IMG/VR virus record: IMGVR_UViG_3300029268_000006
Coordinates: 32,001-96,000 of that record
Reading direction: 5' to 3' (one strand)
Length of the DNA: 64,000 nucleotides
DNA from: a virus
The notes beneath the pieces are model-generated. The model was given only the letters and a program-made list of their open reading frames with translations, had not been told where the DNA came from and did not search any database. The position numbers were made by a program, and so were the translations under genes. This document shows, piece by piece, positions 1 to 64,000 of this stretch (positions within the stretch are counted from its first letter, which is position 1; each line of letters opens with the position of its first letter).

Positions 1-332
1 GATTCCCAAACAGATTCAGCGACCGGAATTAAATCAATTTGAAATTGTTCAAAATCAAAAGTTGTTGTTCCATCATTTACCACAATTTCATTTGGTGATA
101 AATGTTTATCGATTTCTTTACGAATATTTATACCTTTATTATAAAACTGATTATCTACTTTCAATAGAATATCCATATCACCATGATCCGGTTTGGTATG
201 GTAAAATTTCAGAACATAAATTTCAGTTCCAAAAATTTCTTTCAATTTCGGAATTAAACGACTTTGAATGTCATAAAACTGTTCTGTCGTTTTACGCTCG
301 GTGAATGTATGCTTTAACGCCTTTCCTCCCAT
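1..332 (-). CDS. Putative nucleotidyltransferase (Pol-beta-like fold), runs off the left window edge
   Basis: Not in the ORF track. ATG at 332 overlaps the upstream TAA. Manual translation MGGKALKHTFTERK...KPDHGDMDILLKV...FQIDLIPV contains a GDxD metal-binding motif. Confidence 0.65.
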   Translation of the reverse strand, partial: MGGKALKHTFTERKTTEQFYDIQSRLIPKLKEIFGTEIYVLKFYHTKPDHGDMDILLKVDNQFYNKGINIRKEIDKHLSPNEIVVNDGTTTFDFEQFQIDLIPVAESVWE

Positions 333-625
333 TATTTCAAAAGTTTTATTTGTTTCATATATTTTTTGAATATTTTTATGTCAGGTGTTGTGATCCAATC
401 CTTATTGTTTTGTAAATCATCTTCACTATTATAAATATAATATATGGTTTGATGTGAAAATAATAATGTATTGTTTTTTTGTCTTTTATATTTATTCCAC
501 AATTTTTTATCCGATGTTATTAAACAAGGGATTTTATCGTTTGCTAAATCTGATTCACTTCTATAAACATAGAATGTGGTTTGAGCTAAAAAAATTTTAC
601 CGTTTATTATTTCACGAACTACCAT
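332..625 (-). CDS. Hypothetical protein with an internal two-fold sequence duplication
   Basis: Likely start is the ATG at 625, just after the upstream TGA. YVYRSESDLANDK..ITSDKKLWNKY resembles YIYNSEDDLQNNK..TTPDIKIFKKY. Confidence 0.6.
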   Translation of the reverse strand: MVVREIINGKIFLAQTTFYVYRSESDLANDKIPCLITSDKKLWNKYKRQKNNTLLFSHQTIYYIYNSEDDLQNNKDWITTPDIKIFKKYMKQIKLLK

Positions 626-626
626 T

Positions 627-923
627 TCACCCCCATTGACTTCTAAGTTCGTCCCCTGCATCATCATCCCCATCTAACCAATTGGCTGCCATTGTAGCGG
701 AATTATTCATATCATAAACTTCATCCGGATTCCATTGATCATAAACTTCATCCGGATTCCATTGATCATCAACTTGATCGGTGTCCATTTCTTCTTCAAT
801 GACTTGAATTTGAGCATCAAGTTGTGCATGATTATCTTCCCCAAAAAAATTAAAGTGTGGGGCCTTTTCTTTTTGTCCTTCTAATAAGGAAACCATTTCA
901 TTTCTTTCGGCAAGTGTTCTCAT
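627..923 (-). CDS. Acidic hypothetical protein
   Basis: 98-aa ORF preceded by a TAGTTTTG (TAnnTTTG) element at 951-958; contains DQWNPDEVY twice. Confidence 0.7.
   Translation of the reverse strand: MRTLAERNEMVSLLEGQKEKAPHFNFFGEDNHAQLDAQIQVIEEEMDTDQVDDQWNPDEVYDQWNPDEVYDMNNSATMAANWLDGDDDAGDELRSQWG
711..769. repeat. 27-bp in-frame tandem duplication
   Basis: ATCATAAACTTCATCCGGATTCCATTG at 711-737 and 738-764, plus a partial third copy. Confidence 0.95.
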
Positions 924-950
924 AATATTTTTATATTTTTATTTGAATTA

Positions 951-958
951 CAAAACTA
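951..958 (-). promoter_or_regulatory. Bacteroidota sigmaA-type -7 element (TAnnTTTG), candidate early promoter class
   Basis: TAnnTTTG followed by TA(A/T) upstream of small accessory genes: 951-958(-), 27163-27170 and 27227-27234(+), 40756-40763(-), 60641-60648(-), 61001-61008(-). Confidence 0.6.
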
Positions 959-1013
959 CAACAAACTTTTGAAATAAAAAAATAATATATAAAATAAATC
1001 AAATTAATTTAAT

Positions 1014-1436
1014 ATGAAAAATTATAAGAATTTCATTAACGAAGAAATGGTAAGTTTCGATACCGTTTTTAAAACAGAAGTTAGTGATGTAACAATATAT
1101 GGATTGGAAGAAACATTATCTAATAGTCCAGATGATGTGGATATAAGTCCAAGTAATGCAATTGTAACTTGGAATTTACAACCGGATATGAGACAAGATA
1201 GAATAAAATCTATGGATTTAGTTGTTACAAGAATAGAATGTCAAATTGAATGGAGTATTTATAAAGAAGGTTTGAATAATGCTAGACTTAAAGATAATTA
1301 TATTTATTTTGATACTGATTCACAAGATTTTAAAGATTGGGAAATAGATCCACATATAGATTTTGAAACAGATGGTGGTGTTTGTCCAGATTGTGTGGAA
1401 ATTGATTATAATTACAAAAAGATTACTATTACTTAA
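1014..1436 (+). CDS. Hypothetical protein, possibly virion-associated
   Basis: 140-aa ORF preceded by TAATATATA at 983-991; MKNYKNFINEE start. Confidence 0.7.
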   Translation: MKNYKNFINEEMVSFDTVFKTEVSDVTIYGLEETLSNSPDDVDISPSNAIVTWNLQPDMRQDRIKSMDLVVTRIECQIEWSIYKEGLNNARLKDNYIYFDTDSQDFKDWEIDPHIDFETDGGVCPDCVEIDYNYKKITIT

Positions 1437-1562
1437 TTTTCTGATTTTACAAATGAAAGTCCAGAATTAATTACAGAAATTTTCAAATCAATTTTTATTT
1501 TAAATCCGGGATAATGATTTGATTAAAAATGAAGTCATAGACGAAAAAGAATTTTATATAGT

Positions 1563-2558
1563 ATGATATTAGATGAATTTGTTTTAATGTATTGGAATAA
1601 TTATGATAAAAAATATTATGTTGATAAAGGATATGTTTTCACAAAAAGATTTGATAAATTTGAAGTAAATATTAAAGATTTAATGTTGTGTAGTAACTTG
1701 AAGATAAATGTTAAATGCGATATTTGTGGTAAAGAAAAACTATTATCATATCGTAAATATTTAAAAAATATGAATAATGGTGATTATTATTCTTGTTCTC
1801 AGAAATGTTCTCATAATAAATCTAAACAAACTAGTTTAAAAAATTATGGAGTGGAACATTATTTACAATCTGATATTGGTATAAAAAGAATACAAAATAC
1901 ATGTTTGGAAAGATATGGATTTGAAAATGTATCTAAAAACAATGAAATAAAAAAAAGGAAAAAACAAACTTGTTTAAAAAATTATGGAACTGAATATCCA
2001 AGTCAATCGAAAGAAATACAAGAAAGATATAAACAAACTTGTTTAAAAAAATATGGTTGCGAATGGCCTTGGTTAAATATAGAAGTGAAAGAAAAAGTTG
2101 AAAATACTATGTTAAAAAAATATGGAACAAAAAACCCAACACAAAACATAAATATAATGAATAGTATAATTCAAACACAAATAGATAAATATGGTGAAAT
2201 TTGGAAAAATCATGTTCCTAGATATAATCCAAATTCAATAATGTATTTAGATTTAATATCAAAAAAATTAAATATACCAATTCAGCATGCTTTAAATGGT
2301 GGTGAAAAGAAATTCATAAAATATTGGATAGATGGATATATTGATAAATATAATATATGTATTGAATGGGATGAAGAATGTCATAATTTAGAAAATGATA
2401 AAAAAAGAGATGAATATTTAAAAGATAATTTTAATTGTAAAATGATAAGAATTAGACAAAAAACATTTCTTAAAAATATAGATATTGAAATTGAAAAAAT
2501 AGTTGATGAAATAAATGATTATATTTTATCATTAAAATCGTATGAAAAGAAAAAATAA
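1563..2558 (+). CDS. Free-standing putative homing endonuclease (CDxC Zn module, K.T.L..YG repeats, Vsr/DUF559-like C-terminal domain)
   Basis: KCDICGKEK; repeated KQTCLKNYG; C-terminal YWIDGYIDKYNICIEWDEECH. Confidence 0.7.
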   Translation: MILDEFVLMYWNNYDKKYYVDKGYVFTKRFDKFEVNIKDLMLCSNLKINVKCDICGKEKLLSYRKYLKNMNNGDYYSCSQKCSHNKSKQTSLKNYGVEHYLQSDIGIKRIQNTCLERYGFENVSKNNEIKKRKKQTCLKNYGTEYPSQSKEIQERYKQTCLKKYGCEWPWLNIEVKEKVENTMLKKYGTKNPTQNINIMNSIIQTQIDKYGEIWKNHVPRYNPNSIMYLDLISKKLNIPIQHALNGGEKKFIKYWIDGYIDKYNICIEWDEECHNLENDKKRDEYLKDNFNCKMIRIRQKTFLKNIDIEIEKIVDEINDYILSLKSYEKKK

Positions 2559-2590
2559 AAAAGGGATGAAAATAAATTTCATCCCCTTTT
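2557..2590. terminator. Bidirectional intrinsic terminator between convergent genes
   Basis: A-tract, GGGATGAAA, loop, TTTCATCCC, T-tract. Confidence 0.8.
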
Positions 2591-2644
2591 GTTCATTTTT
2601 TTCATCTGTTCATTGATAATGAACAGTAGATTAAAATGAACAGT

Positions 2645-4252
2645 TTAGATTTCAACTGCTTCAATCTTGTGAATCAAAGCCTGACGATCTTGTTCCAACA
2701 TTTTCATTAAATCGAAAACTTTATCTGAAAATCCAGCCAAAGCGTAAACTTTGTTTTCTGGGAATTGTAAAGTTCCGTAACCTTTAAGGTCAATAGAATA
2801 GATATGAGACTGACATTTATACTTTTTACAGTATTCTTTGAAAGTTGTTGTTGGTGCGTGATATCCAACCCAACCTTGTTCATCAGATAAAATAATTATT
2901 CTATCGTAAGCTTTATTGGCTTTTTGAAAGATACTATGGAAATTAGTACCAGCACAAGCGAACTTGTAAATGTTTGTAATAGTCATCAAACTATCAGATG
3001 GGTTATAGTTTTTGTATTCTGCATGATCATCAAATCTCATCAAATCACAACCATTACGTTTTGCGATAGCGGCTGCGAATTGTGCACCAGCTTCAGCACA
3101 ACTAATTGTACTTTTTGCTACTTTATTTGATGTCATAGAACCAGATGTATCTAAAACAACCAATGTTTCACCATCAAATTTCGGAATATTATTAAGTGAA
3201 ATTTCAGTAGCTTCGTTGATGGCAGTTAGAACTTTTCTGTATTTAGAATCCGAAGTACCAAGACTTTGTAATTCTTTGTAAGCTACAAGAAATCTGAATG
3301 GTAAAACCAATGATTTCTTAATTAACTTTTCATCAGTTAAAAGTTCACAAGCGACATCAATCATTTCCGGTGCTTGTTCAACAATGTTTCTTAGGTTACG
3401 AAGTAAAGCGAAGTAACCGATTTTACGTTCACTAAGAAGCTTTGTCCAAGCGTCTTTTTTAAGGTCTTGTTTTTCATCTTCATTGTTAGCTATTTGACCA
3501 GCTTTTGACAATTCAGATTCCCAAGTGTCTTTACTACGAAGTAAATCAATTACAAGTGCTTCAAGAGCGTGAATTTTGATAGTTCCACCTTCTTGTGATT
3601 TAACCCAATTAAGTTTCTTTTCAATTTCTTTCTTATCTTCAGCTTTCTTTTTCAAAGATAATTTCTTGTTAAGTATGTCAATGTATTCTTGACGATTAAC
3701 AGTTACCAAAAATTTATCACCCTGTGTTGGTACTGGGTGTACCAAGTTGGCAATATCAACTAATTTGAAGTCTTTACCTTCACCTCTCCATTTTCCAAGT
3801 TGGTATGCATCGAATCTTGAAATAGCTTCAGCGAAGCCTTTTTTCATCGAATTGGTAATTTTGTTGTCTTTCTTTTTCATGTAGTAAGCCAAGATTTCCA
3901 TCATATCATCCGGTCTACGGACAATTTTGTTATAGAAATTTTTTGCCCAAGGTAAGTTGGACAAATATTTAGCCAATTCAGCAGCTGTAATATGTGATAT
4001 GGATCTCATACCAAATTCATTACGGGCATAAAGTGCAGATTTAGCTACAAAATCCGGTTGTGTCTTACCAATAAGATCAATCAATCTGTTATTGGTTTGT
4101 TCTTCAGTTTCGTAAAAAGAATTCTGTACAAAGGATGTTAACAAAATAGAAACTAATTCTAATTTATTTGATTCTTTGTAGGCTTCACCACCTGCTAAGT
4201 TAACAGTTTTTTCTGCTTTGTAAGCAACTTTTTTTTCATTGAATTTTGACAT
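2645..4252 (-). CDS. rsr: Ro60/TROVE-domain RNA-binding protein with C-terminal vWA domain
   Basis: NLAGGEAY; LYARNEFGMRS; FDAYQLGKW; DIANLVHP; TWESELS; YFALLRNLRN; vWA MIDAS DTSGSM; IILSDEQ. Confidence 0.95.
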   Translation of the reverse strand: MSKFNEKKVAYKAEKTVNLAGGEAYKESNKLELVSILLTSFVQNSFYETEEQTNNRLIDLIGKTQPDFVAKSALYARNEFGMRSISHITAAELAKYLSNLPWAKNFYNKIVRRPDDMMEILAYYMKKKDNKITNSMKKGFAEAISRFDAYQLGKWRGEGKDFKLVDIANLVHPVPTQGDKFLVTVNRQEYIDILNKKLSLKKKAEDKKEIEKKLNWVKSQEGGTIKIHALEALVIDLLRSKDTWESELSKAGQIANNEDEKQDLKKDAWTKLLSERKIGYFALLRNLRNIVEQAPEMIDVACELLTDEKLIKKSLVLPFRFLVAYKELQSLGTSDSKYRKVLTAINEATEISLNNIPKFDGETLVVLDTSGSMTSNKVAKSTISCAEAGAQFAAAIAKRNGCDLMRFDDHAEYKNYNPSDSLMTITNIYKFACAGTNFHSIFQKANKAYDRIIILSDEQGWVGYHAPTTTFKEYCKKYKCQSHIYSIDLKGYGTLQFPENKVYALAGFSDKVFDLMKMLEQDRQALIHKIEAVEI

Positions 4253-4298
4253 AATAATCCTTTCTTTTTTATTTTTTGTTTGTTTGTAATTTAAAGTT

Positions 4299-4342
4299 AA
4301 AAAAAAAAGGGACTATCGAAATAAATTTCAGTAGCCCCTTTT
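4299..4342 (-). terminator. Intrinsic terminator between the Y-RNA cluster and rsr
   Basis: Minus strand GGGGCTACTGAAAT-TT-ATTTCGATAGTCCC followed by a run of about 10 T. A second perfect hairpin, GACATTCA-TTTC-TGAATGTC, lies at 4346-4365. Confidence 0.75.
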
Positions 4343-4375
4343 GGTGACATTCATTTCTGAATGTCTTAATCTATA

Positions 4376-4611
4376 GATGAAGAAAACGATAAGTGAGATG
4401 TGAAATTTAGGTTTTCACTAAAATGAAAGATTTATCATCTTTCATATTCAACCCCGATTTTGGGTTAATTGGAACCTTGACTTTTTGGATGTCAAATCCT
4501 CGGTTTTAGGTAGAACCGAACCACCTGTTATCACCTTATTGGTGATAACGTTTCTGATGCCCGAAGGCTTCTTCCATAATTGTCGAAGTAACACTCAATC
4601 TTACTATCATC
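4376..4611 (-). ncRNA. Large Y-RNA-like ncRNA (about 236 nt) with seven internal hairpins
   Basis: The 5' end GATGATAGTAAGATTGAGTG pairs with the 3' end CATCTCACTTATCGTTTTCTTCATC, and TACTTCG follows the 5' strand. Hairpins at 4400-4418, 4423-4445, 4450-4466, 4477-4495, 4500-4519, 4527-4549 and 4559-4568 (cUUCGg). Confidence 0.7.
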
Positions 4612-4625
4612 AGTAAATATTATAA

Positions 4626-4685
4626 GGAGTAAATCTAAAATAACTTTTTTTCATTTCCTACGAAGTAAGTTATTTTATCACTACC
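4626..4685 (-). ncRNA. Minimal Y-RNA-like ncRNA (60 nt)
   Basis: GGTAGTGA-TAAAATAACTT pairs with AAGTTATTTTA-GAT-TTACTCC (11-bp perfect upper helix); TACTTCG lies at the stem-loop junction. Confidence 0.7.
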
Positions 4686-4756
4686 TTTTTTAAAAATCAT
4701 TAAAATTAAGAACGTTTGTTTTATTTATATTTCAAAAAAACATAAAAGTTTAAAAA

Positions 4757-4865
4757 ATTGTAAAGATATTTTTTTAAGAGTTTTGATAAAAAGCGACTTT
4801 TTGGTGCTTTCTATTGGAGTCGAACCAATTAGAACCGAAGTATCTCTTAAAATTGCTATTACAAC
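4757..4865 (-). ncRNA. yrlA: YrlA-like tRNA-mimic Y RNA (about 109 nt)
   Basis: Closing helices GTTGTAA/TTACAAT and TTTTAAGAG/CTCTTAAAA; TACTTCG; perfect T-arm ATTGG-TTCGACT-CCAAT (4813-4829); loop-closed acceptor-like stem AGAAAGC/GCTTTTT; adjacent to a Ro60 gene. Confidence 0.8.
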
Positions 4866-4955
4866 ATTTATTTTATATATTTGTCAAAAAAAGTCTATTT
4901 TTTCCATTTTTGATAAATATACATCTTTTTTATTAAGAAAAAAATAAAAAGTTTA

Positions 4956-7382
4956 TTAAATATTATATTTTTTTGGCCAAAATTGTTTTTTTTGTGAATT
5001 TGGCCAAAATAATGGATTTTTATTTTCATCATCATTTTTTCTAAATGGGTCAGGTTCTCTCCAAGGATTTCGTTTAAATATTTCGTTTGAATCATCTTCT
5101 CTCCAAGGATTATTTGGTTTAATAGAATTTATTTGTGACATCACATCAACTTTATTTATGAATTGTTTTCTAGCTAATCTGAATGATTTGTAGTTTATTG
5201 TATTTTCAAGTGGTGCAGTTTCTAAGAAATTTTTAACAATTTCTTTTTCTATATCTGTTGCATTAAAGTCAATATAAGTGTCAATTATATTTTTCCAATC
5301 AATATGACTATAAATAGTTGCCAAGTTTATAATTGACATCACACAGTCATCAGTACCACTTTGAGATTTATATGTCACTTCACCATTTGCCAATTCTTTT
5401 TTGGAGAATGAACTTAATTCTATTATGGTTCCACTGTGATGTAATACCATCGCGTCTTTTTTGATACAATCTTGAAAATCTTTTATCATTAGTTTCTTGC
5501 CTTTTTCTCCACTTTTCACAAGGAAACCAACAGTTAGGTAAGTATCAGTTTCATTTTGTTTGTAACGAACAAATACCGAATCACCATAATTGTTGATATC
5601 ATTAAATACATGTTTCATATTATCTAGAAGTCTATCACCCAGATTTTTATTTTTTTCAAGAACTATTTTTACTTTTTCAGAATCGAATAATTCAAATCCT
5701 ATTAAATATAATATATGTGATATTTCATTTGCGTTATAAATATTATTTTGAAAAACACCAATTTGTTCCAATTTAAATAAATCATATTTGCTTTCATACA
5801 TTAGTCTTTTTCTATTTATAATATCTTTATCTTTCATCATTAATCTAAAAATATTTATCACAGTGTAATTTTGTGCAAGTCCTTCACCCATGTCAATTCC
5901 TATAAATATATTATAATTTTTTACTTGTCTAATATCAAATAGATCCGGTCTATTTTTTATCCATTTTAAATCTGTATAAGGAAATTTTAATTTATTTTCA
6001 AATTGTGGTATTTCTTTATATTCAAATGGTGTTTCATTATTAGTTAAACTTTCAAATATAATACTATCAAATAATAAATTTTGATCTGTTATAAATTGAA
6101 GTCCGTATTCTTGTTTGAATTTATCTTCACCACCTATAAGATTTGTTTCTTCTTCTTCCCAATTAGAAATATATGCAATTTCAGTAAAAGGAATTTCACT
6201 TTCAAATTCCATATTGTCATCTCTTGTTTCTAAATTTGTTGCAATTCTTAATGAACGGATACTGGAAATATCAGATTGAAGTGATGGGGTTATTTCATCA
6301 TCTTCGTAAAATTTAATATGATGTATAGCTATACCATCAAGTACCTTATCATAAAGTTTATAACCCAATTCATTTCTCAAATAATTCAAAACATAACCTT
6401 CAGTTAATCCGTGTTTTTTGAGTTTGTCGTCAATGAATTTTATTTTAGTATCCCTCCTACCTTTTATTTGATACCAATAAACTTTAAGTGCTTTATATGG
6501 GTTTTTATGTGGATCACCTTCTGGTAATTCGGCATCTCTTAATAATTCAAAGAATAAATTTCTACCGTCCGGGGTTGATGTAATAATAATTTTTGAATTT
6601 GTAATTGATGATACAGTTGGTACAACGGATGAATAATAAGCTCTAATTATATTATCTGGAATTTTAGCAAACTCATCGAGATATAGTAAATCTATTGTAA
6701 AACCAATGGCCGGTTCTTTGGATCTATTTTGTGTTTGTATTCTACTACCATTTTCAAAAGATAGTGATCTTTCGTTCCAGTTGTTTATACCGGCCTTTAA
6801 GTAGAATGGTAATAATTTATATATGTCTTTTATTTTTCTTATAATTTCTTTAACAGTATTAGATACGTTAGCAACAACCATAACCCCTTTATCTTTATTA
6901 AATAAAACAGTCCACAACATTACAATTGCAGCACTAACTGTATTTAAACTTAAAATATCATTTGTATAATAACTATGTTCATTGGATTGAATTGATAAAT
7001 CGAACATAGAAACTTTATAGTTTTGTTTAATAATAGATTTTATTTTTGATGGACCCCTTTTGGTTAAAACTATATCATCGTGTGTTAAATCTTTAACAAA
7101 TTTAATTATATGATTTTCACAAAAAACACCATGAACATCCGCACAATTTAATTTAATACCATTTTCCAATTTTAGTGTATAAAATGTATATGGTTGTGTT
7201 AAATTAATTTCTTCAATTGGAACAAAACCATAATCTGTTTCGACTAATAAATTTTCTAATGGTAAAAAATTTAATATTTTTTTTGTTTCATCATTTTCAT
7301 CTAAATCTATGTTTCTATATTCATAATTTTCTAATTTTTCAATTAAAAAATATATAATATTTCTTAATATTTTCTTAAACAT
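4956..7382 (-). CDS. terL: Terminase large subunit, C-terminal fragment fused to a long C-intein (IntC aa 1-147)
   Basis: Hint motifs LNCADVH and MFDLSI...YYTNDILSLN|TVSAA (junction 6942/6941). T4 gp17-like motifs follow: LLYLDEFAKI, IIITSTPDG, nuclease GIDMGEG and GTDDCVM. Confidence 0.92.
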   Translation of the reverse strand: MFKKILRNIIYFLIEKLENYEYRNIDLDENDETKKILNFLPLENLLVETDYGFVPIEEINLTQPYTFYTLKLENGIKLNCADVHGVFCENHIIKFVKDLTHDDIVLTKRGPSKIKSIIKQNYKVSMFDLSIQSNEHSYYTNDILSLNTVSAAIVMLWTVLFNKDKGVMVVANVSNTVKEIIRKIKDIYKLLPFYLKAGINNWNERSLSFENGSRIQTQNRSKEPAIGFTIDLLYLDEFAKIPDNIIRAYYSSVVPTVSSITNSKIIITSTPDGRNLFFELLRDAELPEGDPHKNPYKALKVYWYQIKGRRDTKIKFIDDKLKKHGLTEGYVLNYLRNELGYKLYDKVLDGIAIHHIKFYEDDEITPSLQSDISSIRSLRIATNLETRDDNMEFESEIPFTEIAYISNWEEEETNLIGGEDKFKQEYGLQFITDQNLLFDSIIFESLTNNETPFEYKEIPQFENKLKFPYTDLKWIKNRPDLFDIRQVKNYNIFIGIDMGEGLAQNYTVINIFRLMMKDKDIINRKRLMYESKYDLFKLEQIGVFQNNIYNANEISHILYLIGFELFDSEKVKIVLEKNKNLGDRLLDNMKHVFNDINNYGDSVFVRYKQNETDTYLTVGFLVKSGEKGKKLMIKDFQDCIKKDAMVLHHSGTIIELSSFSKKELANGEVTYKSQSGTDDCVMSIINLATIYSHIDWKNIIDTYIDFNATDIEKEIVKNFLETAPLENTINYKSFRLARKQFINKVDVMSQINSIKPNNPWREDDSNEIFKRNPWREPDPFRKNDDENKNPLFWPNSQKKQFWPKKYNI

Positions 7383-8520
7383 TTTTATTTTTTATTAATT
7401 TTAAAATAATAGATTTTATATATTTATTATTATTTTTCCATTCTTTTTCCCATACATGTATTAAATTGATATTTTTATTTTTACAATTATTTGTTTTATC
7501 ATTATGATAATTTTCATTTTTATAGATATTACTATGCCAATAATCACCGTTATATTCAAATGCTAAATTTAAATCTGGTAAATAAATGTCTAATTCTTTA
7601 CCATTTAATATTTTTCTATCATTTTTAATTATTACCCCTTTATAATTTTCTTTTATGAATTTAAATAATTTTCTTTCACCGTCTGATGTTAAAGAATGTT
7701 CTGGATAACATATTGTACATGTTGTTATGTTATGTGACAACCTATTATGAAATAAATTAATATTTATTTCATAATTATGTCCTTCTTCACAACAACAGAA
7801 ATATTTTTTATTTTCGTAATCTATTTTTTTAATAAATAAATATTTAGATAACATTTTTTTATTATAATATTTTTGTGTTTTTTCTTTATGTTCTGGTAAT
7901 TGTGATACATTTTCAATATTATATTTTGTTTTACATGTTTTTTTAATTTTTATAATGTTATTGTAATTTTCATTATCATATTTTTTGTTTTTTGTATTTT
8001 TCGCTTTTTCAACAAAAAATGAATTTTGTGCTGGTCTATCACAATTGTATTTTTCATTATTTGTTTTTATAGATTTTTGTAAAATTTCTTTATTTTGTTG
8101 TGGATAGTCACAATCATATTTTTCATTATTTGTTAATTTAATTTTATTTTTAATTTCTTCATTTTGAAAAACATTTTCAAATCCATAAATTTCCAAATTT
8201 GTTTTTTTACATTTATTTCTATTATTATAAGTTTTATTATTATATTTTTTTTGACATGTTAATTTGTTTTTAATGGATGAACATTTGTGACAAGTATATA
8301 AATTATATTTATTAAAATTATTATTATAACTTTGATAAGATATAATTTTTTCACATCCACAAATATCACAAATTCCTGTTATTTTAACATGTGATTTTAA
8401 TGAGACGTGTTCTATTTTTATTAAAATTTCATCATTTAAATTACAAACATAACCAAAATTTCTAAATTTTTTAATTGTTTTGTCTGCAATTTTGATGTTT
8501 ACTTCTTTTTCTTTTATCAT
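7375..8520 (-). CDS. Putative homing endonuclease (KY-repeats plus Vsr/DUF559-like domain) nested in the split terL
   Basis: GICDICGCEK; K.T..EKY repeats; ELDIYLPDLNLAFEYNGDYWH. Confidence 0.75.
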   Translation of the reverse strand: MIKEKEVNIKIADKTIKKFRNFGYVCNLNDEILIKIEHVSLKSHVKITGICDICGCEKIISYQSYNNNFNKYNLYTCHKCSSIKNKLTCQKKYNNKTYNNRNKCKKTNLEIYGFENVFQNEEIKNKIKLTNNEKYDCDYPQQNKEILQKSIKTNNEKYNCDRPAQNSFFVEKAKNTKNKKYDNENYNNIIKIKKTCKTKYNIENVSQLPEHKEKTQKYYNKKMLSKYLFIKKIDYENKKYFCCCEEGHNYEININLFHNRLSHNITTCTICYPEHSLTSDGERKLFKFIKENYKGVIIKNDRKILNGKELDIYLPDLNLAFEYNGDYWHSNIYKNENYHNDKTNNCKNKNINLIHVWEKEWKNNNKYIKSIILKLIKNKNV

Positions 8521-8528
8521 TTTTTATT

Positions 8529-9506
8529 TTATTTTAAAAATTTTAAACATTTTTGAATTGTTTTTTCTGGATCGTTTTTATAATCCGATTCCCATATGAT
8601 CAAAATGCTAAAATTTTTCTTTTCGGCTGCTAATATTTTTTCTTTATCGTGTTTCCAAATATCTTCGGATTTTAACCATTTTCTATATGGGTGTGGATTA
8701 TCATTATTTTTCCATTTGATTGGATTTGCGTGATACATATCACTATTAAATTCGATTATCTTTTTTTTATTTTTATCAGTAAAATCATATTGATAAAATT
8801 TATTTTTTTCAGATAAATTTTCATTTTTTTCAGATATGAAATATTCTTTGTTTTTAGTTGCAAAATAAACATTTATTCTATCTTTAATTTCATATTGTTC
8901 TAAAATATCATAGAAAAGTTTTTGAGATATTTTAGAGAACCCACATTTTAAATTTCCATTTTCCAATAAAGATTTTTGCCATTTATTTTGACGTTCATTC
9001 CATATTTTTAAACCATCAATTTCACCGTGTTTTTCTATATATTTTTCTAAAGTAAATGTTCTTTGTCTTTCAGATAATTTTTGTTTTGCATCAATTTCAT
9101 TGTATCCTTTCTTTAACCAATATTCAATTCTGGTAGATTGTTGTTCTGGTGTTATATTTTCATGAACCTTTTTTGAAAATTCAATAGCTTCATTTTCATT
9201 TTCATACTTTATAAAATTTTTTGAAAAAGGACTTCTCTGTTTTCTTTGTTCTTCTGTTGTTTTTGATTTACTGTTTGGATTTTTTTGTCCTGTTATTTTG
9301 TCTGAAAATAATTTTTTATATTTTTCTTGTTTCATGTGTAATCCACCATTTTTAGTTGTTTCTTTATAATCGGATTCTGAATATAAAGGTTCACCGGGAT
9401 ATAACTTTAAATATTCGTCTGATGTTAAACCATGTTTTTTTAAATGTCTACCATATATTCTGGTTGATTTTTTTCCACATATTTTACAAGTAATTAAATT
9501 TTCCAT
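8529..9506 (-). CDS. Putative homing endonuclease (C2H2 finger plus Vsr/DUF559-like domain) nested in the split terL
   Basis: CKICGK..YGRHLKKH; QRTFTLEKYIEKHG; IIEFNSDMYH; ILIIWESD. Confidence 0.75.
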   Translation of the reverse strand: MENLITCKICGKKSTRIYGRHLKKHGLTSDEYLKLYPGEPLYSESDYKETTKNGGLHMKQEKYKKLFSDKITGQKNPNSKSKTTEEQRKQRSPFSKNFIKYENENEAIEFSKKVHENITPEQQSTRIEYWLKKGYNEIDAKQKLSERQRTFTLEKYIEKHGEIDGLKIWNERQNKWQKSLLENGNLKCGFSKISQKLFYDILEQYEIKDRINVYFATKNKEYFISEKNENLSEKNKFYQYDFTDKNKKKIIEFNSDMYHANPIKWKNNDNPHPYRKWLKSEDIWKHDKEKILAAEKKNFSILIIWESDYKNDPEKTIQKCLKFLK

Positions 9507-9521
9507 TGTTGTTTTTATTTT

Positions 9522-9530
9522 TATATATTA
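9522..9530 (-). promoter_or_regulatory. TAATATATA motif, candidate phage late promoter class
   Basis: Recurs upstream of terL, structural and endonuclease genes, mostly within about 30 nt of the start: 983-991(+), 9522-9530(-), 10120-10128(-), 13702-13710(-), 16797-16805(-), 18340-18348(-), 33592-33600(+), 40870-40878(+). Confidence 0.6.
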
Positions 9531-9555
9531 ATAGCAAGCGGACAAAATGGGATAT

Positions 9556-10089
9556 TTATTCTACATATTTTAGAATTTTATAAAGAAATAATTTAGTTTT
9601 TTCAATAATGGTTAATTTTCTATATTTTTTAAGCGTTTCGTAATATAATTCACCAATTGAAATTTTAAAAATATATCCATTTTCATCTTTTAAATTTGCT
9701 AACGTATTGAAAATTAAGCACTTACCGGATTGTCTACTAGCCATTAGTATCGAATATCTGTTTTCAGTATATAATTTTATAATATCTTTTTGGTATTCAC
9801 GAAGTTTCATTTGTCCGATGCTACCATCTTCCAATTTAATTTTACAGTAGTGTTCCGCGAAGTAATATACAGATAATTTACATCTGACATATTCACGTAT
9901 CTCTTCTTCTGTCATAGCGAATTTTAATCCCGGTCTTCTAATACCCGGATTATTCTTAAACCACAGTCTTTCAGTTAGTTTAAGTGGTAATGCTAATCTT
10001 TCTTTCTCTTGAATTTCTTTAACTTTTTCAGTAGTTAATATGTGACTTTGATCAATATTTTTATTTTTGGGTGATGTTGTTTTTGCCAT
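9556..10089 (-). CDS. terL: Terminase large subunit, N-terminal fragment fused to a short N-intein (54 aa)
   Basis: gp17-like YYFAEHYCKI, LREYQKDII, ILMASRQSGK|CLIFNT; the intein Cys1 codon is at 9720-9718. Confidence 0.92.
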   Translation of the reverse strand: MAKTTSPKNKNIDQSHILTTEKVKEIQEKERLALPLKLTERLWFKNNPGIRRPGLKFAMTEEEIREYVRCKLSVYYFAEHYCKIKLEDGSIGQMKLREYQKDIIKLYTENRYSILMASRQSGKCLIFNTLANLKDENGYIFKISIGELYYETLKKYRKLTIIEKTKLFLYKILKYVE

Positions 10090-10149
10090 AATTGTATTTA
10101 TTTCTTTTTCAACGTATTATATATATTAAATTTTTAATGTCATTTTTTT

Positions 10150-10177
10150 AAACTTAATTTCATATTTTATTTATAAA
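10150..10177 (+). promoter_or_regulatory. AAACT(T/A)-N16-TAT(A/T)AW bipartite motif, candidate middle promoter class
   Basis: The same 16-nt spacing occurs at 10150-10177(+), 16824-16851(+), 50608-50635(+), 4724-4751(-), 33524-33551(-) and 36174-36201(-), upstream of nucleotide-metabolism and replication genes and a Y RNA. Confidence 0.5.
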
Positions 10178-10193
10178 AAAATAAAAATTATTA

Positions 10194-11015
10194 ATGAATA
10201 GAACAGAAATTTTAGGAACTGGAAATAAAAATATTTTAGTATTAACTGGTGTTCATGGAAATGAAATATCACCAGTTTATGCTGGATATATATTAAAGAA
10301 ATTTGATTTTGATAAATCTAAATTTAAAAAATTAACAATTTTAAATGCTGTAAATACTGATGGAATAAAAAACAATATAAGGGAAATTCCAAATGATAAT
10401 ACTAGTGATTTAAATAGAATGTTTAAAGTTGATTTTGATAATAATATATCTATTGATGAATTAACAAAATTATTTAATGATAATGATATTATTATTGATG
10501 TACATTCATCTCCAAGATGTTGTGAATTTATATTGTTAAATCAGGATGAAACAACAAATTCGTATGTTGAATTTGCATTAAAACATGATATTAAATATCT
10601 TATTCGTTATTCTGATTCAAATACAATTAAGAAATACGGTTTAGATAAAGGGAAGATTAGTTTTACAATTGAAATAAATCAAATGAATTATATTGATTAT
10701 GATAGTGCAAAAAGATGTTCCGAATTGATAATTAATATTATAAATAATTGTGATGATTTTAAATTAACTTTATGTGAACCCAAATACGATGAATTTTTTG
10801 AATTTTTCACTTATAAAGATGGATTATTTTTACCTAAAGTAAAAATTGGTGATATTATATCAGAAGGTGATTGGTTGGGTGAATTGTTGGATCTAACTAC
10901 TTTTGATACAGAAAAGATTTTTTATAGAAAAGATAGAAAGTCTAGAATTATATGTAGTGGTGAAAGTCAATATGTATCCGCTGGGAGAAGTATGTTCTTT
11001 TTACAACCAGTTTAA
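10194..11015 (+). CDS. Succinylglutamate desuccinylase/aspartoacylase (M14-like Zn hydrolase) family protein
   Basis: GVHGNE, DLNRMF and IIDVHSS motifs; C-terminal barrel-sandwich-like VKIGDIISEGDWLG. Confidence 0.8.
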   Translation: MNRTEILGTGNKNILVLTGVHGNEISPVYAGYILKKFDFDKSKFKKLTILNAVNTDGIKNNIREIPNDNTSDLNRMFKVDFDNNISIDELTKLFNDNDIIIDVHSSPRCCEFILLNQDETTNSYVEFALKHDIKYLIRYSDSNTIKKYGLDKGKISFTIEINQMNYIDYDSAKRCSELIINIINNCDDFKLTLCEPKYDEFFEFFTYKDGLFLPKVKIGDIISEGDWLGELLDLTTFDTEKIFYRKDRKSRIICSGESQYVSAGRSMFFLQPV

Positions 11016-11340
11016 ATTATATATACTAAAAATAAATATATTTTTATGAAACACATAAAGGAATAGAAATGAATACGATCCTAATACATATAAAGAAACT
11101 GGTTGGAAGAAATTACAAAAAAGATGGTGGTGTGGATTTTTTAGATTTTTAAAAATTATATTAAAAAATGAATGAAGATATTTTAATTGGATCATCATTT
11201 TTTGCACCTTGGATGTTAATGGATTATATTACGGATGGATATGTTATTGTAAGTATGAGTGATGTTTATTATAAGACCGCAAAGGGATTGCTGATAGAAT
11301 GGGTTTTGCATTACCAAAAATAAAATTTCACAAATTTTAA

Positions 11341-12231
11341 TCATTCTCTTTTATTAGTGTCATAAATTTGAAATATTTCGTTCAAATGATCAACCATATC
11401 TGATTCTGCGTTATCTATTAAAATATTTCTTATATCGTTATTATCTTTTATTTTAATATCCTTTTCAATTTTTGTACTTTCAGTAAAGTACACATTATGA
11501 AAATCATTTTTTGATATAAAAATATCCACTTTATTTTTATTTTCAGTTTTTTCTACAACTTTAGAATTTATAATTAAATCGACAAAATCATTAGATATTT
11601 TATCTATTTCATTCAATTGAGAAATATCATCAATATATATTTCTTTGAATTTAGGACTGTAATTATTTTCAATAAATCTAACTTCATTTTGTTTTAAACT
11701 AAAAGCATAAAACCCATGTGGTGATGTTGTATAATCTTTATTTAATTGATAAGGTGATGTAATATTTATATTTATATCACTACCTTTTTCATTGTCGTAA
11801 AACCCGTTAAATGTTTTTTTGATATCTTTTATTTCTTTTGGTGTGTTATTATAAAATAGATATTCAGTATCATTGTCTGGCATTAAAAAATTACCATTTG
11901 GTATGAACATTAAATTTTTAACTTTTTTGGTTTCTTTAAATATTTTTATATTCTTTCTATTGAATAAATCTATTGATAAATCATCATTAGACCCTTTCAG
12001 AACGAATATTTGTATAAAGGTGGATAGTTCATCAAATATATCAAAGACATCCCTCAAAACCTTAAAATGTGTAGATTGTTTGTTATAAAATATGTTTCCG
12101 GTATGAACAAGAATATCACCTTCACGATATACTTTTTTCAAGTATGGTATGAAAGAATTTTTAAAATAATTAATTTGAATGTCGAACATTTTCGGGTATC
12201 CAAATAGTGTGTTCCCTATAATATATATCAT
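11341..12231 (-). CDS. gp47/Mre11/SbcD-like protein with degenerate metallophosphoesterase motifs
   Basis: Motif order is conserved but the metal ligands are altered: GNTLFG (GDxHxG), GNIFYN (GDxFD), GSNDD (GNHD). The C-terminal F(I)EN..SPKF is typical of gp47. Confidence 0.7.
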   Translation of the reverse strand: MIYIIGNTLFGYPKMFDIQINYFKNSFIPYLKKVYREGDILVHTGNIFYNKQSTHFKVLRDVFDIFDELSTFIQIFVLKGSNDDLSIDLFNRKNIKIFKETKKVKNLMFIPNGNFLMPDNDTEYLFYNNTPKEIKDIKKTFNGFYDNEKGSDININITSPYQLNKDYTTSPHGFYAFSLKQNEVRFIENNYSPKFKEIYIDDISQLNEIDKISNDFVDLIINSKVVEKTENKNKVDIFISKNDFHNVYFTESTKIEKDIKIKDNNDIRNILIDNAESDMVDHLNEIFQIYDTNKRE

Positions 12232-12276
12232 GTATATTTTATAATATTTTTAGTTAAAAGTTTTAATTCATGGCAC

Positions 12277-12301
12277 AAAAAACCCCGTCCTGTCGGCGGG
12301 G
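12277..12301 (-). terminator. Intrinsic terminator
   Basis: Minus-strand CCCCG...CGGGG stem followed by T6, downstream of ORF 12318. Confidence 0.6.
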
Positions 12302-12317
12302 TAATATTTAATTTAAA

Positions 12318-13169
12318 TTATTTTGATAAAAGGACAATTAGACCATTTCTTATTAAATCGTATAAATCTTTTGGGATATTTGATATAATAGAAAAATTAT
12401 TGTTTCCTTTAATTTTTATTTGTGATGAATTTTCATTTAATTTTTTATTTTTAATTTGAATTTCCATGAAACTTAATACAAAAGGTTGAATTTTGAAACC
12501 TTTATCATTATTTCTAATAACGTGAATTTCATCATTTTTTTCAGAAACCATATACCAACATTTTTCCTTGATACCTTTTGTTGTTAAAAAATCTTCAACA
12601 TCTTGAAGTTTCAATCCTGTATAATGTGTAACTTTTCCAATGACTTTAATTTCCTTCTTCGAATCTAACATTTCGTTTGTTGGGTTTGAATTATCTGGAT
12701 TTTTTTCAATTTCCTCTTTTTCGAGTTTTTTCGGATCAGTTAAAACTTTTTGTGGTTGTTCTCCCTTATCTACTTTATGTGATGGTTTTTCTGGTTCTAC
12801 TTTATTTTCTATTATGGATTTTATTGGAACTTTATTTTCCACTTTTTTTACGGGTGGTTTTAATATTTGTTTCGGTTCTTCTTTTCGAACAGTTTCGAAC
12901 TTATTATTTTTTGGATAATGTTCTAAAATATTTTCAAATTTAACAGATATTATTGTTTGACCCACTTTAACGTCATAGGTTTCAATTCCGTTTTTTTCAT
13001 ATGTTTTACAAATTTCACCCCTAAACTCACGTCCTTTGAATTCAGTAACAACTATATCACCATCTTTTATCATACTAACAACTTTTTGTGGTTGTTGTTG
13101 AATGGGTATTTGTGGAGATAAATTATTATCTTCAAATAGTTTATACAAATCTTTAATATCTAATTCCAT
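12318..13169 (-). CDS. Hypothetical protein (start revised to ATG 13169)
   Basis: The tracked 5' extension overlaps the Q/P-rich tail of the upstream gene; MELDIKDLY is the plausible start. Contains an SH3-like segment and a low-complexity linker. Confidence 0.65.
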   Translation of the reverse strand: MELDIKDLYKLFEDNNLSPQIPIQQQPQKVVSMIKDGDIVVTEFKGREFRGEICKTYEKNGIETYDVKVGQTIISVKFENILEHYPKNNKFETVRKEEPKQILKPPVKKVENKVPIKSIIENKVEPEKPSHKVDKGEQPQKVLTDPKKLEKEEIEKNPDNSNPTNEMLDSKKEIKVIGKVTHYTGLKLQDVEDFLTTKGIKEKCWYMVSEKNDEIHVIRNNDKGFKIQPFVLSFMEIQIKNKKLNENSSQIKIKGNNNFSIISNIPKDLYDLIRNGLIVLLSK

Positions 13170-13182
13170 ATTTAATATATTT

Positions 13183-13677
13183 TTATTGTTCAGTTGCTGG
13201 TATTTGTTGTGCTGTTTGTTGAGGATTTGGTTGTCCTGATGTTGCCGGTGGACTTTGAATTTGCTGTCCTTGTCCACCTTGTGATGTTTGTGCTGGTGGT
13301 TGTGATTGAATTTGTGCTGGTGGTTGAGCAATTTGAGCTTGAGTAGATTGAGCAGATTGAGCTTTTTGTTCACCTTCAGTTCCAGTTGCAATTGATACTG
13401 GAAAATTCTCAATTATCATTAAGTGTGAAGTGGATGTGGCATAATCAACTAAAGTTCTAGCAATTAAATCATCTGACCATATACCACCTTTGGCTATATC
13501 TTTACCTGTTTCATCCAGTACTTTTTTAATAAAACTTTTTACTAAGGCCAAAGGAAAATTTACCATTTTGACTATTGGTATTGAATCCATTTGTGATTGT
13601 GAAGCTTCAATAATTTTAGATTCATTAGTAGATTTTTTTTCACGAAAATCTTCGAAATTTGTTAAGTTTTTTGCCAT
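13183..13677 (-). CDS. Hypothetical protein with Q/P/A-rich disordered tail, possibly virion-associated
   Basis: Preceded by TAATATATA motifs; C-terminal AQSAQSTQAQIAQPPAQ. Confidence 0.7.
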   Translation of the reverse strand: MAKNLTNFEDFREKKSTNESKIIEASQSQMDSIPIVKMVNFPLALVKSFIKKVLDETGKDIAKGGIWSDDLIARTLVDYATSTSHLMIIENFPVSIATGTEGEQKAQSAQSTQAQIAQPPAQIQSQPPAQTSQGGQGQQIQSPPATSGQPNPQQTAQQIPATEQ

Positions 13678-13786
13678 AATATTTTTTAATTATTTTTCTA
13701 GTATATATTAAAGTAAAAAACTCATTTTTAAATGAGTTTTTTACAGGTAATTTCTATATATTAAAAAATAAAGGACTAAAATTGAT

Positions 13787-14611
13787 TTATTTCTTTTTAC
13801 CGAATCTCCATTGAAGAATGTCATAATGTATAGAAAATCCCATACTCCAACCAAATCTGGGATTTGCTAAATTATAATCTGTATTTAAACCAAATCCAAT
13901 ATATGGTCCTATTGCCCAATTTTTTGATTTATCTATTAATGGTTGTGGTGCTTTTTTGTAGAAAAAACCACCATCTAATTCTATCAATTTTATTTTTGGT
14001 GATTCTGATATGGCGAAAACTCTATATTTGTCATCTAAATCTTTTAATCCGTATGTTATTTTTATTGTTGTTAAATTAGTATCAATTATAGTAATATCTG
14101 GTTGTATTGTCCATTTTTTAGTTATTTCATTTGGTAATAAATAAAATCTACTAGAACCGACAAGTTTTTGTTCAAAACCTTTATCTTGATAAAATGATTT
14201 AAATTTTAAACCATATTGAAATTTAGTAGAGTCGATAGTGATTAATTCATTGGATGTTTTAATACCACCCAAATCACCTTGAACTTTTGAATTTATTGCA
14301 GCTATAATATCACCTTGAACTTTTTTAAGTTTATCATATAATACTTTATTATAATTTTCTAAATCTTTCAATTGTTCCAAAACATAATTATCTTTTGAAA
14401 ACTCATATGCTTTTAATTTTTCATTAAATTCCACTCTAATACTATCTGTCATAGCACTTATATTTTGAGTTCTAATTTTTTCTTGAAAAACTCTATCTTC
14501 ACGTTCTTTTTTTAAATTTGAACACGTTTGAAATAAAAAAACGGATAAAACAAGTATGATGCCGAATAATATTATCGAATAATATTTCTTAATGAATTCT
14601 AAAATTTTCAT
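13787..14611 (-). CDS. Membrane-anchored/lipoprotein-like coiled-coil protein with amphipathic C-terminal beta strands
   Basis: N-terminal hydrophobic helix ending LFQTC; coiled coil; C-terminal WAIGPYIGFG..GWSMGFSIHY. Confidence 0.55.
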   Translation of the reverse strand: MKILEFIKKYYSIILFGIILVLSVFLFQTCSNLKKEREDRVFQEKIRTQNISAMTDSIRVEFNEKLKAYEFSKDNYVLEQLKDLENYNKVLYDKLKKVQGDIIAAINSKVQGDLGGIKTSNELITIDSTKFQYGLKFKSFYQDKGFEQKLVGSSRFYLLPNEITKKWTIQPDITIIDTNLTTIKITYGLKDLDDKYRVFAISESPKIKLIELDGGFFYKKAPQPLIDKSKNWAIGPYIGFGLNTDYNLANPRFGWSMGFSIHYDILQWRFGKKK

Positions 14612-14664
14612 AATTTTAATTTTAATTTAATTTATGTTTTATATAAATAAAATATTTTTTTGTT

Positions 14665-16773
14665 TTATAAATTATAAGTATTTATTGCTGTTTTATTAGA
14701 TATTTGATAATTTTTTTTAATGGACAGTGTTATGATTTGATTTGTCCAATTATAACCCCCAAAATAACCATTTATCCATTGTCCACCCAAATAAACACCA
14801 TAAAAATATCCTTCGTGAAATACACCATTAAAAAACGCACCACTTGATGGAATGTTTGTAGTTAAACCATAACGATTATTATAAAATTTTCCACCGTAAA
14901 AATCACCATTATACCAATTTATTATTGATGGTGTTAATGTATAACTTGATTCCGGTTCTGGGTTAACATCAGTTGAAATATTATCAGAATTACCAAAAAT
15001 ACCATTATTAAATGTTCCGCCACTCCAATTGATTTGGGGTGGATCATACAAAATTGATGATGATATTTTCATTTTTATGCCCATTGTACCATTATTAAAT
15101 GTTCCATTATACCAATTAACTGCATGAAATGTGGAATCGTTGACAATACCATTTTTCCAAATACCATAAAGCCAAACCGAATTATTAAAATTACCATAAT
15201 TAAAAGTTCCACCACTCCACATACTATTTGTGAAATTACCACCATTAAATATTCCATTTAACCAAAAAGAATTTACAAAATTACCACTATTAAATGTACC
15301 ATTTTTCCATTGCTGTGTAATTCCAGATGATAGAAAAACATTTGTATTATTAACACCTGTATTGAAAATTCCATTATTGAAAATTCCATTATACCAAGTA
15401 CTATTTTCAAAAGTTCCATTATTAAATGTCCCACCTGACCAAATACTATCTTTAAAAATTCCATTATTAAATGTCCCACCACTCCACATACTATTGTCAA
15501 AAGTTCCATTATTAAAAGTTCCATCTGACCATATTGATGACTCTAAAAAATTTTCACCATTAAAACAACCACCCAACCAATTGGAATTGAAAAATTTTCC
15601 ACCATTGAAAGTTCCACCACTCCAATTACTGAAAGAAAAATCGGGATCATCCGGATCTTTAAAAATACTACTATTTCCATTAAATATACCACCCAACCAA
15701 GTACTATATTCAAAAATTCCATTATTAAAAATTCCAGTTACCCATGTTTTTCCATTAAATACCCCCTCATTCCAAATTCCATTATACCATATATTTGGAC
15801 CAAAATTTGTAGTTAAACCACTACCGTACCAAATACCATATTTCCATATTGATTTATTATCTATATTACAATTTATAAAATTACCATATTCAACTGTTAA
15901 TCCCTTAAAATCACAATTTATAAAATTCCCGTTATATATCGTTCCACCAGAAAATGTACAATTTGAATAATATCCATTATTTATTATTGAACAAAAGAAT
16001 TTTGTGTATGATATATAAGTGTAACCATATAAATTATTATTTTTCGTATAATAACTAGTTACAGGGTTTTCTGTTTTTATATTATAATCATATTTTTTAT
16101 ATTTATATGGATTTATAGAAATTGGTGATTTTTTTGTTAAAGATGATAATTGAGAATTAACAGATGTATATTGTGTATCATATTTATCTTTAATATCAAT
16201 ATAATAAGCATTATAAACATTTCCTAAAAGAACACTCGAATTGGTTCCACCACTTAATATAATACACTGTTTAATATCAATATCAATATAAGTATCTGTT
16301 TGACTATTCAAATCTACAGATCTAAAACAAACACCATCGACCCAACCACCATAAAAATTTATTTTATTTATATATATTTTACATAAATAGTGATTATTTA
16401 ATTGAATATTATCCAAATTTGAATTATAATATCGTTTAATTGTTATTTCATTGTTTGATTCGTTGGTGTTCAAAACTTCATAACCTTGACTTGATTTTAA
16501 ATAAATCCAATTTGTATTTCCACTATATTCATAATAATTATCTAATATTGTTTGTCCGGTTCCACTATATCCATTATCATCAAACATTATAAAAACATAA
16601 TCACCTTTATTAATTGACATATTTGTTTCAGTATATAACTTAACATAATTATTATCATTTGATATTACGGGTAATAATTTGACAGAATTTGGTGAAATTG
16701 AATATTTTGTATTATTATTTATATTTAATATTTCTCCAAATTTTTGATTGGATACATTTGTTTGGGTTGTCAT
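14665..16773 (-). CDS. Large protein with about 10-aa W-x-(G/N)-G-x-F-N-x-G-x-F solenoid repeats, probably virion fibre-like
   Basis: Many NSxWSGGTFNNGxF-type units in the C-terminal half; TAATATATA upstream. Confidence 0.7.
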   Translation of the reverse strand: MTTQTNVSNQKFGEILNINNNTKYSISPNSVKLLPVISNDNNYVKLYTETNMSINKGDYVFIMFDDNGYSGTGQTILDNYYEYSGNTNWIYLKSSQGYEVLNTNESNNEITIKRYYNSNLDNIQLNNHYLCKIYINKINFYGGWVDGVCFRSVDLNSQTDTYIDIDIKQCIILSGGTNSSVLLGNVYNAYYIDIKDKYDTQYTSVNSQLSSLTKKSPISINPYKYKKYDYNIKTENPVTSYYTKNNNLYGYTYISYTKFFCSIINNGYYSNCTFSGGTIYNGNFINCDFKGLTVEYGNFINCNIDNKSIWKYGIWYGSGLTTNFGPNIWYNGIWNEGVFNGKTWVTGIFNNGIFEYSTWLGGIFNGNSSIFKDPDDPDFSFSNWSGGTFNGGKFFNSNWLGGCFNGENFLESSIWSDGTFNNGTFDNSMWSGGTFNNGIFKDSIWSGGTFNNGTFENSTWYNGIFNNGIFNTGVNNTNVFLSSGITQQWKNGTFNSGNFVNSFWLNGIFNGGNFTNSMWSGGTFNYGNFNNSVWLYGIWKNGIVNDSTFHAVNWYNGTFNNGTMGIKMKISSSILYDPPQINWSGGTFNNGIFGNSDNISTDVNPEPESSYTLTPSIINWYNGDFYGGKFYNNRYGLTTNIPSSGAFFNGVFHEGYFYGVYLGGQWINGYFGGYNWTNQIITLSIKKNYQISNKTAINTYNL

Positions 16774-16871
16774 TAAATTGGTTACACTTTTTATTGTATA
16801 TATTAAAAAGTGTTTGTTAAATTAAACTTTTTTTATTTTGATAAGTATATTAGAAAAATAATATTTATTGA

Positions 16872-17198
16872 ATGATTAGTCAATCTGAAGAAGAATATAA
16901 AAAATTTCTAACATCTATTTTTGTTGAAAAAAGGGATATTTTTAAAAAAATGATAATTGAAGTTAATAAGGCATTGAAAGATTCCATGAAATTGGATTTT
17001 CAATATAATTATGATGATTTTTGTACAGATTATATGACTGTTTTTATATCTTTTTTTAAAAGACACCCGGATGTGGATTATCTGGATATGAATATGGTAA
17101 CGTTTTATACAAATATTATTTTGGGGGAGATTTTTTTAAAAATAAAAATTAAGTATTCTAACAATGAAGGAAGAAATGTTGATAATGTTGACAAATGA
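16872..17198 (+). CDS. Hypothetical protein
   Basis: 108-aa ORF after an AAACTT-N16-TATATT motif; YNYDDFC resembles WSYDEFC in the next ORF. Confidence 0.6.
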   Translation: MISQSEEEYKKFLTSIFVEKRDIFKKMIIEVNKALKDSMKLDFQYNYDDFCTDYMTVFISFFKRHPDVDYLDMNMVTFYTNIILGEIFLKIKIKYSNNEGRNVDNVDK

Positions 17199-17502
17199 TT
17201 TAGTTGAAAATAGAGAAAAATTTAAAGAAATGAAAGATGATGTTTCTAAATTGGTTGAAAGATATGATGGAAAAGGTATCGATTGGTCATATGATGAATT
17301 TTGTATAAAATTCATCAATAATTTAAAAAGAAAAAATATAAAAACTAATTTTACAGTTGAACAAATGAAAATGGTTTTTCTAGATTGCATGGTGGAAATC
17401 GGAGTTGAAGAATTACACTACCGGGGGAAAGAAAGTGAATCTGAAATATTGTATAGAATATTGAAAAATAAAGAATATGATTATGAAAAATCCAGTATTT
17501 GA
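17164..17502 (+). CDS. Hypothetical protein, possible tandem paralog of 16872-17198
   Basis: 112-aa ORF overlapping the upstream gene. Confidence 0.6.
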   Translation: MKEEMLIMLTNDLVENREKFKEMKDDVSKLVERYDGKGIDWSYDEFCIKFINNLKRKNIKTNFTVEQMKMVFLDCMVEIGVEELHYRGKESESEILYRILKNKEYDYEKSSI

Positions 17503-17507
17503 AAAAA

Positions 17508-18333
17508 TTATAATTTCAATTTAATATTTGATATATCAAATTCAGAATTATTTTGTTTAATAATCCAAAAATTTCTTTTTACGAATCTATAATTTTTTAT
17601 CGCATCATATACATTTCTTGTACATATACCAACAAATTTTGAACATTCTTCAACATTATTAAAATTATTAATTATTTCTAAATTTTGATTTAATAGATAT
17701 AATGGTGTTTCATGACTTCTAATACCTAAGTGAGATTTACTTATTTTTTCTTTGGTAATATCTGAATGTTTTCTTCCTGTTTGTGATATACTCATTTTTT
17801 TCTTCGTTTCATTGGAAATTTTCCCCCCTACTTTTCCAAGATTCAATCATTTTTGATTTGGTTTCCATAGAATGTTTTTTACCATAAAAATGATTATTAT
17901 TACCGATTGTAGAATTTCTAATTTTTTCAATTGTTTTATTTGAAACTTCTTTATTTAAATTTATTTGTCTTAGTTTTTCTTTTGTAATATCACTAACTTT
18001 ACTATTTTTTCCTCCGGGTCTAATATTATATCCAATTTTTTTATCTGTTGATTTATAAAATTCTATATAATATAATTCTTTTTCATTTAATTCTTCAATT
18101 GAATTTGCATAATATAAAATTTCACACTGAAAATTTTTATATCCATATTTGTGAATAGATTTCGATATTATTTGTTTGGAATTTTTTTTGGAATTTTTGT
18201 GTTTATTTAGTCTTGATTTTAAATTTATTGATTGTCCAATATATATTTTATTATTGATATTATTTTTTAATAAATAAATTGTAAAATTTGTTTTATTTTC
18301 TAATAAAAAATTATCAATTAAACTTATCATCAT
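17508..18333 (-). pseudogene. GIY-YIG endonuclease with NUMOD3/NUMOD1 modules, broken by a 1-nt frameshift in a G6 run
   Basis: IYLLKNNINNKIYIGQS; FYGKKHS; second ORF GRKHSDITK. Removing one G from AGTAGGGGGGAAAATT (C6 at 17823-17828) fuses the two ORFs as ..WKSRGKISNETK.. Confidence 0.8.
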
Positions 18334-18550
18334 AATATTTATATATTAAAAAATAAATTGAAAATAAATTAAAAAAACACCAATTTGGACCGATTAAATT
18401 TAATATATAAAAAAGCCTATTATAATTTTTAAACTTTTTTGTTTTGATGTTATAAAAGGTTTTGAAAGGCAATTTTTAAATTTTTAGGATTAATTGGCTT
18501 AACGAAAGACTTCACATTTAAAGGCTTTCTAAAAAACAATCAAAGCATGT

Positions 18551-19558
18551 ATGGAATACAAGGAATTTGATGACAAATTTTTGTTCGAATCTGACGCAGA
18601 TCAACAAAAAGAAGAAATGAGTTTTCTTAATAAGAAAACTAAAAACCAAGACGGTATTTATCGTCCAACACTCGAAGAAGCCGCTGATGTAAAAGTGGGC
18701 TACAAATCAAAAATTCGTTTTCTTCGTAATTTAACTAGAGGTGGTAAATTAGGACCAGCTTCAGTTGAAAAACATGTGCATTATGTTGCACGTGGACCAT
18801 TTGACAATCATCCTGATTTAATCGGGTATTATGATTGTGAACGTAATTTTAAAGAAAAATGTGATCTTTGCACAATGTTTTGGAAATTGAAAAAATCTAA
18901 AAATCAAGCTGATGTTGAAAAGGCAGAACTGTTGAATAGGAATACTAAATATTACAGTTATGTTGAAATAATTGAAGATGTTCAACACCCAGAATTGGTT
19001 GGAAAGATTTTAGTTTTCCCTTACGGGTACAAAATTAAAGAGAAGATTAATCTCGAAATGACAGGTGAAGTTACCGGAACGAAGTGTAATATTTTTGATT
19101 TCGCGAAAGGAAAAGATTTTATCTTAATCATTAAAGAAAGAAAAACGGCAGTTGGTACTTTCCCAGACTATGATAATAGTACATTTTTGGAATCATCACC
19201 ATTAAAAATCTATAACGAAAAATCACAAAAATTTGTGGCAGTTCAATTAGATGAAAATAATGAAATTTCTGATAAGAAATGGCAATCAAAAATTAGAGAA
19301 GTTCTTTTGGGTCGTGATGAAAAAGTAAATATTGAAGATCATATTCCCAACAAGGAATGGACTGATGAAGAAAGAGATAAAGTTGGTAGGATTATCAATG
19401 TGTTAAATGGATCTGATGTATTTGCAGCAGAATCGGCAACCAGAGAAGTACGTAATACTAACCCATCCACAACATCAAAACCACAATCACAATCAGTTGT
19501 GGCTGATGCTGAACTTGACGATTTTTTTAATTTCGCAGAAGCTGAAGATGAAAAATAA
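18551..19558 (+). CDS. gp32: Single-stranded DNA-binding protein, T4 gp32-like
   Basis: IYRP, KIRFL, H..C...CDLC Zn ligands, YYSYVEIIED..HPELVGKI, FDF..GKDF, acidic C-terminal tail. Confidence 0.85.
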   Translation: MEYKEFDDKFLFESDADQQKEEMSFLNKKTKNQDGIYRPTLEEAADVKVGYKSKIRFLRNLTRGGKLGPASVEKHVHYVARGPFDNHPDLIGYYDCERNFKEKCDLCTMFWKLKKSKNQADVEKAELLNRNTKYYSYVEIIEDVQHPELVGKILVFPYGYKIKEKINLEMTGEVTGTKCNIFDFAKGKDFILIIKERKTAVGTFPDYDNSTFLESSPLKIYNEKSQKFVAVQLDENNEISDKKWQSKIREVLLGRDEKVNIEDHIPNKEWTDEERDKVGRIINVLNGSDVFAAESATREVRNTNPSTTSKPQSQSVVADAELDDFFNFAEAEDEK

Positions 19559-19581
19559 ATAAGATTATTTTTCTAAAATAG

Positions 19582-19615
19582 AAAAGGACTGAATTAACAT
19601 TCAGTCTTTTTTTTT
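19582..19615 (+). terminator. Intrinsic terminator after gp32
   Basis: AAAAGGACTGAAT-loop-ATTCAGTC followed by T9. Confidence 0.85.
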
Positions 19616-19760
19616 GAAATACGAAAAAAATTTAGTTCGTGCCGTAAGGAATTTTTAACTAAAAAAATTTTAAATATTTTTAAAACAAAAATGTAAAAGT
19701 GAAATATAATAAATTATATTTCAAAAAACCATTTAAGTTTAAAAAATAATTACAAATTTA

Positions 19761-20456
19761 ATGATTAAACCCATCGATGAAATTGAAAAAAATGAAGAAG
19801 ATACTATATGGGATGACATAGAAAATAAATTAGACACAGTTCAAAATGAAGAAATAGAAGATATATTAATTGATAATAGTGAGATGGGGGAATTAGAACA
19901 AGATGATATAATAAGTAATATAAATGATGAATCTGAAAGTGATTTAGATATTTATTTTAAATTCGGTACAAATAATCATAAATTAGATGGAAAACATAGC
20001 TTAAAAAGAGATACAATTTTAAATGGTAAAGTGGATGAGGTGGAAGTGGAGGGAATGGAAACTTATAAACAAGATATGGATTATTTTTCATCACACGATC
20101 CAGTAGAACATGGATCAATTTTTGAAGATGAAAGTAGAAATAATGAAGAATTAGCGAATAGAAGAAATTTATCACAAGATATTTATACAATTTTAAAAGA
20201 AAAAACAAATATAGATTTTAATGTGAATCGTAGAAAACCAAATAAAATAACATTCAATTCGTATTATAAAATGTTATTAAATGACGTTGGAAAAACATAT
20301 ACTAAATCGGAAATATTTGTGGAATTGGCGTATTATTTCACAGATAATATTTTCAATATGTATAAACTTTTGGATAAGAAATATGCTATCGGTATTATTG
20401 AAGAATTAAGAGATAAGGGTTATTTATCTAATCTTAAATCAATAAATTTCATGTAA
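19761..20456 (+). CDS. Hypothetical protein, acidic N-terminus
   Basis: 231-aa ORF directly followed by the next gene. Confidence 0.7.
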   Translation: MIKPIDEIEKNEEDTIWDDIENKLDTVQNEEIEDILIDNSEMGELEQDDIISNINDESESDLDIYFKFGTNNHKLDGKHSLKRDTILNGKVDEVEVEGMETYKQDMDYFSSHDPVEHGSIFEDESRNNEELANRRNLSQDIYTILKEKTNIDFNVNRRKPNKITFNSYYKMLLNDVGKTYTKSEIFVELAYYFTDNIFNMYKLLDKKYAIGIIEELRDKGYLSNLKSINFM

Positions 20457-21530
20457 ATGAATAAAACAGAAAATTTTATTAAAAAATCTATTGATATTCA
20501 TGGTAATTTATATGATTATTCATTGGTTGAATATATTAATAATAATACCAAAGTAAAAATTTTATGTAATGAACATGGTGAATTTAAACAAAAACCAGTA
20601 AATCATATATATTTTAAATGTGGTTGTCCTAAATGTGCAGGAAAAAATATAACTACACAAGAATTTATAGAAAAATGTAATAAAATTCATGGTAATTTAT
20701 ATGATTATTCATTGGTTGATTATAAAACAATGCACATTAAAATAAAGATAATATGTCCAGAACACGGTATTTTTGAACAAACACCATCTAATCATATTCA
20801 TCATGGATGTAAAAAATGTTTTTTTGATAAAAAGAGAAATAATGAAAAAATAATAATTGAAAAATTCAAAAAATTACATAATAATTTATATGATTATTCA
20901 TTGATTGATTATAAAACTATGAATACCAAAATAAAAATAGTTTGTTTAAAACACGGTATTTTTGAACAAACACCAGTGAATCATTTACAAGGTAAAGGAT
21001 GTTATAAATGTTCACCAAATAGTAAAAAAGATATTTTTTTAATTTTAGAAAAATTAAATGAATTACATAATAATAAATATAATTATGATATGAATTTTAA
21101 TAAAACTTCAAATAAAATTGAAATTTTATGTGACAAACACGGTATTTTTTACCAAACACTAAATAATCATTTGGATGGTCATGGGTGTCCTTTTTGTAAT
21201 GAAAGTAGTGGTGAAAAGAAAATTAATCAATATTTAAGTGAAAAAAATATAAAATTTGAAAGACAAAAAACATTTTCATCTTGTAAAGATAAAAGAAAAT
21301 TACCATTTGATTTTTATTTATGTGATTATAATTTATGTATTGAATATGATGGTGAACAGCATTTTATGATTGTGGAAGAATGGGGTGGTGAAGAAAAATT
21401 TTTAATTATTAAAAAACATGATGAAATAAAAAATGAATTCTGTTGGAAAAATTCAATAAAATTATTGAGAATTAATTATGAAGAAAAAATAGAAGAAAAA
21501 ATATCTAATTTTTTTTTAGACATTCTTTAA
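20457..21530 (+). CDS. Putative homing endonuclease with four Zn-finger-like repeats and a Vsr/DUF559-like domain
   Basis: Four copies of YDYSL.(E/D)Y......I.C..HG.F.Q....H...GCxxC; LPFDFYL...NLCIEYDGEQH. Confidence 0.8.
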   Translation: MNKTENFIKKSIDIHGNLYDYSLVEYINNNTKVKILCNEHGEFKQKPVNHIYFKCGCPKCAGKNITTQEFIEKCNKIHGNLYDYSLVDYKTMHIKIKIICPEHGIFEQTPSNHIHHGCKKCFFDKKRNNEKIIIEKFKKLHNNLYDYSLIDYKTMNTKIKIVCLKHGIFEQTPVNHLQGKGCYKCSPNSKKDIFLILEKLNELHNNKYNYDMNFNKTSNKIEILCDKHGIFYQTLNNHLDGHGCPFCNESSGEKKINQYLSEKNIKFERQKTFSSCKDKRKLPFDFYLCDYNLCIEYDGEQHFMIVEEWGGEEKFLIIKKHDEIKNEFCWKNSIKLLRINYEEKIEEKISNFFLDIL

Positions 21531-21564
21531 AAATTATTATATAAATAAAAAATAAATATATTTT

Positions 21565-22746
21565 ATGGATAGAAAAAACGTATTCGACTCAACTTTGAAA
21601 TATTTTAATGGAGATACTTTAGCAGCTGATGTTTGGGTGAATAAATATTGTTTAAAAAATGTTGAAAATGGTGAAATAGTATATTATGAAAATACACCCG
21701 ATGATATGCATCGAAGAATATCAGATGAATTATATAGAATTGAAAACAAATATAAAAATCCTCTTGAAAAAGAAAAAATATTTGATTTACTTAAAAATTT
21801 TAAATATATTATACCACAGGGATCTCCAATGTCTGGTATAGGTAATAATTTTCAAATAGTGAGTTTAAGTAATTGTTTTGTCATTGGACATGAATATGAT
21901 TCATATGGTTCCATTATCATGTGTGATGAAGAACAGATTCAATTGATGAAAAGAAGGGGTGGTGTAGGACACGATTTATCACATATCAGACCAACAGGAA
22001 CCGTAGTTCAAAATTCCGCGTTGACATCAACTGGTATTGTTCCGTTTATGGAAAGATATTCAAATTCAACAAAAGAAGTGGCACAGGATGGTAGAAGAGG
22101 AGCTTTAATGCTTACAATTTCAGTCAAACATCCGGACGCTGAAAATTTTATTGATGCAAAACTAGAGCAAGGAAAAGTGACAGGTTCAAATATTTCAATA
22201 AAAATTGATGATGAATTTATGAATTGTGTTTTAAATGATACACCATATATTCAAAAATTTCCAATAAATTCAGACAATCCAAAGGTTACTAAAAGTATCG
22301 ATGCTAAAAAATTATGGAAAAAAATAATTTACAATGCATGGAAATCAGCAGAACCGGGGGTTTTATTTTGGGATACTGTTATTAGAGAATCTGTTCCAGA
22401 TTGTTATAAAGAAGATGGTTTCACTACAATCAGTACTAATCCTTGTTTATCTGGTGATTCTCTTATTACAACAACAAAGGGTGAAATATCAATTAAAGAA
22501 ATTTTTAATAATTTCAAAAATGAAAAATATCAAGTTTTAACATATAATGAAAAAAATAAAAATTTAGAATATAATAATGTATCTGATGCTATTTTAACAA
22601 AAAGAAATGCCAATATAATAGAAATTGAATTAGTTGATGGAACTACATTAAGATTAACACCAGATCATAAAGTTTATACGAAAAATAGAAAATGGATAGA
22701 AGCATCAAAATTAACAAATGATGATATATTAATAAAAATAGATTAA
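21565..22746 (+). CDS. nrdJ: Class II (B12-dependent) ribonucleotide reductase, N-terminal fragment plus N-intein (100 aa)
   Basis: PQGSPM, SLSNCFV, RRGGVG, AEPG, STNP|CLSGDS (Cys1 at 22444); block B LTPDHKV. Confidence 0.93.
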   Translation: MDRKNVFDSTLKYFNGDTLAADVWVNKYCLKNVENGEIVYYENTPDDMHRRISDELYRIENKYKNPLEKEKIFDLLKNFKYIIPQGSPMSGIGNNFQIVSLSNCFVIGHEYDSYGSIIMCDEEQIQLMKRRGGVGHDLSHIRPTGTVVQNSALTSTGIVPFMERYSNSTKEVAQDGRRGALMLTISVKHPDAENFIDAKLEQGKVTGSNISIKIDDEFMNCVLNDTPYIQKFPINSDNPKVTKSIDAKKLWKKIIYNAWKSAEPGVLFWDTVIRESVPDCYKEDGFTTISTNPCLSGDSLITTTKGEISIKEIFNNFKNEKYQVLTYNEKNKNLEYNNVSDAILTKRNANIIEIELVDGTTLRLTPDHKVYTKNRKWIEASKLTNDDILIKID

Positions 22747-22748
22747 TA

Positions 22749-22796
22749 AATCCATGTGATTATTTTATATATAGGTATAAAATAATCACATGGATT
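22749..22796. promoter_or_regulatory. Perfect 21-bp inverted repeat occluding the translation-initiation region of the nested endonuclease
   Basis: AATCCATGTGATTATTTTATA-TATAGG-TATAAAATAATCACATGGATT, ending 1 nt before ATG 22798. Confidence 0.8.
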
Positions 22797-22797
22797 G

Positions 22798-23562
22798 ATG
22801 GAAAAAATATTATCCTTTTTTAATGATGTAAAATTAAAAAAATTTAAAACAAGAAATGGTGGTTCAATTTATCATGATAAAGACAAAATAAAATCAGATA
22901 TTAGATATGATTTGGTTAAAGAATTTATAGAAAAAAATTATTATACTAATGGTATGGGAATAAAATCAATTATTAAAAAATATAATTTACCAATTACATA
23001 TTCTATTTTAAGATTTTATTTTATAAATTTTTTTAAAATTAAAATTAGAGATAATAAAGAAATAACAGATTTTATAAGAAAATCAAGAAGAGAAAAGGCA
23101 ACATATGAACGAGATAATAAAATTGGGTTTTTTAATCAAAATTTACAAGATAACCTTAAAATTAGAAATAGTACAATAAGAGGGATACAAGGTTATTATT
23201 TTAATATTTCATTAAATAAATATGTATGGTTGAGAAGTTCTTGGGAATATATTTTTGCGAAATGGTTAGATAAAAATAATTATAAATGGGATGTCGAAAT
23301 TAAAACTTTTGAAATTTCGAATAATAAAAAATATAGACCCGATTTTTTTATATTTGATAATAATGATAATATTATTAAAATAATAGAAGTTAAAGGTTAT
23401 TGGAAAGATAAACTTTATAAATTTGTAGAACTAAAAAATATGTTAAATAAATCTAATATTGAATTTATTTTGGTTGATAAAATAAAAACATATTCATATA
23501 ATGGATTTAAACAAGATTTGAATAATTGGAAAAGAGAAAGAATTTTGGATTTAAAAAAATAA
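22798..23562 (+). CDS. Putative PD-(D/E)xK (TnsA-like) homing endonuclease nested in the split nrdJ
   Basis: LRSSWEYIFAKWLD; YRPDFFI; IEVKGYW. Confidence 0.75.
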   Translation: MEKILSFFNDVKLKKFKTRNGGSIYHDKDKIKSDIRYDLVKEFIEKNYYTNGMGIKSIIKKYNLPITYSILRFYFINFFKIKIRDNKEITDFIRKSRREKATYERDNKIGFFNQNLQDNLKIRNSTIRGIQGYYFNISLNKYVWLRSSWEYIFAKWLDKNNYKWDVEIKTFEISNNKKYRPDFFIFDNNDNIIKIIEVKGYWKDKLYKFVELKNMLNKSNIEFILVDKIKTYSYNGFKQDLNNWKRERILDLKK

Positions 23563-23569
23563 TTTTAAT

Positions 23570-25333
23570 ATGAAAGAGATAAAAATTAAAAAAATAAACA
23601 TTAAACAAAATGATGATGTATATGATTTAAAAATAGAAAATAATCATAACTTTTTTGCAAATAAAATATTAGTTCACAACTGTGGTGAGATTCCATTATG
23701 TCCAAATGATTCTTGCCGCTTATTGGCAATAAATTTATATAATTTTGTAAAAAATCCATTTACTAAAGATCCAATTTTTGATTGGGAATGGTTTAAAAAA
23801 TGTGTTTTGTATGCAGAAAGATTCATGGATGATATTATAGATTTGGAAATTGAAAAAATTGAAAAAATTATTGAAAAAATAAAATTAGATCCAGAACCAG
23901 AATATATGAAAAAAGTGGAAATGGAAGTTTGGAATAAAATTATGAATATGACTAAAAAAGGTCGTAGAACTGGATTGGGTGTTACAGCAGAGGGAGATAT
24001 GTTAGCTGGTATGGGTTTAATTTATGGAACCCCGGAAGCAACTGAATTTTCAACTAAAATTCATAAAACACTCGCAATCGAAGCTTATCGTTCATCCTGT
24101 ATTTTAGCTAAAGAAAGAGGTACATTTCCTATATATGATTACAATAAAGAAATAAATAATCCATTTATTAGCAGATTAAAAAATGATGATCCAGAATTGG
24201 ATGAAATGTTAAAAAAATATGGAAGAAGAAATATATCATTACTTACAATTGCACCAACCGGCAGTGTGAGTATTTTAACACAAACGACATCAGGTGTCGA
24301 ACCTGTTTTTCTTGTGTCTTATAAAAGAAGAAGAAAAATAAATCCATCAGATAAAGATATGATGGTGAATTTTGTTGACGATGAGGGAATTAAATGGCAA
24401 GAATATAATGTATTTCATCATAAATTTGAAGTTTGGTTGAAAAACAATGGATATAATATCGATGAAGTGAAACTTATGAAGGAAGAAGATTTGAAAGAAA
24501 TAATCAAATTATCACCTTACTATAAAGCAACATCAAATGATGTTGATTGGGTTGAAAAAATTAAAATGCAAGGTAGTATTCAAAAATATGTCGATCATTC
24601 TATTTCAGTAACAGTAAATTTACCGAAAACTGCAACAGAAGAAATGGTTTCCCAAGTGTATGAAACCGGATGGAGTAGTGGGTGTAAAGGCGTTACTGTA
24701 TATAGAGATGGTTCAAGACAGGGTGTTATTATTTCTAATGAAAGTAAAGATAAAAAAACATCAACAAATAATATTCCAAAAAGGCCAGTAAAATTACAAT
24801 GTGATGTACTTAGATTTGTAAGTAGAGGTAATAAATGGGTTGGTTTTGTTGGTTTAATGGAAGATACTGATGAAACCTATCCATATGAAATGTTTACTGG
24901 ATTGGCTGATGATTTTGTTATTCCTAATTATGTCGAAAAGGGTTTTATTAGAAAGGAAAAAATAAAAGATAGTGAAAACAATTTAATTTCCAGATACGAT
25001 TTTATTTACCATGATAAAGATGGATTTGAAGTGACAATGCAGGGTCTTAATCGTGCATTTGATAGAGAATATTGGAATATTGGTAAATTATTAAGTGGTT
25101 TACTTCGTCATAGAATGCATTTTCCATCAATTATAAAAATCATAGAATCTTTAAAATTAGACGGTGATACTTTGGGTACTTGGAAAAAAGGTGTTATCAG
25201 AATTTTAAAAAGATATATCAAAGAAGGTGAGATGGAAACTGATGAAGAATGTCCAATTTGTAAATCTAAAAATTTGGTTCATAAAGAAGGTTGTGTTTCA
25301 TGTTTGGACTGTCAATGGTCGAGATGTTCTTGA
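23570..25333 (+). CDS. nrdJ: Class II RNR, C-intein (37 aa) plus C-terminal fragment
   Basis: VYDLKI..NHNFFANKILVHN|CGEIPL (junction 23680/23681); RRTGLG, TIAPTG, SISVTVN, KGVTVYRDGSR; C-terminal CxxC..CxxC. Confidence 0.93.
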   Translation: MKEIKIKKINIKQNDDVYDLKIENNHNFFANKILVHNCGEIPLCPNDSCRLLAINLYNFVKNPFTKDPIFDWEWFKKCVLYAERFMDDIIDLEIEKIEKIIEKIKLDPEPEYMKKVEMEVWNKIMNMTKKGRRTGLGVTAEGDMLAGMGLIYGTPEATEFSTKIHKTLAIEAYRSSCILAKERGTFPIYDYNKEINNPFISRLKNDDPELDEMLKKYGRRNISLLTIAPTGSVSILTQTTSGVEPVFLVSYKRRRKINPSDKDMMVNFVDDEGIKWQEYNVFHHKFEVWLKNNGYNIDEVKLMKEEDLKEIIKLSPYYKATSNDVDWVEKIKMQGSIQKYVDHSISVTVNLPKTATEEMVSQVYETGWSSGCKGVTVYRDGSRQGVIISNESKDKKTSTNNIPKRPVKLQCDVLRFVSRGNKWVGFVGLMEDTDETYPYEMFTGLADDFVIPNYVEKGFIRKEKIKDSENNLISRYDFIYHDKDGFEVTMQGLNRAFDREYWNIGKLLSGLLRHRMHFPSIIKIIESLKLDGDTLGTWKKGVIRILKRYIKEGEMETDEECPICKSKNLVHKEGCVSCLDCQWSRCS

Positions 25334-25334
25334 T

Positions 25335-25608
25335 TTGAGAACAAAATTTTTGGGATAATTATGTCCAAATTTTTGTATACATATCATGGGTGTGTTCGGT
25401 TTGTGGTGAAAAACATGATCGTGATGTAAATGCAGCAAAAAATATAAAAAATTGGCCGATGGAATGTCGGTTGTTGAACGTGGAGGCCGGCTCTGTGGAC
25501 GAACGTTTCATTTCGATGAAACCTAAGAAGCATCTTGTCTGTGAAACGTTAAAAAAGATGGGTTGAAAACCCAGAAACCACTACATCTTTAGTGTAGTGG
25601 TAATTCAT
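25335..25608 (+). mobile_element. Non-autonomous IS200/IS605 remnant: TnpB C-terminal stub, omegaRNA scaffold and right end
   Basis: Translation SWVCSVCGEKHDRDVNAAKNI (25384-25446); right-end hairpin ACCACTACA-TCTTTAG-TGTAGTGGT followed by AATTCAT; imperfect left hairpin at about 25342-25375 preceded by TTGAT. Confidence 0.85.
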
Positions 25609-27130
25609 ATGGTTCCATTTGATTATCTATTCTATCCATTAAACTATAAATATCGGGAATCCCAATTTTTTTAGAATAATCATCAATATTTTGAATTAAT
25701 TCATTATACATATCATAAAAGTCACAAGGTGATGGTAAATATACAACGAATTTATACATGTGTGTGACTGGTTTTTTAAAGTCTATGATGATATAAACAT
25801 GACCACCTAATGCGTAATCATTCCAAAATTCATAGCTTTCACGAGCGAAACACCACAAAGTATTATTACCAAGGGTGATCATATCCCGATTACTACCAAC
25901 CAAAATTATCATAACTTTATTTTTTTCATATACAATATTTGACGATTTACAATATTTAACTTCTTCCCTAATTTGAACTGGTGTTATATCATTTACTAAA
26001 AAATTTTTAATGTCTTTTAAATGTAGTAAAACAGAATCAATTGTTTTATTTTTACTGGAAAATGCCTTTTTAAATATTTTATCAGAATAAACAGGATTGA
26101 TGGTTTTTAATGTATTGAATTGAGACCTTAAATCTTTCATTTTTTGAAATAATTGAACAAATTCCCATCTTGTTCTTGGTTTTCTTATATCATCTCTTAT
26201 ATTACGAAGATAAATACGATCAAAATTTTCTCTAACAAAACCAACAACATATGATCTGTCTTGTAATGCTTCTAATAATTCTAAAATATGTAATTTTGGT
26301 TTCACAATATTATTTGGATCATAATCCACAATAGGGAAAAAATTATTATCATAATCCTTAATATATTCGTACATTTTTTTCATCATCCGGATTGAATTCG
26401 GATTCCAATCATCTTTGTCTTGTTCAAATTGTTTAAAATGATGAAAAGCGTCAGCTATCAATTTTGTATAATTATCTCCACCAGTAATAGATAAAATTAG
26501 TTTTTTATCATTATCAGTAAGTTCACCAGTTTTGAAATATAATTTATTTGCCAATTGAAGATTTTCAGATAATACTAATTTTTTGTTTTGTACTTTTTCA
26601 ATATGATTTTCAATTTTATCAATAATATAATTATCAAATCCATAACTTATCAAATCATATAAATTACTAATTTGTAAATCAATATTATTTGCTGACCAAG
26701 CTTCAATTTTAATATTATTATAAATTGTAAATGTGATGCATAATTTAGATAAATTTACAAAATCATCATCTTCCATTAATTTTTCTAATCTTTCTTGTTC
26801 TTTTTTTGTTAAATCTTCACCATCTTCTTTTTTCTTATTCAAGTAATAATATAATTCGGAATTTTTTTCATTTCTACTAGTTATTTTATCTTTTTTGATT
26901 AAAATAATTAATCCAGTATCACTATATTCATCATTTGGGACATTATCACTATCCCATATTTCTATATATGAACCGTCTGAAACACTAGTACACCAATGTG
27001 TAAAAGCACCATATTTCATGGAAGCTTTTGCGGTTAATGGTGCAACTAAAATATATTTGTTGTCCCTAAAAATATCTATTCTTTCAGATGATTTAACGGA
27101 ACCTTCGAAAATTTTAAAATTAGTAATCAT
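25589..27130 (-). CDS. Hypothetical protein with two G....WC modules; final codons derive from the IS right end
   Basis: KYGAFTHWCTS and LGNNTLWCFAR; the terminal ELPLH* is encoded within the IS hairpin. Confidence 0.7.
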   Translation of the reverse strand: MITNFKIFEGSVKSSERIDIFRDNKYILVAPLTAKASMKYGAFTHWCTSVSDGSYIEIWDSDNVPNDEYSDTGLIILIKKDKITSRNEKNSELYYYLNKKKEDGEDLTKKEQERLEKLMEDDDFVNLSKLCITFTIYNNIKIEAWSANNIDLQISNLYDLISYGFDNYIIDKIENHIEKVQNKKLVLSENLQLANKLYFKTGELTDNDKKLILSITGGDNYTKLIADAFHHFKQFEQDKDDWNPNSIRMMKKMYEYIKDYDNNFFPIVDYDPNNIVKPKLHILELLEALQDRSYVVGFVRENFDRIYLRNIRDDIRKPRTRWEFVQLFQKMKDLRSQFNTLKTINPVYSDKIFKKAFSSKNKTIDSVLLHLKDIKNFLVNDITPVQIREEVKYCKSSNIVYEKNKVMIILVGSNRDMITLGNNTLWCFARESYEFWNDYALGGHVYIIIDFKKPVTHMYKFVVYLPSPCDFYDMYNELIQNIDDYSKKIGIPDIYSLMDRIDNQMEPYELPLH

Positions 27131-27248
27131 ATATATTATTTTTTTATTTTATATAAATTTTGTAATTTTGTATCAAATTAAATAATCATATCATATATAT
27201 TATTTTTTTATTTCATATAAATTTTGTAATTTTGTATCAAATTAAATA
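27126..27248. repeat. 59-bp tandem duplication (1 mismatch) in a divergent promoter region
   Basis: Copies at 27126-27184 and 27190-27248. Confidence 0.95.
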
Positions 27249-27249
27249 T

Positions 27250-29370
27250 ATGTCAGATTTAGAAAAATATTCGGGAAATTTAGGAAAAGAAATCGAAATT
27301 ATAAAATCATTTCTTGAAAAAGTTTTGGGATCAGATGTTTTAGAAATAGGTGATATTTTTATACAACCATCTTCATCTTATATCGCTGTTAAAGTTACTA
27401 ATATAACATATAAAGAAAATGACAATAAGAATCAAGATCATCTGGGATATAAAGTTATAGTAACTTATAAAAGAGCCTCAAATTGGGAATTGAGTGATTG
27501 GGAAGATGAACATAATTCAGATTTCAATAATTTTAATAGTACTTGGATTAGAAATTCAACAAAGGTTAAACACGGTGAAAATATTTCAGACTATTTAGAC
27601 AAAGCAAAAAAGATTATTTCCGGTGAAATAGATATTGAATCATTAAATGATAATAACGATGATGATACAAATACAGAAACATCACTTATATCAAAAAACT
27701 CAAAAACCAATCTTTTGACACTTCAAAATGATTTAGAAGAAAAAAGGAAAAATGCGGAACTGATTAAATCCTTCGTTTCTATTGAAATGGAGAAAAAGAA
27801 AAGAGAACTTGATAAGATAAGACAAAAATTAAACGGGGTAATCGATATTTTTAAGAAAAAAATAGTCAAAATAATGAAAGTTATCACTACCATTGAATTA
27901 TATCTTGGTATTGATGAAGAATTATTTCAAATTCAAGATGGTGAATTAGCACCAAAAGATACCCCAATATCATTTCGTCAAGCAGTTCTTTATATGGATG
28001 AAGAAATTGGTCATTGGGAAAATGGTGGGTTGGATTTTACAAATATTGACTGGTTTGATCAATGGTTGATAAAAGATAATAATTATAAAAAATTATTACC
28101 TGAAGAAAAAGGGTTGGTTGTTTTCAGACCTAGAAGATATGAAAAGGATTATGGTGGTGATCCTAGATATAATAGTGCAATGAATCAGGAAAATAAATAC
28201 AGAACTTATCTTCTCATAAGAAATGGTGAATGTCTTTATAGGGTTTATACTGAAAATATTGTAATCTTACCTAGATTGTTTCCTAAACGTGATGAGTTAC
28301 AGAAATTGATGAATGAAATTCAAAAAGAAAATTTGAGTTCGTGGAGTGAAGAAAAAAAGCAAGAAAATGTTGAAGATTTGGTTTATCAGTATAAAAAAAG
28401 AGCAATATTACTTCAAGGATTAGTTGATAGAACTGAAGTTTTTCATCCATTACCAGTTGATAAGATAAATATTTTTGATATGACAAATCTTGAAGGAAAA
28501 GTAAATTTCATTTATGATGATGAATATTTATTACCATCCGATAGATTATCATTTTGGGATTGGCATAAAGAAATAAATAGGAAAATAGGAAAAGGTAGTA
28601 GGATATTATTAACTGGATTTCATGATGGTAAACATGGTGTTCGAGATAGAATTTATTATTATTGTAGTGAATATCGAATACCTGATAGACCATCCGTTGG
28701 AATTTATGAAGTCGAAGAATATTTACAGGAAGAAAAAAAGGATATGAAAATGTCCGATTTTGAAGAACTGAAAAAAGTATGGGATGAAAGAGGAATTAAA
28801 TATGAAATAAAAGAAACTCGTAAAAATCAATATCATATAAATTGGGAAAGTAATTTTTCACGTGAAAAAGATTATGTTCCAATATATGAAGATGGTGTTA
28901 TAGTAAAAAGTACATTCATACATTTAACCATTCTTTATAATCCAAAAGATGAAGTTTATGGGCCTTGGGGAACATATGATCCACATGATCGTAAGAAAAG
29001 AATTCGTTTAAGAATATATCCATCTGATGATTTTGTTTTAAATTATGATCAAATAAGTCTGAATGATATTGAATTTTATCTTACGAGTAGGGTGGATAGA
29101 CCTAACTATTTGAAGATGTTACCAATGTTGAATGATATGAAAAAATGGAGAATTCAGGAATTGGAAAATGAAAAGAATTTTACCAAACTTATTTATTCTC
29201 AAGTTTATAAAAATTTCAAAGGAAAATCCGAAGAATATATTTATAATAAAATATGGGAAACTATCGATTGGTGGAAATATAAAAATATGTGGAAAAGACC
29301 TATCGATAAGGATGATACCAAAGCTTTACGAATGATTGTAAAAAAATTGAAAGGTACAACAAATGATTAA
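27250..29370 (+). CDS. Large hypothetical protein with a coiled-coil segment
   Basis: About 706 aa from ATG 27250; IELYLG..EE..QIQDGE, FRQAVLYMDEE; no family recognised. Confidence 0.75.
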   Translation: MSDLEKYSGNLGKEIEIIKSFLEKVLGSDVLEIGDIFIQPSSSYIAVKVTNITYKENDNKNQDHLGYKVIVTYKRASNWELSDWEDEHNSDFNNFNSTWIRNSTKVKHGENISDYLDKAKKIISGEIDIESLNDNNDDDTNTETSLISKNSKTNLLTLQNDLEEKRKNAELIKSFVSIEMEKKKRELDKIRQKLNGVIDIFKKKIVKIMKVITTIELYLGIDEELFQIQDGELAPKDTPISFRQAVLYMDEEIGHWENGGLDFTNIDWFDQWLIKDNNYKKLLPEEKGLVVFRPRRYEKDYGGDPRYNSAMNQENKYRTYLLIRNGECLYRVYTENIVILPRLFPKRDELQKLMNEIQKENLSSWSEEKKQENVEDLVYQYKKRAILLQGLVDRTEVFHPLPVDKINIFDMTNLEGKVNFIYDDEYLLPSDRLSFWDWHKEINRKIGKGSRILLTGFHDGKHGVRDRIYYYCSEYRIPDRPSVGIYEVEEYLQEEKKDMKMSDFEELKKVWDERGIKYEIKETRKNQYHINWESNFSREKDYVPIYEDGVIVKSTFIHLTILYNPKDEVYGPWGTYDPHDRKKRIRLRIYPSDDFVLNYDQISLNDIEFYLTSRVDRPNYLKMLPMLNDMKKWRIQELENEKNFTKLIYSQVYKNFKGKSEEYIYNKIWETIDWWKYKNMWKRPIDKDDTKALRMIVKKLKGTTND

Positions 29371-29521
29371 TTTCGATAACATTGATGATTCAGTCGATCT
29401 AAAAAGAAGATATACCCAAGAACAATTACTGAAGATATGGGATGATACATATCCTAAATTATCAGAAATTAGTAGTGATAAAATTATTATAACAATTACA
29501 CCACCTGAAAGGTGTTTATAA
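29363..29521 (+). CDS. Small hypothetical protein (52 aa)
   Basis: Not in the track. The ATG overlaps the end of the upstream gene; MINFDNIDDSVDLKRRYTQEQLLKIWDD. Confidence 0.45.
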   Translation: MINFDNIDDSVDLKRRYTQEQLLKIWDDTYPKLSEISSDKIIITITPPERCL

Positions 29522-30610
29522 TTTTCCTGTTCCCTCTAAGTTATCATTTTCAATGGATAAATATCTTGGATGAAAATCGAAACCAATTATTTCACCTTTA
29601 TGATCACCGTCGCGAAGTTTAAGAATTTTTAAACGATATTTGTTATTCTTTCTCATTTCGTTATTTCTGATAATAGCCCATACACAATCCGCTGTTTCAG
29701 CGACAGCTTTACTTTCTGGAATATCCGCCAACTTAATATCATTTGCACCCCAAACAGATTTATCGGTTTGTGTAGCTGTTATCATAGCAACGTTGTATTT
29801 GTCTGCTAAATACCTTAATCCTTCTGCCAGATGTTTTCCTTTTAAGAAAAGGTTGTTACCCATTTCTTTATGTAATTTATCAACAGACATGAGATTAATG
29901 TAGTCAATAATAATCATATCGAATTTAACATTTCTAACTTCAATATATTTATTTATAAGATTATCCAAATCATCGATTGTACATTGACCAGTATTGAATT
30001 TTTTGACCCAAATTTTTCCAATTTTCCCATTATTAAATAAACCTAGATTTGTTGTGTTTTTTAATTGTGATATTTTTGATTTAATAAAATTTGGATCTTT
30101 ACTTAATTCGTCATATTGATCTGCATCAATTTTTAATCTCATTGCACCTAAACGTTTCATAACTTTTCTCTTAGATAATTCGACTGAAACTACTAATACG
30201 TTCGCACCACTATCTGCTGCGTTTTTTGCAGTATTATATAACCACATTGAATTATGACTCAAAATATCATTTGTCCAAAATCTATGATTTTCATCGTTTA
30301 GTTGAAAATCAAACATATTTGATTTTTTATCATGAATATCTTTATAACATTTACAAACAACTTCCACACCATTTTTTGTTTGTATTTTATCACCTGATAC
30401 TAAGTCTTTAACAAAAACTTCGTTCATATTTTCATCAAAAACAATATGGGTATCTGCACATATTAATTCAGATGTTTGTGTTATTAAAACCCATTCATCA
30501 TATTCTATTGTTTTACCTATTGATTTGATATCTGACCAACCATTATCGGTTTCTATTTGCCATTCATCTATTTCTACTGTATCTATAAATTTTCTTTCAA
30601 AATCTAACAT
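29516..30610 (-). CDS. gp41: Replicative helicase (gp41/DnaB-like), long C-intein (120 aa) plus C-terminal fragment
   Basis: ELICADTH; NMFDF..HRFWTNDILSHN|SMWLYN (junction 30251/30250); VSVEL, IIIDY, TATQ, ESKAVAETAD, KLRDG. Confidence 0.92.
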   Translation of the reverse strand: MLDFERKFIDTVEIDEWQIETDNGWSDIKSIGKTIEYDEWVLITQTSELICADTHIVFDENMNEVFVKDLVSGDKIQTKNGVEVVCKCYKDIHDKKSNMFDFQLNDENHRFWTNDILSHNSMWLYNTAKNAADSGANVLVVSVELSKRKVMKRLGAMRLKIDADQYDELSKDPNFIKSKISQLKNTTNLGLFNNGKIGKIWVKKFNTGQCTIDDLDNLINKYIEVRNVKFDMIIIDYINLMSVDKLHKEMGNNLFLKGKHLAEGLRYLADKYNVAMITATQTDKSVWGANDIKLADIPESKAVAETADCVWAIIRNNEMRKNNKYRLKILKLRDGDHKGEIIGFDFHPRYLSIENDNLEGTGKL

Positions 30611-30628
30611 TTTTTATTTTATTCTTTT

Positions 30629-31657
30629 TTAACCATTCAAAAAATCTATACACGTTTGAATAGTTTTTTCTTTATGAAATTTATAATCACATTCCCATAC
30701 AATTAAAATATTATATCCAACATCTTTTATAGAATCAATTTTCAATTTATCTTTTTCCCAAATTTCATATGCAAACATTTGGAGATATTTATGAAAATAA
30801 TTTTTATTATATGTTTTAGGATTACAGTGCCAGTAATCACCGTTGAATTCTATTATTTTTTTATTATATACAAAATCATATGAGAATGTTTTTCCCAATT
30901 CTTTAAAATGTCTAAAAAATTGTTTTTTTCCGTAATGAACATTTTCTAATTTTATTTTTTCCAAAATATTTTCAAATAATTCTAATTCTGGTCCGGAATA
31001 ATTATCATATTTAAATTTTACAAAATCACCATTTTTATATTTGGCTTCTATTTTTTCACTCCATTTATTTTGTCTATTATTCCATATTTCTAGACCTTTA
31101 ATTTCACCATATTTTTCTATACATTTTTCTAATGTGAATGTTTTTTGTCTTTCCGATACTTTATTTTTAGATTCATCTTCCGTGAATCCTTTTTTCATCC
31201 AATATAATTTTTGTGTTGGGTTTACATCAGTATATAAGTGTTTATTATCGTGTCTTTTTTTTATTGCTTTTTTAGATATATCATTTTGTATATTTTTTAT
31301 TATTTTTAATGAATCTTCATTATTAAATCCTCTTTTCAACCAAAATTCGATACTTTGTCTGGATTTTTCCTTAAAAAAATTCTTATTTTTTTCGAATGAT
31401 TTTTGTAATCCAATTGTAATTTTTTCACCTCTGTTTAATGCTCTATCATTCATTAAATCAATAGCATCTTTTTTTGATAAACCATATTTATACATAAGAA
31501 ATTCATACGTTCCTGTGGCTCTAGTTTTTCCCAAACACTCTTTGGAATTACATATCCTATGATACCCCCCACTTATATTAAAAAAAATTGAAGGGTTTCC
31601 ACAGTAATAACAAGTACCTTCATTTTCCTTTTTAAAGTGTTTATCATAGTATTCAAA
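30629..31657 (-). CDS. Putative homing endonuclease nested in the split gp41; open frame begins directly after the IntN stop
   Basis: The tracked ORF starts at TTG 31534, but 41 more open codons (FEYYDKHF..CYYCG..C...C) reach the TAA at 31658-31660; QKTFTLEKCIEKYG; IIEFNGDYWH. Confidence 0.75.
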   Translation of the reverse strand, partial: FEYYDKHFKKENEGTCYYCGNPSIFFNISGGYHRICNSKECLGKTRATGTYEFLMYKYGLSKKDAIDLMNDRALNRGEKITIGLQKSFEKNKNFFKEKSRQSIEFWLKRGFNNEDSLKIIKNIQNDISKKAIKKRHDNKHLYTDVNPTQKLYWMKKGFTEDESKNKVSERQKTFTLEKCIEKYGEIKGLEIWNNRQNKWSEKIEAKYKNGDFVKFKYDNYSGPELELFENILEKIKLENVHYGKKQFFRHFKELGKTFSYDFVYNKKIIEFNGDYWHCNPKTYNKNYFHKYLQMFAYEIWEKDKLKIDSIKDVGYNILIVWECDYKFHKEKTIQTCIDFLNG

Positions 31658-32371
31658 TTACAGTTTTAGATAATTGAAAAATTCACCAATTGTAATTTCC
31701 TTTATTTCTTTGGTTTTTTTATTTTTAATTTTTATGTGAGTATTTGATTTACAGCACTTACCAACTCCAGTTTCACCAAGAAATACATTGAATGTTGATT
31801 TATCCCATCCACCGTGCAAAAGTGTGTCTACACTAGACCAACCGGATGTTATTTTATTTTTGGAAACTTCTTGTTTATGTGATTCTGGATCATCAAAATC
31901 GTCACCCAAATCTTCTTCATCTTCAAGTATTGATATATTACTAAATACTGTTTTTACTTTAGATAAAACATCGACAACATTATCATAATCTATTTCTTTC
32001 AGATTACGAATTAAGTCTATAACAGTATATGTTTTGTTTTTTAAATCATTTGATAATTTCCAAGCTTTGAAATGTCTTTCCAACCATTCTTTATCGTGTA
32101 CGGAATTGTCATTTTTTAGTAATGTTTTTATGACATTATTATTTATCTTTTCTTCCGGATCATTTAATTTGATCATCGCAACAATTTGTTGTGGTGATGC
32201 TACATTTTTTGTTATAATATATTCATCTTTTACTATTTTAAATATAAAACGAATTTCATCGTTTTTAAAGAAATCTGGTTCTACATTTAAGAATTGAGAT
32301 GAATGATCCATTATCCAAGTGAAGAAAAATTTCTCCATTTGAACATTCATCGTTTCTTTATCATTACTCAT
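31658..32371 (-). CDS. gp41: Replicative helicase, N-terminal fragment plus short N-intein (32 aa)
   Basis: GWSSVDTLLHGGW..TFNVFLGETGVGK|CCKSNT (Cys1 at 31756-31754). Confidence 0.92.
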   Translation of the reverse strand: MSNDKETMNVQMEKFFFTWIMDHSSQFLNVEPDFFKNDEIRFIFKIVKDEYIITKNVASPQQIVAMIKLNDPEEKINNNVIKTLLKNDNSVHDKEWLERHFKAWKLSNDLKNKTYTVIDLIRNLKEIDYDNVVDVLSKVKTVFSNISILEDEEDLGDDFDDPESHKQEVSKNKITSGWSSVDTLLHGGWDKSTFNVFLGETGVGKCCKSNTHIKIKNKKTKEIKEITIGEFFNYLKL

Positions 32372-32483
32372 TCATAAGTTATTATTTTTTAAGAATTTTG
32401 TTCATAGTTCGGTTTTATGGTTGAATCTTGTGCATCCGGACTGACTATTACCCAGATTGGATTTTTTATATCTTTAACATTTT

Positions 32484-33509
32484 TCATTTGTTAAATCTAT
32501 TAAAACTGTTTTGTGATATAAATACATATTCGGAATTTCCTATAAAGTTTTTTAAATCATTATCTCCTTGATATGACATACAAGATTTTAAATAATCTTT
32601 AAAATTATCAACCCAACCACCTATTGAATATTCAACTTTATTCATTCTGATAATACCTTCCGATGTTCTTAATTCTTTTTTACCCCATTTTCTTTGAACA
32701 TCTTTTGTACTCATTCCCCTAAATAATTTATAAATATCACCACCATCTTTAAAATAATCGATTGCATCGTTTTTATCAATTTTTATATATGTTTCATCTT
32801 CTTTTATATAATCTTGTCCACAAGATTCAATTGATTTGTTGATTATATTTCCGAGCATTACACCATCTGATCCTAAACCAATAGATTTTATGATGTCATC
32901 GAAATTTTTAAAACCACCATCAGCTATAATTTTTGTTTTATAATCGTTTTTTATTTTTATGTCATAACATTCTTTTATTAATGATGCCATTGGATAATGT
33001 ATAGAACTGTTTGCGGATGTCGTACATGCGTGCCCCGCCCCTATTCCGCATCGGATATAATTAACATTTAATTTTGCATATTGTTCAAAAGTTTTGGGAT
33101 TTGCAATATTTCCTATCATTAATTCAATATCAATATATTTTTCTTTAATAATTTTAGATATCTCATAAATTCTTATTGAATGTGCATTAGCAACATCAAT
33201 TAATATTCTTTTTGGTAAAGTCTTGTTATTTTTTATTTTCTCTTCTATTTCATCCAAACTATAAGATATGAAACAATCATCTTCAAATTTTGTTTTATCA
33301 TTATTTATTCCTCTAGGAATACAAATATAGAAACCCAAATCTCTAAAAATTTTATAATTGTTTTCATCTATTACTGTATCCATTGGTGATACAAATAATG
33401 GTAAATTGTTATTTTTATCAAATATATTTATTTCTTTTCTAGATCTTATATCACTTATAATAGTTGGTATTAATGAAATATCATTGAAATCGAATTTAAT
33501 ATTATTCAT
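32484..33509 (-). CDS. IMP dehydrogenase/GMP reductase family enzyme
   Basis: FNDISLIP, SPMDTV, IDVANAH, GIGAGHACTT, IIADGG, VMLG, FRGMS, LKSCMSY. Confidence 0.85.
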   Translation of the reverse strand: MNNIKFDFNDISLIPTIISDIRSRKEINIFDKNNNLPLFVSPMDTVIDENNYKIFRDLGFYICIPRGINNDKTKFEDDCFISYSLDEIEEKIKNNKTLPKRILIDVANAHSIRIYEISKIIKEKYIDIELMIGNIANPKTFEQYAKLNVNYIRCGIGAGHACTTSANSSIHYPMASLIKECYDIKIKNDYKTKIIADGGFKNFDDIIKSIGLGSDGVMLGNIINKSIESCGQDYIKEDETYIKIDKNDAIDYFKDGGDIYKLFRGMSTKDVQRKWGKKELRTSEGIIRMNKVEYSIGGWVDNFKDYLKSCMSYQGDNDLKNFIGNSEYVFISQNSFNRFNK

Positions 33510-33617
33510 ATGTTTTTTTCTTTATAATATAAAATAAAAAAGTGAAAGTTTAAGCCATTTCCAATATCAATTCAAATAGACTTTAAAAAATTAATATATA
33601 AAAATAAAATTTTATAA

Positions 33618-34598
33618 ATGAAAATATTTTTTCATGATAAAACATATGATGATTTCGAATTAATAAATGGGACATTTTTTATAAAAAATAAAATTGGTGA
33701 TACAATTAAATGTAAAAATGCAATAGAATTTGAAATTGAATGTGTGAAATGTTTATCTAAAATTAAAATAAAAAAAATAAAAAGATATCATCTTGATAAA
33801 GATTATATTTGTATAAGATGTAGAACAAAAGGTGAAAATAATCCCATGTATGGAAAAAGAATGAGTGATGAGAAAAAATTAGAGATAAGTAAAAAAAATA
33901 GTGGGGAAAATAATCCGTTTTTTGGTAAGAAACATACAGATGAAACTAAAAAAAAGATAGGTGAAAAAAATAAAGAACATATGAAGGGTGAAAATAATCC
34001 AATGTATAAAAAATCTGTTTTTGATATTTGGGTTGAAAAATATGGTAAAGAAAAAGCTGATGAATTAATGAAAAATAAATCATTGAAACATTCATTTTCT
34101 GGTGAAAATAATCCATTTTTCGGAAAAAAACATACTGATGAAACAAGAAAAAAATTATCAGAATCTTTAAAAAATTCAGATAAATTAAAAAAACTTGTGA
34201 ATAGTAAAGAATATAGAGAAAAAATGTCAAACAAATTAAAAAACAGAAAATTTTCCGATGAACACAAAAGAAAATTAAGATTGTCTAGGATAAAAAATAT
34301 AAAATATTTAAACAACGGACAAATATTACCAAATTTTAGTTTGATTGGTTGTGAAATATTAAATAAAATTTCAACCGAAAAAAATATTTATATACAACAC
34401 GCGATGAATGATGGTGAATTTTATATAAAAGAATTGGGTTACTGGGTTGATGGTTATGATAAATTAAATAATGTTGTTTATGAAATAGATGAAAGTGGAC
34501 ATTTTGATATGAACGGTGAATTAAAAGAAAAGGATATAAAAAGACAAACCCAAATAGAAAATCATTTGGGTTGTCAATTTATTAGAATAAAAATTTAA
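33618..34598 (+). CDS. Putative homing endonuclease with NUMOD3 repeats
   Basis: GENNPFFGKKHTDET repeats; C-terminal IQHAMN.GE..YWVDGYD...YEIDESGH is shared with the ORF at 1563. Confidence 0.8.
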   Translation: MKIFFHDKTYDDFELINGTFFIKNKIGDTIKCKNAIEFEIECVKCLSKIKIKKIKRYHLDKDYICIRCRTKGENNPMYGKRMSDEKKLEISKKNSGENNPFFGKKHTDETKKKIGEKNKEHMKGENNPMYKKSVFDIWVEKYGKEKADELMKNKSLKHSFSGENNPFFGKKHTDETRKKLSESLKNSDKLKKLVNSKEYREKMSNKLKNRKFSDEHKRKLRLSRIKNIKYLNNGQILPNFSLIGCEILNKISTEKNIYIQHAMNDGEFYIKELGYWVDGYDKLNNVVYEIDESGHFDMNGELKEKDIKRQTQIENHLGCQFIRIKI

Positions 34599-34632
34599 AA
34601 TATTGTTCCTGTTTTCTTCAAAGATTTATTTT

Positions 34633-34887
34633 TTATTCCACTTGTAATGATTCTTTAGCTCTTTGTAGGAATTCTATTAAATCATCGATTGAACTTTTAT
34701 TGTTCAAATAGAAATTATCTAATTCAATTGAGTCGATATGATGACCAACGGTACAGTTTTTAATATCATCGTCCATTTTCATGTTCATTTCCCAATCATA
34801 AGATTTAATTCTGGTGTACCAAGTTGCTTCATCAGATTTAACACTATCATTAATAAAATCTGGATTAATAATTCTAATTGTTATCAT
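34633..34887 (-). CDS. Hypothetical protein
   Basis: 84-aa ORF downstream of uvsX. Confidence 0.6.
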   Translation of the reverse strand: MITIRIINPDFINDSVKSDEATWYTRIKSYDWEMNMKMDDDIKNCTVGHHIDSIELDNFYLNNKSSIDDLIEFLQRAKESLQVE

Positions 34888-34904
34888 TTTTTGTAAATTA
34901 TTTT

Positions 34905-36146
34905 TTATTTTAACAAAATATCATCTGACATTTCACTATCAATTTCAAAATCATTATCTTCTTCAAATTCTTTATATTCTTCGTCAAGTTCTTCATTTGA
35001 TTTTTGAATTTCTTCAAAAGATGAATATTTGAAATAATCGAAAACAATAGGTTCTAATGAATTAATTACATCATCATTAAAAACTTTTCCATTGAATAAA
35101 TTATTTTCATGAATTACTTTATCTAAATGTTTCACGTACCATTTTTTAGGTGGTCCAGATTCATATGTAATTTCTCCTGTTTTTTTATCAACAACTGGTT
35201 TTAACATAGCGATACCAACTTTTTCAAAATTTTCGGGTGTGCAGAAAAATTCTAATCCCTTATATGGATTACAACCTTTGGTGTGATCAATTTCAAATTT
35301 TACTTTTTTTGGTTTTGCTAAACGATTTTTACGAGATTTTGCTGTAATAACAACCCCCTGTGAACCAAGTGAAAAATCATCCTTATCCTTATCTTCCAAT
35401 TTCGCAATAGTTAAATAGATGATTACAGATGCTGAATAATTTATACCTTCACCACCAGATTGTTTTTCGGTGGGGAAAAGATCCATTGTCATGTAGATGT
35501 GATTTGTTGCCACTAAAGGTATGTTTAAGTAACCCAAATCGTTAGTAATAACTCTAAACAATGACTTGATTGCTTTGGCTCTACTCATATCAGATTTTTG
35601 TTTACCTTCAAGTGCATCTTCTACTTCTTTTGTAGATGCTAATTGGCCGATACTATCTAATATAAATAATGTTTTTGATACATCGACACCTTTTTCTTTT
35701 TGTTCTTTCAGAGCATCTAAAATTTGAACAACTGCTATTTTAAGATTTTCGACTTTGTTAGAACGAATCAGTTTAAATTTATCTTCATTTTCAATATTAA
35801 TACCGAACATGTCAAAATCAGTATTTTCAATAGAAAATTCAGTATCAATATAAAAAATATTATATCCTTCTTTTTGGGCGTTTCTTACTATATTTAAAGC
35901 GATGTAGGATTTACCTGTTTGTGGAGGACCTGCTAGTATAGTAATTCTATTTTTCGGAACTCCACCTTTTTTAATGCTTTTTGAAATTAATGCATTAAGA
36001 ATATAAATTCCCGTGCTGATATAAGATTTTTCCCCTTTCAGATTATCAATAGTAATCATAGATTTCTTTGATAATCCATCAATTACATTTGAAATTTTTG
36101 AAAAATCAAAATCGTTTTTTGGATTTGATTTTATTTGTTTCGCCAT
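34905..36146 (-). CDS. uvsX: RecA/UvsX-like recombinase
   Basis: GGVPKNRITILAGPPQTGKS; YIDTE; LDSIG; TNH; GGEGINYSAS; K.RKNR. Confidence 0.92.
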   Translation of the reverse strand: MAKQIKSNPKNDFDFSKISNVIDGLSKKSMITIDNLKGEKSYISTGIYILNALISKSIKKGGVPKNRITILAGPPQTGKSYIALNIVRNAQKEGYNIFYIDTEFSIENTDFDMFGINIENEDKFKLIRSNKVENLKIAVVQILDALKEQKEKGVDVSKTLFILDSIGQLASTKEVEDALEGKQKSDMSRAKAIKSLFRVITNDLGYLNIPLVATNHIYMTMDLFPTEKQSGGEGINYSASVIIYLTIAKLEDKDKDDFSLGSQGVVITAKSRKNRLAKPKKVKFEIDHTKGCNPYKGLEFFCTPENFEKVGIAMLKPVVDKKTGEITYESGPPKKWYVKHLDKVIHENNLFNGKVFNDDVINSLEPIVFDYFKYSSFEEIQKSNEELDEEYKEFEEDNDFEIDSEMSDDILLK

Positions 36147-36199
36147 TCATGTTTGATTATTTTTTAGATAATATTAATATAAATATTTTCAAGAAAAGT

Positions 36200-37822
36200 T
36201 TAATTTTTCCAGATAAATTTCAAACTACCACTATCATAAATTCGATAAATCTTTCTTTCTAACATGATTTCATGTTCTGTTTTGTTCGGATCAAAACCTT
36301 CACTAACTAATTTATCTTTTCTAAAATTAAATCTATGATAACGTTTTTTATCTATAATATAGTAATAATTTGGTTGAGTTTTGTGAATTAATTTAAATCC
36401 AAGTTGTTTATACAATTCCCCTTGACTCCATGATCTATCAGCGTAACTAATCACTTCCTTATGTTTGTAATTTTCGATAAAATATTTGAATACTTTTTCA
36501 GAGCCACCAATTACTGATGTGTTTAATTTACTACAAAATCTCAACATTTCATAAACACCATCAGAATTACTTTGTTTCATAAATTTACGTTTCGATCCAA
36601 AAGTCATCAAGGAAACCAATACATCATTATAAAACAAACCAAGTTTAATCTGTGATCCGACAAATCCTTGTAAATGACTTTTTTCTAAAAAATCACGAAT
36701 TAATTTATTATCTGTAATTTCTTTAATGATACATTTACGGGCGTAAATTTTATTTGGTGTTTTACCTATTAAATTTAGGATTCTGGATTTAATTATTTCT
36801 TGTTTATAAATCCAATCATCTTCATAAATATGTATTAATTTTATATCTTGTTGTTCACATTTTTCTGTTTTATCTAAATGATAATTATTATCGACACCAA
36901 ATTCATTGTGCCAAAATAATCCATTAAATTCAAATGCCAATTTTAAATCTGGTAAATAAATGTCTAGTTCATATGGTGAAATAATATTTCTTTTATTTAA
37001 TTGAATTTCTTTATTGTAATTTTCTTTAATGAAATTTTGAAGTTGTATTTCATAACCACTATTTGAAAAAGAATTTATCGGATTACAAAATGGACATAAA
37101 ATAGTTTTATATGATATTCTATTTTTTATTGAAGAATTCATTTTAAATATATGTCCTTTTTCACACACATATTCATTATTATTGTTTACTAACATAATAC
37201 CATATTTAGATAAAATATTTAATCTTTTTATCATACGAGTATGTGATGATTTTTTACGAAAATCAGAATTTTTATTTAAATTATCAACTCCATATTTTTC
37301 TAAACATGTTTTTTTATATTGTTCTAAATTATTATAGTTTTCATCACCATATTTTTCAAGTTTAGTTTGCTTTGATTTGTTTTTGAATTCATCCAATTGT
37401 AAAGCGTGTTCTATCCCATAATTTTTAAATATTGTTTTTTTATTTTTTTCTATGTTATTATAGTTTTCATCATTATATCTTTCAATTTTAGTTTGTTTGG
37501 ATTTATCTTTAAAAATATTAGTAGTAAAAAAATATTCATTACCATATTTATTTTTATTTGTAAGTTTATTTTTTACTATACTACATTTTTTACAAGTTAT
37601 AAAATTATATTTTGATAACCTCAAAACGTAAGTTTGATATGACATTTTTAATATTTTTTCACACAAATCACATTTAACTTCAATTATTTGATGAGATCCA
37701 TTTGATAAATGTTCAACAGGAATTTTTAAGATATCTTTTAATTTAATATCATATTTAAGATTTTTATAAAAATTAATATTCTTTTTATTTATTTTTATTT
37801 CAACTTCTTTTGTTATTAACAT
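36200..37822 (-). CDS. Hef-like putative homing endonuclease (KYG repeats, Vsr-like domain, YARKC..SYAD domain)
   Basis: ELDIYLPDLKLAFEFNGLFWH; IYARKC; HLQG; LRFCSK; ISYADRSWSQG. Confidence 0.8.
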   Translation of the reverse strand: MLITKEVEIKINKKNINFYKNLKYDIKLKDILKIPVEHLSNGSHQIIEVKCDLCEKILKMSYQTYVLRLSKYNFITCKKCSIVKNKLTNKNKYGNEYFFTTNIFKDKSKQTKIERYNDENYNNIEKNKKTIFKNYGIEHALQLDEFKNKSKQTKLEKYGDENYNNLEQYKKTCLEKYGVDNLNKNSDFRKKSSHTRMIKRLNILSKYGIMLVNNNNEYVCEKGHIFKMNSSIKNRISYKTILCPFCNPINSFSNSGYEIQLQNFIKENYNKEIQLNKRNIISPYELDIYLPDLKLAFEFNGLFWHNEFGVDNNYHLDKTEKCEQQDIKLIHIYEDDWIYKQEIIKSRILNLIGKTPNKIYARKCIIKEITDNKLIRDFLEKSHLQGFVGSQIKLGLFYNDVLVSLMTFGSKRKFMKQSNSDGVYEMLRFCSKLNTSVIGGSEKVFKYFIENYKHKEVISYADRSWSQGELYKQLGFKLIHKTQPNYYYIIDKKRYHRFNFRKDKLVSEGFDPNKTEHEIMLERKIYRIYDSGSLKFIWKN

Positions 37823-37869
37823 ATCATATTTTTATATAAAAATATTAAATTTGTTTTAATTTTTTCAAT

Positions 37870-38322
37870 TTGGAACTAATTAATAATATATATAAATTAT
37901 CTTCAAAAATCAATCACCTTAAAAATATGAATTTCTATTTGGTACTAAGTAAAGATAACAGAAAATGGAAGAAATATATTAAAGTAAACAGAATACGAAA
38001 TAAGGTAATAATCGATATTAAGACAGCACTGGAAGAAAATGATATAACAGATGAAAAATTTTCTGATTATTTCAATTTATTAATTTATACCAGAATCATA
38101 CAGGCACTAAATAAAGAAAAGGATGTGTATTACATCCCTAACTTCTCGAATAAGAAATTCGATATAAAAGAAATATTTAAGATTAAAAAGATATTAACTG
38201 GTGGAACTTATTTTAATATCCTGATGTTTTTTGATGAATTTAAGGATGATGTTAGATTCCAGAATGAAGTTTTAACAAATATTACTTTATTTGATAAATC
38301 TCAAATAATTAAGGATTATTAA
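37870..38322 (+). CDS. Hypothetical protein
   Basis: 150-aa ORF; the start may be ATG about 37928. Confidence 0.55.
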   Translation: MELINNIYKLSSKINHLKNMNFYLVLSKDNRKWKKYIKVNRIRNKVIIDIKTALEENDITDEKFSDYFNLLIYTRIIQALNKEKDVYYIPNFSNKKFDIKEIFKIKKILTGGTYFNILMFFDEFKDDVRFQNEVLTNITLFDKSQIIKDY

Positions 38323-38786
38323 GATAAATATTTAGATAAGTTTGGACAACCCATTTCATTAAGATACATAGATAAAGCTTTATATCTCAATTCTTTGGAT
38401 AATAATGGATTTTTATCTCTTACGGAAAGAAAATCAACTAAATTTTTCCATCTGGCTGCATATTCTCTATCTTCCCAATCACCAGCAATATTCATCATTT
38501 CCTGCCACTCTTTTTCCTTTTGTTCTATTTCTTTACGTAAAGAATTGCAATAATTTAACCATTTTTCACCCCTATTTGGATCAAATTCTGGACCAAAATC
38601 GTCCATATTTGATATTGATATTTTATTAAATCTACTTTGTATTTCATTTTCATAAAAAGTATCAGCATTAAAAAACATATCATCTGCTTTTTTTCTACAA
38701 TATTGATAACTTTCTGTGGTTTCGGCAATTACTTTTACAGTGGAAGTAATATCATTTCCATTTTCATCAATAACAATATATTTCAT
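38319..38786 (-). CDS. Hypothetical protein
   Basis: 155-aa ORF. Confidence 0.65.
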   Translation of the reverse strand: MKYIVIDENGNDITSTVKVIAETTESYQYCRKKADDMFFNADTFYENEIQSRFNKISISNMDDFGPEFDPNRGEKWLNYCNSLRKEIEQKEKEWQEMMNIAGDWEDREYAARWKNLVDFLSVRDKNPLLSKELRYKALSMYLNEMGCPNLSKYLS

Positions 38787-38795
38787 ATTTTTAAT

Positions 38796-39320
38796 TTAAC
38801 AAGTAAGTAATTCTAATTCACAGGGTGGTTCGGTAAAAATATCATTTAGAATTGTTCTTCTAGATTCATTGATATATTTTTCTTCATTTTTATATTGAAC
38901 ACCATTTATCCAATATTCTTGTTTAAAAATTTCAATATAAGCTGGATTATTAACTCTATGCCAAAATCCGTTTTTACTGTATATTTTAAGACTATCAGAT
39001 TCATAGGCTGGTAAATCACCATCTCTATGTAATTTTCCATTGATTACCCAAATACATATATCGTTTTTTCTTATAAATGCTGGACCATTTTTTCGATAAA
39101 GTTTGTTATCTAAAAAATAAAGGATATCACCACTAAATATATCTATTTGTCCATAACCTTCTATTTTAATATTACATTTTTCTATATTTTCTGTATATAT
39201 TCTAATTGTTAATTTAATACCATTTTCCATAACATTATCTGTTACAAAATGTGCTATTTTTCGTAAATCTCCACTTCCATGTTCTACTAAATTCGAACTT
39301 GTTCTTTTTTTACCCCACAT
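38796..39320 (-). CDS. Protein with HR.(D/N)GPA beta-hairpin (MORN-like) repeats
   Basis: LYRKNGPA, LHRDGDLPA, WHRVNNPA..EYWING. Confidence 0.7.
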   Translation of the reverse strand: MWGKKRTSSNLVEHGSGDLRKIAHFVTDNVMENGIKLTIRIYTENIEKCNIKIEGYGQIDIFSGDILYFLDNKLYRKNGPAFIRKNDICIWVINGKLHRDGDLPAYESDSLKIYSKNGFWHRVNNPAYIEIFKQEYWINGVQYKNEEKYINESRRTILNDIFTEPPCELELLTC

Positions 39321-39473
39321 ATTATTTTACAGTATACCAATCACCATTATAATTTAATTGTGTCTTTTTACAATGAATGCAAGTTCTTGTCACATTAAAA
39401 TCATAAAATGATACTTTTTCTAACCATTCGTGTTTACCAAATAAACATTTTAAATAATTTTTTAGTTTTTCTT

Positions 39474-40388
39474 TCATGGTTTAATTTTTGGAATGTTTTT
39501 AAGTATATGTGAAATTACATCAATCGTCCAACCGTTGCCCAACATCTTAAATCTTTCATTAATTGGAACTCCGTCCACTTCAGTATATTTATCTGGAACT
39601 GTTTGTAGTCTTTCCGCTTCAATTATATCTAATTTCCGATAAACATCATTATTATAATCCAGACAAATATTTAACCCAGCACAAGTTGTTGATAATGTAC
39701 AAGTTTTACCATTTGGAAAATATGCTCTATGTCCTTGTGATTTCCACCCAGTATCATTTAAATCCCATTGAACATAGGTTCCTTTTTTAGTTATCCATTT
39801 ACTTCTGGTAATTCTACTATCTTTTTTTAAGAGTCTGTGTTTTGCGTTATTATTGATTATGTCCTTAAATGATAAATATTTGTTTTTTGGCAAATCAACA
39901 ACAGGAATATTTGTCCAATAAAGTCTCCGTCTATTTTGAGCAGATACCAAATTACTATTAATTTCGATTAAGATGGTATCCGGATAAATTTTCAACAACA
40001 TTTCTGTTATTTGATTTTTCCATTTTTCTAACATAATAACATTTTCGAGTAAGAAATATTTGGGTTTCGTTTCTTTTAATATTCTTATGAATTCCAAAAA
40101 CAATCCACTTTTAAGACCATTCAACCCCAATCCATTGGGGTTTGATCTACTTAAATCCTGACAAGGACTACCTGCAAACAAAAGGTCAATTTCCTCTTTA
40201 AATGAATGACCATTGACCCCCCGTACATCATTGAGTTGAATTGTATTAGGATAATTACATTGTGTTACTAATTTGGAAAATTGATCAATTTCACTTGCAT
40301 AATAATTATCATATTTTATTCCCGCTTTATTTAGTGCGATTTGTCCACATGACATTCCATCGAATAATGATAAGATATTGTATCCCAT
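39474..40388 (-). CDS. dcm: C5-cytosine DNA methyltransferase
   Basis: LFDGMSCG, SEID, GSPCQDLS, ENV, QNRRRLYW, ERLQT, LGNGW. Confidence 0.92.
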   Translation of the reverse strand: MGYNILSLFDGMSCGQIALNKAGIKYDNYYASEIDQFSKLVTQCNYPNTIQLNDVRGVNGHSFKEEIDLLFAGSPCQDLSRSNPNGLGLNGLKSGLFLEFIRILKETKPKYFLLENVIMLEKWKNQITEMLLKIYPDTILIEINSNLVSAQNRRRLYWTNIPVVDLPKNKYLSFKDIINNNAKHRLLKKDSRITRSKWITKKGTYVQWDLNDTGWKSQGHRAYFPNGKTCTLSTTCAGLNICLDYNNDVYRKLDIIEAERLQTVPDKYTEVDGVPINERFKMLGNGWTIDVISHILKNIPKIKP

Positions 40389-40397
40389 ATTTTTTAT

Positions 40398-40751
40398 TTA
40401 AAGTTCGTTAATACTATTTCTATCTGTTGTGTCTTTATCAAATACTGTTTCATTTATTTCTTGAACAAAATCTTCAAATTCTCTTCTGTTTTTCATAATC
40501 ATGTAATCACCAGAATCAAATTTTATATAAAAGTTGGTTTTTCTTTCGTGTAACGAAATTAACATTACATTATTACTTGTTACACCCATTCCGAATAGAT
40601 TTGTGTATAATGACAATACATAATCATCATCCATATAAATCAGTGCTTTATTTGGATGATCAGATGATATAACTATGATTTTTTCTGTATTTTTTAGGAG
40701 ATTTCTAACTATTTGAAATAGTTTAGTCCTGACTTCCGGTTTTAATTTCAT
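40398..40751 (-). CDS. Hypothetical protein
   Basis: 117-aa ORF with a TAATTTTG element upstream. Confidence 0.65.
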   Translation of the reverse strand: MKLKPEVRTKLFQIVRNLLKNTEKIIVISSDHPNKALIYMDDDYVLSLYTNLFGMGVTSNNVMLISLHERKTNFYIKFDSGDYMIMKNRREFEDFVQEINETVFDKDTTDRNSINEL

Positions 40752-40902
40752 ATTACAAAATTATGAAAAAATAATTAAATAAAAAAATTTAATTGAAATA
40801 TATTTTATATTCCCCTCAAATATAGGAAAAAAATTCAATAAAAAAAAATTCAATAGGTGTTTCCATTTTTAATATATAAAAACAAAAGTAATATAATTTT
40901 AG

Positions 40903-42741
40903 ATGGTTCACAATGAAATGAGTTTTTTATTTAATCCAACAATACAGCCAACTGTGGGTGATCCGATTAGAGTAAACAATAATAACAATACTGGTGATAT
41001 TTTTGGAACGATTCCAACGAAAACTAAAGCTAGAATTTATAAAGATCCGGGTGATGGTAAAAATGTAATAGATTATGTGAATAATAAAATATATGCTAGG
41101 GATAGATTAGAACAAGACCCATATGTTACATTGTTGAATTATTTTAATGATTCTGGAACTAAAGGTCCAATTTCAATGATTTTAAAACCAGCGGATTTTG
41201 TTTATTTAAAAGATTTGGGGGTTTATCCAATCAATAGATTAATAATTTTAAGAAGATATAGGGATGGTTGTATTGTACCAAATAATCTAACATTATTTAA
41301 AGAGAAACCAATAGCAACCGTAATTGGGTGGATTAAAGTGGATGATTCAAATAAAGATTTATTTTCATTTTCTTTTGGTGAAAGTTGGGTTGATCAAACT
41401 GATACATTAGATAAGGTTATTGGAAAAATAATGAAAGAACAATTTGGTGTAAGTGTAGGTGATTTTTTACCAGTTCCTGCTTGGTCACAAGGGTTTTTAT
41501 TTGGTATGTTAAACCGTATGGGTTTAACAACATACAGTGCAACTAATGTTCCTACTGGTGATCCAAATGTATTAAGAACATCAAAAATGAGAGAAGTTGA
41601 ATCACAATCATTAAAAAGTGATTTGAAAATCACTTTTGAAACATCATATGAACAGAAATATATCGATAAAGTAGATCCGGGTTTGGCATTTCAAGATATT
41701 TTGTCAAATTTGGCTAGAATCGGAACATCTGATCAGAGGTTTATTTTAAATGCGGATAATAATAATTCTTTTAGTAAATTTGTTGAGGCCGTAAATGCAA
41801 AAGCCGAATATGCATCAAGTGCGTGGGTCGCGTTTGGAAAACAATTAATAGATGAATTTATGGGTGCGATTACTGATTTTTTTTATGGTGAAAAATCTGA
41901 ATTTGCACCAATATATGATAGTATTACTAAAGAAAATGTAAAATTGGCCGGAAGTGACACAGAAAGGGATAAAAAAATAGCGAGTTTAGATGCTGATATT
42001 GCAAGATTTAAAAAATTAAAAGATAAATCTAAAAATAATAAAGAATTTTGGGACAGACAAATTTTAGATAAAGAAAACAAAAAGAATGAAATTTTAAATC
42101 CAAAAGAAAAACCAAAAATAAAACAAGATTCATTACAAAAAATGAGTGGGGCGAAAGAAACATTTGATGCAATATCAGGTGTAATGGAAAGGGGTGCTAA
42201 TACTTTATTAGCAGGTTCTGTTTATCGTTATCGTTGGCCTTTAATAGGAAGTATTGGTTTAATGAGTGGACTATCTACAACACCTTGGCATTTAACAGTT
42301 GGAAATCCATTTTCACCAATTTTAAGTATGGGAAATGTTTATTTAGAAAATGGTGTTGATTTAAAATTTAGTAATGAATTAGGTTTTCAGGACATGCCCA
42401 AAAGGGTTGATGTTACAATTGATTTAAAAATGGGTAGACCACTTGGTAGATGGGAAATTGAAAGAATGTTTAATAATCAATATGGTAGGGTTTATACAAA
42501 AGCTGCAGTGGATGGTGGGACTTTGGGTGAAGTCGAAATAACAGCTAAACGTGAATCAATTATTAAATCTCCAAATGGCCAAGTAAATTTAGATTTAAGT
42601 AATTTTAAAACTACAATGAAACCAGTTCCGACACTAAATGCTATTGTACCAAATGATAAAACCCAAGATGATCCAGTGACTTATTATGGAAATGGTAATT
42701 TTAAATATCAAGAAAATCCAGAGGGTGGTTATACCTCTTAA
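40903..42741 (+). CDS. Putative baseplate/tail structural protein
   Basis: First gene of the TAATATATA-led structural operon; beta-rich C-terminal domain WHLTVGNPFSP..VDVTIDLK. Confidence 0.5.
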   Translation: MVHNEMSFLFNPTIQPTVGDPIRVNNNNNTGDIFGTIPTKTKARIYKDPGDGKNVIDYVNNKIYARDRLEQDPYVTLLNYFNDSGTKGPISMILKPADFVYLKDLGVYPINRLIILRRYRDGCIVPNNLTLFKEKPIATVIGWIKVDDSNKDLFSFSFGESWVDQTDTLDKVIGKIMKEQFGVSVGDFLPVPAWSQGFLFGMLNRMGLTTYSATNVPTGDPNVLRTSKMREVESQSLKSDLKITFETSYEQKYIDKVDPGLAFQDILSNLARIGTSDQRFILNADNNNSFSKFVEAVNAKAEYASSAWVAFGKQLIDEFMGAITDFFYGEKSEFAPIYDSITKENVKLAGSDTERDKKIASLDADIARFKKLKDKSKNNKEFWDRQILDKENKKNEILNPKEKPKIKQDSLQKMSGAKETFDAISGVMERGANTLLAGSVYRYRWPLIGSIGLMSGLSTTPWHLTVGNPFSPILSMGNVYLENGVDLKFSNELGFQDMPKRVDVTIDLKMGRPLGRWEIERMFNNQYGRVYTKAAVDGGTLGEVEITAKRESIIKSPNGQVNLDLSNFKTTMKPVPTLNAIVPNDKTQDDPVTYYGNGNFKYQENPEGGYTS

Positions 42742-42755
42742 AAAATAAATTAAAA

Positions 42756-43235
42756 ATGGCAAACTTATATACATTAGAAAACGCAACAATTCAAATAGAC
42801 AGTGATGGAAATCCGATCACAAATATTATCACACCATTGGTTATTACACGTGATGATATAACATTATATCCACATATAATAACTATCACGGAGGAAATGA
42901 GACCGGATTTGATTACTTGGTCGATATATGGTAAGAAAGGATATATTGATGAAATTATGACATTAAACAATATAGTTGATGTTTTTTCTATAAGGCAAGG
43001 TGATATAGTGTGGTTTTGTGATGAAAGTGATATTCCAAAATTACAAGTTGCACAAGGTTCAAAAACAAATGCTGAAATTATTAATTCTTTAGTTGATCCG
43101 AATTCTGAAAGAAAAATAGATTTTAATAGAGAAACTGGTGAAAATTTATTACCATCAATTAAGCCAACAAATTTGAAACAAGTTCAGGTTGATTCAAATA
43201 ATAGTACTATAACAATAATTAATAAACTAAAATGA
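42756..43235 (+). CDS. Putative baseplate wedge protein (gp53/LysM-like)
   Basis: RPDLITWSIYG...IDEIMTLNNI..I..GD pattern; gene context. Confidence 0.6.
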   Translation: MANLYTLENATIQIDSDGNPITNIITPLVITRDDITLYPHIITITEEMRPDLITWSIYGKKGYIDEIMTLNNIVDVFSIRQGDIVWFCDESDIPKLQVAQGSKTNAEIINSLVDPNSERKIDFNRETGENLLPSIKPTNLKQVQVDSNNSTITIINKLK

Positions 43236-44653
43236 TAAAAAGAATAACATCATCGGATAAAGTAATGGAGGAATTGGTAATATCTTATAAAGAAGACGTA
43301 ACCGAATCAGATGCTCAGATTTGGGCTAGGGATTTGGGAAAATTTCCGTATATGGTTTTTTCATATGGTAATAAATTGGCATTGGATGCGAATGATATAA
43401 TTTATTTTAAATTAATTGGTGATGGTTATATTCCGGAAATACAAGTTGTTTTTAGAGACCCAACAAATAAACTAATTGATGATAATTTCCCATTAGATAA
43501 ATCAATTGTGAGTTTGATGATAAAATCAAATTCTGAAATTTTAATGCCAATAAGATGTGATTTTTATATTACTAATTTTAATCCAGTTAAAAGTTCGTCA
43601 ATTGGTGATGATAAAGTTTTTACTATGAGAGCTGTATTGGATTTGCCAATAATTATTAAAAATTCCAGTTTTCCAAAAATGACAAGTTTTGATGTGTTGA
43701 AAAAAATTGCAAACGAATGTTTATTGGGTTTTTGTACAAATATCGATAATACAACTGACACTATGACTTGGATATGTCCGGGTGATGATTATATTAAAGA
43801 ATTTATACCAGAAACAGTTTCACAGGCATATAAAAGTAATGATAGTTTCTTATGGTCTTTTGTTGATTATTATTATAATTTAAATTATATTGATATTGAA
43901 ACAGAATTAAACGAAAATATAAATAGTCAATTAACAGTTTTAAACACAAAAGATACAAAAGATACTGAAGAAACAATACCATTAATATTAAATAATCATC
44001 CAAATTCAAAACATTCCAATTTATATATTCAATCTTGGAATTTGATAAATGATAGTACATCTATAAATTTTGATGTTGGTTATGAACCTTATATTTATTA
44101 TTTTGATGATTTGGGAAAGAAATTTAATTATTTATTAATGGATACGATTTCTACAGCTGGTGACGATAAATCAAAAATAGTTTTGAAACAAAGAAATGAT
44201 GATGTTAATACAAACGCTGGAAATGTTCAACAGAAAAAGAAATATTTTATGGGAAAAATTGATACAGATAATGTTCATGAGAATTTTATTTATACCCAAT
44301 TACAAAATAAGAATAACATTAAATCACTTCAAAAAATAAAAATAAATGTTGTTTTACCAAATCCAAATTTTGAACTTTATCGTTTTCAACCAGTTGAAAT
44401 TGTTTTATATGATTTAAATGATATGCAAGCAAAAGCAGGAAAAAGTGATAATAGTGTTCAACAAACAATCAATAATGAAAATAGAATAAATAATAGATTA
44501 TCAGGAAAATGGTTAATAACTGGTATTAATTGGATTTTTGATAAACCAAGTGGAAAATATAGAGGTAATCAAACAGTTTTTAGACAAGAAGTGACACTTG
44601 TTAGAAGAGAATTAACCACATTATATACAAATAAAAAAGTAACAACAACATAA
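43232..44653 (+). CDS. Putative baseplate hub protein (gp27/VgrG-like position)
   Basis: Context; C-terminal RLSGKWLITGI..QEVTLVRRE is typical of hub proteins. Confidence 0.5.
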   Translation: MIKRITSSDKVMEELVISYKEDVTESDAQIWARDLGKFPYMVFSYGNKLALDANDIIYFKLIGDGYIPEIQVVFRDPTNKLIDDNFPLDKSIVSLMIKSNSEILMPIRCDFYITNFNPVKSSSIGDDKVFTMRAVLDLPIIIKNSSFPKMTSFDVLKKIANECLLGFCTNIDNTTDTMTWICPGDDYIKEFIPETVSQAYKSNDSFLWSFVDYYYNLNYIDIETELNENINSQLTVLNTKDTKDTEETIPLILNNHPNSKHSNLYIQSWNLINDSTSINFDVGYEPYIYYFDDLGKKFNYLLMDTISTAGDDKSKIVLKQRNDDVNTNAGNVQQKKKYFMGKIDTDNVHENFIYTQLQNKNNIKSLQKIKINVVLPNPNFELYRFQPVEIVLYDLNDMQAKAGKSDNSVQQTINNENRINNRLSGKWLITGINWIFDKPSGKYRGNQTVFRQEVTLVRRELTTLYTNKKVTTT

Positions 44654-44654
44654 T

Positions 44655-47600
44655 ATGGCCGGAGGAGGTTTAATAAGTAGCATATCTAGTATTAGTAATA
44701 GTAGTAGGGGTATTGGGAGTTCAATATATAAAATGAAAAATCCAAATAATTTCGCAACCGCTTCTGTTGAATTGGCAAATTCTGCAATAAATTTAGCTGG
44801 TAGTATTGGTAGTTTACAAAGAGGAATTAATGATTTATTTTATAATGATAGAGATGTTATAAATCAGGATATGAATATAATGACAGGTAATAATTATATT
44901 TCCGGTTACGAGAAGATTCCATTTCAACCACTTATGAATATGATTATTCCGGATGATGCCAAGGAAATTATGGGGATGAAACAAGACATCAGAACTCAAC
45001 CGATGGTTGATTATGATATGGAAAATTTTAAATATTCATTGGATAGACAAACCGATAATACGGATTATTATTATGAAGACCCATTATTTGTTTCATTTGA
45101 TTTAATGTTTGATGATATGGAATCACCATTATTTACTGAAGTGGATAATTTCTTTGAAACTTATTATACTAACAATGATAATATTGCATTTTTTAAAGCT
45201 TGGAGTTATTATGATAAATTCAAACAATTATTTTGGAAAATATTTAATTCAACATCACACCCAGATAAAAAATCAAATAAAGTTTGGTATATAAATTCTA
45301 TTACTGGATTGGATAAATTAACATCAAAAATTCCAAAATATACTGAAGATAAATTGACAATCACATTATCGGAAGATATTGCAATGTTGGTTAATTATTT
45401 GGTAGATTCATATAATAATTTTGCATATAATTATAGGGATCAAAGATATAATTTACCAGATAATTTATTAAGATTTAAAATGATGATTCAATTTACAGAT
45501 ATGAGAACAATGAAATTGTTGGATCATTTCGAAACACCGGGATATATGTATGATAAAGCGACCCAAATATACACATTATATGATTGTAACTTTGATTTTT
45601 TCAATTCTAAGAACTTCGCTGACGAAGTTATAAATGGTGGATATGGTGCGTCTAAAAATGACACACCCGCAACAGTTAAATTTGATATAATATACAAATC
45701 GATTCAAAAGGAATTTAGAACACCTTTACTCAAAGGTGAAAGAGATAATATAGTTGATAATAAAGAATATGATGTGTCATCAAGAAATATTTTAAATTTC
45801 AGAAGTAATTTGAAAAGAACTGATGAAAATGAATTGGAATTAAAAGATATTTTAAAAAATGCATTTGGTATCGCTAATTCATTAAATAATATGTTACAAG
45901 ATTATATACCAAAAATTCCAATCCCAATTCCAAGCTTACCCCCAGATGTTTTGGGTACGACATATGAGAGTGTAATACCAGTTAATAAGGCTTTGATTTT
46001 AAATCAAGATACAGACGATAGAAAAATTAATCCGTTGGCTGCTAGAAAAAAATTAATTGAAGATTTTACAAAATCGATGGAACCATCATTAATACCAAAT
46101 TTGAGAATAACTGGAACTACTATAAATAGTTTGGGATATGATTTTGAACAAATAATTGAATTACCAAGGTCTGAATCATTGAAAAATGTTTTTGAAAATA
46201 ATGTATCATCACCTTTACCTGTTTATACAAATCTTGGATTTATTGAATTGTTTTTAAAATCACCTTTTTCTGGTAATTTGGGTGAAATTGAATTATATTT
46301 AAAACCGACATTTTCTGGCAATTTGGGTGAAATTGAATTATATTTAAAACCACCTTTTTCAGATGATTTGGGATATAATTATCAAAACATATCAACACCA
46401 ACACACGATAATCTTGGAATTTTGCCGTTTATTACAAACCCATTTGTTGTTGGAAATTTGGGTTATGATTTTCAGAATATTTCGAATCAGGAACATGAAA
46501 ATTTAGGAATTTTACCTTTTATTATTAATCCTGTTATTGTTGGTAATTTGGGATATGATTATCAAAATTTACCCACTATATTACATGGTGATCTTGGAAT
46601 AGAATTTGAAAATAATATAAATATTGTACCACAAAATTTAGGTAATGATTATCTTAATATTGGAAAAAGACCACCGATTCCAGATATAATTTTATTTGGA
46701 GGATCTATAATAAACCCATCAAATTTGGGTTATATTTATACAAATATTCAAGAGTTGACGAATATAAATTTAGGAATAAATTTTGATAATACAGTTAAAA
46801 GACAATTAACATCCTTAAATACTTTATATAATAATTTTATTAAAAAACAAGAAATTATATTGGGTAATGATTTCACAAATTTAACTAAAATTAAAAATGA
46901 ATTAAATTTGGGAAATTCGTTTGATATTTCTGAAAAAATAAATATTGAATTGAAATTATTAAATGTTTATGATAATGTTGGTCAAAAAAATAATATTGAT
47001 AATGTTGTTCTTTTTGAAAAATCAGAAAAACAAATATCTGAATTAAATAATATATTTGATAATGTTGTTGAAAAAAAATCAATTATAAATATGGGTGAGT
47101 CGTTTATTGGGGTTGAAAAATCGTTAATTGATGATATGGGTGAAGTCTTTACGGGAACCGAAAAATTACCAACCAATGATATGGGTGAAGTCTTTACAGG
47201 AACCGAAAAATTACCAACCAATGATATGGGTGAAGTCTTTACGGGAACTGAAAAATTACTAACCAATGATATGGGTGAAGTCTTTACGGGAACCGAAAAA
47301 TTACAAATTAATGATATGGGTGAGGTGTTTATTGGAACTGAAAAATTACCAACCAATGATATGGGTGAGGTGTTTACAGGAACTGAAAAATTACTAACCA
47401 ATGATATGGGTGAAGTCTTTACGGGAACCGAAAAATTACTAACCAATGATATGGGTGAAGTCTTTACGGGAACCGAAAAATTACCAATTAATGATATGGG
47501 TGAAGTCTTTACGGGAACCGAAAAATTACTAACCAATGATATGGGTGAAGTCTTTACGGGGGGTGAAAAATCGTTAATTGATGATATGGGTGAAGTTTTT

Positions 47601-48806
47601 ACAGGAACTGAAAAATTACCAATTAATGATATGGGTGAGGTGTTTATTGGGGTTGAAAAATCGTTGATTGATAATATTGGTGAAATTTATTCTAATTTAC
47701 AAACAAAAAATAAAACAAATATGGATGATATTTTTATTAATAATATTGATAAACAAGATAAATATCTAAAAACAACACAAACTGGTGATGTTTTAGGATA
47801 TTCTTATGATAAATACGGTAATTTGATTCCTATTTTTATACACGATGAAGAAAATGAAACTGTAACAACAAATATATATAAATCTTTAGATACAAATATA
47901 TCAGACACCACAAAAAAAGAAATAATTTTTTCTGATATGGGACAGGTATTTAATGGTATAAACCAACCACCAATAGCCGATATGGGACAAGTTTTCAATG
48001 GTATAAACCAACTACCGATTGAAGATATGGGTCGGGTATTTAATGGCATGAACCAACCACCGATTGAAGATATGGGTCAAGTTTTCAATGGTATAAATCA
48101 ACCACCGATTGAAGATATGGGCCAGGTATTTAATGGTATGAACCAACCACCGATTGAAGATATGGGTCAGGTATTTAATGGTATAAATCAACCACCGATT
48201 GAAGATATGGGTCAAGTTTTCAATGGTATAAACCAACCACCAATAGCCGATATGGGACAAGTTTTCAATGGTATGAACCAACCACCGATTGAAGATATGG
48301 GTCAGGTATTTAATGGTATAAATCAACCACCGATTGAAGATATGGGTCAAGTTTTTAATGGTATAAATCAACCACCGATTGAAGATATGGGTCAGGTATT
48401 TAATGGCATGAACCAACCACCGATTGAAGATATGGGTCAGGTATTTAATGGCATGAACCAACCACCGATTGAAGATATGGGTCAAGTTTTTAATGGTATA
48501 AATCAACCACCGATTGAAGATATGGGTCAGGTATTTAATGGCATGAACCAACCACCGATTGAAGATATGGGTCAAGTTTTTAATGGTATATATGATAATA
48601 ATATAATAAAAGATACCAAATTAGATGACGAAACAGTTTTTATTCAAAAACAAGAACAAAAGAGTGAAATTAATTTGGGTAATGATTTCACAAATAAATC
48701 TGATAATAAAAAAAGATTAAATGATGATAATATTTATGAACAAAATAATGAAAAACAATCAGAAAATTTGGGTAAAACATATGAAAATAATTTAGATGAC
48801 GAATGA
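44655..48806 (+). CDS. Large structural protein: globular N-terminal domain plus long 15-aa (N/D)(L/M)G repeat arrays
   Basis: 1383 aa; degenerate NLG repeats are followed by two homogenised arrays. Confidence 0.75.
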   Translation: MAGGGLISSISSISNSSRGIGSSIYKMKNPNNFATASVELANSAINLAGSIGSLQRGINDLFYNDRDVINQDMNIMTGNNYISGYEKIPFQPLMNMIIPDDAKEIMGMKQDIRTQPMVDYDMENFKYSLDRQTDNTDYYYEDPLFVSFDLMFDDMESPLFTEVDNFFETYYTNNDNIAFFKAWSYYDKFKQLFWKIFNSTSHPDKKSNKVWYINSITGLDKLTSKIPKYTEDKLTITLSEDIAMLVNYLVDSYNNFAYNYRDQRYNLPDNLLRFKMMIQFTDMRTMKLLDHFETPGYMYDKATQIYTLYDCNFDFFNSKNFADEVINGGYGASKNDTPATVKFDIIYKSIQKEFRTPLLKGERDNIVDNKEYDVSSRNILNFRSNLKRTDENELELKDILKNAFGIANSLNNMLQDYIPKIPIPIPSLPPDVLGTTYESVIPVNKALILNQDTDDRKINPLAARKKLIEDFTKSMEPSLIPNLRITGTTINSLGYDFEQIIELPRSESLKNVFENNVSSPLPVYTNLGFIELFLKSPFSGNLGEIELYLKPTFSGNLGEIELYLKPPFSDDLGYNYQNISTPTHDNLGILPFITNPFVVGNLGYDFQNISNQEHENLGILPFIINPVIVGNLGYDYQNLPTILHGDLGIEFENNINIVPQNLGNDYLNIGKRPPIPDIILFGGSIINPSNLGYIYTNIQELTNINLGINFDNTVKRQLTSLNTLYNNFIKKQEIILGNDFTNLTKIKNELNLGNSFDISEKINIELKLLNVYDNVGQKNNIDNVVLFEKSEKQISELNNIFDNVVEKKSIINMGESFIGVEKSLIDDMGEVFTGTEKLPTNDMGEVFTGTEKLPTNDMGEVFTGTEKLLTNDMGEVFTGTEKLQINDMGEVFIGTEKLPTNDMGEVFTGTEKLLTNDMGEVFTGTEKLLTNDMGEVFTGTEKLPINDMGEVFTGTEKLLTNDMGEVFTGGEKSLIDDMGEVFTGTEKLPINDMGEVFIGVEKSLIDNIGEIYSNLQTKNKTNMDDIFINNIDKQDKYLKTTQTGDVLGYSYDKYGNLIPIFIHDEENETVTTNIYKSLDTNISDTTKKEIIFSDMGQVFNGINQPPIADMGQVFNGINQLPIEDMGRVFNGMNQPPIEDMGQVFNGINQPPIEDMGQVFNGMNQPPIEDMGQVFNGINQPPIEDMGQVFNGINQPPIADMGQVFNGMNQPPIEDMGQVFNGINQPPIEDMGQVFNGINQPPIEDMGQVFNGMNQPPIEDMGQVFNGMNQPPIEDMGQVFNGINQPPIEDMGQVFNGMNQPPIEDMGQVFNGIYDNNIIKDTKLDDETVFIQKQEQKSEINLGNDFTNKSDNKKRLNDDNIYEQNNEKQSENLGKTYENNLDDE
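47088..47675 (+). repeat. 13 x 45-bp coding tandem repeat (DMGEVFTGTEKLPTN)
   Basis: Period 45 nt (47133 to 47178, etc.). Confidence 0.95.
47934..48590 (+). repeat. 14.6 x 45-bp coding tandem repeat (DMGQVFNGINQPPIE)
   Basis: Period 45 nt; 47934 + 14 x 45 = 48564 starts the last, partial unit. Confidence 0.95.
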
Positions 48807-49483
48807 AGTTATTAGATGGTAAAATGTTTTTTGGAATCGTTGAGGATAATAAAGATCCGAATAGAAGAGGTCGTGTTAAGGTTAGGGTTCAAAGTGTTTT
48901 TGATGATATACCATTGGAAGATATTCCATATGCTTCCCCAACATTGGCATCTGATGGGAAAAGTTTCAGTATACCGGATGTTGGTAAAGTAGTAACTGTT
49001 GTTTTTGCGTGGGGGGATCAATATCAACCATATTATATATCAAGTGTTTATTTTAACATAAATTTGGAAGAGAAATTAAATGATTTATCTGATGATCAAT
49101 ATACTAGTTTTTCTGCTTTATTTTTTGATAACAATACCCAGATTTATGCAGATGAGGTGGATTTGACTATTGATTATCTTTTCAATAAAATTACAATTTC
49201 AGATAAAAATATAAATTTAGAATTGAAAGATAACGATAGAAAATTAACTTTGGGAACAGTAGAAGCTGATCAACAGGCATTATTATCGAACCATTGGTTT
49301 AAATGGTTTGATAAATTGGTTGATGCTTTGGTAAAACCAAGTTCATTGATCGGAAATAGTGGTGGTCCTATTTTAAAACCAGAAGTTGATCAACTTTTAG
49401 CTGAATATAAATTAATAAAGGATACGTTTTTATCAAAAAATGTTTATATTGTTGATAATGGTGATGTAAAAAAATTAAAATAA
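48803..49483 (+). CDS. gp5-like baseplate spike protein (N-terminal OB-fold)
   Basis: GIVEDNKDPNRRGRVKVRV....IP.EDIPYA....P.VGKVV.V.F motif. Confidence 0.8.
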   Translation: MKLLDGKMFFGIVEDNKDPNRRGRVKVRVQSVFDDIPLEDIPYASPTLASDGKSFSIPDVGKVVTVVFAWGDQYQPYYISSVYFNINLEEKLNDLSDDQYTSFSALFFDNNTQIYADEVDLTIDYLFNKITISDKNINLELKDNDRKLTLGTVEADQQALLSNHWFKWFDKLVDALVKPSSLIGNSGGPILKPEVDQLLAEYKLIKDTFLSKNVYIVDNGDVKKLK

Positions 49484-49484
49484 A

Positions 49485-50609
49485 ATGGCTGGAATAAGAC
49501 CGAGTAAACCAAATTTAGACGATGTTGATACTAAAATAAACAAAGATAATTATAAAGATAGTGATTATATTGCACCAGAAGCAAAGGAATCTATAAAGAA
49601 TACAACCAATAAAGAAACTGATAAAATGTCCACTTCTACTTCTACATCATCAACAATAGAATGTGATACTAGTCCAGTTACTGGTGCTTTATCTGATGTA
49701 ACACCCGATGAAAATGACAAAATAATAGAAAAATCTTTACAAAAATCTGATGTTGAAAAAATGCAATATATTTCCCAAAATAATCCAGAATATTTAGATG
49801 AAATGGGATTATCACCCGATGAAATCTTTGGAATAAATATGTCTGGTGATTCTGGTTATACTTATCAAGATAATGAAATAGTAATGGATGAGAATGGTTT
49901 AGTATATGTTGAACAAACAACACAAACACAAACAGAAAGTCAATTATCTAATATTACTTCCGGGAACGTGGAAACTGGTAATCAAATAATTGGAACAGGA
50001 CAACCAACAATAATTAAAGTTTCCAGTGTGTTTGCACACCCAACAAATAATGTTGGTAAGTTGTCTAGTAGTTTTGGTTTGAGAATTTTACCAGCCGAAC
50101 GATATTGGCAATTACATTCTGGAATTGATATATCTGCACCTAAAAATACACCAATTTATGCAATATCTGATGGAGTTGTGGTTTCTATAAATACAAATAG
50201 AGATGGTGGTGGTTATGGAAATTTTATAAAATTAGCATTTGCATATAGTGGCAAACCATATTTTGTCTTTTATGCACATTTGGAATATGTCGAGGTTATT
50301 AAGAATCAAAAAGTTGTTAAGGGTCAAAAGATGGGTGGTGTCGGTGGAACTGGAAAGAAACCAGAATATGGTCCTCATTTACATTTTGAAGTGAGAGATG
50401 CATCAAATAGAAAAATAACATATATAAGAGGTTCAATCAATGATACATTTGTTGGTGACGAAAAACCGAGAGAAAGAAAATCTAAAAACATTTCAGATAG
50501 AAGTTTAAAATGGATACCAAATTCAAATACTGATTTTGAAATTCAAAATGAATTTAAATCATATATTAATCCAAGTGATTTTCTTTCCAATCCATCAAAA
50601 TATACTTAA
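49485..50609 (+). CDS. M23-family peptidase (cell-wall hydrolase) with a long N-terminal extension
   Basis: HSGIDI.A..NTPIYA, GGYGN, YAHL, GPHLHFEV. Confidence 0.88.
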   Translation: MAGIRPSKPNLDDVDTKINKDNYKDSDYIAPEAKESIKNTTNKETDKMSTSTSTSSTIECDTSPVTGALSDVTPDENDKIIEKSLQKSDVEKMQYISQNNPEYLDEMGLSPDEIFGINMSGDSGYTYQDNEIVMDENGLVYVEQTTQTQTESQLSNITSGNVETGNQIIGTGQPTIIKVSSVFAHPTNNVGKLSSSFGLRILPAERYWQLHSGIDISAPKNTPIYAISDGVVVSINTNRDGGGYGNFIKLAFAYSGKPYFVFYAHLEYVEVIKNQKVVKGQKMGGVGGTGKKPEYGPHLHFEVRDASNRKITYIRGSINDTFVGDEKPRERKSKNISDRSLKWIPNSNTDFEIQNEFKSYINPSDFLSNPSKYT

Positions 50610-50652
50610 ACTATTTTCATATTTTTCCTTATAATAAATAAAAATTTTATTT

Positions 50653-51609
50653 ATGAAAGTTATAAATGATCTGTTCTGGGAGAAATATAGACCAAAATCT
50701 TTAAATCAAATGGTTCTTCTACCTAGAATTAGAGAAGAATTGAATGAAGGTTTTAAAAAGAATTATTTATTTCATGGACATGCTGGAACTGGTAAATCTA
50801 CTATTGTTAGGATATTATTAAAAGATAAAGATTTTATCAGAATAAATGCATCTAAAAATGGTGGAATTGATACACTTAGGGATGAAATGGATGATTTTTG
50901 TACTGCGATGAGATCACCATTTACCAAATCTGATGATAAGATGAAATATATTTATTTAGAAGAATTTGAAGGTTCGACAAAGGATTTTCAATATGCTTTT
51001 AAAGCATTTACCGAAGATTATGATAAACGGGTCAGATTTATTATCACCATGAATGATTTATCTGCTGTTAAAGTACCGGAACTTTTATCAAGATTTAATC
51101 CTTTGATCAAATTTGATCCGATAAATGATTCAGAAAGAGAATATCTTCAACAGGGATATTTCAAATATTTATCAGCAATATCCAAACATACCGAATTAAA
51201 TCTAAAAGATGAAACTATAAAGAATTTGATAAATACTTATTTCCCGGATTTAAGATCAGCGGTCGAGGGTGTTCATCAAATTTTTATAACCGGAAAGGAA
51301 GATGTTGAAATACAAGAATCATATTCTGATATTTATAAATTCATATTAAGTAATAGAACATCATTTGATGACATTTATAATTTTGTTGTTGATAATTATA
51401 CGAATAGACCAAAGGAATTAATGGTTGTTCTGGGTAGACCTTTCTATAAATATTTAACTGATAATCATAAAAATATTATTGAAAAAAGTGGATTCAAATT
51501 AATGGGGATTTCAAAACAATATAATGCTGAATATGAAACAACAATAGATCCAATTATACATTTGATTTCTTACATATCGGATTTGAAAAAAATAATAAAT
51601 GAAGTATGA
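50653..51609 (+). CDS. gp44: Sliding-clamp loader large subunit (gp44/RFC-like)
   Basis: WEKYRPKSL, GHAGTGKST, INAS, RFIITMN, LLSRF, FPDLR. Confidence 0.9.
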   Translation: MKVINDLFWEKYRPKSLNQMVLLPRIREELNEGFKKNYLFHGHAGTGKSTIVRILLKDKDFIRINASKNGGIDTLRDEMDDFCTAMRSPFTKSDDKMKYIYLEEFEGSTKDFQYAFKAFTEDYDKRVRFIITMNDLSAVKVPELLSRFNPLIKFDPINDSEREYLQQGYFKYLSAISKHTELNLKDETIKNLINTYFPDLRSAVEGVHQIFITGKEDVEIQESYSDIYKFILSNRTSFDDIYNFVVDNYTNRPKELMVVLGRPFYKYLTDNHKNIIEKSGFKLMGISKQYNAEYETTIDPIIHLISYISDLKKIINEV

Positions 51610-51872
51610 TAACAAAAATTGAATATAAAAAAGCAATGGAGGTTGTTAAACAATATGAAAAGGAACAATCTGAAAAATGGAGATGTGAGAAATGTGAGAA
51701 GCAGTTTAGTAATCCGTTTGATGAATATTATTGTACAGATGGATTTGATTTAAGAAATGATAAAGATTGTAAAGGTAAAAATTTTATGAATCATAATGAT
51801 TTAATGCAAAACGGTGGACATTTGTATTCAGGTCATTATTCATCACAAGGAGATCAGGGGAAAACGAATTAA
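51606..51872 (+). CDS. Small hypothetical Cys-containing protein
   Basis: 88 aa; CEKC; overlaps both neighbours. Confidence 0.55.
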   Translation: MITKIEYKKAMEVVKQYEKEQSEKWRCEKCEKQFSNPFDEYYCTDGFDLRNDKDCKGKNFMNHNDLMQNGGHLYSGHYSSQGDQGKTN

Positions 51873-52858
51873 TGAAGATCATATATAAATCCCATTGGGA
51901 AAATATGAATGACGATGATTTGATCGTATTTAAAAAATTTATATTTGATTATTATAGAAACAAAGGGTTTCCATATTTTCCGATACCGGACATAGAAAAA
52001 GATATTATCAAAATAAAAAAATATCTTGATAACAACACGATAATATCAGATAAGATAATAAAACAGACCATGCATGGTCTAAATATATGTTGGTATTATT
52101 TTCCCCATTCTTGGGAAGTGAAATGTAACAATATGTTTTCTCCAATGGAAACTTTTTTAGATGATTCGAAATTAAAAAGAGTTATTGATAAACGAATAAA
52201 AAACGATACATACATTAGTGATGGTGGTATGAGAAAACAATTAAGAATATTTACCGGAACACAAAGTGTATCAAATTTCAGACCGACTTCGGCATATGGA
52301 ATTTATGAATATTTTGGTGGTGGGGTAGTGTATGATATGTCATCTGGATACGGTGGAAGATTACTTGGGTCTTTTTTAAGTGATAAAGTGAAAAAATATA
52401 TTGGAGTCGATCCATGTAAAAAGACATATGAAGGGCTGATAAATTTGAAAAATGATTTGAATTATAAAAAATCAGAATTATATAATATTGGAAGTGAAGA
52501 TTTCATACCAGATAAAAATAGTTTAGATTTGTGTTTCACATCACCACCTTATTTCGATACCGAAAAATATTCAGATGAAGATACACAAAGTTGGAAAAAA
52601 TATCAAACAAAAAATTCATGGTTGAATGATTTTTTATTCACAACAGTTAAAAATTGTATTTATGGTCTAAAAACGGGTGGTTATTTGGCAATAAATATTT
52701 CTAATGTTAAATCATATACTGATTTAGAATTTGATTTTATTTATATGATGAATAAATTTGATGAATTAAAATATATTGATAAATTGTTTTACACATTAAG
52801 TGCGATAAATAAAGGTGGTTTCAAATACGAACCAATTTTCATTTTTCAAAAAATATAA
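51872..52858 (+). CDS. Amino-DNA methyltransferase (N4-C/N6-A type)
   Basis: YDMSSGYGGRLLG (SAM-binding); FTSPPYFDTEKY (catalytic). Confidence 0.85.
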   Translation: MKIIYKSHWENMNDDDLIVFKKFIFDYYRNKGFPYFPIPDIEKDIIKIKKYLDNNTIISDKIIKQTMHGLNICWYYFPHSWEVKCNNMFSPMETFLDDSKLKRVIDKRIKNDTYISDGGMRKQLRIFTGTQSVSNFRPTSAYGIYEYFGGGVVYDMSSGYGGRLLGSFLSDKVKKYIGVDPCKKTYEGLINLKNDLNYKKSELYNIGSEDFIPDKNSLDLCFTSPPYFDTEKYSDEDTQSWKKYQTKNSWLNDFLFTTVKNCIYGLKTGGYLAINISNVKSYTDLEFDFIYMMNKFDELKYIDKLFYTLSAINKGGFKYEPIFIFQKI

Positions 52859-52861
52859 AAC

Positions 52862-52885
52862 AAACCCCGGAAAATCCGGGGTTTT
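52862..52885. terminator. Bidirectional terminator
   Basis: AAACCCCGGA-AAA-TCCGGGGTTTT between convergent genes. Confidence 0.85.
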
Positions 52886-52933
52886 ACATTAGGTGTTTAA
52901 TCTCAAAAAAAGGATCTTCTAGTAATTATATAA

Positions 52934-53923
52934 TTATTTCTTTTCGTTATCGATCTTATCTGAGAAATCATCAATATAATTAATATAATCGAGAAATTTT
53001 GGTTCTCTTTTTAACGAATTTTTCCGTTCATTTGGTAAATCGATTTCAATATGACAACGAAGAGTTGCTGGATTTGCATCTAATATAAAAATATCGGTTG
53101 AAAGAAATACAGCTTCTCGAATATCATGTGTGACTAACAAAATAGTTGGGTCTAAACCATTATTATCTTGGAAGATTTTACGAAGAAATAATTGCATTGA
53201 TCGTCTGGTTACGGTGTCTAATGCACCAAACGGTTCATCCATCAATAAAATATTCGGATTAGCCACCAAATTACGAGCTATGGCAACTCTTTGTAACTGA
53301 CCCCCGGATAGTATAGGGTATTTTGCCCACTTCGATTCATGACCACTTAAACCCACAATTTTAATCATCTCCATTGCTTTCTCACGAGCTTCCTTTTTTG
53401 GTGTTCCACTTAGGATTAACGGAAGTGCAACATTATCCAAAACAGATTTCCAAGGGAATGAAGAATATTGTTGGAAAACCATCGGGATGTGATTATCGTC
53501 CTTGAGTTTTGTACCGTGAAGATAAACACTACCGGATGTTGGTTTTTGTAAACCACAAATATAACGTAATATTGTACTATTATGTGATAAAATACCATTA
53601 ACAAAAAATCTTCTTTGAGATATTTCTGTTAATTCTATATCTATCATGTTATCTTCAACTTTTGTTTCAATTATAGATATAACTTTTTCTAAACCATTAT
53701 TTGTTATAATTAAATTATCAATTTTTAAATCTTTAACAAATATTTCATTTATATTTTTATCAAACACTATATGTGTGTCTGCACATTTTAATTCGTGATT
53801 TTCGGTTTTCAATATCCATATTATATATGGAATTGTAATTGATATAGATTTAATATCAACAAAACCATCATCTGTTAATATTTCATATTCATCATTTTCT
53901 AAAATTTTAATATATTTTCTCAT
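52934..53923 (-). CDS. NitT/TauT-type ABC ATPase, long C-intein (about 115 aa) plus C-terminal fragment
   Basis: Likely start is ATG 53923. ELKCADTH; FFVNGILSHN|STILRYICGLQKPTSG (junction 53579/53578); Q-loop MVFQ, signature LSGGQLQRV, Walker B LLMDEPFGALD, H-loop LVTHD. Confidence 0.92.
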   Translation of the reverse strand: MRKYIKILENDEYEILTDDGFVDIKSISITIPYIIWILKTENHELKCADTHIVFDKNINEIFVKDLKIDNLIITNNGLEKVISIIETKVEDNMIDIELTEISQRRFFVNGILSHNSTILRYICGLQKPTSGSVYLHGTKLKDDNHIPMVFQQYSSFPWKSVLDNVALPLILSGTPKKEAREKAMEMIKIVGLSGHESKWAKYPILSGGQLQRVAIARNLVANPNILLMDEPFGALDTVTRRSMQLFLRKIFQDNNGLDPTILLVTHDIREAVFLSTDIFILDANPATLRCHIEIDLPNERKNSLKREPKFLDYINYIDDFSDKIDNEKK

Positions 53924-53925
53924 TT

Positions 53926-54095
53926 TTATGTATTTAAAAATATTAAACAATCATTTATTGTTTTTTCTTTATTTTCTTTATAATCATATTCAAAACAAAA
54001 TAACCATTTTTTTTAATTTCTTCATCTCTTATTAAATCTCTTTTTTTATTTTCAGAATTTTTTCTATGAATTCAATAATTTTATTTTTATTTTTT
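53926..54095 (-). pseudogene. Decayed Vsr/DUF559-like endonuclease remnant inside the split ABC ATPase locus
   Basis: Across two frameshifts it reads KIIEF/HRKNSENKKRDLIRDEEIKKNGYFV/EYDYKENKEKTINDCLIFLNT*, paralleling the C-termini of ORFs 8529 and 30629. Confidence 0.75.
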
Positions 54096-54374
54096 ATAAA
54101 AAAAATCCGGTTTAATTATTTTATTTTCTAATTTTAATCTATATTCATTATTTTTACCACTATCGTCTAATCTTGTGAGATGCGTATTTAAAGCTTCAAA
54201 TCAATTGAAAAAGATGAAAGACCTTGATTTAATTGGTGATAATGGAGAAAATCCTAAATCAAATAATTACAGATATGTATATAATCCTGCTAATTAAACG
54301 CATGGTCAAACACATGGTCAAACTGTCCATGCTCGCATGGTCATTCGCATGGTAGTATTTAAAGTCTTTTTTGG

Positions 54375-54986
54375 TTAATTTGGATGTTGTAAACGTTTTA
54401 TCATTTCTTCTGCTTTTATTTTTTCAATTTTTTGTGTTTTTTTATTTCTAATTGTAATAATAGAATCCATAGTAAAACACTTCCCACATCCAGATTTTCC
54501 TAAAATTGTAACAAATTGACCCCTACCTTTAATATCTTTAACACTTAAATTCAAATTTTCAAATACGACATTTTTCCCCTTAACAAGTTTTGGTGCTGGT
54601 GGTTTTAAAAACATTGAATTTTTCTTATTCGTAACATTTCCGGTACTATCAGTTTTACCCGGAACTGTTGGTAAGATAACATCATATTCTTGTTTTATAT
54701 CAACAAGATCAATGATGTTTACTTTTTCGTAATGTTGATTCGGACTTTTGACTTCAATAATATTTGTATCTTCAAAGTCATTGATAAACATTTCTGGCTT
54801 TGGTTCTGGTTTATCTTCACTTTCAATTGTTTCTGGTTCTTCAACCACTTTAGGTTCTTCAACCTTTAATTCGACCTTTAATTCATCGAATTTATTTTCG
54901 ATTTTTGATTCTTCGACATTTTCCGGTTGAACCTTTGATTCTTCAATAGGTTCGGGTTTTTTTCTATTACTAAAAATATTTCCCAT
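54375..54986 (-). CDS. ABC ATPase N-terminal fragment (acidic extension, Walker A) plus short N-intein (34 aa)
   Basis: VFENLNLSV..GQFVTILGKSGCGK|CFTMDSIITIRNKKT (Cys1 at 54479-54477). Confidence 0.9.
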   Translation of the reverse strand: MGNIFSNRKKPEPIEESKVQPENVEESKIENKFDELKVELKVEEPKVVEEPETIESEDKPEPKPEMFINDFEDTNIIEVKSPNQHYEKVNIIDLVDIKQEYDVILPTVPGKTDSTGNVTNKKNSMFLKPPAPKLVKGKNVVFENLNLSVKDIKGRGQFVTILGKSGCGKCFTMDSIITIRNKKTQKIEKIKAEEMIKRLQHPN

Positions 54987-54988
54987 TG

Positions 54989-55792
54989 TTATACGTATTT
55001 GAATTTGAAACTACTTTTATCAATCCATTTGAAAAGTTTATCCGATAAATATCCGATAAAGATAATTTCCAATAAAATGGCGTACAACATATCGCTTCTA
55101 GACGCCTTTTGAATGGGGAAAGTCATACCACCCAAACCACCTTGATTATTAATCATTTCAGCAACTACAACATAAGTCCAAGAAATTGCCACAAGTACCC
55201 TGATATCATCTGAAACTCTTGATATTACCAATGGTAAATATAAATGTCTTATTTGTTGCCAACGACTAGCACCTAATGTTAGAATTGTTTGTTTGTATAT
55301 TTTATCGATTTCATCAATACGTTGTACCACCACAGGAATTAAATATACAGCGATACCAAATGCTAGGAAATGAACCTTAACACCAAAATAAATACCAAAT
55401 AAAGATATAAATATTCCGGTTGCTGCGGGTAATGGTAGGAATCGAACAGAATCAATTTGTTTACTTAATAATGATCTAAATATAGGGAATAGACCAATAA
55501 GAAAACCTAGTGGGATGGCGATTATAATTGCTTCTAAATATCCAAGAAAATTGATTGATAACGAATAACCAGTATTAGAAATTAAATTATATGTTGGATC
55601 TTTGATCATCTCACCATATGACATAAGAACGTTAATTGGATTTGGTAGGATACGACTATTAATCCAACCCATCGTTGATGTCAACAACCAAAGAAATATA
55701 AGAAGAATCCAACCAATGATTTGTGTGATGGTGGCAGTTTTTTTATCTACCTGACCATCCATTTTAAACAATTCTTTTATTTGAGAATTCAT
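54989..55792 (-). CDS. ABC transporter permease (SsuC/TauC-like)
   Basis: ILPNP; multiple TM helices; LGASRWQQIRHLYLP EAA-type loop; ISWTYVVVAE..GLG. Confidence 0.9.
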   Translation of the reverse strand: MNSQIKELFKMDGQVDKKTATITQIIGWILLIFLWLLTSTMGWINSRILPNPINVLMSYGEMIKDPTYNLISNTGYSLSINFLGYLEAIIIAIPLGFLIGLFPIFRSLLSKQIDSVRFLPLPAATGIFISLFGIYFGVKVHFLAFGIAVYLIPVVVQRIDEIDKIYKQTILTLGASRWQQIRHLYLPLVISRVSDDIRVLVAISWTYVVVAEMINNQGGLGGMTFPIQKASRSDMLYAILLEIIFIGYLSDKLFKWIDKSSFKFKYV

Positions 55793-55888
55793 TCTTTATT
55801 TTTATGTGATTAAAAAATTGAGGAATAAGAAAAATATATATTCCTACCCCAAGATAGGAGTAGGAATATATGAAGTCATATGAAGTTA

Positions 55889-57475
55889 TTATCTGTTGAT
55901 GAGTTGAAATTCAGTACGGCGATTTTTTGATTTCATTTCGTTTGTACTTTCAGTTTCACACCCAACAACTGGTTTGGATGATCCATTACCAATTACAGCC
56001 ACAATATAGGATGAATTGATACCTCTTTTAATCATATAATCAGCCACCGATTGTGCCCTCTTTTTGGACAAAATGACGTTTGATTTTGGATTACCAGTTT
56101 TATCGGTATTACCTTCCAAACGAAATTTAGAACCACCAGCAACACCTTTGGCGATAGGAATAATTTCCCTATCTATTTTTTCCATTGCGTATTCATCTAA
56201 AGTGAAAGAATTAACAGCAAATTCAATGGATACTGGTTTAATTGCTGATGCTTCAGCCGTTTTGATATCTTCACTAACAGATGAAAAAACGATTTCACCT
56301 TCAGCTGAATGAATTCCACCACTCAAAGTAGTAATACCCTGAATAAGACTAGGATCAGAAACCTGACGCCAAGGGAATGGATTTTTAGCCAAACCAACTT
56401 CAGTATAAACCCTTGTCATTTTAGTATAAAGTTCATCACCGTCAACACCATTAAAGGATGAATTGAGTCCGAAGAAGTTTACATTATCACCATATGTTGA
56501 ATACCTCACTTTATACATACCATCAGCGACAACAAATTTTGGTGCGTTGAAAGCCTTCGAAAAAGTAGATGCGATACTATCATATATTGGTGGAATACTA
56601 TTTGGTTTACCATCAGACATTTTACTGATTTCATCGGTAAATATAGTAGGATCGATTTTTTTACAAAGTTCGTTAGTTTCTGCGTTGATTGTCAACCAAG
56701 CAACTGCTATTTTTTCAAAATATTTCTTTTTCTTTTCAAAAACATCTTTACGAACTATAATACCATCCATAATAATGTTACGAGCGAATTTAGTTGAAAA
56801 AATTTCATGTGAACCGGCAATGGCTGTGTAACAATCACCATCATCTGGGGACCAAACTACAGCAACGGGAACTTCACCACTTTTGAACATTTTAGCGGAT
56901 TCAATACCGTCGCCAACTTTTACCAATTCAACATCATTTTGTGTAAGACCGGCGGTTTCAAGTACCCTTAAAAGAAGTGTATGTGATGCTGTTCCAACAG
57001 CCACTGCTATTTTCTTACCTTTTAAATCAGATACACTTTTAATAGTACGAACACCAACAATAACATCGGCACCACGACTATCATCAATTTTAAGAATTTG
57101 TACAACACCTAATTTCATCAAGTCTGACATTTCTCCATTTTCGATTGGTGAAATATCGGTGGTAGTATAAATAAAATCTACCTTACCTTCTTTCAAAGCG
57201 TCAATACAATTTGAACGAACATCCATTTGTTCAATCTTCAATTTAAGACCAAACTCCTTTGTAAGACGTGATTCTTTATTCACATCTTTTCCATGATTGA
57301 GATATACAATCGGAGCAAATCCACTCCAAGTGTTAAGAGATCCTGTCAAATCGGCGGATGAATCACCTGTCAATGACTTACTGATTGTCGGCCAAAAATA
57401 AATAGATGCCGGGATTACGATGATGAGGGCGATTACCGTCCAAGTTAACCATCCAATTTGTCTTAAAAAATTCAT
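55889..57475 (-). CDS. NMT1/THI5-like substrate-binding protein fused to an OmpA-like peptidoglycan-binding domain
   Basis: N-terminal TM helix; DDSRGADVIV, DLKGKKIAV; C-terminal LEGNTD.TG...N..LS..RAQSV...GNG..KP...NRRTEF. Confidence 0.88.
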   Translation of the reverse strand: MNFLRQIGWLTWTVIALIIVIPASIYFWPTISKSLTGDSSADLTGSLNTWSGFAPIVYLNHGKDVNKESRLTKEFGLKLKIEQMDVRSNCIDALKEGKVDFIYTTTDISPIENGEMSDLMKLGVVQILKIDDSRGADVIVGVRTIKSVSDLKGKKIAVAVGTASHTLLLRVLETAGLTQNDVELVKVGDGIESAKMFKSGEVPVAVVWSPDDGDCYTAIAGSHEIFSTKFARNIIMDGIIVRKDVFEKKKKYFEKIAVAWLTINAETNELCKKIDPTIFTDEISKMSDGKPNSIPPIYDSIASTFSKAFNAPKFVVADGMYKVRYSTYGDNVNFFGLNSSFNGVDGDELYTKMTRVYTEVGLAKNPFPWRQVSDPSLIQGITTLSGGIHSAEGEIVFSSVSEDIKTAEASAIKPVSIEFAVNSFTLDEYAMEKIDREIIPIAKGVAGGSKFRLEGNTDKTGNPKSNVILSKKRAQSVADYMIKRGINSSYIVAVIGNGSSKPVVGCETESTNEMKSKNRRTEFQLINR

Positions 57476-57526
57476 AATTTCTCCTTTTTTTAATTATTAA
57501 ACACTAAATTGATTATTTATTGATAT

Positions 57527-58546
57527 TTATTTTAAACCATCAAAAGCACCACCTTTTGTGAAAGTTGAAGTTTCGATTTTATTCATTCTGTTAGATGATT
57601 CCAGAAAATTTTCAGGTTCGGGTTCCATCAAAGATTTGAAATCTGTAATTTTACTGAATGTTTCTTCATTGTACATTGACAAATATTGTTGTCCGGATTC
57701 ACTTTGAATCGAATCCTGAATATCCTTATTCAAAACCCAATCCCTACTTTGTTCAGTGAATCTTTTGATGTTAGCCACATGTTCGGAAATTATTTGTGCG
57801 TAAGCTTCATTAGCTTCATCGAATAAAATTCTGGCGTTAGAATTACCGTTGATGTAAGATTGTGCCATTTTGAAAACACCGTTTGTTTTCGAAAGAATAG
57901 AAAGGTTACGTTTCTTTTCCCTGATGTCGTCCTTCAATAACATAAGATCATCTTCCCAAGCGGTAAACACCCTTTTACAATAGTTAAGTGATGTCTGAAT
58001 GGCCTGAAGTTTAGGAATAAACATTGTATTCGAATCAACCCTGCGTTTGGCCATGATAGCGTTTACGTTTGCTTTCTTCTTATAATCTGGGTTGTTTCTT
58101 TCTACAGCCAATCCTTCAGCCGCCTTGGCTTCACTCATCTTTTGATTGGCATCATCCTGATTTTCTTTCATAACCCTCAATAAATCTTCTTCAGCTGCCT
58201 GTAAAGTCTTAATATCATCATTAAGTTTTTCCTTTTCCCTTAACCAATTTGAATATTGAATTTCCATAATAGTTATTGGATTACTGTTAATCATCGCTGA
58301 CCAAATTTTCTTAATTATAATTTGATAAGCCAATGAAATCATTTTTCGATTACTTACAATAAGACCAATAAAGATTACTGTTCCCGCAACCATACTAACA
58401 AATATTAGTATATTGGTAACTAAACCAATTAAAAATGGAAGTATGATATAAAGACCGTATCCACCTCCAATTAAAAGTGCAAGAGCGAAAATATAACCAA
58501 TCACTCGTTCTGAACCTGTCCAGACTTTTCTTTCTGTGTTTTCCAT
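57527..58546 (-). CDS. Two-TM plus long coiled-coil protein, possibly PspA/IM30-like
   Basis: N-terminal hydrophobic hairpin; NPITIMEIQ followed by a helical coiled coil; same operon. Confidence 0.45.
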   Translation of the reverse strand: MENTERKVWTGSERVIGYIFALALLIGGGYGLYIILPFLIGLVTNILIFVSMVAGTVIFIGLIVSNRKMISLAYQIIIKKIWSAMINSNPITIMEIQYSNWLREKEKLNDDIKTLQAAEEDLLRVMKENQDDANQKMSEAKAAEGLAVERNNPDYKKKANVNAIMAKRRVDSNTMFIPKLQAIQTSLNYCKRVFTAWEDDLMLLKDDIREKKRNLSILSKTNGVFKMAQSYINGNSNARILFDEANEAYAQIISEHVANIKRFTEQSRDWVLNKDIQDSIQSESGQQYLSMYNEETFSKITDFKSLMEPEPENFLESSNRMNKIETSTFTKGGAFDGLK

Positions 58547-58572
58547 AATTGTTTTTTAATTTGTTTTTAAAT

Positions 58573-59307
58573 TTAATTATTTAGGTATTGTTTGATTTTA
58601 GAAATATCATCATTAATTTTAGTAATAATGATGTTGAAAGCTTTTTCGAATTTACTCTTCTTTAAATTGAGTTTTTCAGTTTCTACTTCGATAATAGAAT
58701 TATTTTCTTCAATTTTTGAATTGTTTGTATCAATTTGTGATTCCATTAAAGTAATTTGTTTTTTCAATTCTCCAATTTTTGTAATGGAATCATTATTTAT
58801 TTTTTCCAATTTGATGATTTCATCTGTTTTTGAACCAATTGTTTTTTGGGATTCAGAAACCAGATAAACATCAAATTCTTTTTTGTGTTGTTCAAATAAT
58901 TGAATATATTTTTGAGCGGTTTCAAGAAGAGTGGGTACTGGGAGATTTTGTTTATACGCCACTTTATATGTCATTTGGAAGATTTTTTCTTCCGATGCCC
59001 CCTCCAATTCGGTAGTCATTTCATCAAGCGAATTGGCAAATTCAAAATAATCGGGTCCGGGGAAATTATTTTTTGTCATAAAATCATACAAATGATTAAT
59101 ATAACTTTCATCAATTTCACCATTATCCATAACTGGTTGTGGTTGTACCGTTATGGGTGTGAATGATGTTTTCCTCATGGATTGACTAACCCTTTGTGTG
59201 GTCTGTCGTGCTTGTGAAACTGTTTGTGTTGAAGTTGTTTCGATTTTTCCAGCTTCTGAATCAAACAACGCTTTTTGCCACCATGATTTTTTTACTTCTG
59301 TTGCCAT
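58573..59307 (-). CDS. Coiled-coil hypothetical protein, first gene of the ABC operon
   Basis: FPGPDYFEF; C-terminal heptad repeats. Confidence 0.65.
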   Translation of the reverse strand: MATEVKKSWWQKALFDSEAGKIETTSTQTVSQARQTTQRVSQSMRKTSFTPITVQPQPVMDNGEIDESYINHLYDFMTKNNFPGPDYFEFANSLDEMTTELEGASEEKIFQMTYKVAYKQNLPVPTLLETAQKYIQLFEQHKKEFDVYLVSESQKTIGSKTDEIIKLEKINNDSITKIGELKKQITLMESQIDTNNSKIEENNSIIEVETEKLNLKKSKFEKAFNIIITKINDDISKIKQYLNN

Positions 59308-59375
59308 TTTTTTATTTTTTGATGATTACAATGTTAATGAATTAATTTGAATAAAAAAAATTATTTTTAAAAATT

Positions 59376-60062
59376 TTATTTTTTTGTCAATCCCCACATA
59401 CATTTTCCCAACCCCTCAATATCACCCTTTTCTTTATATAGGTGTAAAAGGTTATTTATTTTTGTAATTTTTTGTTTTTCGGGGGTGTCCTTTGGTAATG
59501 AATTAATTAAAATTGATACAAGTTCCCTTTTTGTTTTTGGACCATTTGATAATGTATCCTTAACAATAGTAAATAATTTCTCGAATTTAACTTTTTCGAA
59601 TTTGACTTTCTTTTTTTCCAGAATTTTAACTGGTTCTTCTGCACTTGTAAATGGGTCTTGAACTATTTTAGGTTGATTCAAAAAAACTTTTGATATTTTT
59701 CTCTTACCATAAGCATTATCATCGTGGATAAAATACTTAGGTGTTGGGAGATTATGTGATTTACAGAAATTTGAAACCCATAATGCACATTCATATCCGG
59801 TTTCCTGATAACATTCTTCATTGAAGAAAATTGTTTTATCTTCTGTTATTGATAACGTTACATTTGATAAAAGAAAATCAAAACTGATAAATCCGGGATA
59901 TGACCCATCTTTTTGAAATTGTGTTTCAATATATTCAACGAAATCCTTGTAATTTTTAATTGTTATACAATTTTTGTAAATCGGATTGTTGAATTTATAA
60001 AACATTTCAGTTGATGTTCTGGAATTATCTAAAAAAATATTATATTCCATATTTTTTCTCAT
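59376..60062 (-). CDS. Divergent cyclic-phosphate-processing receiver-like domain fused to a probable winged helix
   Basis: IFLDNSR, IKNYKDFVEYI, ISFD, TGYECALW, FIH..N..G match the pattern FLDD.R..ISFDHDL..TGYD..VHS.N..G; C-terminal basic helical domain. Confidence 0.6.
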   Translation of the reverse strand: MRKNMEYNIFLDNSRTSTEMFYKFNNPIYKNCITIKNYKDFVEYIETQFQKDGSYPGFISFDFLLSNVTLSITEDKTIFFNEECYQETGYECALWVSNFCKSHNLPTPKYFIHDDNAYGKRKISKVFLNQPKIVQDPFTSAEEPVKILEKKKVKFEKVKFEKLFTIVKDTLSNGPKTKRELVSILINSLPKDTPEKQKITKINNLLHLYKEKGDIEGLGKCMWGLTKK

Positions 60063-60136
60063 ATATTATTGTTTTTAATTTATTTACACATTTCTTTATT
60101 TACACATTTTTTTCAACTCTTTCCAAGTAACACCAA

Positions 60137-60562
60137 TTACTGCCATATTCCTTTTTTTAATTTATTTACATACATCTTTAAACGATACCAAATACTATAT
60201 TTGTATATTTCTTTAACAAAAATATCCATATATGGATGTGTGTGAAATGAAAATGGAATTGTATAGGTATCATCACCAAAATTTTCAATTGTTGGTTGAT
60301 CTGATAATGTTTGATGAATAAATTGATGGATATCAATAATTTTAAATGATGTTAATCTCATATTATCTTTTTTAAATTTTTCTGGAACCTGTGGATAACA
60401 AGTGAATTCCAAAAATAATTTTTGACCCTTTACATAATTTGGATTTGTTGTCGTAGTAAATGAAAAGATTTCTTTTGAATCTGTTTTATTTTCTTTTTTC
60501 CAAAATGTAATATGAATATCGTATGTCATGTTATTTGGTTTTGTCGATTGTTTATTTTTCAA
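60137..60562 (-). CDS. Hypothetical protein
   Basis: 141-aa ORF; start uncertain. Confidence 0.55.
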   Translation of the reverse strand: MKNKQSTKPNNMTYDIHITFWKKENKTDSKEIFSFTTTTNPNYVKGQKLFLEFTCYPQVPEKFKKDNMRLTSFKIIDIHQFIHQTLSDQPTIENFGDDTYTIPFSFHTHPYMDIFVKEIYKYSIWYRLKMYVNKLKKGIWQ

Positions 60563-60731
60563 TTATTTTTTTATCTTTGGTTGTCATTGAAAACATCATT
60601 ATGATACTTATTATGACATATAGTTTTGAGTTTAAGATTACAAAATTAATCAATTTATTATTAATAAAAAAATTAATCGGATAACATTTTTTTTACTGGT
60701 TGATTTTCAATAAGATAATTATGTAGTGAAA

Positions 60732-60983
60732 CTATTCTTCCTCTCTGTATAATGGGTGGAGGCACCGGAAATATGGTGAATATACTTTCATTCTTTCTGC
60801 CAATGTTTCACAAAGTTTTATACCCAATGACATAATTTGAATAAGATTATCACTACCGAAAATATCCTTCGAACATTTTCTTAATTTCGAATCTTCTGAA
60901 ATGGTTGACTGTTGTAATTCCATCGATAATTCATACAGTTCAACATCACTGAATTGGTCAAAATAATTTTCTGTTGTTTTCAT
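60732..60983 (-). CDS. Hypothetical protein
   Basis: 83-aa ORF with TATCTTTG upstream. Confidence 0.6.
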   Translation of the reverse strand: MKTTENYFDQFSDVELYELSMELQQSTISEDSKLRKCSKDIFGSDNLIQIMSLGIKLCETLAERMKVYSPYFRCLHPLYREEE

Positions 60984-61033
60984 GTTTATAAATTAGATTA
61001 CAAAGATACAACAGTTTGATGAAATAAAAAAAT

Positions 61034-62641
61034 TTAGATGTCTATTTCGTTATCTTTTTTGTCTTTTATTTCATATACCACACATTCTGTAGTCAAAAAT
61101 AAACCAGCAACTGATGATGCGTTTTCAAGTGCGACCCTTGTAACTTTCTTTGGATCAATAATTCCCATTTCAAACATATTTCCGTATTTTTCATTTCTTG
61201 CATCATACCCATAATCACCCACTCCATTCTTAATGTTGTTAACAACAACCGATGGTTCGCCTCCACCATTTTTAACTATCATCCTTAAAGGTTCTTCTAA
61301 TACTTTACGAATAATATCAATACCTGTTTTTTCATCTTCGTTTTCATATTTTACTTCGGATAACGATGGAATACACCTTATATATGCAATACCACCACCG
61401 GGAACAATACCTTCTTCGATTGCTGCTCTAGTTGCATGTAAAGCATCATCGTAACGGTCTTTCTTTTCCTTTAGTTCGATTTCACTTGCAGCACCAACAT
61501 TTATGATACCAATACCACCCGTTAAATTCGCTAACCTAGCTTCATTCTTTTGAAGATCATATTCGTTTTTATTATTTTCAATTTGATTTTTAATTTGTTT
61601 GATTCTATTTTGAATCATATCTTTATCACCTTTACCACCGACAATAATAGTGGAATCTTTGTTTATTATAATTTTTTCAGCCAAACCCAAATCTTCAATT
61701 TTTATATTTTCAAGTTTACTTCCCATTGTTTCTGAAAGGAGATTACCACCAGTTATAATAGCAATATCATCTAACAAATCTTTTCTCCTATCACCAAACC
61801 CCGGACATTTAATTGAAGCTACCCTTAAAATATTTTTTATTTTATTGAAAACTAAAAGACTTAATACTTCTGTTTCCAAAGTATCTGCAATAATTAACAT
61901 TGGTTTTCCAAGTTTTTTTGTTTCTTCCAAGATTGGTATTAGATTATTTATTGATGATATTTTATCTTCGTGTATCAAAATATAACAATCATCTAAAACA
62001 ACTTCCATTTTTTCTGGATCAGTTATGAAATAAGGTGAAATATAACCTCTATCTAGTTTCATACCATTAACAGTTTTTAATTCAGTTTCCATCCCACCGG
62101 AATCATCAATTGTAATAACACCAGTGAAACCTACACTTTTCATTGCTTCGGTTATCTTATCACCAATTTCTTTATCATTATTTGCACTTATGATTGCAAC
62201 TTGGTTTATTTTTTCATAATCAGTTCCCACCGTAATAGTTTGTTCATCCAGTGTTTTTATAACCATTTCTACCGCCTTATCAATTCCTTTCTTTAAATCC
62301 ATTGGATTTGCACCAGCTGTTACATTCTTCATCCCCTTTTCGACAATAGCACGGGCTAATACAGTAGCGGTTGTTGTTCCATCACCGGCATTATCAGATG
62401 TTTTTGTTGCTGCTTCTTTAATAATTTGACAACCAATATTTTCTAATGTATCTTCTAATTCAATTTCTCTTGCAACTGTAACACCATCTTTGGTTATAAG
62501 TATTTTTAGTCCATCATTTTTTTCAATAATAACATTTCTACCTTTTGGTCCAAGTGTAATTGCAACAGAATCAGTTATTTTATTCATCCCACTAAGTAAT
62601 TTAACTCTTGCTTCGTGACCGAATTCTATATTTTTTTTCAT
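61034..62641 (-). CDS. groEL: Group I chaperonin GroEL (phage-encoded), no GGM tail
   Basis: TLGPKGRNV, TKDGVTVA, GDGTTTAT, DRGYISPYF, PGFGDRR, GIVPGGG, GIIDP.KV. Confidence 0.97.
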   Translation of the reverse strand: MKKNIEFGHEARVKLLSGMNKITDSVAITLGPKGRNVIIEKNDGLKILITKDGVTVAREIELEDTLENIGCQIIKEAATKTSDNAGDGTTTATVLARAIVEKGMKNVTAGANPMDLKKGIDKAVEMVIKTLDEQTITVGTDYEKINQVAIISANNDKEIGDKITEAMKSVGFTGVITIDDSGGMETELKTVNGMKLDRGYISPYFITDPEKMEVVLDDCYILIHEDKISSINNLIPILEETKKLGKPMLIIADTLETEVLSLLVFNKIKNILRVASIKCPGFGDRRKDLLDDIAIITGGNLLSETMGSKLENIKIEDLGLAEKIIINKDSTIIVGGKGDKDMIQNRIKQIKNQIENNKNEYDLQKNEARLANLTGGIGIINVGAASEIELKEKKDRYDDALHATRAAIEEGIVPGGGIAYIRCIPSLSEVKYENEDEKTGIDIIRKVLEEPLRMIVKNGGGEPSVVVNNIKNGVGDYGYDARNEKYGNMFEMGIIDPKKVTRVALENASSVAGLFLTTECVVYEIKDKKDNEIDI

Positions 62642-62706
62642 ATTTTAATTTTATTTTTAATTTTATAAATTTATCAATAAACTACCAATTTTAATTTTAT
62701 AAATTA

Positions 62707-62766
62707 TATCATCAATAACTACTTTATAACTAATATCATCAATAACTACTTTATAACTAATATCAT
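62707..62766. repeat. 27-bp tandem repeat upstream of groEL
   Basis: TATCATCAATAACTACTTTATAACTAA twice, plus a partial copy. Confidence 0.9.
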
Positions 62767-62830
62767 TTGAATTGTGTCTATTAAAGTATCTAATAATTTT
62801 TCATTTTCTAATATTTGTACATTTAAAAAT

Positions 62831-63067
62831 TTAATTTGTTTTTGTTTCAATATCATAATTTGAAATTTTTATAACAAATTCTTCTTTTTTTAATGGACAC
62901 CAATCTGGTTCCATATTTATAGAACTGTCCAAATTATTATAAATTGATATAATATATTCTTTTTTATTTAAATGACTAGCTAATGAACAATAATCAATTG
63001 TTGCATAATCATCATAATTTGAATCTAAAAAAGGACAATTATGACATCCGTTAACTTTAATATCCAT
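62831..63067 (-). CDS. Small Cys-rich protein
   Basis: CHNCPF..YC..PDWCPL. Confidence 0.65.
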   Translation of the reverse strand: MDIKVNGCHNCPFLDSNYDDYATIDYCSLASHLNKKEYIISIYNNLDSSINMEPDWCPLKKEEFVIKISNYDIETKTN

Positions 63068-63139
63068 TTTTATTAATATAATTTTTTTTTGGTATTGGAT
63101 CTTTTTTCATTGTATCTTACGAAATTGGAATTAACATCA

Positions 63140-64000
63140 CTATAATTGTTCTTCTTCTTTCTTTTTGTAACTATCGGTAATTATAGAGAAATAATTCTTT
63201 TCAATATGAATAATTCTATCAAACATATTTGTATCAAAATTTATCTGGTGAACAATAACAATATTTATGTTATTTGTTCTCGCGAAATCCCTTAATACTC
63301 TTAACATTATATTAATATTTGATGGACTAATTGAAGAAAAAACTTCATCCAAAAACAAAATATTTATCTTTTTATTTGATTCAATTATTGTTTTAATATA
63401 CGATAACGCAATAGCAATGTTTATTTTTCTTGCACCACCGATTGATAAAGTTTCTGAATCAATATCATCTATATACCTATCTTTAATTATAGCATCAAAT
63501 TCATCATTAAGTTTAACAAAATATTTTGATTCAATTTCTTTCAGGAAAAATTTAAGATTTTCATTGATTGGTCCTATTATAGTATTTATGATATTTTTCC
63601 TTATACCTTTTTCAGATAAATAATCAACTGTTTTGGTGTATAATTCTATTTTTTGTGAAATGATTTTTATTTTTTCATCCAATTCAATATTTTCATCTTC
63701 AAGTTTTTGAATGTTCTTTTTAATTTCATTTATGGATACATCTTCTGTTTCGTATTGTCTTTTTAAATCTTTTAATTTGATGGATATATTATTGAAATCA
63801 TAATTTTTCTTATTCAATTCAATTATAAATTTATTCTTTTCACTGGAAATATTTTTAATTTCACTGTAAATATCAATTGATTCTTTTTTTATTTTGTTTA
63901 TTTCTTCTATTTTTTCATTCTTTTCATTTTCAAGATCTTCTAATCTATGTTTTTTGTGATTTACATCCAGAACTGTTTCACAAATAGGACAAGTTCCACT
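63140..64000 (-). CDS. gp46: gp46/Rad50/SbcC recombination ATPase, C-terminal part (starts beyond the window)
   Basis: The frame is open to the window edge with the Zn-hook GTCPIC; signature LSIGGARKINIA; Walker B LFLDEVFS; IVHQ. Confidence 0.9.
   Translation of the reverse strand, partial: SGTCPICETVLDVNHKKHRLEDLENEKNEKIEEINKIKKESIDIYSEIKNISSEKNKFIIELNKKNYDFNNISIKLKDLKRQYETEDVSINEIKKNIQKLEDENIELDEKIKIISQKIELYTKTVDYLSEKGIRKNIINTIIGPINENLKFFLKEIESKYFVKLNDEFDAIIKDRYIDDIDSETLSIGGARKINIAIALSYIKTIIESNKKINILFLDEVFSSISPSNINIMLRVLRDFARTNNINIVIVHQINFDTNMFDRIIHIEKNYFSIITDSYKKKEEEQL

What the first reader, a model, noticed from the sequence alone, without database searches (positions are those of the whole stretch)
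4376..4865. Ro60 locus with an array of three Y-RNA-like RNAs sharing a stem+UACUUCG signature but different cargo
Seen: upstream of rsr and on the same strand are three end-paired RNAs (4757-4865, 4626-4685, 4376-4611). Each has a terminal helix, an internal bulge/loop, an upper helix and then TACTTCG at the top of the 5' strand (plus-strand CGAAGTA at 4836, 4661, 4584). The loops carry a tRNA-like module, almost nothing, or seven hairpins. Known: bacterial and phage Ro60 genes neighbour Y RNAs such as YrlA, which tether Ro60 to effectors (PNPase in Deinococcus). Inference: one Ro60 with a modular set of RNA adaptors or decoys, possibly against host anti-phage RNases or tRNA-cleaving defences.
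Basis: partly seen in the sequence, partly recalled or inferred. Interest (0 to 1): 0.8.

Follow-up and report, generated by a model that had tools for sequence, protein, structure and literature searches.

The report
Three Y RNAs beside phage Ro60
A fragment of a very large freshwater phage carries, just upstream of its Ro60 gene, three small non-coding RNAs that share one conserved "handle" but display different second halves; they are divergent members of the known Y RNA partners of Ro60, and one has an unusually large payload of unknown function.

Summary
On the minus strand, between the large terminase gene and a Ro60 (TROVE+vWA) gene, lie three end-paired RNAs: 4758-4864, 4622-4689 and about 4374-4613. 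Each has a lower helix, a bulged U, two base pairs, an internal loop, a roughly 9-bp upper helix and then UACUUCG.

This handle recurs upstream of Ro60, on the same strand, in 122 of 133 related loci from phages, metagenomes, Bacteroidota MAGs and Clostridium isolates. Its helices covary strongly. A model built from relatives finds RNA 1 and RNA 2 and nothing else in the 132-kb record.

RNA 1 carries a tRNA T-arm plus a 7-bp acceptor-like stem. RNA 2 carries almost nothing. RNA 3 carries about 190 nt of hairpins, a payload shared only with one close relative, and it is the only part of the locus assembled in two metatranscriptomes.

Rfam YrlA does not match the window, and matches relatives only below threshold.

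These are Y RNAs, a known kind: bacterial YrlA/YrlB and phage phiLo Yrl1/2. The handle variant and the long payload appear undescribed. Earlier notes of this scan report the same UACUUC handle in Ro60-linked arrays in about 30 other genomes.

The parts
2645..4252 (-). Ro60 / Rsr-like gene (535 aa; TROVE + Ro60-type vWA domain)
   Evidence: Pfam TROVE 2.8e-20, vWA_Ro60 8.7e-11. PDB phmmer: best match phiLo Ro60 9KOP/9L5Y at 2.7e-28; also human and Xenopus Ro60 and D. radiodurans Rsr.
4299..4342 (-). Intrinsic-terminator-like hairpin plus U10, between RNA 3 and the Ro60 start codon. A smaller hairpin lies at 4346-4365.
   Evidence: Fold of 4290-4378: -27.4 kcal/mol, z -5.95. L002 has an equivalent hairpin plus U-run.
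4374..4613 (-). RNA 3: long Y-like RNA. It has the handle (GAUGA-U-AG-UAA-upper helix-UUACUUCG ... CACUUAUC-GUUUU-CU-UCAUC) and about 190 nt of multi-hairpin cargo.
   Evidence: MFE -68.6 kcal/mol, z -5.2, with a closing stem. Duplex of the two arms. The closing stem and hairpins are kept in L002, with 4 compensatory pairs. RNA-library contigs are laid at 4335-4586 and 4393-4640.
4584..4590 (-). UACUUCG junction motif of RNA 3
4622..4689 (-). RNA 2: short Y-like RNA (YrlB-like), a handle plus a 21-nt loop
   Evidence: CM R1 54.2 bits, E 1.4e-8, full-length model match. Fold z -3.2.
4661..4667 (-). UACUUCG junction motif of RNA 2
4758..4864 (-). RNA 1: Y-like RNA whose cargo is a tRNA minihelix mimic (T-arm plus 7-bp acceptor-like stem, no D-arm)
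   Evidence: CM R1 41.5 bits, E 4e-6, with a 46-nt insert. In the 5-sequence alignment A5 the T-arm is invariant and the acceptor-like stem covaries at 4 pairs.
4813..4829 (-). T-arm mimic AUUGG-UUCGACU-CCAAU. The loop is UUCRACU across relatives.
   Evidence: Sequence. Conserved in L002, L008, L010 and L066.
4788..4812 (-). 7-bp acceptor-like stem AGAAAGC/GCUUUUU. Its capping loop begins with ACCA (4802-4805) in this window only.
   Evidence: Relatives cap the stem with GNRA-type extensions and lack ACCA.
4836..4842 (-). UACUUCG junction motif of RNA 1
4870..4897 (-). Sigma-70-like promoter match ending about 6 nt before the 5' end of RNA 1. It overlaps a TATAAAAT box that is also present in L002.
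   Evidence: Promoter scan, 9/12 match. Sequence comparison with L002. This is a weak consensus match only.
4722..4729 (-). TATAAATA box (T4 late-promoter consensus) inside a block upstream of RNA 2 that is nearly identical in L002
   Evidence: 41 in the window against 24 expected.. Promoter function is inferred.

Best explanation
The three RNAs are Y RNAs, the non-coding partners of the phage's Ro60 protein.

Each is built on the same docking handle. The handle is a terminal helix, a bulged U, two base pairs (AG/CU), an asymmetric internal loop (family consensus YGA on the 5' side; UGA, CAA and UAA here), an upper helix of about 9 bp, and an invariant UACUUC at the junction with the cargo. 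Ro60 is inferred to bind this handle. The two invariant elements lie about one helical turn apart, so one protein could contact both.

The variable cargo is inferred to recruit or occupy different partners:
- RNA 1 presents a tRNA acceptor/T-arm minihelix. Candidate partners are RNase P, TruB and CCA-adding-type enzymes.
- RNA 2 is a minimal YrlB-like hairpin.
- RNA 3 presents about 190 nt of hairpins of unknown specificity.

By analogy with Deinococcus, Salmonella and phage phiLo, the likeliest job is to tether Ro60 to, or gate, a host exoribonuclease such as PNPase during infection.

The RNAs appear to be made from promoters downstream of the terminase gene. The transcript is mostly stopped at a terminator just before Ro60, so RNA is made in excess and Ro60 mRNA arises by read-through.

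Shown here: sequence, structure, covariation, linkage to Ro60 and presence in RNA libraries. Inferred: Ro60 binding, the partners, the processing and the biological role.
For: - Ro60 identity.
- Handle conservation: WTACTTC occurs 278 times on the sense strand against 8 on the antisense strand in the 700 nt upstream of Ro60 (3.0 against 0.09 per kb), in 122 of 133 loci (raw lists).
- Covariation in 25 short RNAs: 95.7% of cells paired against 66.6% shuffled (0 of 500 shuffles). The covariation score is 0.764 against 0.179. Slid controls give 36-52%. Twelve of 15 pairs have compensatory changes.
- CM R1 gives 115 hits in 87 sources, all on the Ro60 strand beside Ro60. In the window's own record it gives only the two expected hits.
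- Link to the known family: Rfam YrlA (RF02553) matches handle-bearing RNAs with full T/AS/D cargo in L003 and L004 (E 8e-6 and 7e-8) and in Clostridium and Bacteroidota loci, all below the gathering score.
- The stem-bulge-stem with a CGAA-like loop matches the description of phiLo Yrl1/2, which bind phiLo Ro60 (PMC12135203). It also matches the GNCGAA/GGUCCGA motif of PMC4201824.
- RNA 1: conserved T-arm and covarying 7-bp stem.
- Independent-RNA status: the same handle RNAs sit inside tRNA arrays of megaphage LR745206.1, 100-150 kb from its Ro60, abutting tRNAs within 0-4 nt.
- Expression hint: in two metatranscriptomes of one study, the only contigs laid along the 3-kb stretch cover 4335-4640 (RNA 3 and its flanks), apart from two variant contigs that share only its 33-nt 5' arm. 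DNA runs of the same samples cover nearly all of it.
Against: - There is no direct evidence that Ro60 binds these RNAs.
- Rfam YrlA and Y_RNA do not match the window even at E<=10.
- The window's three copies have degenerate versions of the CGAA-like loop (UGA, CAA, UAA).
- RNA 3 is not detected by the model, and its handle has a bulge in the upper helix.
- The RNA evidence is from assembled contigs of one study. It cannot show ends, strand or level.
- Pfam detected no effector gene (PNPase, RtcB, ligase) among the neighbours scanned. Most of those proteins matched no family, so this is weak negative evidence.
- Which conserved element contacts Ro60 is unresolved. Infernal aligns the UACUU segment to the AUGCU linker of YrlA in one relative and to the CGAA segment in another.
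Confidence: 0.8

Rival explanations
1. The structures are cis-acting leader elements of the Ro60 mRNA, for example Ro60 autoregulatory binding sites or attenuators, rather than free-standing trans-acting RNAs.
For: They lie in the 703-nt leader region directly upstream of Ro60 on the same strand. A terminator sits only about 45 nt before the start codon, which would suit attenuation. TACTTCG also occurs four times inside this Ro60 ORF.
Against: The same handle RNAs occur in tRNA arrays more than 100 kb from Ro60, flanked by tRNAs within 0-4 nt. They also occur downstream of Ro60 in two phages of about 415 kb. Bacterial Y RNAs upstream of rsr are processed from such precursors into stable Ro60-bound RNAs (PMC4201824). 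The ORF copies of the motif are not conserved: there are none in L002, and the mean is 0.56 per ORF across 87 loci. The two roles are not mutually exclusive.
Confidence: 0.07
2. They are tRNA-derived decoys or relics that act independently of Ro60, for example baits for host anticodon nucleases or tRNA-modifying enzymes. Their position next to Ro60 would be a matter of shared regulation only.
For: RNA 1 and many relatives carry tRNA parts: 34 of 43 mid-size members have a T-loop and 20 have a D-arm. Members sit in tRNA arrays.
Against: RNA 2, and 77 short members in general, have no tRNA-like part at all yet keep the handle. RNA 3's cargo shows no conserved tRNA-like arm, and neither ARAGORN nor Rfam finds one. 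The conserved part is the handle, not the cargo. The handle is tied to Ro60 genes in 122 of 133 loci.
Confidence: 0.08
3. These are chance hairpins and a chance repeated heptamer in an AT-rich intergenic region.
For: The region is AT-rich, and simple hairpins are common in such sequence.
Against: The model hits have E 1e-8 and 4e-6, from a model trained on other loci. Covariation exceeds every one of 500 shuffles. The motif is 35-fold enriched on the sense strand upstream of Ro60.
Confidence: 0.01

Closest known systems
Bacterial YrlA / YrlB Y RNAs with Rsr (Salmonella Typhimurium, Mycobacterium smegmatis, mycobacteriophages; Chen et al. 2014, PMC4201824; Rfam RF02553; Wang et al. 2018, 10.1101/312249)
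   Same: They are encoded next to Ro60 on the same strand, with at least two per locus. The 5' and 3' ends pair into a stem that holds the presumed Ro60 site. One RNA has a permuted tRNA-like module (V, T, acceptor-like stem, D) and one is a plain hairpin (YrlB). In M. smegmatis both are processed from one precursor upstream of rsr, and the 7-bp acceptor-like stem is cut by RNase P.
   Different: The Rfam model finds nothing in the window, and finds relatives only at 31-48 bits against a gathering score of 69. The handle has an invariant UACUUC junction motif and a bulged-U/AG/YGA loop instead of GNCGAAN0-1G. RNA 1 lacks the D-arm. A third RNA carries about 190 nt of cargo with no conserved tRNA-like arm, far larger than described Y RNAs.
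Thermus phage phiLo Ro60 with Yrl1 and Yrl2 (NAR 2025, PMC12135203; PDB 9KOP, 9L5Y)
   Same: A phage-encoded Ro60, the best solved homologue of this protein (E 2.7e-28). It has tandem Y-like RNAs directly upstream and stem-bulge-stem handles with a CGAA-type loop. Binding to Ro60 and ternary complexes with host PNPase were shown in vitro.
   Different: The R1 model does not match the phiLo upstream region. phiLo has two short RNAs and no tRNA-like or long cargo. Nothing has been tested biochemically for the present phage.
Deinococcus radiodurans Rsr with Yrn1/Yrn2 and PNPase (RYPER complex)
   Same: Several Y RNAs lie upstream of rsr. Yrn2 is co-transcribed with a tRNA and Yrn1, as in the tRNA-array members seen in megaphage LR745206.1. 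A T-arm is present without a full D-arm, as in RNA 1. This system is the functional model: the RNA tethers Ro60 to an exoribonuclease.
   Different: The Deinococcus handle keeps both strands of the metazoan-type helix. No PNPase link is shown here.
Metazoan Y RNAs (Rfam RF00019)
   Same: The overall layout is shared: a lower stem, a bulged pyrimidine, two base pairs, an internal loop, an upper stem and a variable loop. The family consensus GGUAGCGA resembles GGUCCGA, the segment contacted by Xenopus Ro60 (as quoted in PMC4201824).
   Different: The Rfam Y_RNA model gives no match at E<=10. The resemblance is a lead, not a test.

Membership tests
Y RNA in the broad sense (Ro60-associated ncRNA: bacterial/phage Yrl, Yrn) | Encoded within a few kb of a Ro60/TROVE gene, on the same strand | tested here: met
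   The RNAs end 120-610 nt upstream of the Ro60 start, on the same strand. The same holds for 115 of 115 model hits in 87 sources.
Y RNA in the broad sense (Ro60-associated ncRNA: bacterial/phage Yrl, Yrn) | The 5' and 3' ends pair into a long stem interrupted by a bulge or internal loop (stem-bulge-stem) | tested here: met
   Folds. Covariation of both helices: 95.7% paired, no shuffle as high.
Y RNA in the broad sense (Ro60-associated ncRNA: bacterial/phage Yrl, Yrn) | Conserved 5'-strand motif of the Ro60 site (GGUCCGA / GNCGAAN0-1G / CGAA in the bulge) | tested here: inconclusive
   The family consensus in the loop is YGA(W), preceded by G-U-A-G. The window's copies read UGAU, CAAU and UAAG. 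Only the A is invariant, so a strict GNCGAA is not present.
Y RNA in the broad sense (Ro60-associated ncRNA: bacterial/phage Yrl, Yrn) | Bound by Ro60 | not testable with these tools
   This needs EMSA or co-immunoprecipitation.
Y RNA in the broad sense (Ro60-associated ncRNA: bacterial/phage Yrl, Yrn) | Accumulates as a discrete stable RNA | tested here: inconclusive
   RNA-library contigs cover RNA 3 with its flanks in two samples of one study. Contigs cannot show ends or strand. RNA 1 and most of RNA 2 have no RNA cover, which proves nothing.
YrlA (Rfam RF02553) | Match to the Rfam covariance model at its gathering score (69 bits) | tested here: not met
   There is no hit in the window at the gathering score or at E<=10. 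Relatives score 31-48 bits.
YrlA (Rfam RF02553) | tRNA-like module with a T-arm, an acceptor-like stem-loop and a D-arm | tested here: not met
   RNA 1 has the T-arm and a 7-bp acceptor-like stem. Only 7 nt stand where the D-arm should be. RNAs 2 and 3 have no such module.
tRNA | Cloverleaf recognised by ARAGORN or Rfam tRNA | tested here: not met
   ARAGORN finds no tRNA in the 64-kb window. Rfam finds none.

The most novel reading that the evidence does not exclude
The bulged-U/YGA loop plus UACUUC handle defines a large Y RNA lineage that no Rfam model captures. It is shared by Bacteroidota, Clostridia, Chloroflexota and their phages, and cargo is freely swapped on it. On this reading, the long multi-hairpin cargoes (about 190 nt here, up to about 250 nt in relatives) are a new class of Ro60-tethered structured RNA with their own protein or RNA target. 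They would be abundantly expressed during infection and, in megaphages, matured by the tRNA-processing machinery because they sit inside tRNA arrays.
Probability: 0.3. Interest if true: 0.7.

Novelty: new variant of a known kind. Interest (0 to 1): 0.5.

Why it matters
Ro60 and Y RNAs are conserved from bacteria to humans, yet what the variable half of a Y RNA recruits is known in only a few cases. This locus and its more than 130 relatives offer a natural series: one constant, covariation-supported handle carrying very different payloads (none, a tRNA minihelix, whole tRNA-like bodies, or 200-nt hairpin bundles).

The series makes three things directly testable:
- which handle nucleotides Ro60 reads;
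- what each payload binds;
- why large phages invest in such RNAs.

It also shows that the current Rfam YrlA model misses a large share of Y RNAs. This matters for annotating phage and Bacteroidota/Clostridia genomes.

Tried and rejected
- **Rfam.** No family matched at gathering score on the whole window. At E<=10 on 4200-5000 there was only noise.
- **ARAGORN.** No tRNA or tmRNA was found.
- **blastn of the intergenic region** against 50,697 phage records gave no match.
- **Long-cargo homology.** An nhmmer profile of the L001-type long Y-like RNAs found only the handle in the window, L002, L008 and L010. It found no cargo similarity, so RNA 3's cargo is a different type.
- **Heuristic scaffold finder.** It over-extended several RNAs, for example RNA 3 to 474 nt, and was not used for boundaries.
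- **Long-range pairing in RNA 3.** RNAalifold proposed ACUUCG (the motif) paired with CGGGGU. I rejected it as unsupported. Both sides are invariant, and the pairing competes with a UUCCRAU/AUCGGGG hairpin. That hairpin becomes perfect in L002 and in the strain variants A4470G and C4462U, given as minus-strand (RNA) bases.
- **Four TACTTCG copies inside the Ro60 ORF as autoregulatory sites.** They are not conserved: none in L002, and a mean of 0.56 TACTTC per ORF on the sense strand against 0.82 on the antisense strand across 87 loci.
- **ACCA after the acceptor-like stem of RNA 1 as an encoded CCA end.** It is absent from L002, L008, L010 and L066 and may be chance.
- **Pfam scan of 20 neighbouring ORFs for RNA-repair or nuclease partners.** None was detected. 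The families found were terminase, DUF7487, ROS_MUCR, AstE_AspA-type, pentapeptide repeat, zinc-finger-type domains, gp32 and ribonucleotide reductase, and most ORFs matched no family.
- **No RNA contigs over Ro60, terminase, RNA 1 or most of RNA 2.** This is not evidence of silence.
- **Literature.** The supplement of Chen 2014 and the 2020 Annual Review were not held. A search for UACUUC together with Y RNA gave nothing relevant.

Full report
**Locus.** All features lie on the minus strand. A large terminase gene (4956-7382, Terminase_6N) is followed by a 703-nt non-coding stretch, then a 535-aa protein with TROVE and Ro60-type vWA domains (2645-4252). Its best solved relative is the Ro60 of Thermus phage phiLo (9KOP/9L5Y, E 2.7e-28). 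Human and Xenopus Ro60 and Deinococcus Rsr follow.

The window belongs to a 132-kb IMG/VR virus record that CheckV rates 19% complete, so it is a fragment of a very large phage. The closest database Ro60 is in a 635-kb uncultured phage (50% identity). DNA runs that hold the stretch are from lake and other freshwater samples.

TACTTCG lies at 4836-4842, 4661-4667 and 4584-4590 on the minus strand. The window holds 11 copies against 2.3 expected. The three stretches fold better than shuffled controls, with z -3.4, -3.2 and -5.2.

The shared layout is a terminal helix, a bulged U, two base pairs (AG/CU), an internal loop, an upper helix of about 9 bp and then UACUUCG.

**Relatives.** A protein-guided scan of viral contigs, metagenomes and genomes gave 146 Ro60 loci, and one more came from the phage records.
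- Of the 133 with at least 400 nt upstream, 122 have one to five copies of WTACTTC within 700 nt upstream on the Ro60 strand.
- There are 278 sense copies against 8 antisense copies, or 3.0 against 0.09 per kb. Inside the ORFs the density is 0.22 per kb.
- The 22 nt before the motif are also patterned...G-U-A-G-Y-G-A-(about 8 nt)-G-R-G-WUACUUC.
- The loci include phages of 414-635 kb, a crAss-like gut phage, Bacteroidota, Chloroflexota and other MAGs, and isolates such as Clostridium intestinale, C. tetanomorphum and Oceanirhabdus.

The handle is therefore not specific to phages.

**Structure test.** Twenty-five short members from other loci align without register shifts (A3).
- RNAalifold predicts 15 pairs in two helices, and 12 have compensatory changes.
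- 95.7% of cells are paired against 66.6% after shuffling (0 of 500 shuffles as high). The covariation score is 0.764 against 0.179. Sliding the partner by 1-3 columns drops pairing to 36-52%.
- Across the 55 short RNAs of alignment A2, the invariant positions are the bulged U, the A of the 5' loop and UACUUC.
- The upper helix is 8-9 bp in almost all members. The two invariant elements are thus about one helical turn apart. From this I infer that one protein reads both.

**Model search.** A covariance model from A3 (R1) finds RNA 2 (54.2 bits, E 1e-8) and RNA 1 (41.5 bits, with a 46-nt insert). It finds nothing else in the window or in the whole 132-kb record. Over 87 sources (534 kb, both strands) it gives 115 hits, all on the Ro60 strand beside Ro60.

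RNA 3 is too long for the model. Its arms still show the handle: GAUGA-U-AG-UAA-GA(U)UGAGUG-UUACUUCG ... CACUUAUC-GUUUU-CU-UCAUC. The closing helices are kept in L002.

**Cargoes.**
- **RNA 1.** It carries AUUGG-UUCGACU-CCAAU. The loop is UUCRACU in five relatives, a T-loop pattern. A 7-bp stem, AGAAAGC/GCUUUUU, follows directly and covaries at four pairs. This is the order V-T-AS of YrlA (PMC4201824), but only 7 nt stand where the D-arm should be. It is therefore a tRNA acceptor/T minihelix mimic. In this window alone the capping loop starts with ACCA, which may be chance.
- **RNA 2.** It has only a 21-nt loop and resembles YrlB-type hairpins.
- **RNA 3.** It has about 190 nt folding into 6-8 hairpins. 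Its only cargo homologue is in L002/L009 (Ro60 79% identical). Five hairpins are kept there, with four compensatory pairs, and a sixth is replaced by an unrelated perfect hairpin. L008 (Ro60 81% identical) has only the RNA 1 and RNA 2 types.
- **Other long members.** About 30 loci have long members of 205-316 nt. They share the handle and a conserved 3' sub-domain of their own but have no sequence similarity to RNA 3's cargo.
- **Family-wide classes.** Sizes fall into three classes: 66-95 nt (77 RNAs), 100-166 nt (43 RNAs; 34 with a T-loop and 20 with a D-arm) and 205 nt or more (30 RNAs).

**Relation to known families.** Rfam has a YrlA model (RF02553). It finds nothing in the window. It does match handle-bearing RNAs with full T/AS/D cargo in L003, L004, Gordonia phage Rabbitrun, Clostridium and Bacteroidota loci, at 31-48 bits against a gathering score of 69.

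Three points from the literature bear on this:
- Chen et al. 2014 describe Y RNAs near Ro60 in more than 250 bacteria and 22 phages. Each characterised species has at least two, one tRNA-like and one a plain hairpin. The 5' motif is GNCGAAN0-1G, which resembles the GGUCCGA contacted by Xenopus Ro60. In M. smegmatis the RNAs are processed from a precursor upstream of rsr, and RNase P cuts the 7-bp acceptor-like stem.
- A 2025 paper shows that phiLo Ro60 binds two upstream stem-bulge-stem RNAs with a CGAA loop and forms complexes with host PNPase.
- The YGA(W) loop after G-U-A-G in the present handle fits that description loosely. The UACUUC junction motif has no counterpart that I could find in these papers. 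Infernal aligns it to the AUGCU linker of YrlA in one relative and to the CGAA segment in another, so the homology is unresolved.

**Independent RNAs and expression.** In LR745206.1 the model finds three further members 100-150 kb from Ro60. Each is wedged between tRNA genes with gaps of 0-4 nt. They would be released by tRNA processing, and the model's ends coincide with the mature ends. Two phages of about 415 kb have a second member just downstream of Ro60.

I laid two metatranscriptome assemblies of one freshwater study on 2500-5500.
- Two contigs lie along the stretch, at 4335-4586 and 4393-4640, that is RNA 3 with its flanks.
- DNA assemblies of the same samples cover nearly the whole stretch.
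- The only other RNA contigs laid, one in each library, share just the 33-nt 5' arm (4584-4616) and then diverge. This points to expressed variants with other cargo.
- This supports expression of RNA 3 but is not decisive, because contigs cannot give ends, strand or level.

**Transcription (inferred).** A sigma-70-like match ends about 6 nt before RNA 1. A TATAAATA box lies in a block upstream of RNA 2 that is nearly identical in L002. RNA 2 and RNA 3 are 8-10 nt apart.

A strong terminator hairpin plus U10 follows RNA 3, only about 45 nt before the Ro60 start codon. I read this as an RNA-rich transcription unit, with Ro60 mRNA arising by read-through.

**Function.** The best-supported reading is the standard one for Y RNAs: the handle docks Ro60 and the cargo engages other factors. 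An exoribonuclease such as host PNPase is the precedent. No step of this was tested here.

Pfam detected no partner gene among the neighbours scanned, though most of those proteins matched no family.

**Earlier notes of this scan.** They report the same UACUUC handle in Ro60-linked arrays of up to ten RNAs in about 30 other genomes. The three-member array here is a modest example. Its distinctive points are the long cargo with no conserved tRNA-like arm, with RNA-library support, and the D-arm-less minihelix.

Noticed in passing
window 3251-3543 (minus strand, inside the Ro60 ORF): TACTTCG occurs four more times inside the Ro60 coding sequence (3251, 3399, 3409, 3537), in different reading frames. 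Its closest relative L008 has five TACTTC, while L002 has none. Across 87 ORFs there is no general enrichment.
   Followed up: partly
LR745206.1 342959-343028, 369033-369172, 388895-389000 (L090 1460-1529, L091 1534-1673, L092 1496-1601): In a 635-kb uncultured phage, three handle-bearing Y-like RNAs sit inside tRNA gene arrays 100-150 kb from the Ro60 gene, abutting the flanking tRNAs within 0-4 nt. This implies release by RNase P and 3' processing of tRNA.
   Followed up: partly
L005 4696-4771, L006 4706-4781, L007 4669-4744: Two complete phages of 414-418 kb and a related 47-kb viral contig each have one handle RNA upstream of Ro60 and a second one about 45 nt downstream of it.
   Followed up: no
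L095 997-1128 and 1159-1190 (phage csAssE-Sib, OR575929.1): A human-gut crAss-like phage has a 132-nt handle RNA (45 bits) upstream of tRNA-Tyr, tRNA-Lys and its Ro60. A second GUUACUUCGAAAA segment overlaps the 5' end of the annotated tRNA-Tyr, which may really be a handle-mounted tRNA mimic.
   Followed up: no
L127, L132, L139, L145, L147, L150, L154 (Clostridium spp., Oceanirhabdus): Cultured Clostridia carry one to three handle RNAs (GGGCAGUG...GUG-UUACUUC) plus a sub-threshold YrlA hit upstream of chromosomal Ro60. They could be tractable hosts for testing the handle.
   Followed up: partly
window 4802-4805 (minus strand): In RNA 1 the 3' strand of the 7-bp acceptor-like stem is followed by ACCA, like a discriminator base plus an encoded CCA end. 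Four relatives lack it.
   Followed up: yes
window 4956-7382 and 21565-22746: The large terminase ORF (808 aa) shows a weak intein-splicing match next to Terminase_6N. A ribonucleotide reductase large-subunit ORF ends in an intein-splicing domain (2e-10). DUF7487 ORFs (1563-2558 and 7375-8520) lie close to these genes.
   Followed up: no
window 4690-4757 and L002 2540-2603: The spacer between RNA 1 and RNA 2 (TTTTTTGAAATATAAATAAAA..CGTTCTTAATTTTAATG) is almost identical in the window and L002, although the flanking RNAs differ. It may be a promoter or a processing signal.
   Followed up: no
L012 2262-2393, L041 26-164, L061 1647-1803: Some relatives mount the tRNA-like body in the natural order (D-arm, anticodon-like arm, T-arm), with the handle in place of the acceptor stem. 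This is the opposite of the permuted YrlA order, so both orientations occur on the same handle.
   Followed up: no
L094 about 1296-1310 (Thermus phage phiLo, upstream of Ro60): The region that holds the published Yrl RNAs contains CUUUACUUCGG, a copy of the WUACUUCG motif, although the R1 model does not match there.
   Followed up: no

What the first reader, a model, noticed from the sequence alone, without database searches (positions are those of the whole stretch)
4376..4611. Seven-hairpin cargo domain in a 236-nt Y-like RNA
Seen: the closing stem encloses seven consecutive hairpins of 3-9 bp, including two perfect 9-bp stems (4423-4445, 4527-4549) and a cUUCGg tetraloop (4559-4568), in an island richer in GC than its surroundings. 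It does not resemble YrlA or tRNA. Inference: an undescribed Y-RNA architecture that could be a multivalent scaffold or a sponge for hairpin-binding proteins or toxins.
Basis: partly seen in the sequence, partly recalled or inferred. Interest (0 to 1): 0.7.

Follow-up and report, generated by a model that had tools for sequence, protein, structure and literature searches.

The report
Pseudoknot-array Y RNA beside phage Ro60
A 236-base structured RNA gene just upstream of a huge phage's Ro60 gene carries the stem "handle" shared by Ro60-linked Y RNAs, but where known Y RNAs carry a tRNA mimic it has a few hairpins followed by four back-to-back pseudoknots, a Y-RNA architecture I found in neither Rfam nor the papers searched.

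Summary
Window 4611-4376 (minus strand, same as the Ro60/Rsr gene at 4252-2645) folds far better than shuffles (z -5.2).

It is most likely a Y RNA paralog. Its 5' strand carries a signature (RGYRA, 8-11 nt, UACUUCR) that occurs 165 times on the Ro strand of 128 Ro60 loci, once on the opposite strand, and 3 times in 1.37 Mb of control viral DNA. The window has exactly three copies, all in this intergenic region. Relatives with the same handle include true YrlA RNAs (Rfam RF02553, E 4e-8 and 8.5e-10). The window's RNA gives no Rfam hit.

The cargo is not just seven hairpins. Five homologues show two conserved hairpins followed by 3-5 abutting H-type pseudoknot units, four of them in the window. 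Both stems of the units covary. Single units of the same kind end Y-like RNAs in two more distant loci, and two occur in a 635-kb phage.

This scan has already reported pseudoknot-bearing Y-like RNAs beside Ro60 in other huge phages (e1-5376738, e1-5632987).

The parts
4376..4611 (-). Y-like RNA 3 (236 nt): handle plus hairpin and pseudoknot cargo
   Evidence: Fold z -5.2. Homologues are L001:2691-2919, L185:2150-2409, L093:667-886, L213:9979-10237 and L173:2150-2412. RNAalifold finds 19 compensatory pairs.
4607..4611 (-). lower stem, 5' strand (GAUGA), pairs with 4376-4380
   Evidence: Invariant in all homologues.
4601..4605 (-). AGUAA, the RGYRA element of the handle, at the position where relatives have AGCGA or AGUGA (counterpart of the canonical NCGAA Ro-contact motif)
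   Evidence: Signature scan; table of 53 Ro-linked RNAs.
4592..4600 (-). upper stem, 5' strand (GAU, two unpaired nt, AGUG), pairs with 4388-4395
   Evidence: RNAalifold columns 12-14/248-250 and 17-20/243-246; GAU/AUC becomes GAG/CUC in L185.
4584..4591 (-). UUACUUCG motif directly after the 5' strand (YUAY-like)
   Evidence: YUAY is described in PMC4201824.
4559..4568 (-). hairpin with a C(UUCG)G tetraloop
   Evidence: It is kept with a different stem sequence in L001, L185 and L173.
4527..4549 (-). 9-bp hairpin with a conserved UAUC core
   Evidence: Present in all homologues with compensatory changes.
4500..4525 (-). pseudoknot unit PK1 (S1 of 5 bp, S2 of 6 bp)
   Evidence: Curated unit table; the MFE-hairpin conditional test detects its S1.
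4477..4499 (-). pseudoknot unit PK2 (S1 GGAU/AUCC, S2 of 5 bp, A5 loop)
   Evidence: S1 pairs 3 and 4 covary (GGAU/AUCC against GGUU/AACC and GGUA/UACC in homologues).
4454..4476 (-). pseudoknot unit PK3 (S1 GGUU/AACC; S2 of 5 bp with one A.C mismatch)
   Evidence: S2 is perfect in L001 and covaries in L185 (CCGAU/AUCGG against CUGAC/GUCAG).
4400..4453 (-). terminal pseudoknot unit PKz (S1 GGUU/AACC, S2 GUGAA/UUCAC), with the 9-bp hairpin 4423-4445 inserted in its first loop
   Evidence: The same terminal unit occurs in L133 and L141, with GGUC/GACC in L141 and L093. The inserted hairpin has a wholly different sequence in L001 and L185 and is absent in L213 and L093.
4381..4386 (-). UUUUCU element on the 3' strand of the handle
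   Evidence: Invariant in the homologues. UUUUC(U/C) follows the upper stem in the 53 tabulated Ro-linked RNAs, although that table required the motif.
4346..4365 (-). small trailer hairpin between the RNA and the terminator
   Evidence: Read from the sequence; absent in L001.
4299..4338 (-). intrinsic terminator (about 14-bp stem, then U10) ending the Y-RNA cluster 46 nt before the rsr start codon
   Evidence: Read from the sequence. An equivalent terminator is kept in L001, L185, L093, L213 and L173.
2645..4252 (-). Ro60/Rsr ortholog (535 aa)
   Evidence: Pfam TROVE 2.8e-20 and vWA_Ro60 8.7e-11. The closest solved structure is Thermus phage phiLo Ro60, 9KOP/9L5Y, E 2.7e-28.
4620..4700 (-). 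Y-like RNA 2 (bare-loop type), context; ends approximate
   Evidence: Signature hit at 4682; fold; stem covaries with L001.
4758..4865 (-). Y-like RNA 1 (T-arm-only type), context
   Evidence: Signature hit at 4857; fold.

Best explanation
The region encodes the third and largest of three paralogous Y-type noncoding RNAs. All three are transcribed on the minus strand upstream of a huge phage's Ro60 (Rsr) gene. Its paired 5' and 3' ends form the handle shared by Ro60-linked RNAs of this clade: a 5-bp lower stem, an internal loop with AGUAA on the 5' side and UUUUC on the 3' side, an upper stem, then UUACUUCG. By analogy with characterised Y RNAs, I infer that this handle docks on the phage Ro60 ring.

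The enclosed 188-nt cargo replaces the tRNA-like module of YrlA. It holds two conserved hairpins followed by four abutting compact H-type pseudoknots. Each unit has a GG-initiated S1 of 3-5 bp, an S2 of 5-6 bp and an A-rich third loop. The 3' strand of each S2 runs straight into the next S1, so the units could stack into a rod. I infer that this rod is an alternative effector or adaptor module that gives Ro60 a different partner or substrate range from the T-arm and bare-loop paralogs.

Shown here: the structure signal, conservation, covariation of both pseudoknot stems, and the genomic link of the handle to Ro60. Inferred: transcription, Ro60 binding, stacking and the effector role.
For: Link to Ro60:
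- The Ro60 gene lies directly downstream and is co-oriented.
- The 5' signature occurs 3 times in the 64-kb window, all in this intergenic region on the Ro strand.
- It occurs 165 times on the Ro strand against once on the opposite strand in 128 Ro loci, and 3 times in 1.37 Mb of control viral DNA.
- The same handle flanks YrlA-type RNAs that Rfam RF02553 recognises in L003 and L002 (48.4 and 41.4 bits, E 8.5e-10 and 4.4e-8). It also flanks 20 further RNAs with T-arm motifs, 17 of which also have D-arm motifs.

Structure:
- Fold z is -5.2.
- The handle is invariant while the cargo diverges across six homologues.
- 19 of 69 RNAalifold pairs show double compensatory changes.

Pseudoknots:
- In 22 curated units, 77 of 78 S1 cells and 115 of 117 S2 cells pair, against 20-45 of 78 S1 cells when the 3' partner is slid.
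- Under a fixed GG/CC anchor rule, 39 of 50 inner S1 positions pair. The permuted mean is 28.0 and 0 of 20,000 permutations reach 39. Six different complementary S1 tetramers occur.
- 4 of 12 MFE hairpins with loops of 7 nt or more have this 5'-flank/loop pairing, against 5 of 684 elsewhere in the window.

Strand and precedent:
- Six G.U pairs in the units would be A.C mismatches on the other strand, against one the other way.
- A terminator with U10 lies on this strand.
- Thermus phage phiLo Ro60 binds two Y-like RNAs encoded upstream of its gene and forms a complex with host PNPase (PMC12135203).
Against: - The canonical Ro-contact motif GNCGAAN0-1G/CGAA is not present as such. The window has AGUAA where relatives have AGCGA or AGUGA.
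- At 236 nt the RNA is about twice the 80-130 nt of characterised Y RNAs.
- The two closest Ro60 relatives (L091 and L171, 81% identity) lack this RNA altogether, so it is dispensable for Ro60 function.
- The GG/CC core of S1 never varies, so it says nothing about pairing. Four units in L213 and L093 have only that 2-bp core.
- Several units drawn with no first loop cannot form every terminal pair at once.
- A loose automated scan for tandem units did not separate these RNAs from GC-rich background.
- The unit table is hand-curated, and many units are orthologues rather than independent samples.
Confidence: 0.65

Rival explanations
1. It is a Y-type Ro60 partner RNA, but the cargo is a plain string of independent hairpins. 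The GG and CC elements are then conserved single-stranded protein-binding motifs, not a paired S1.
For: The nested MFE already explains most of the fold energy. The GG/CC core is invariant, so it could be a sequence motif. Four units in L213 and L093 have no pairing beyond GG/CC. The automated tandem-unit scan was not discriminating.
Against: The two positions inside GG and CC covary through six complementary combinations, and 0 of 20,000 permutations reach the observed count. In PK2, AUCC pairs with the upstream GGAU and not with the downstream GGUU. Single-unit RNAs in L133 and L141 show GGUU/AACC against GGUC/GACC.
Confidence: 0.15
2. It is a cis-acting structured leader or processing cassette of the rsr transcript. 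It would control read-through of the terminator or mRNA stability rather than act as a trans-acting Ro60-bound RNA.
For: It lies between the upstream RNAs and rsr on the same strand. Only 46 nt, with no promoter-like match on the rsr strand, separate the terminator from the rsr start. In M. smegmatis the Y RNAs and rsr derive from one precursor (PMC4201824).
Against: A strong terminator separates it from rsr in every homologue. It carries the same closed handle as the stand-alone YrlA-type and bare-loop RNAs. L091 and L171 keep the terminator and rsr without it.
Confidence: 0.1
3. It is a phage decoy or sponge RNA acting independently of Ro60, for example against a host nuclease, a defence sensor or a translation factor. 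The Y-like handle would serve only to protect its ends.
For: Fast turnover of the cargo, a variable number of units (3-5) and presence or absence among close relatives fit an arms-race element. Tandem pseudoknots in the TMV upstream pseudoknot domain bind a translation factor (established knowledge).
Against: The handle is the most conserved part and is tied to Ro60 loci statistically. No candidate target was identified.
Confidence: 0.08
4. It is not an RNA gene. The region would be a short protein-coding ORF (48 aa at 4448-4594 minus, or 43 aa at 4485-4616 plus) or a DNA-level element.
For: Two short ORFs overlap the region.
Against: The alignment with L001 has repeated 1- and 2-nt indels across those ORFs. 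Changes are compensatory for RNA pairing. L001 has no ORF of 60 aa or more in the homologous region.
Confidence: 0.02

Closest known systems
YrlA / bacterial and phage Y RNAs (Rfam RF02553; Chen et al. 2014, PMC4201824)
   Same: Encoded beside Ro60 and co-oriented with it. The ends pair into a long stem with an internal loop. A YUAY-type element (UUAC) follows the 5' strand. Several paralogs with different inner modules sit at one locus. Relatives with the same handle are detected by the YrlA model.
   Different: There is no T-arm, D-arm or acceptor-like hairpin and no Rfam hit even at E<=10. The RNA is 236 nt against 80-130 nt. AGUAA stands in place of the NCGAA contact motif. The inner module is hairpins plus tandem pseudoknots.
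Thermus phage phiLo Ro60 with Yrl1 and Yrl2 (PMC12135203; PDB 9KOP, 9L5Y)
   Same: A phage-encoded Ro60 (the closest solved relative, E 2.7e-28) with Y-like RNAs directly upstream of its gene. It is the experimental precedent for binding and for a RYPER-like complex with host PNPase.
   Different: Yrl1 and Yrl2 were found through a CGAA motif, and no pseudoknot array is reported for them. No sequence similarity to them was tested here.
Upstream pseudoknot domain of tobacco mosaic virus 3' UTR (three consecutive pseudoknots; e.g. PMC4683447) and the pseudoknot string PK2-PK4 of tmRNA (PMC1168896)
   Same: Several small H-type pseudoknots placed head to tail, so that the stems could stack into a quasi-continuous rod. 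The number of units varies among relatives, as in tmRNA.
   Different: The context differs (plant RNA virus UTR; trans-translation RNA). There is no sequence similarity, no tRNA-like end, and neither ARAGORN nor Rfam gives a tmRNA hit. This is a resemblance in how it is built, not membership.

Membership tests
Y RNA (Ro60-associated ncRNA, bacterial/phage type) | Gene lies next to a Ro60/Rsr gene | tested here: met
   It lies 124 nt upstream of, and co-oriented with, a TROVE+vWA_Ro60 ORF. All five homologues have the same arrangement.
Y RNA (Ro60-associated ncRNA, bacterial/phage type) | 5' and 3' ends pair into a long stem interrupted by a bulge or internal loop | tested here: met
   MFE and RNAalifold, with a compensatory GAU/AUC to GAG/CUC change.
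Y RNA (Ro60-associated ncRNA, bacterial/phage type) | Ro-contact motif GNCGAAN0-1G (CGAA) on the 5' strand | tested here: inconclusive
   The window has AGUAA. Homologues L093 and L213 have AGUGA, and wider relatives have AGCGA or AGUGA at the same position. A strict CGAA is absent.
Y RNA (Ro60-associated ncRNA, bacterial/phage type) | Shares the clade's handle signature with RNAs independently recognisable as Y RNAs | tested here: met
   165 hits on the Ro strand against 1 on the opposite strand, and 3 in 1.37 Mb of controls. L002 and L003 carriers hit RF02553.
Y RNA (Ro60-associated ncRNA, bacterial/phage type) | Bound and stabilised by Ro60 | not testable with these tools
   Needs co-immunoprecipitation or EMSA.
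Y RNA (Ro60-associated ncRNA, bacterial/phage type) | Expressed as a discrete small RNA | not testable with these tools
YrlA (Rfam RF02553) | tRNA-like module: T-arm, acceptor-like hairpin, D-arm | tested here: not met
   No such arms in the sequence. ARAGORN finds nothing in the window.
YrlA (Rfam RF02553) | Covariance-model score | tested here: not met
   No hit at gathering score and none at E<=10 in 4200-5000. The same library scores L003 at 48.4 bits and L002 at 41.4 bits.
YrlA (Rfam RF02553) | Conserved YUAY after the 5' stem strand | tested here: met
   UUAC at 4591-4588; motif as described in PMC4201824.
Tandem H-type pseudoknot domain (TMV UPD-like build) | Consecutive H-type pseudoknots with both stems supported | tested here: met
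   This is comparative support only, with no probing data.
Tandem H-type pseudoknot domain (TMV UPD-like build) | Lies in the 3' UTR of a plus-strand RNA virus, upstream of a tRNA-like end | tested here: not met
   It is an internal domain of a small RNA of a DNA phage.
tmRNA | tRNA-like domain plus tag reading frame | tested here: not met
   ARAGORN and Rfam find none.

The most novel reading that the evidence does not exclude
Tandem compact pseudoknots are a distinct, recurrent effector module of Y RNAs in huge phages, a third class beside the tRNA-mimic and bare-loop Y RNAs. They would form a rigid stacked rod that couples phage Ro60 to a partner other than PNPase, for example the translation apparatus as with the TMV pseudoknot domain, or a host RNA-targeting defence nuclease. 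The number of units would expand and contract under selection.
Probability: 0.25. Interest if true: 0.8.

Novelty: new variant of a known kind. Interest (0 to 1): 0.62.

Why it matters
Y RNAs are thought to be modular: a Ro60-binding handle plus a module that chooses Ro60's partner. In bacteria and phages the only well-described module is a tRNA mimic that recruits PNPase. A Y RNA whose module is a string of pseudoknots, sitting beside T-arm and bare-loop paralogs at one phage locus, would show that the handle is a general docking device for very different RNA modules. It would also give a defined construct for asking what phage Ro60 does during infection. The repeating 23-26-nt pseudoknot unit is of structural interest in itself as a natural stackable RNA building block.

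Tried and rejected
**Searches that found nothing**
- Rfam at gathering score on the whole window, and at E<=10 on 4200-5000, gave nothing meaningful.
- ARAGORN found no tRNA or tmRNA.
- blastn of the intergenic region against GenBank phages gave only a 51-nt chance-level match in Enterococcus phages.
- A 15-mer scan of viral contigs returned 82 loci, of which only the known relative was real.

The DNA around ten closer Ro60 relatives (P0002-P0011, 62-81% identity) could not be fetched.

**Methods that did not work**
- My first pseudoknot finders were either too greedy or too loose. Without the GG requirement they also called AU-rich units.
- A vectorised tandem-unit scan of 3 Mb found chance arrays in GC-rich loci and missed the window's own array because of one mismatch and one insertion. 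It is not evidence either way.
- MAFFT alignments of whole RNAs and of single units were not structure-consistent. I therefore did not use the count of structure pairs and counted pairs in scripts instead.

**Readings considered and dropped**
- preQ1-I riboswitch units share the topology, but Rfam gives no hit.
- CsrA-type sponge: the GGA motif is mostly absent.
- A separate promoter for this RNA: the TATAAT at 4624-4619 is not conserved in relatives (L173 has no box there), so co-transcription with RNA 2 is at least as likely.
- A T-loop reading of GGUUCC...AACC: those loops covary with downstream sequence.

Full report
**Setting.** The window is AT-rich phage DNA, part of a 132-kb virus record that CheckV rates 19% complete, which points to a very large phage. 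The finding lies in a 703-nt intergenic region. On one side is a terminase large-subunit gene (4956-7382, minus). On the other is a 535-aa ORF (2645-4252, minus) with TROVE and Ro60-type vWA domains. The ORF's closest solved relative is the Ro60 of Thermus phage phiLo (E 2.7e-28). Its closest GenBank phage relative is a 635-kb uncultured phage (49.6% identity).

**Observation.**
- the closing stem;
- two perfect 9-bp hairpins (4549-4527 and 4445-4423);
- a C(UUCG)G hairpin (4568-4559);
- a local GC rise to 41-42% against 14-31% in the flanks.

The 236-nt RNA folds to -68.6 kcal/mol against -47.0 +/- 4.2 for shuffles (z -5.2). The plus strand gives z -4.4.

**Homologues.** Protein-guided and pattern scans found the same RNA, co-oriented and just upstream of Ro60, in five other contigs:

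| Locus | Coordinates | Ro60 identity |
|---|---|---|
| L001 | 2691-2919 | 79% |
| L173 | 2150-2412 | 70% |
| L185 | 2150-2409 | 69% |
| L093 | 667-886 | 65% |
| L213 | 9979-10237 | not measured |

The first 28 and last 12 nt are almost invariant, while the interior diverges strongly. RNAalifold on the three most alignable sequences gives 69 pairs, 19 of which keep pairing through changes on both sides. The hairpin at 4445-4423 is replaced by hairpins of wholly different sequence in L001 and L185. Frame-breaking indels rule out the two short overlapping ORFs. The two closest Ro60 relatives (L091 and L171, 81%) lack this RNA but keep the two upstream RNAs and the terminator.

**Why it is a Y-type RNA.** More distant Ro60 loci carry textbook YrlA RNAs upstream of the gene, with a T-arm, an acceptor-like hairpin and a D-arm (L002 and L003, 35-36% identity). 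Rfam's YrlA model recognises them below its gathering score but with E 4.4e-8 and 8.5e-10. Their stems share a handle with the window's RNA. The handle runs: lower stem, RGYRA, an 8-bp upper stem, UACUUC(G/A), the insert, the upper stem's 3' strand, UUUUC(U/C), then the lower stem's 3' strand.

I tabulated 53 non-redundant RNAs with this handle. Their inserts are of three kinds: about 20-40 nt (bare loop), about 80-110 nt with T and D arms, and longer ones. The 5' signature alone is distributed as follows:
- 165 hits on the Ro strand of 128 Ro60 loci, in 79 of those loci;
- 1 hit on the opposite strand;
- 3 hits in 1.37 Mb of unrelated viral loci;
- exactly 3 hits in the window (4857, 4682, 4605), all in this intergenic region on the Ro strand.

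The UUAC that follows the stem corresponds to the conserved YUAY of YrlA, and RGYRA sits where YrlA has its NCGAA contact motif (PMC4201824). The window's version, AGUAA, departs from CGAA at two positions, so the motif test is inconclusive. The window's RNA itself has no YrlA hit at E<=10 and no tRNA-like arms.

**The cargo.** Comparing homologues showed that the inner 'hairpins' are preceded by GG plus 1-3 nt that pair with the first nucleotides of each hairpin loop, which end in CC. Each unit therefore has this order: S1 5' strand, S2 5' strand, S1 3' strand, an A-rich loop of 3-5 nt, then S2 3' strand. That is a compact H-type pseudoknot of 23-26 nt. The window has four units:
- PK1 at 4525-4500;
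- PK2 at 4499-4477;
- PK3 at 4476-4454;
- PKz at 4453-4400, which has the 9-bp hairpin inserted in its first loop.

Each S2 3' strand is followed at once by the GG of the next unit. The evidence that the units are pseudoknots is:
- In 22 curated units from five RNAs, 77 of 78 S1 cells and 115 of 117 S2 cells pair. Sliding the S1 partner by 1-3 nt leaves 20-45 of 78.
- To limit curation bias I fixed the GG and CC anchors and scored only the two inner positions in 25 units. 39 of 50 pair, against a permuted mean of 28.0, and none of 20,000 permutations reaches 39. Six different complementary tetramers occur: GGUU/AACC, GGUG/UACC, GGUA/UACC, GGUC/GACC, GGAU/AUCC and GGAA/UUCC.
- Among MFE hairpins with loops of 7 nt or more, 4 of 12 in these RNAs show the 5'-flank/loop pairing, against 5 of 684 in the rest of the window.
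- PK2's AUCC matches the upstream GGAU and not the downstream GGUU, which fixes the topology.

The number of units varies: 3 in L173, 4 in the window and L001, and 5 in each of L185, L213 and L093. A single terminal unit of the same kind, abutting the handle's 3' strand, ends hairpin-rich Y-like RNAs in two more distant loci: L133 with GGUU/AACC and L141 with GGUC/GACC. Two such units occur in the long Y-like RNA of the 635-kb phage LR745206.

Caveats on the pseudoknot reading:
- The GG/CC core never varies.
- Four units in L213 and L093 have no S1 beyond that core.
- Units drawn without a first loop cannot form all terminal pairs at once.
- A loose automated tandem scan was uninformative.
- No probing data exist.

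**Strand and transcript.** The handle's orientation is set by the asymmetric T and D arms of its YrlA-type carriers. Six G.U pairs in the units favour the minus strand, against one for the plus strand. A ~14-bp stem followed by U10 on the minus strand (4338-4299) ends the cluster 46 nt before the rsr start, and every homologue keeps such a terminator. A TATAAT lies 7 nt upstream of 4611, but it is not conserved. RNA 2 ends only about 18 nt upstream, so the RNAs may be cut from one precursor, as in M. smegmatis (PMC4201824).

**Mechanism.** By analogy with characterised Ro60-Y RNA particles, including phage phiLo (PMC12135203), the handle should dock on Ro60 and the inner module should determine what the particle engages. 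This locus offers Ro60 three modules: T-arm only, bare loop and pseudoknot array. I take the array to be an alternative adaptor, possibly a stacked rod. Which partner it binds is unknown. Binding, expression and stacking are inferences.

**Comparison and novelty.** It is a Y-type RNA by locus and handle, but not a member of Rfam YrlA. In build, its cargo resembles the consecutive pseudoknots of the TMV upstream pseudoknot domain and of tmRNA, without any homology to them. I found no paper linking Y RNAs with pseudoknot modules. This scan has earlier reported tandem or double pseudoknots in Y-like RNAs beside Ro60 in other huge phages (e1-5376738 and e1-5632987). I saw those notes only after reaching the same reading and did not check their loci. 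I rate the finding a new variant of a known kind.

Noticed in passing
window 3257, 3405, 3415, 3543 (minus strand, inside the rsr ORF): The handle heptamer TACTTCG occurs four times within 300 nt of the Ro60 coding sequence, in three different reading frames (DLLRS, GYFAL, ALLRN, LGTSD). It uses codons unusual for this AT-rich genome. The expectation for the whole window is 2.3 copies on both strands. Three of the sites recur in L091 and none in L001. This could reflect Ro60 acting on its own mRNA, or chance.
   Followed up: partly
window 4758-4865 (minus): Y-like RNA 1 has the same handle type, but its cargo is a canonical T-arm (5 bp, UUCGACU loop) with no D-arm or anticodon arm. It gives no YrlA hit at E<=10.
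   Followed up: partly
window about 4620-4700 (minus): Y-like RNA 2 is the bare-loop type: a handle enclosing about 20 nt. Its upper stem covaries with L001 (AAAAUAAC/GUUAUUUU against AAAAGAGU/ACUCUUUU).
   Followed up: partly
L091:2340-2470 and L093:890-1000: A conserved ~120-nt element with hairpins lies between the last Y-like RNA and the terminator in L091, L093 and L213. The window has only a 20-nt hairpin (4346-4365) at that place.
   Followed up: no
L133:2240-2340 and L141:2255-2375: These long Y-like RNAs have a cargo of three or four GNRA-capped hairpins (with a shared GCCGAAAGGC element), followed by one terminal pseudoknot that abuts the handle.
   Followed up: partly
L215:1633-1925 (LR745206.1, 635-kb uncultured phage): An unannotated long Y-like RNA (238-nt insert) with two pseudoknot-like units lies upstream of this phage's Ro60 gene, next to a bare-loop Y-like RNA at 1545-1620.
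   Followed up: partly
window 4956-7382 (minus): The terminase large-subunit ORF has a weak intein-splicing-domain match (E 5e-4). Other readers' notes describe a split intein with nested endonucleases here.
   Followed up: no

Follow-up and report, generated by a model that had tools for sequence, protein, structure and literature searches.

Atypically split inteins of the AceL-TerL/GOS-TerL type reside in phage TerL hosts and have short N-terminal fragments (IntN) of 25-37 aa (PMC11766414). According to the same review, GOS-TerL uses Ser1/Cys+1, and the IntN of GOS-TerL and AceL-TerL are interchangeable (PMC11766414). The phage-derived split inteins gp41-1, gp41-8, NrdJ-1 and IMPDH-1, which stand side by side without cross-reaction (PMC11766414), are split conventionally, with a long IntN and a short C-terminal fragment (IntC); they do not form a single close family at a shared site. 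Genes split by inteins with a free-standing endonuclease between the halves were described as fractured genes by Dassa et al. 2009, and the hosts listed there are DNA synthesis and repair enzymes (PMC2677866). Finally, the inteins surveyed by Novikova et al. 2016 include those at one common insertion point in the P-loop of the unrelated ATPases DnaB (site b), MCM and RFC (PMC4760082). In the descriptions given there, they come from cellular genomes, and ABC transporters are absent from the main text (PMC4760082).

The window, by which we mean the whole stretch of 64,000 nucleotides analysed, is a fragment of the genome of a giant freshwater (lake-water) phage. In it, the genes for a gp41/DnaB-like helicase, an importer-type ABC ATPase and TerL are broken by split inteins at the identical Walker-A position, GK-S/T (the hyphen marks the splice point; Table 1). 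The TerL split point is SGK-T, and both halves of its intein are longer than those of the helicase and ABC inteins. Genes for permease and binding protein precede the ABC N fragment on its strand; an upstream TTG start for the ABC C fragment (ORF 52934-53950) is an alternative that would give an IntC of 124 aa. In Pfam, the C exteins match DnaB_C from profile position 36 onward and ABC_tran from position 25 onward, so that they begin just past the P-loop. The window inteins are inserted at the same point as the DnaB, MCM and RFC P-loop inteins. Like AceL-TerL/GOS-TerL and the consensus intein Cat (PDB 6dsl) they are atypically split, and the TerL host is shared, but they differ from GOS-TerL in having Cys1 with Ser/Thr+1. 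A free-standing endonuclease between the halves, as in the fractured genes, is found in the window helicase and TerL; an atypical N-terminal split site and a transporter ATPase as one host set the window apart from the fractured genes and hosts listed by Dassa et al.

Table 1. Coordinates of the split genes, intein fragments and associated features in the window.
Feature	Position	Strand	Description
Helicase N fragment	31658-32371	-	N extein (31757-32371) to ...GVGK, then IntN and stop
Helicase IntN	31661-31756	-	32 aa, first residue Cys
Helicase-locus endonuclease	30629-31534	-	Free-standing homing endonuclease between helicase halves; phrog_22677; tentatively Vsr-like/EDxHD type
Helicase C fragment	29516-30610	-	IntC first, then C extein from SMWLY (DnaB_C)
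Helicase IntC	30251-30610	-	120 aa, C-terminal ILSHN
ABC ATPase N fragment	54375-54986	-	N extein to ...GCGK, then IntN
ABC IntN	54378-54479	-	34 aa
Gap between ABC halves	53944-54374	-	3' part (~53944-54167) a decayed Vsr-like endonuclease remnant
ABC ATPase C fragment	52934-53923	-	IntC first, then C extein from STILR
ABC IntC	53579-53923	-	115 aa from ATG at 53923, C-terminal ILSHN
TerL N fragment	9556-10089	-	N extein to ...QSGK, then IntN
TerL IntN	9559-9720	-	54 aa
TerL-locus endonuclease 1	8529-9506	-	Same family as the helicase-locus endonuclease
TerL-locus endonuclease 2	7375-8520	-	phrog_3339 homing endonuclease
TerL C fragment	4956-7382	-	IntC, then C extein from Thr (Terminase_6N)
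TerL IntC	6942-7382	-	147 aa, C-terminal ILSLN
NrdJ-like gene	21565-25333		

The layout is that of an atypical split, with the two intein fragments in separate genes and blocks B, F and G all in the IntC. In 3/3 N fragments, a Cys, the class-1 nucleophile, directly follows GK. Block B is CADTH in two of the inteins (helicase and ABC) and CADVH in the third (TerL); its C, A, D and H are invariant across the three and nearly invariant family-wide, and the Thr usual three residues ahead of the His is replaced by Ala. The intein end and +1 residue are SHN-S in the helicase and ABC ATPase and SLN-T in TerL. The window genes have lost none of the catalytic intein residues and none of the extein motifs. 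In each of the three inteins the IntN is basic (+4 to +5) and the IntC acidic (-5 to -14).

The HINT fold was assessed by proxy, using an AF2 model of a contiguous family member (P0188). Its intein had a pLDDT of 86-94, was closest to VidaL (PDB 6vgv; Foldseek E 1.4e-12, TM 0.88) and showed a disordered linker at the site where the split forms break. VidaL (PDB 6vgv/6vgw) comes from a lake metagenome; it too is split naturally at an atypical site and pairs a short IntN with a long IntC. Its IntN reportedly measures ~16 aa, compared with 32-54 aa in the window inteins. The sequence match of VidaL to the family is weak and distant (profile E 6e-5) and, unlike VidaL, the family sits at the Walker-A GK-S/T of many ATPases. 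The IntC profile also aligned weakly to CatC (positions 16-122 to CatC 11-111, E 3e-4); as CatC is aligned almost from its first residue, the split site is about the same. On these sequence comparisons the window family is of the same kind as AceL-TerL, GOS-TerL and VidaL, but is a different, much larger family. The extra helices that had been ascribed to the TerL pair were recovered when a contiguous TerL relative (P0175) was modelled with AF2: a two-helix hairpin (helices 148-162 and 166-180) lies between IntN and IntC. The TerL break in the window coincides with the turn of this hairpin, the IntN tail corresponding to the first helix and the IntC head to the second, a placement made by eye as MAFFT had misplaced the N-fragment tail.

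Alleles free of inteins were found elsewhere. LR756501 has uninterrupted helicase and ABC ATPase genes, and contig L003 has an uninterrupted ABC ATPase gene with 89% extein identity to the window gene; both ABC alleles run continuously across the predicted junction (GCGK-STILRY). The helicase N fragment is colinear with the N half of the LR756501 helicase. The virtual spliced products of the helicase and ABC ATPase are colinear with the intact alleles, with the junction within an ungapped block, and the helicase product would be 449 aa long against 448 aa in the intact homologue. The window inteins most likely trans-splice, which would restore ordinary P-loops.

An earlier note on this DNA had remarked on the likeness of the helicase and ABC inteins and proposed cross-splicing between their precursors. 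Its by-eye IntC alignment (45/78 identities) held up, with 46 of the first 86 aligned codons identical and 58/113 identities in the IntC (z 37 against shuffles). The 11/32 shared residues it gave for the IntN agree with the 11/31 counted here (z 5.5; 1/500 shuffles equally good), and the GK-S splice point and ILSHN end are indeed common to both. The two inteins are homologous. Their degree of likeness, when set against 553 pairs from different hosts (mean identity 44% in IntC and 36% in IntN), falls at the 85th percentile for IntC (50.9%) and at the 42nd for IntN (34.4%). Seven of the 11 common IntN residues lie in the 12 most conserved columns of the family; on visual comparison, the two IntN also agree in the kind of residue at the alternating hydrophobic positions of their hairpin and helix. 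The likeness reads as ordinary family resemblance, near the between-host average: these inteins are alike because all family members are alike, and not through recent copying.

The IntC profile matched 1,385 representative clusters, and the hosts are at least 9 kinds of P-loop ATPase. The exteins include TerL, DnaB-like, ClpX-like, ClpB-D2, ABC, gp44 clamp loader and Pif1 proteins, as well as an SbcC-like class named by eye only and without a Pfam hit. Among 271 sampled proteins, the IntC was N-terminal in 248, the SHN end was present in 265 and S or T occupied +1 in 268. In the IntC tree (109 rows) the ABC IntC falls within an ABC-only clade (support 98), the TerL intein within a TerL clade (99), and the helicase IntC among DnaB inteins, which are its closest relatives (76%). 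Other phages likewise have inteins in ABC genes that are closer relatives of the ABC intein (IntC identity 99-63%). The AU test, run on 38 preselected rows, rejected a helicase plus ABC sister pair (lnL difference 116.6, p 3e-5). Co-residence of the split helicase and ABC genes is conserved in a second phage, contig G001, where the ABC, helicase and Clp genes are all split, each with an endonuclease gene.

We consider it probable that these are three fractured genes whose old, separately inherited paralogous inteins splice mostly with their cognate partners, cross-splicing being at most minor. The helicase, ABC and TerL genes are each interrupted at Walker-A by a separate member of one large class-1 intein family; with the natural split at an atypical site, the IntN are short and basic (~32-54 aa, a hairpin and a helix) and the IntC acidic (~115-147 aa). 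Each pair of halves would reassemble with its own partner and trans-splice to give an ordinary P-loop. Each intein may have been inherited together with its host gene or have homed within it, and the helicase and ABC members have presumably long shared this phage lineage. Any cross-splicing would be a minor side reaction yielding non-functional chimeras, and neither a shuffling nor a regulatory device. We predict that the window inteins behave orthogonally, as gp41-1, gp41-8, NrdJ-1 and IMPDH-1 do.

We rate as rather unlikely a low but measurable, non-adaptive leakage in which non-cognate halves of the helicase and ABC pairs associate and then splice or cleave. Some precursor would then go to waste, and the resulting chimeras, formally intact in Walker A, would be junk; the chimeric junction peptides named in the earlier note (ETGVGK-STILR and KSGCGK-SMWLY) are what non-cognate joining should produce. 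The shared IntN core would allow this, and since a basic IntN faces an acidic IntC in all three inteins, the electrostatic attraction is generic. For engineered atypical split inteins, splicing has been obtained with foreign IntN just 40-50% identical (PMC3443213), and the GOS/AceL IntN exchange points the same way. Co-resident pairs also lack a signature of selected orthogonality, with no extra IntN divergence relative to IntC (n=8, p 0.28). However, the IntN identity of 34% lies under that of the tested cross-reactive cases, and within the family the two inteins fall into different deep sub-types. The halves of each pair are adjacent in the genome, and side-by-side encoding should favour cognate assembly. 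Co-residence is stable across related phages, and members more alike than these coexist in L034 and L036, where a single Clp ATPase is in three pieces with two family inteins (63-67% identical in IntC, 38-44% in IntN).

Correlated charge differences between IntN and IntC at several positions also speak against such leakage, although they are a hint only and are confounded by phylogeny. In the ABC lineage, three charges are reversed in the second IntN strand and two ABC-specific acidic residues occur in the IntC; compensation by these two residues showed no family-wide correlation (absolute r up to 0.17). All fifteen IntN/IntC charge pairs tested gave absolute r values up to 0.22. Other charge anti-correlations, for instance between IntN position 9 and IntC position 15 (r -0.57), have only 1-4 independent contrasts on supported branches. 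Mutual information with APC between IntN and IntC columns of 57 natural pairs gave no clear signal (top MIp 0.35, lineage-dominated).

It is very improbable that helicase and ABC precursors cross-react in the infected cell at a level that matters, be it through mutual sequestering or cleavage coupling replication to nutrient import or through purposeful chimeric P-loop proteins. We are just as sceptical, if not more so, of an adaptive version in which the phage uses non-cognate pairing for functional chimeras, or for a precursor titration that couples replication to transport. Homology, the identical GK-S junction and the shared ILSHN end are all that speak for it, against a likeness at the family average between inteins that are not sisters. 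Because close relatives exist without either intein, the pair cannot be needed for any function. The chimeras would join halves of a gp41/DnaB RecA-like core and of an ABC nucleotide-binding domain; coming from different ATPase folds, these should not fold, which makes functional domain shuffling unlikely. The three-piece Clp ATPases, taken as natural controls, likewise lean against a biological role of cross-splicing.

The endonuclease complement differs among the three loci, with one gene between the helicase halves, two at TerL and only a remnant at the ABC gap. A profile of 7 endonuclease ORFs of the helicase-locus type gave weak PDB matches to Vsr and to 3r3p ("mobile intron protein", E 0.03), pointing tentatively to Vsr-like homing endonucleases of the I-Bth0305I type. 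Contig G001 has an orthologue of the helicase-locus gene at the same place and an intact endonuclease gene at the ABC gap position. The window remnant matches by tblastn at 54% over 67 aa (E 3e-15), scattered over several frames, and at 69% DNA identity over 250 bp. Promoter-like sites in the ABC gap were no commoner than chance, and the scan found no terminator there. The decay of this endonuclease could suggest that the genes are dead and the fragments pseudogene pieces that do not splice. We give this little credence, as catalytic intein residues and extein motifs are all retained, split forms are conserved in diverged phages, and the 132-kb record (~19% of the genome) is without a second helicase or ABC ATPase.

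Scarcely credible is a recent intragenomic copy or gene conversion that placed the intein of one gene in the other here: the IntC identity of 51% is in the upper part of the between-host range, but sisterhood is rejected, each intein has nearer relatives among those of its own host type, and DNA identity is 65%, with no conversion tract and no identical run longer than 11 nt. The earlier suggestion of a recent spread between unrelated P-loop NTPases is therefore not supported as regards "recent" between helicase and ABC ATPase. Its other part stands, as host labels on the IntC tree need ~34 changes against a minimum of 10, which indicates movement of the family among unrelated P-loop NTPases.

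For phage biology the finding is ordinary: a P-loop-seeking intein with a Vsr-like endonuclease spreading between unrelated genes, a spread that here includes a transporter gene. Single phages hold two or three members of the family, and some hold two within one protein. If co-resident sets are orthogonal, as predicted, multi-fragment protein assembly would have a ready supply of orthogonal atypical pairs; should they cross-react instead, split-intein cross-talk would have its first natural case. The window also contains a NrdJ-like gene (Table 1), which is a conventional example of a fractured gene.

The fractured helicase, ABC-importer ATPase and TerL genes lie in a window of 26% G+C, taken from an uncultured giant phage with a 132-kb record (~19% complete). 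The nearest GenBank relatives of this phage are the metagenomic phages LR756501 to LR756504, of 630-735 kb. In Pfam, the C exteins matched DnaB_C from profile position 36 (helicase), ABC_tran from position 25 (ABC) and Terminase_6N (TerL). The split ABC ATPase gene is located after its binding-protein and permease genes; its halves are separated by a 424-bp gap, and the endonuclease of this locus is a decayed, frameshifted remnant. Just past the stop codon that ends the ABC N fragment, TGACCATG[CT]G occurs three times within 45 nt (54299-54343, minus strand); these repeats are G+C-rich against the genome background and absent from the rest of the window (0.22 expected). The complete importer operon (52934-57475, minus strand) encodes the ATPase, a permease and a binding protein of NMT1/phosphonate type that carries a fused OmpA-like domain; it is an unusual cargo for a phage and is kept in several giant-phage contigs (L001, L003-L008), including LR756501.

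Split-gene fragments and associated genes (window positions, or contig positions where a contig is named)
Feature	Position	Strand	Description
Homing-endonuclease-like gene, free-standing, outside any intein	20457-21530	+	PHROG match
Helicase C fragment	29516-30610	-	First 120 residues end ILSHN, then SMWLY
Free-standing ORF between helicase halves	30629-31534	-	
Helicase N fragment	31658-32371	-	Ends ...GVGK (first Walker A half), then 32 residues starting with Cys
Homing-endonuclease-like gene, free-standing, outside any intein	33618-34598	+	PHROG match
Homing-endonuclease-like gene, free-standing, outside any intein	36200-37822	-	PHROG match
ABC ATPase C fragment	52934-53923/53950	-	115 residues (124 from upstream TTG) end ILSHN, then STILR
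ABC ATPase N fragment	54375-54986	-	Ends ...GCGK plus 34 residues
TerL			Split between SGK and T; 54-aa IntN, two intervening ORFs, 147-aa IntC ending ILSLN
Three-piece ClpA/B/C-type ATPase	L034:4987-10191	+	
Three-piece ClpA/B/C-type ATPase	L036:4475-10182	+	

Both the helicase (448 aa) and the ABC ATPase (385 aa) are uninterrupted in LR756501, with GK-S continuous over the predicted junctions, and the IMG/VR contig L003 (89% identity in the ABC extein) also carries an uninterrupted ABC allele. Joining the window exteins in silico gave proteins of 449 aa (helicase) and 383 aa (ABC) that were colinear with the intact ones, the junction falling within an ungapped block. The window inteins keep Cys1, the block-B His, the terminal Asn and Ser/Thr at +1. 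P0188, a contiguous family member in a gp41-like helicase, was modelled with AF2 (intein part pLDDT 86-94). In this model the IntN part runs from the first strand through a hairpin to a helix; a disordered linker follows, exactly at the break point of the split forms, and then come the IntC strands. Foldseek paired the extein of this model with T4 gp41 and its intein with VidaL (TM 0.88); by sequence, the nearest solved inteins (NrdJ-1, VidaL, gp41-1 and CatC) were all found only at E 1e-4 to 1e-5. Judged from alignment and model, the helicase and ABC interruptions are real inteins that are predicted to splice.

The three window inteins join a known kind, the atypically split P-loop inteins of fractured phage genes. 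A profile built from their three IntC retrieved, at E <= 0.001, 1,385 representative clusters, 140 of which reached E <= 1e-30. The IntC was N-terminal in 248 of the 271 sampled proteins, which are therefore split forms; in the other 23 it was internal, and in most of these the intein is contiguous, a GK being followed by the same IntN motif. An SHN end was present in 265/271 and S or T at +1 in 268/271. The C-extein classes were TerL, DnaB-like, ClpX-like, ClpB-D2, ABC (11 clusters), gp44 clamp loader, Pif1 and other AAA, together with an SbcC-like class named by eye and without a Pfam match. From 67 IMG/VR loci we obtained 49 IntN/IntC pairs, whose IntN consensus is strongly conserved across host genes. 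Two family proteins, P0141 and P0239, have ~300 additional residues between the IntN and IntC parts, which could represent an endonuclease domain inserted at the atypical split site or could come from gene calls that read through. P0121-P0125 are multi-intein terminases, TerL C fragments with an N-terminal family IntC plus a second contiguous intein downstream that ends SHN before C, or similar. An orthologous phage ABC ATPase (L004:6696-8687, plus strand) carries a different contiguous intein of ~440 aa, its inserted domain presumably an endonuclease, at the identical GK-S site; two unrelated inteins therefore target that site.

The features listed for the helicase and ABC inteins in the earlier note were all present in the sequence. 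Their IntC share 58/113 identities (z 37) and their IntN 11/31 (z 5.5). The TerL IntC is more distant from both (42-43 identities over 113-116 positions), and pairwise alignment of its IntN with the other two gave similarity without significance. Among 553 intein pairs with different host classes within each pair (mean identity: IntC 43.7%, IntN 35.6%), the helicase/ABC pair stood at the 85th percentile for IntC (50.9%) and the 42nd for IntN (34.4%). Seven of the 11 shared IntN residues fall in the family's twelve most conserved columns, and the intein DNAs are 65% identical with no identical run longer than 11 nt. This likeness is ordinary for the family.

IntC trees placed the ABC intein in a clade of six ABC members (support 98) and the TerL intein in one of four TerL members (99); the helicase intein fell among the inteins of DnaB, the nearest at 76%. 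Host labels were clustered, yet ~34 changes were needed against a minimum of 10, so the spread between unrelated P-loop genes proposed before did happen; it was not recent between helicase and ABC, as forcing these two together cost 116.6 lnL units (AU p 3e-5). In the 163-kb contig G001, the ABC, helicase and Clp genes are all split and the halves of each flank an intact endonuclease gene; the ABC IntC of G001 is ~75% identical to that of the window. Since split ABC and helicase genes are common to both, the two inteins were co-resident before these phages diverged.

Such co-residence bears on the proposal that the two precursors cross-splice, giving chimeras or titrating one another. Taking the evidence on both sides, we consider that splicing probably prefers cognate partners, the most likely reading. 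Helicase and ABC IntN are only 34% identical, and within the family the two inteins are of different sub-types, whose correlated charge differences are a hint confounded with phylogeny. The halves of each pair are encoded side by side, and intein-less relatives exist. Engineers have combined Cat and VidaL in one three-piece assembly (PMC11271493), which we also count against a role for cross-splicing. The same holds for the Clp ATPase of L034 and L036: cross-reaction there would lose the middle piece, yet at least two diverged contigs have kept this arrangement. The first piece spans Clp_N and the D1 P-loop, the second what remains of D1 plus the D2 P-loop, and the third the remainder of D2; two inteins of the same atypical split family, one per Walker-A loop, are 63-67% (IntC) and 38-44% (IntN) identical to each other. 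As read from its sequence, this Clp is a natural design for three-fragment tandem trans-splicing, which is predicted to occur.

A leaky side reaction between the helicase and ABC inteins is possible, if rather unlikely. By eye, the two pairs have hydrophobic positions of like kind on the inner face of the IntN hairpin and helix, every IntN is basic and every IntC acidic, and IntN divergence is not raised in co-resident pairs. An engineered atypical IntC splices with IntN sharing only 40-50% identity (PMC3443213), and the GOS-TerL and AceL-TerL IntN are interchangeable according to a review (PMC11766414). Adaptive use of cross-splicing by the phage is very unlikely: a chimera would join half of a RecA-like helicase core to half of an ABC nucleotide-binding domain, so that an intact P-loop would not suffice for a working enzyme. 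The cross-splicing idea finds no support in the sequence data but would make a fair, cheap experiment.

For TerL, the earlier note had invoked insulation by extra helices, and such helices were found. A contiguous TerL relative, P0175, has in its AF2 model a hairpin of two helices (148-162 and 166-180), placed after the IntN helix and before the first IntC strand. The tail of the window TerL N fragment, misplaced by MAFFT, was matched to P0175 by eye; it resembles the first helix and the head of the C fragment the second, and each TerL half would therefore carry one hairpin helix. These could plausibly provide an extra handle for cognate pairing.

A fourth fractured gene (21565-25333, plus strand), RNR-like and by eye of NrdJ type, is split by a conventionally split intein with a short IntC ending VHN before C, and a PD-(D/E)XK-like endonuclease ORF (22798-23562) lies between its halves. 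Selfish nucleases abound in this region. The window holds more copies of the T4-type late-promoter motif TATAAATA than expected (41 versus 24). One of them (10168-10175, minus strand) precedes the TerL N fragment by ~80 nt and another (31485-31492, minus strand) lies where the endonuclease ORF of the helicase locus begins; the helicase N fragment and the ABC operon have none immediately upstream.

Follow-up and report, generated by a model that had tools for sequence, protein, structure and literature searches.

The locus lies in a window of 64,000 nucleotides (the whole stretch analysed), which spans bases 32001-96000 of an IMG/VR virus record of 132 kb. CheckV puts the completeness of this record at only 19%, so that the window is one piece of a very large phage genome; in the phage database, the locus is matched most closely by LR756501, an uncultured phage of 735 kb. 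Two adjacent, co-directional minus-strand ORFs together make up an ABC ATPase that is interrupted between the Lys and the Ser of Walker A (GKSGCGK/ST, where the slash marks the junction), and each half of the ATPase (N-extein and C-extein) is joined to one half of an intein (IntN and IntC). The features are listed below in the direction of transcription:

55889-57475, minus strand: substrate-binding protein gene (NMT1/SsuA-like) with a fused C-terminal OmpA-like domain (Pfam OmpA 6e-14, NMT1 2e-10; NCBIfam).
54989-55792, minus strand: ABC permease gene, directly upstream of the N-half in the same operon (Pfam BPD_transp_1 2e-14; NCBIfam SaoP/TauC-like).
54480-54986, minus strand: N-extein, 169 aa, an acidic low-complexity extension and then the initial strands of the nucleotide-binding domain, as far as Walker A ...GKSGCGK (aligns to the N-terminal part of the unsplit L001 and L005 proteins).
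54378-54479, minus strand: IntN, 34 aa (CFTMDSIITIRNKKTQKIEKIKAEEMIKRLQHPN), with its stop codon at 54375-54377 (recurs in seven alleles; contiguous family members have a homologous segment at the N-terminus).
53924-54374, minus strand: spacer between the halves, without an intact ORF, an Rfam match or a terminator-like site on the coding strand (ORF list, Rfam, terminator scan).
54299-54353, no strand assigned: a CGCATGGTCA-like (CATGGTCA-like) repeat, present four times within the 5' part of this spacer and not in that of L012 (repeat search).
53924-54168, minus strand: 3' remnant, decayed, of a gene for a free-standing Vsr-like/DUF559 homing endonuclease (tblastn E 4.5e-16; blastn E 2e-34).
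53579-53923, minus strand: IntC, 115 aa (MRKYIKIL...FFVNGILSHN), with block B CADTH, a candidate block-F Asp (the invariant D95) and the terminal His-Asn (alignment, AF2 model, Foldseek, profiles).
52934-53578, minus strand: C-extein, 214 aa plus stop, whose Ser+1 is the Ser of the Walker A GK-S, with Q-loop, LSGGQ, Walker B and H-switch (Pfam ABC_tran 3e-19; motif inspection).
52862-52884, minus strand: terminator-like hairpin of 10 pairs (6 G-C) with a T-run, after the C-half (terminator scan).

The N-half ORF (54375-54986, 203 aa) consists of the 169-aa N-extein and the 34-aa IntN and terminates in ...RGQFVTILGKSGCGK/CFTMDSIITIRNKKTQKIEKIKAEEMIKRLQHPN-stop. The C-half ORF (52934-53950) opens with a TTG, but the ATG at 53923 (MRKY...) is the likelier start because gene callers chose it in all relatives; from this ATG, the 115-aa IntC runs to ...FFVNGILSHN/STILRYICGL and is followed by the 214-aa C-extein. 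The half lengths and junctions given in the original prediction were thus correct. Its expectation that splicing would yield an ATPase with all the ABC motifs also holds in silico: the joined product of 383 aa contains Walker A (GKSGCGKS), the Q-loop, LSGGQ, Walker B (ILLMDEP) and the H-switch, in that order.

In NCBIfam, the ATPase scores best against PRK11248 (taurine, 160 bits) and TIGR01184 (nitrate, 146 bits), well below the curated cut-offs of these families (357 and 292, respectively), and its relatives carry the JGI label "NitT/TauT family". The operon, whose first gene encodes the substrate-binding protein with the OmpA-like domain, provides both the permease and the binding protein expected of an ABC importer. 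We assign the host protein, from its sequence and its neighbours, as a NitT/TauT-like ABC transporter ATPase of a phage-encoded importer. Synteny with the permease is conserved in eight related loci (L001, L005-L010 and L012). In the window, the ATG of the N-half lies 2 nt past the permease stop, as read directly from the sequence; the terminator scan found no terminator-like site on the coding strand between the two halves and a strong one after the C-half, and a promoter scan returned sites no commoner than in shuffled sequence. The permease and both ATPase halves are likely co-transcribed as one operon.

Unsplit orthologues in related phages, which the original prediction had proposed to look for, do exist. 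L001 (LR756501, L001:5911-7068) encodes a one-piece ATPase of 385 aa in an equivalent three-gene operon, and L005 (IMG/VR contig UViG_3300028581_000044) encodes one of 390 aa, which shares 78.5% identity with the spliced product. Both read GK-STILRY without a break, and the junction GKSGCGK/STILRYICGL agrees exactly with GKSGCGKSTILRYICGL in L005: relative to its intein-less homologues, the insertion is precise and in frame. The acidic N-terminal extension is also found in the two intein-less proteins and is therefore a feature of the ATPase rather than of the split; the earlier idea that it helps to localise the N-precursor finds no support.

The same insertion site is occupied in related alleles. 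Metagenomes contain seven N-halves and at least seven C-halves that share these junctions, and this recurrence excludes a chance origin of the junction. We also considered that a mis-assembly, a frameshift error or an RNA-level intron might mimic the split of a contiguous intein. Such an artefact, for which we found no supporting point, is scarcely credible: (i), the stop after the 34-aa IntN and the ATG-MRKY start of IntC recur on independent contigs from several sources; (ii), the spacer matches no group I or group II intron, nor any other RNA element, in Rfam at E up to 1, so that both were rejected as occupants of the spacer; and (iii), the spacer of L012 holds a complete endonuclease ORF.

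The intein itself was characterised mainly through IntC. A search with residues 1-130 of the C-half ORF, counted from its TTG (IntC and the first extein residues), retrieved 189 proteins, 34 of which were aligned. C47, A48, D49, H51, D95, S113 and N115 are invariant in this alignment, at least 90% of the sequences also have H114, and residue +1 is Ser or Thr in 112 of 130 parsed relatives, the remaining parses being regex mis-hits within the intein. On the N-terminal side, the seven ABC alleles always have an IntN of 34 aa with the motif CF[TS]K[DN]S.ITIRNK.T, in which Cys1 is invariant (7/7) and the first 20 residues nearly so. The marks of a class-1 intein are present, namely Cys1 after GCGK, the block-B His (CADTH) and the ...SHN/S terminus.

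Structural and profile comparisons agree with this picture. The AF2 model of IntC alone is all-beta (pLDDT 92.6), and its top 30 or more Foldseek matches in the PDB are all inteins or HINT domains, with VidaL (6vgv) first (TM 0.82, rmsd 1.3 Å, 103 columns) and gp41-1, Ssp DnaB and Cat (TM 0.75) also among them. A profile of the family matches VidaL (2e-9), gp41-1 (9e-5) and CatC (2.5e-3, over the full CatC length); the window IntC as a single sequence matches CatC weakly (E 0.052). Pfam reached no intein family with the N-half and IntC of the window, and Intein_splicing is reached unaided by 18 of the 34 aligned relatives and by 64 of the best 143 family members. The junctions, the orthologues and the homology of IntC together bear out the prediction: the P-loop of a NitT/TauT-like ABC ATPase is interrupted by an intein whose split site is atypical and N-proximal. 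We class the element, as far as its sequence tells, as an atypically split Cys1/Ser+1 class-1 intein in Walker A.

How the two pieces relate is suggested by contiguous relatives, in which an IntN-like segment (C..[DN][ST].[IV]T[IV]RNKKTG) is followed by a variable linker and then by the IntC-like part; IntN would therefore supply the N-terminal part of the HINT fold that IntC lacks. The split is N-proximal, since block B belongs to the C-fragment, and from the IntN length and the alignment to the contiguous relatives we take its position to be of the S2 type, after helix alpha-1, as in AceL-TerL and GOS-TerL. IntN carries a net charge of +4 in the window and of +1 to +8 across alleles, and all IntC alleles are acidic (-8 to -15); for the split inteins of fractured genes, too, halves of opposite charge have been reported (PMC2677866).

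The 34/115 arrangement resembles that of AceL-TerL (25/104), GOS-TerL (37/115) and Cat-TerL (30/104; PMC11766414), and falls within the published IntN range of natural atypical split inteins (15-37 aa, PMC13014065). Like the window intein, AceL, GOS and Cat-TerL (PDB 6dsl) are naturally split near the N-terminus, keep block B in IntC and come from phage-like metagenomic genes. They differ from it in their host, which is a terminase instead of an ABC transporter ATPase, and in their nucleophiles, which are Cys/Cys in AceL and Ser/Cys in GOS as against Cys1/Ser+1 here; the identity of the window intein to CatC is about 22%. VidaL, the best structural and profile match, is likewise atypically split and cysteine-dependent, but it is split after beta-strand 2 (S1) and has an IntN of 16 aa (PMC13014065), whereas the 34-aa IntN of the window apparently includes the following helix, as S2 would imply from the sequence.

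A phmmer search of IntC against 1.84 billion representatives shows that this family is large (751 clusters at 50% identity, 416 of them at 1e-10 or better). Among the best 143 of the 751 clusters, about 100 start with IntC and are thus split at this site, and about 29 carry it internally. The terminase large subunit, host of AceL, GOS and Cat, is also the main host here: the exteins of these 143 representatives are Terminase_6N in 73 cases, DnaB_C in 18 and a Clp-like AAA_2 domain in 7, with others besides, and ABC_tran in just 2. In the examples inspected, the Ser or Thr that follows the intein comes after a P-loop GK, and the family appears to be aimed at the Walker-A GK/S or GK/T site of many P-loop NTPases. 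An IntC tree, built on 116 columns and poorly resolved, places eight ABC alleles, including that of the window, in one clade (SH-like 98) and three other ABC alleles near DnaB- or Clp-type inteins, the extein type switching many times. The suggestion that the window intein is a new engineering tool loses its force in this setting, the family having already supplied the AceL-TerL, GOS-TerL, Cat and VidaL tools.

The site is not the preserve of split inteins. In related phage ATPases, GCGK/ST is also occupied by one-piece LAGLIDADG inteins (L006 and 13 metagenome clusters). These contiguous inteins (L006, P0273-P0286) share the NitT/TauT ATPase family, the operon and the insertion point with the split intein, but they are in one piece of about 390 aa, contain an internal LAGLIDADG endonuclease domain and have a different N-terminus (CVAKGTWV...).

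The origin of the split is suggested by the spacer. In L012 (metagenome contig Ga0209099_1000038), the N-half, a complete 365-aa endonuclease ORF and the C-half follow one another in the same operon. The endonuclease matches DUF559 and MTES_1575 (a Vsr-like nuclease fold), and L012 is the only locus with an intact endonuclease between the halves among the ABC loci with genomic context examined; the metagenome scan yielded just two loci. The window contains two sister split inteins of the same family, DnaB-like and TerL, with endonuclease-like ORFs between their halves, and the L012 endonuclease is related to these ORFs. The remnant in the ABC spacer corresponds to about residues 276-362 of the L012 protein and is disrupted: besides stops and frameshifts, it has lost 16 nt in the catalytic EFDGTYYH motif. 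At the nucleotide level, positions 54168-53911 of the window align with L012 3231-3513 at 70% identity with 27 gap positions (E 2e-34). Judged by these lesions, the endonuclease gene of the window is dead and mostly deleted.

This organisation recalls the fractured genes of Dassa et al. 2009 (PMC2677866), in which adjacent same-strand halves each bear an intein half. A Vsr-like endonuclease ORF separates the halves both in those genes and, intact, in L012, while only its remnant does so in the window, which would therefore represent the stage of endonuclease loss described in that study. The gp41-7 locus has lost its endonuclease (PMC2677866); in the window, by contrast, the remnant is still recognisable. 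There are two further differences: the inteins of PMC2677866 are broken at the canonical site, with a long IntN and a short IntC, and their hosts are gp41, IMPDH, DnaE, NrdA/J, ligase and terminase, with no mention of ABC, P-loop or transport proteins. A canonical NrdJ fractured gene of the Dassa type is present in the same window. An IMPDH-like ORF (32484-33509) was considered as a further fractured gene and rejected, as no intein motif was seen in it.

No explanation was found for the first ~130 nt of the spacer, which include the four CATGGTCA-like repeats. An RNA hairpin at these repeats, comparable to the hairpins upstream of endonuclease genes in Dassa et al., was rejected (fold z = -1.6), and a similarity between the spacer and the first ~10 codons of the L012 endonuclease (FKYASH) was too weak to claim (E 0.08-0.29).

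Both intein and exteins bear the signature of selection. Compared with L012, IntC has a pN of 0.116 and a pS of 0.687, and dN/dS ratios are 0.068 for IntC, 0.116 for the C-extein and 0.38 for IntN (on just 34 codons), all of which are approximate since dS is saturated (over 1.5). IntC is under strong purifying selection and is constrained like the C-extein. These data bear on the possibility that the locus is dead, either because the ATPase is a pseudogene or because the halves associate non-covalently without being ligated. Decay does occur here, as the endonuclease remnant shows, and fractured phage enzymes that assemble non-covalently are known, as outlined in PMC3045599. We nevertheless hold a non-splicing locus to be most unlikely: both exteins and IntC are strongly constrained, all the ABC motifs and the catalytic residues of the intein are intact, and seven or more alleles of 56-99% identity retain the architecture. 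Moreover, the break falls inside Walker A; without ligation, the phosphate-binding loop of the complex would have to accommodate about 150 foreign residues.

If the intein splices, the question is why it is kept. The original prediction saw in the split a possible post-translational gate. On such a reading, the intein would be retained since conditional trans-splicing, through timing, redox state or the stoichiometry of the halves, turns the transporter on. Conditional protein splicing at P-loops has been documented for other inteins, in the terms outlined in PMC4513877, PMC6195587 and PMC7360933; the intein has outlasted its endonuclease under purifying selection; and, speculatively, Cys1 and the invariant block-B Cys could form a redox-sensitive pair. 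Any intein in a gene that is needed should, however, show purifying selection because precise deletion is rare, and nothing in the locus is specific to regulation. The intein is also dispensable, given that near-identical phage ATPases work without it: the C-extein of P0002 equals the unsplit L005 at 213 of 214 residues and the N-extein of P0125 equals the unsplit L001 at 141 of 150, so that two lineages or more must have gained or precisely lost the intein recently. A selfish element would fit both the association with an endonuclease and the frequent switches of extein on the intein tree. We thus regard a regulatory role as very unlikely, and the marks at the locus (the endonuclease in L012, its remnant here, near-identical exteins with and without the intein) are those of a selfish element instead.

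Our preferred reading, which we consider highly probable, is that of a selfish and atypically split intein, still competent to splice, with a decayed endonuclease, both splicing and the association of the halves being deduced from sequence. In this model, a class-1 intein sits between the Lys and the Ser of Walker A and is itself split after about 30 N-terminal residues, resulting in a fractured gene. The split would have arisen when a free-standing Vsr-like homing endonuclease gene entered the intein-coding DNA and mobilised it, and this gene would then have decayed to its 3' remnant in the window phage. The permease and both halves would be expressed from one operon, the basic 34-aa IntN may dock on the acidic and largely pre-formed 115-aa IntC to complete the HINT fold, and trans-splicing would join ...GKSGCGK to STILRY..., rebuilding the P-loop of the 383-aa ATPase. 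With its endonuclease decayed, the intein would now be an immobile passenger, its splicing competence being maintained by selection on the ATPase.

The intein family and the fractured-gene arrangement are both known; what is new is the class of the host protein. As the original prediction had surmised for split inteins in solute-transport ATPases, the literature searched (full-text search and surveys) yielded no description of an ABC transporter ATPase with an intein, whether split or contiguous, although absence is not proof. It is tempting to speculate that the intein was domesticated after the loss of its endonuclease, trans-splicing now timing or conditioning the assembly of the importer during infection, possibly by redox control through Cys1 and the block-B Cys. 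We see this as a long shot; if true, it would be the first intein-gated membrane transporter. The locus leaves the general understanding of inteins unchanged, but it extends the hosts of (split) inteins from replication, repair, nucleotide-metabolism and packaging enzymes to a solute-transport ATPase of a huge phage. It also offers a clean natural example of a late stage of the homing cycle, in which the endonuclease has decayed and the split intein is kept, with intact-endonuclease and intein-less alleles in close relatives. Atypically split inteins, called rare in the literature, here make up a large metagenomic family, from which candidate short-IntN ligation tools can be drawn, Cys1/Ser+1 and Cys1/Thr+1 members among them.

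The element that splits the DnaB/gp41-like helicase of the window is a sister of the atypical split intein of the ABC ATPase locus. The helicase gene (29516-32371, minus strand) is interrupted at its Walker A motif and divided into two halves, with a 32-aa IntN (CCKSNTHIKIKNKKTKEIKEITIGEFFNYLKL) directly after GETGVGK and an IntC that shares 51% identity with that of the ABC locus:

31658-32371, minus strand, helicase N-half, terminating in GETGVGK|CCKSNTHIKIKNKKTKEIKEITIGEFFNYLKL
30629-31534, minus strand, Vsr-like endonuclease ORF
29516-30610, minus strand, helicase C-half with a 120-aa IntC ending ...NDILSHN|SMWLY

The terminase large subunit (4956-10089, minus strand) is broken at SRQSGK|C, and its C-half comprises 808 aa. 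The IntC terminates in ...NDILSLN|TV and therefore carries Leu in place of the usual penultimate His. The NrdJ ribonucleotide reductase (21565-25333, plus strand), interrupted at TNP|CGE, contains a canonically split intein (IntN of approximately 105 aa; IntC of 37 aa, ending ...NKILVHN|CGE). Homing-endonuclease-type genes are unusually abundant in the window, and the features of these two loci and the further endonuclease-like ORFs are as follows:

9556-10089, minus strand, terminase IntN-bearing tail (54 aa)
8529-9506, minus strand, endonuclease-like ORF 1 of the terminase locus
7375-8520, minus strand, endonuclease-like ORF 2 of the terminase locus (DUF7487)
22795-23562, plus strand, 255-aa ORF between the NrdJ halves
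20457-21530, plus strand, endonuclease-like ORF upstream of nrdJ, whose zinc-ribbon-like modules are repeated and whose C-terminus is Vsr-like
36200-37822, minus strand, endonuclease-like ORF (DUF7487), adjoining a RecA/UvsX-like gene (34905-36146)

In the ABC locus itself, four tandem-like copies of CGCATGGTCA (54299-54353) lie in the spacer immediately past the N-half stop. They are missing from the matching spacer of metagenome contig Ga0209099_1000038 (L012), and a search for RNA folding at the repeats found nothing significant. The substrate-binding protein gene of the importer is separated from the permease gene by a terminator-like hairpin (55836-55871):

55889-57475, minus strand, substrate-binding protein: membrane anchor at the N-terminus, then an NMT1/SsuA-like domain, and at the C-terminus an OmpA-like domain of the peptidoglycan-binding type

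This fusion to an OmpA-like domain is unusual, and it is kept in the uncultured phage LR756501 and in the related loci L005-L012.

One of these loci (L006:2696-4690, IMGVR_UViG_3300035208_002255) encodes an orthologous phage ABC ATPase with a contiguous intein of ~390 aa, bearing two LAGLIDADG motifs, at GCGK|ST, the exact site of the split ABC intein. The same architecture recurs in 13 more metagenome clusters, labelled by JGI only as NitT/TauT ATP-binding proteins. A 133-aa contiguous mini-intein of the same family as the split ABC intein interrupts a TerL gene (L013:2625-4616, Ga0172379_10000208); its junctions (...EYN|CLKGDS...FFVNGILSHN|CSF) mark a different site, outside the P-loop. The family of the split ABC intein is thus found at further sites too, in unsplit form.
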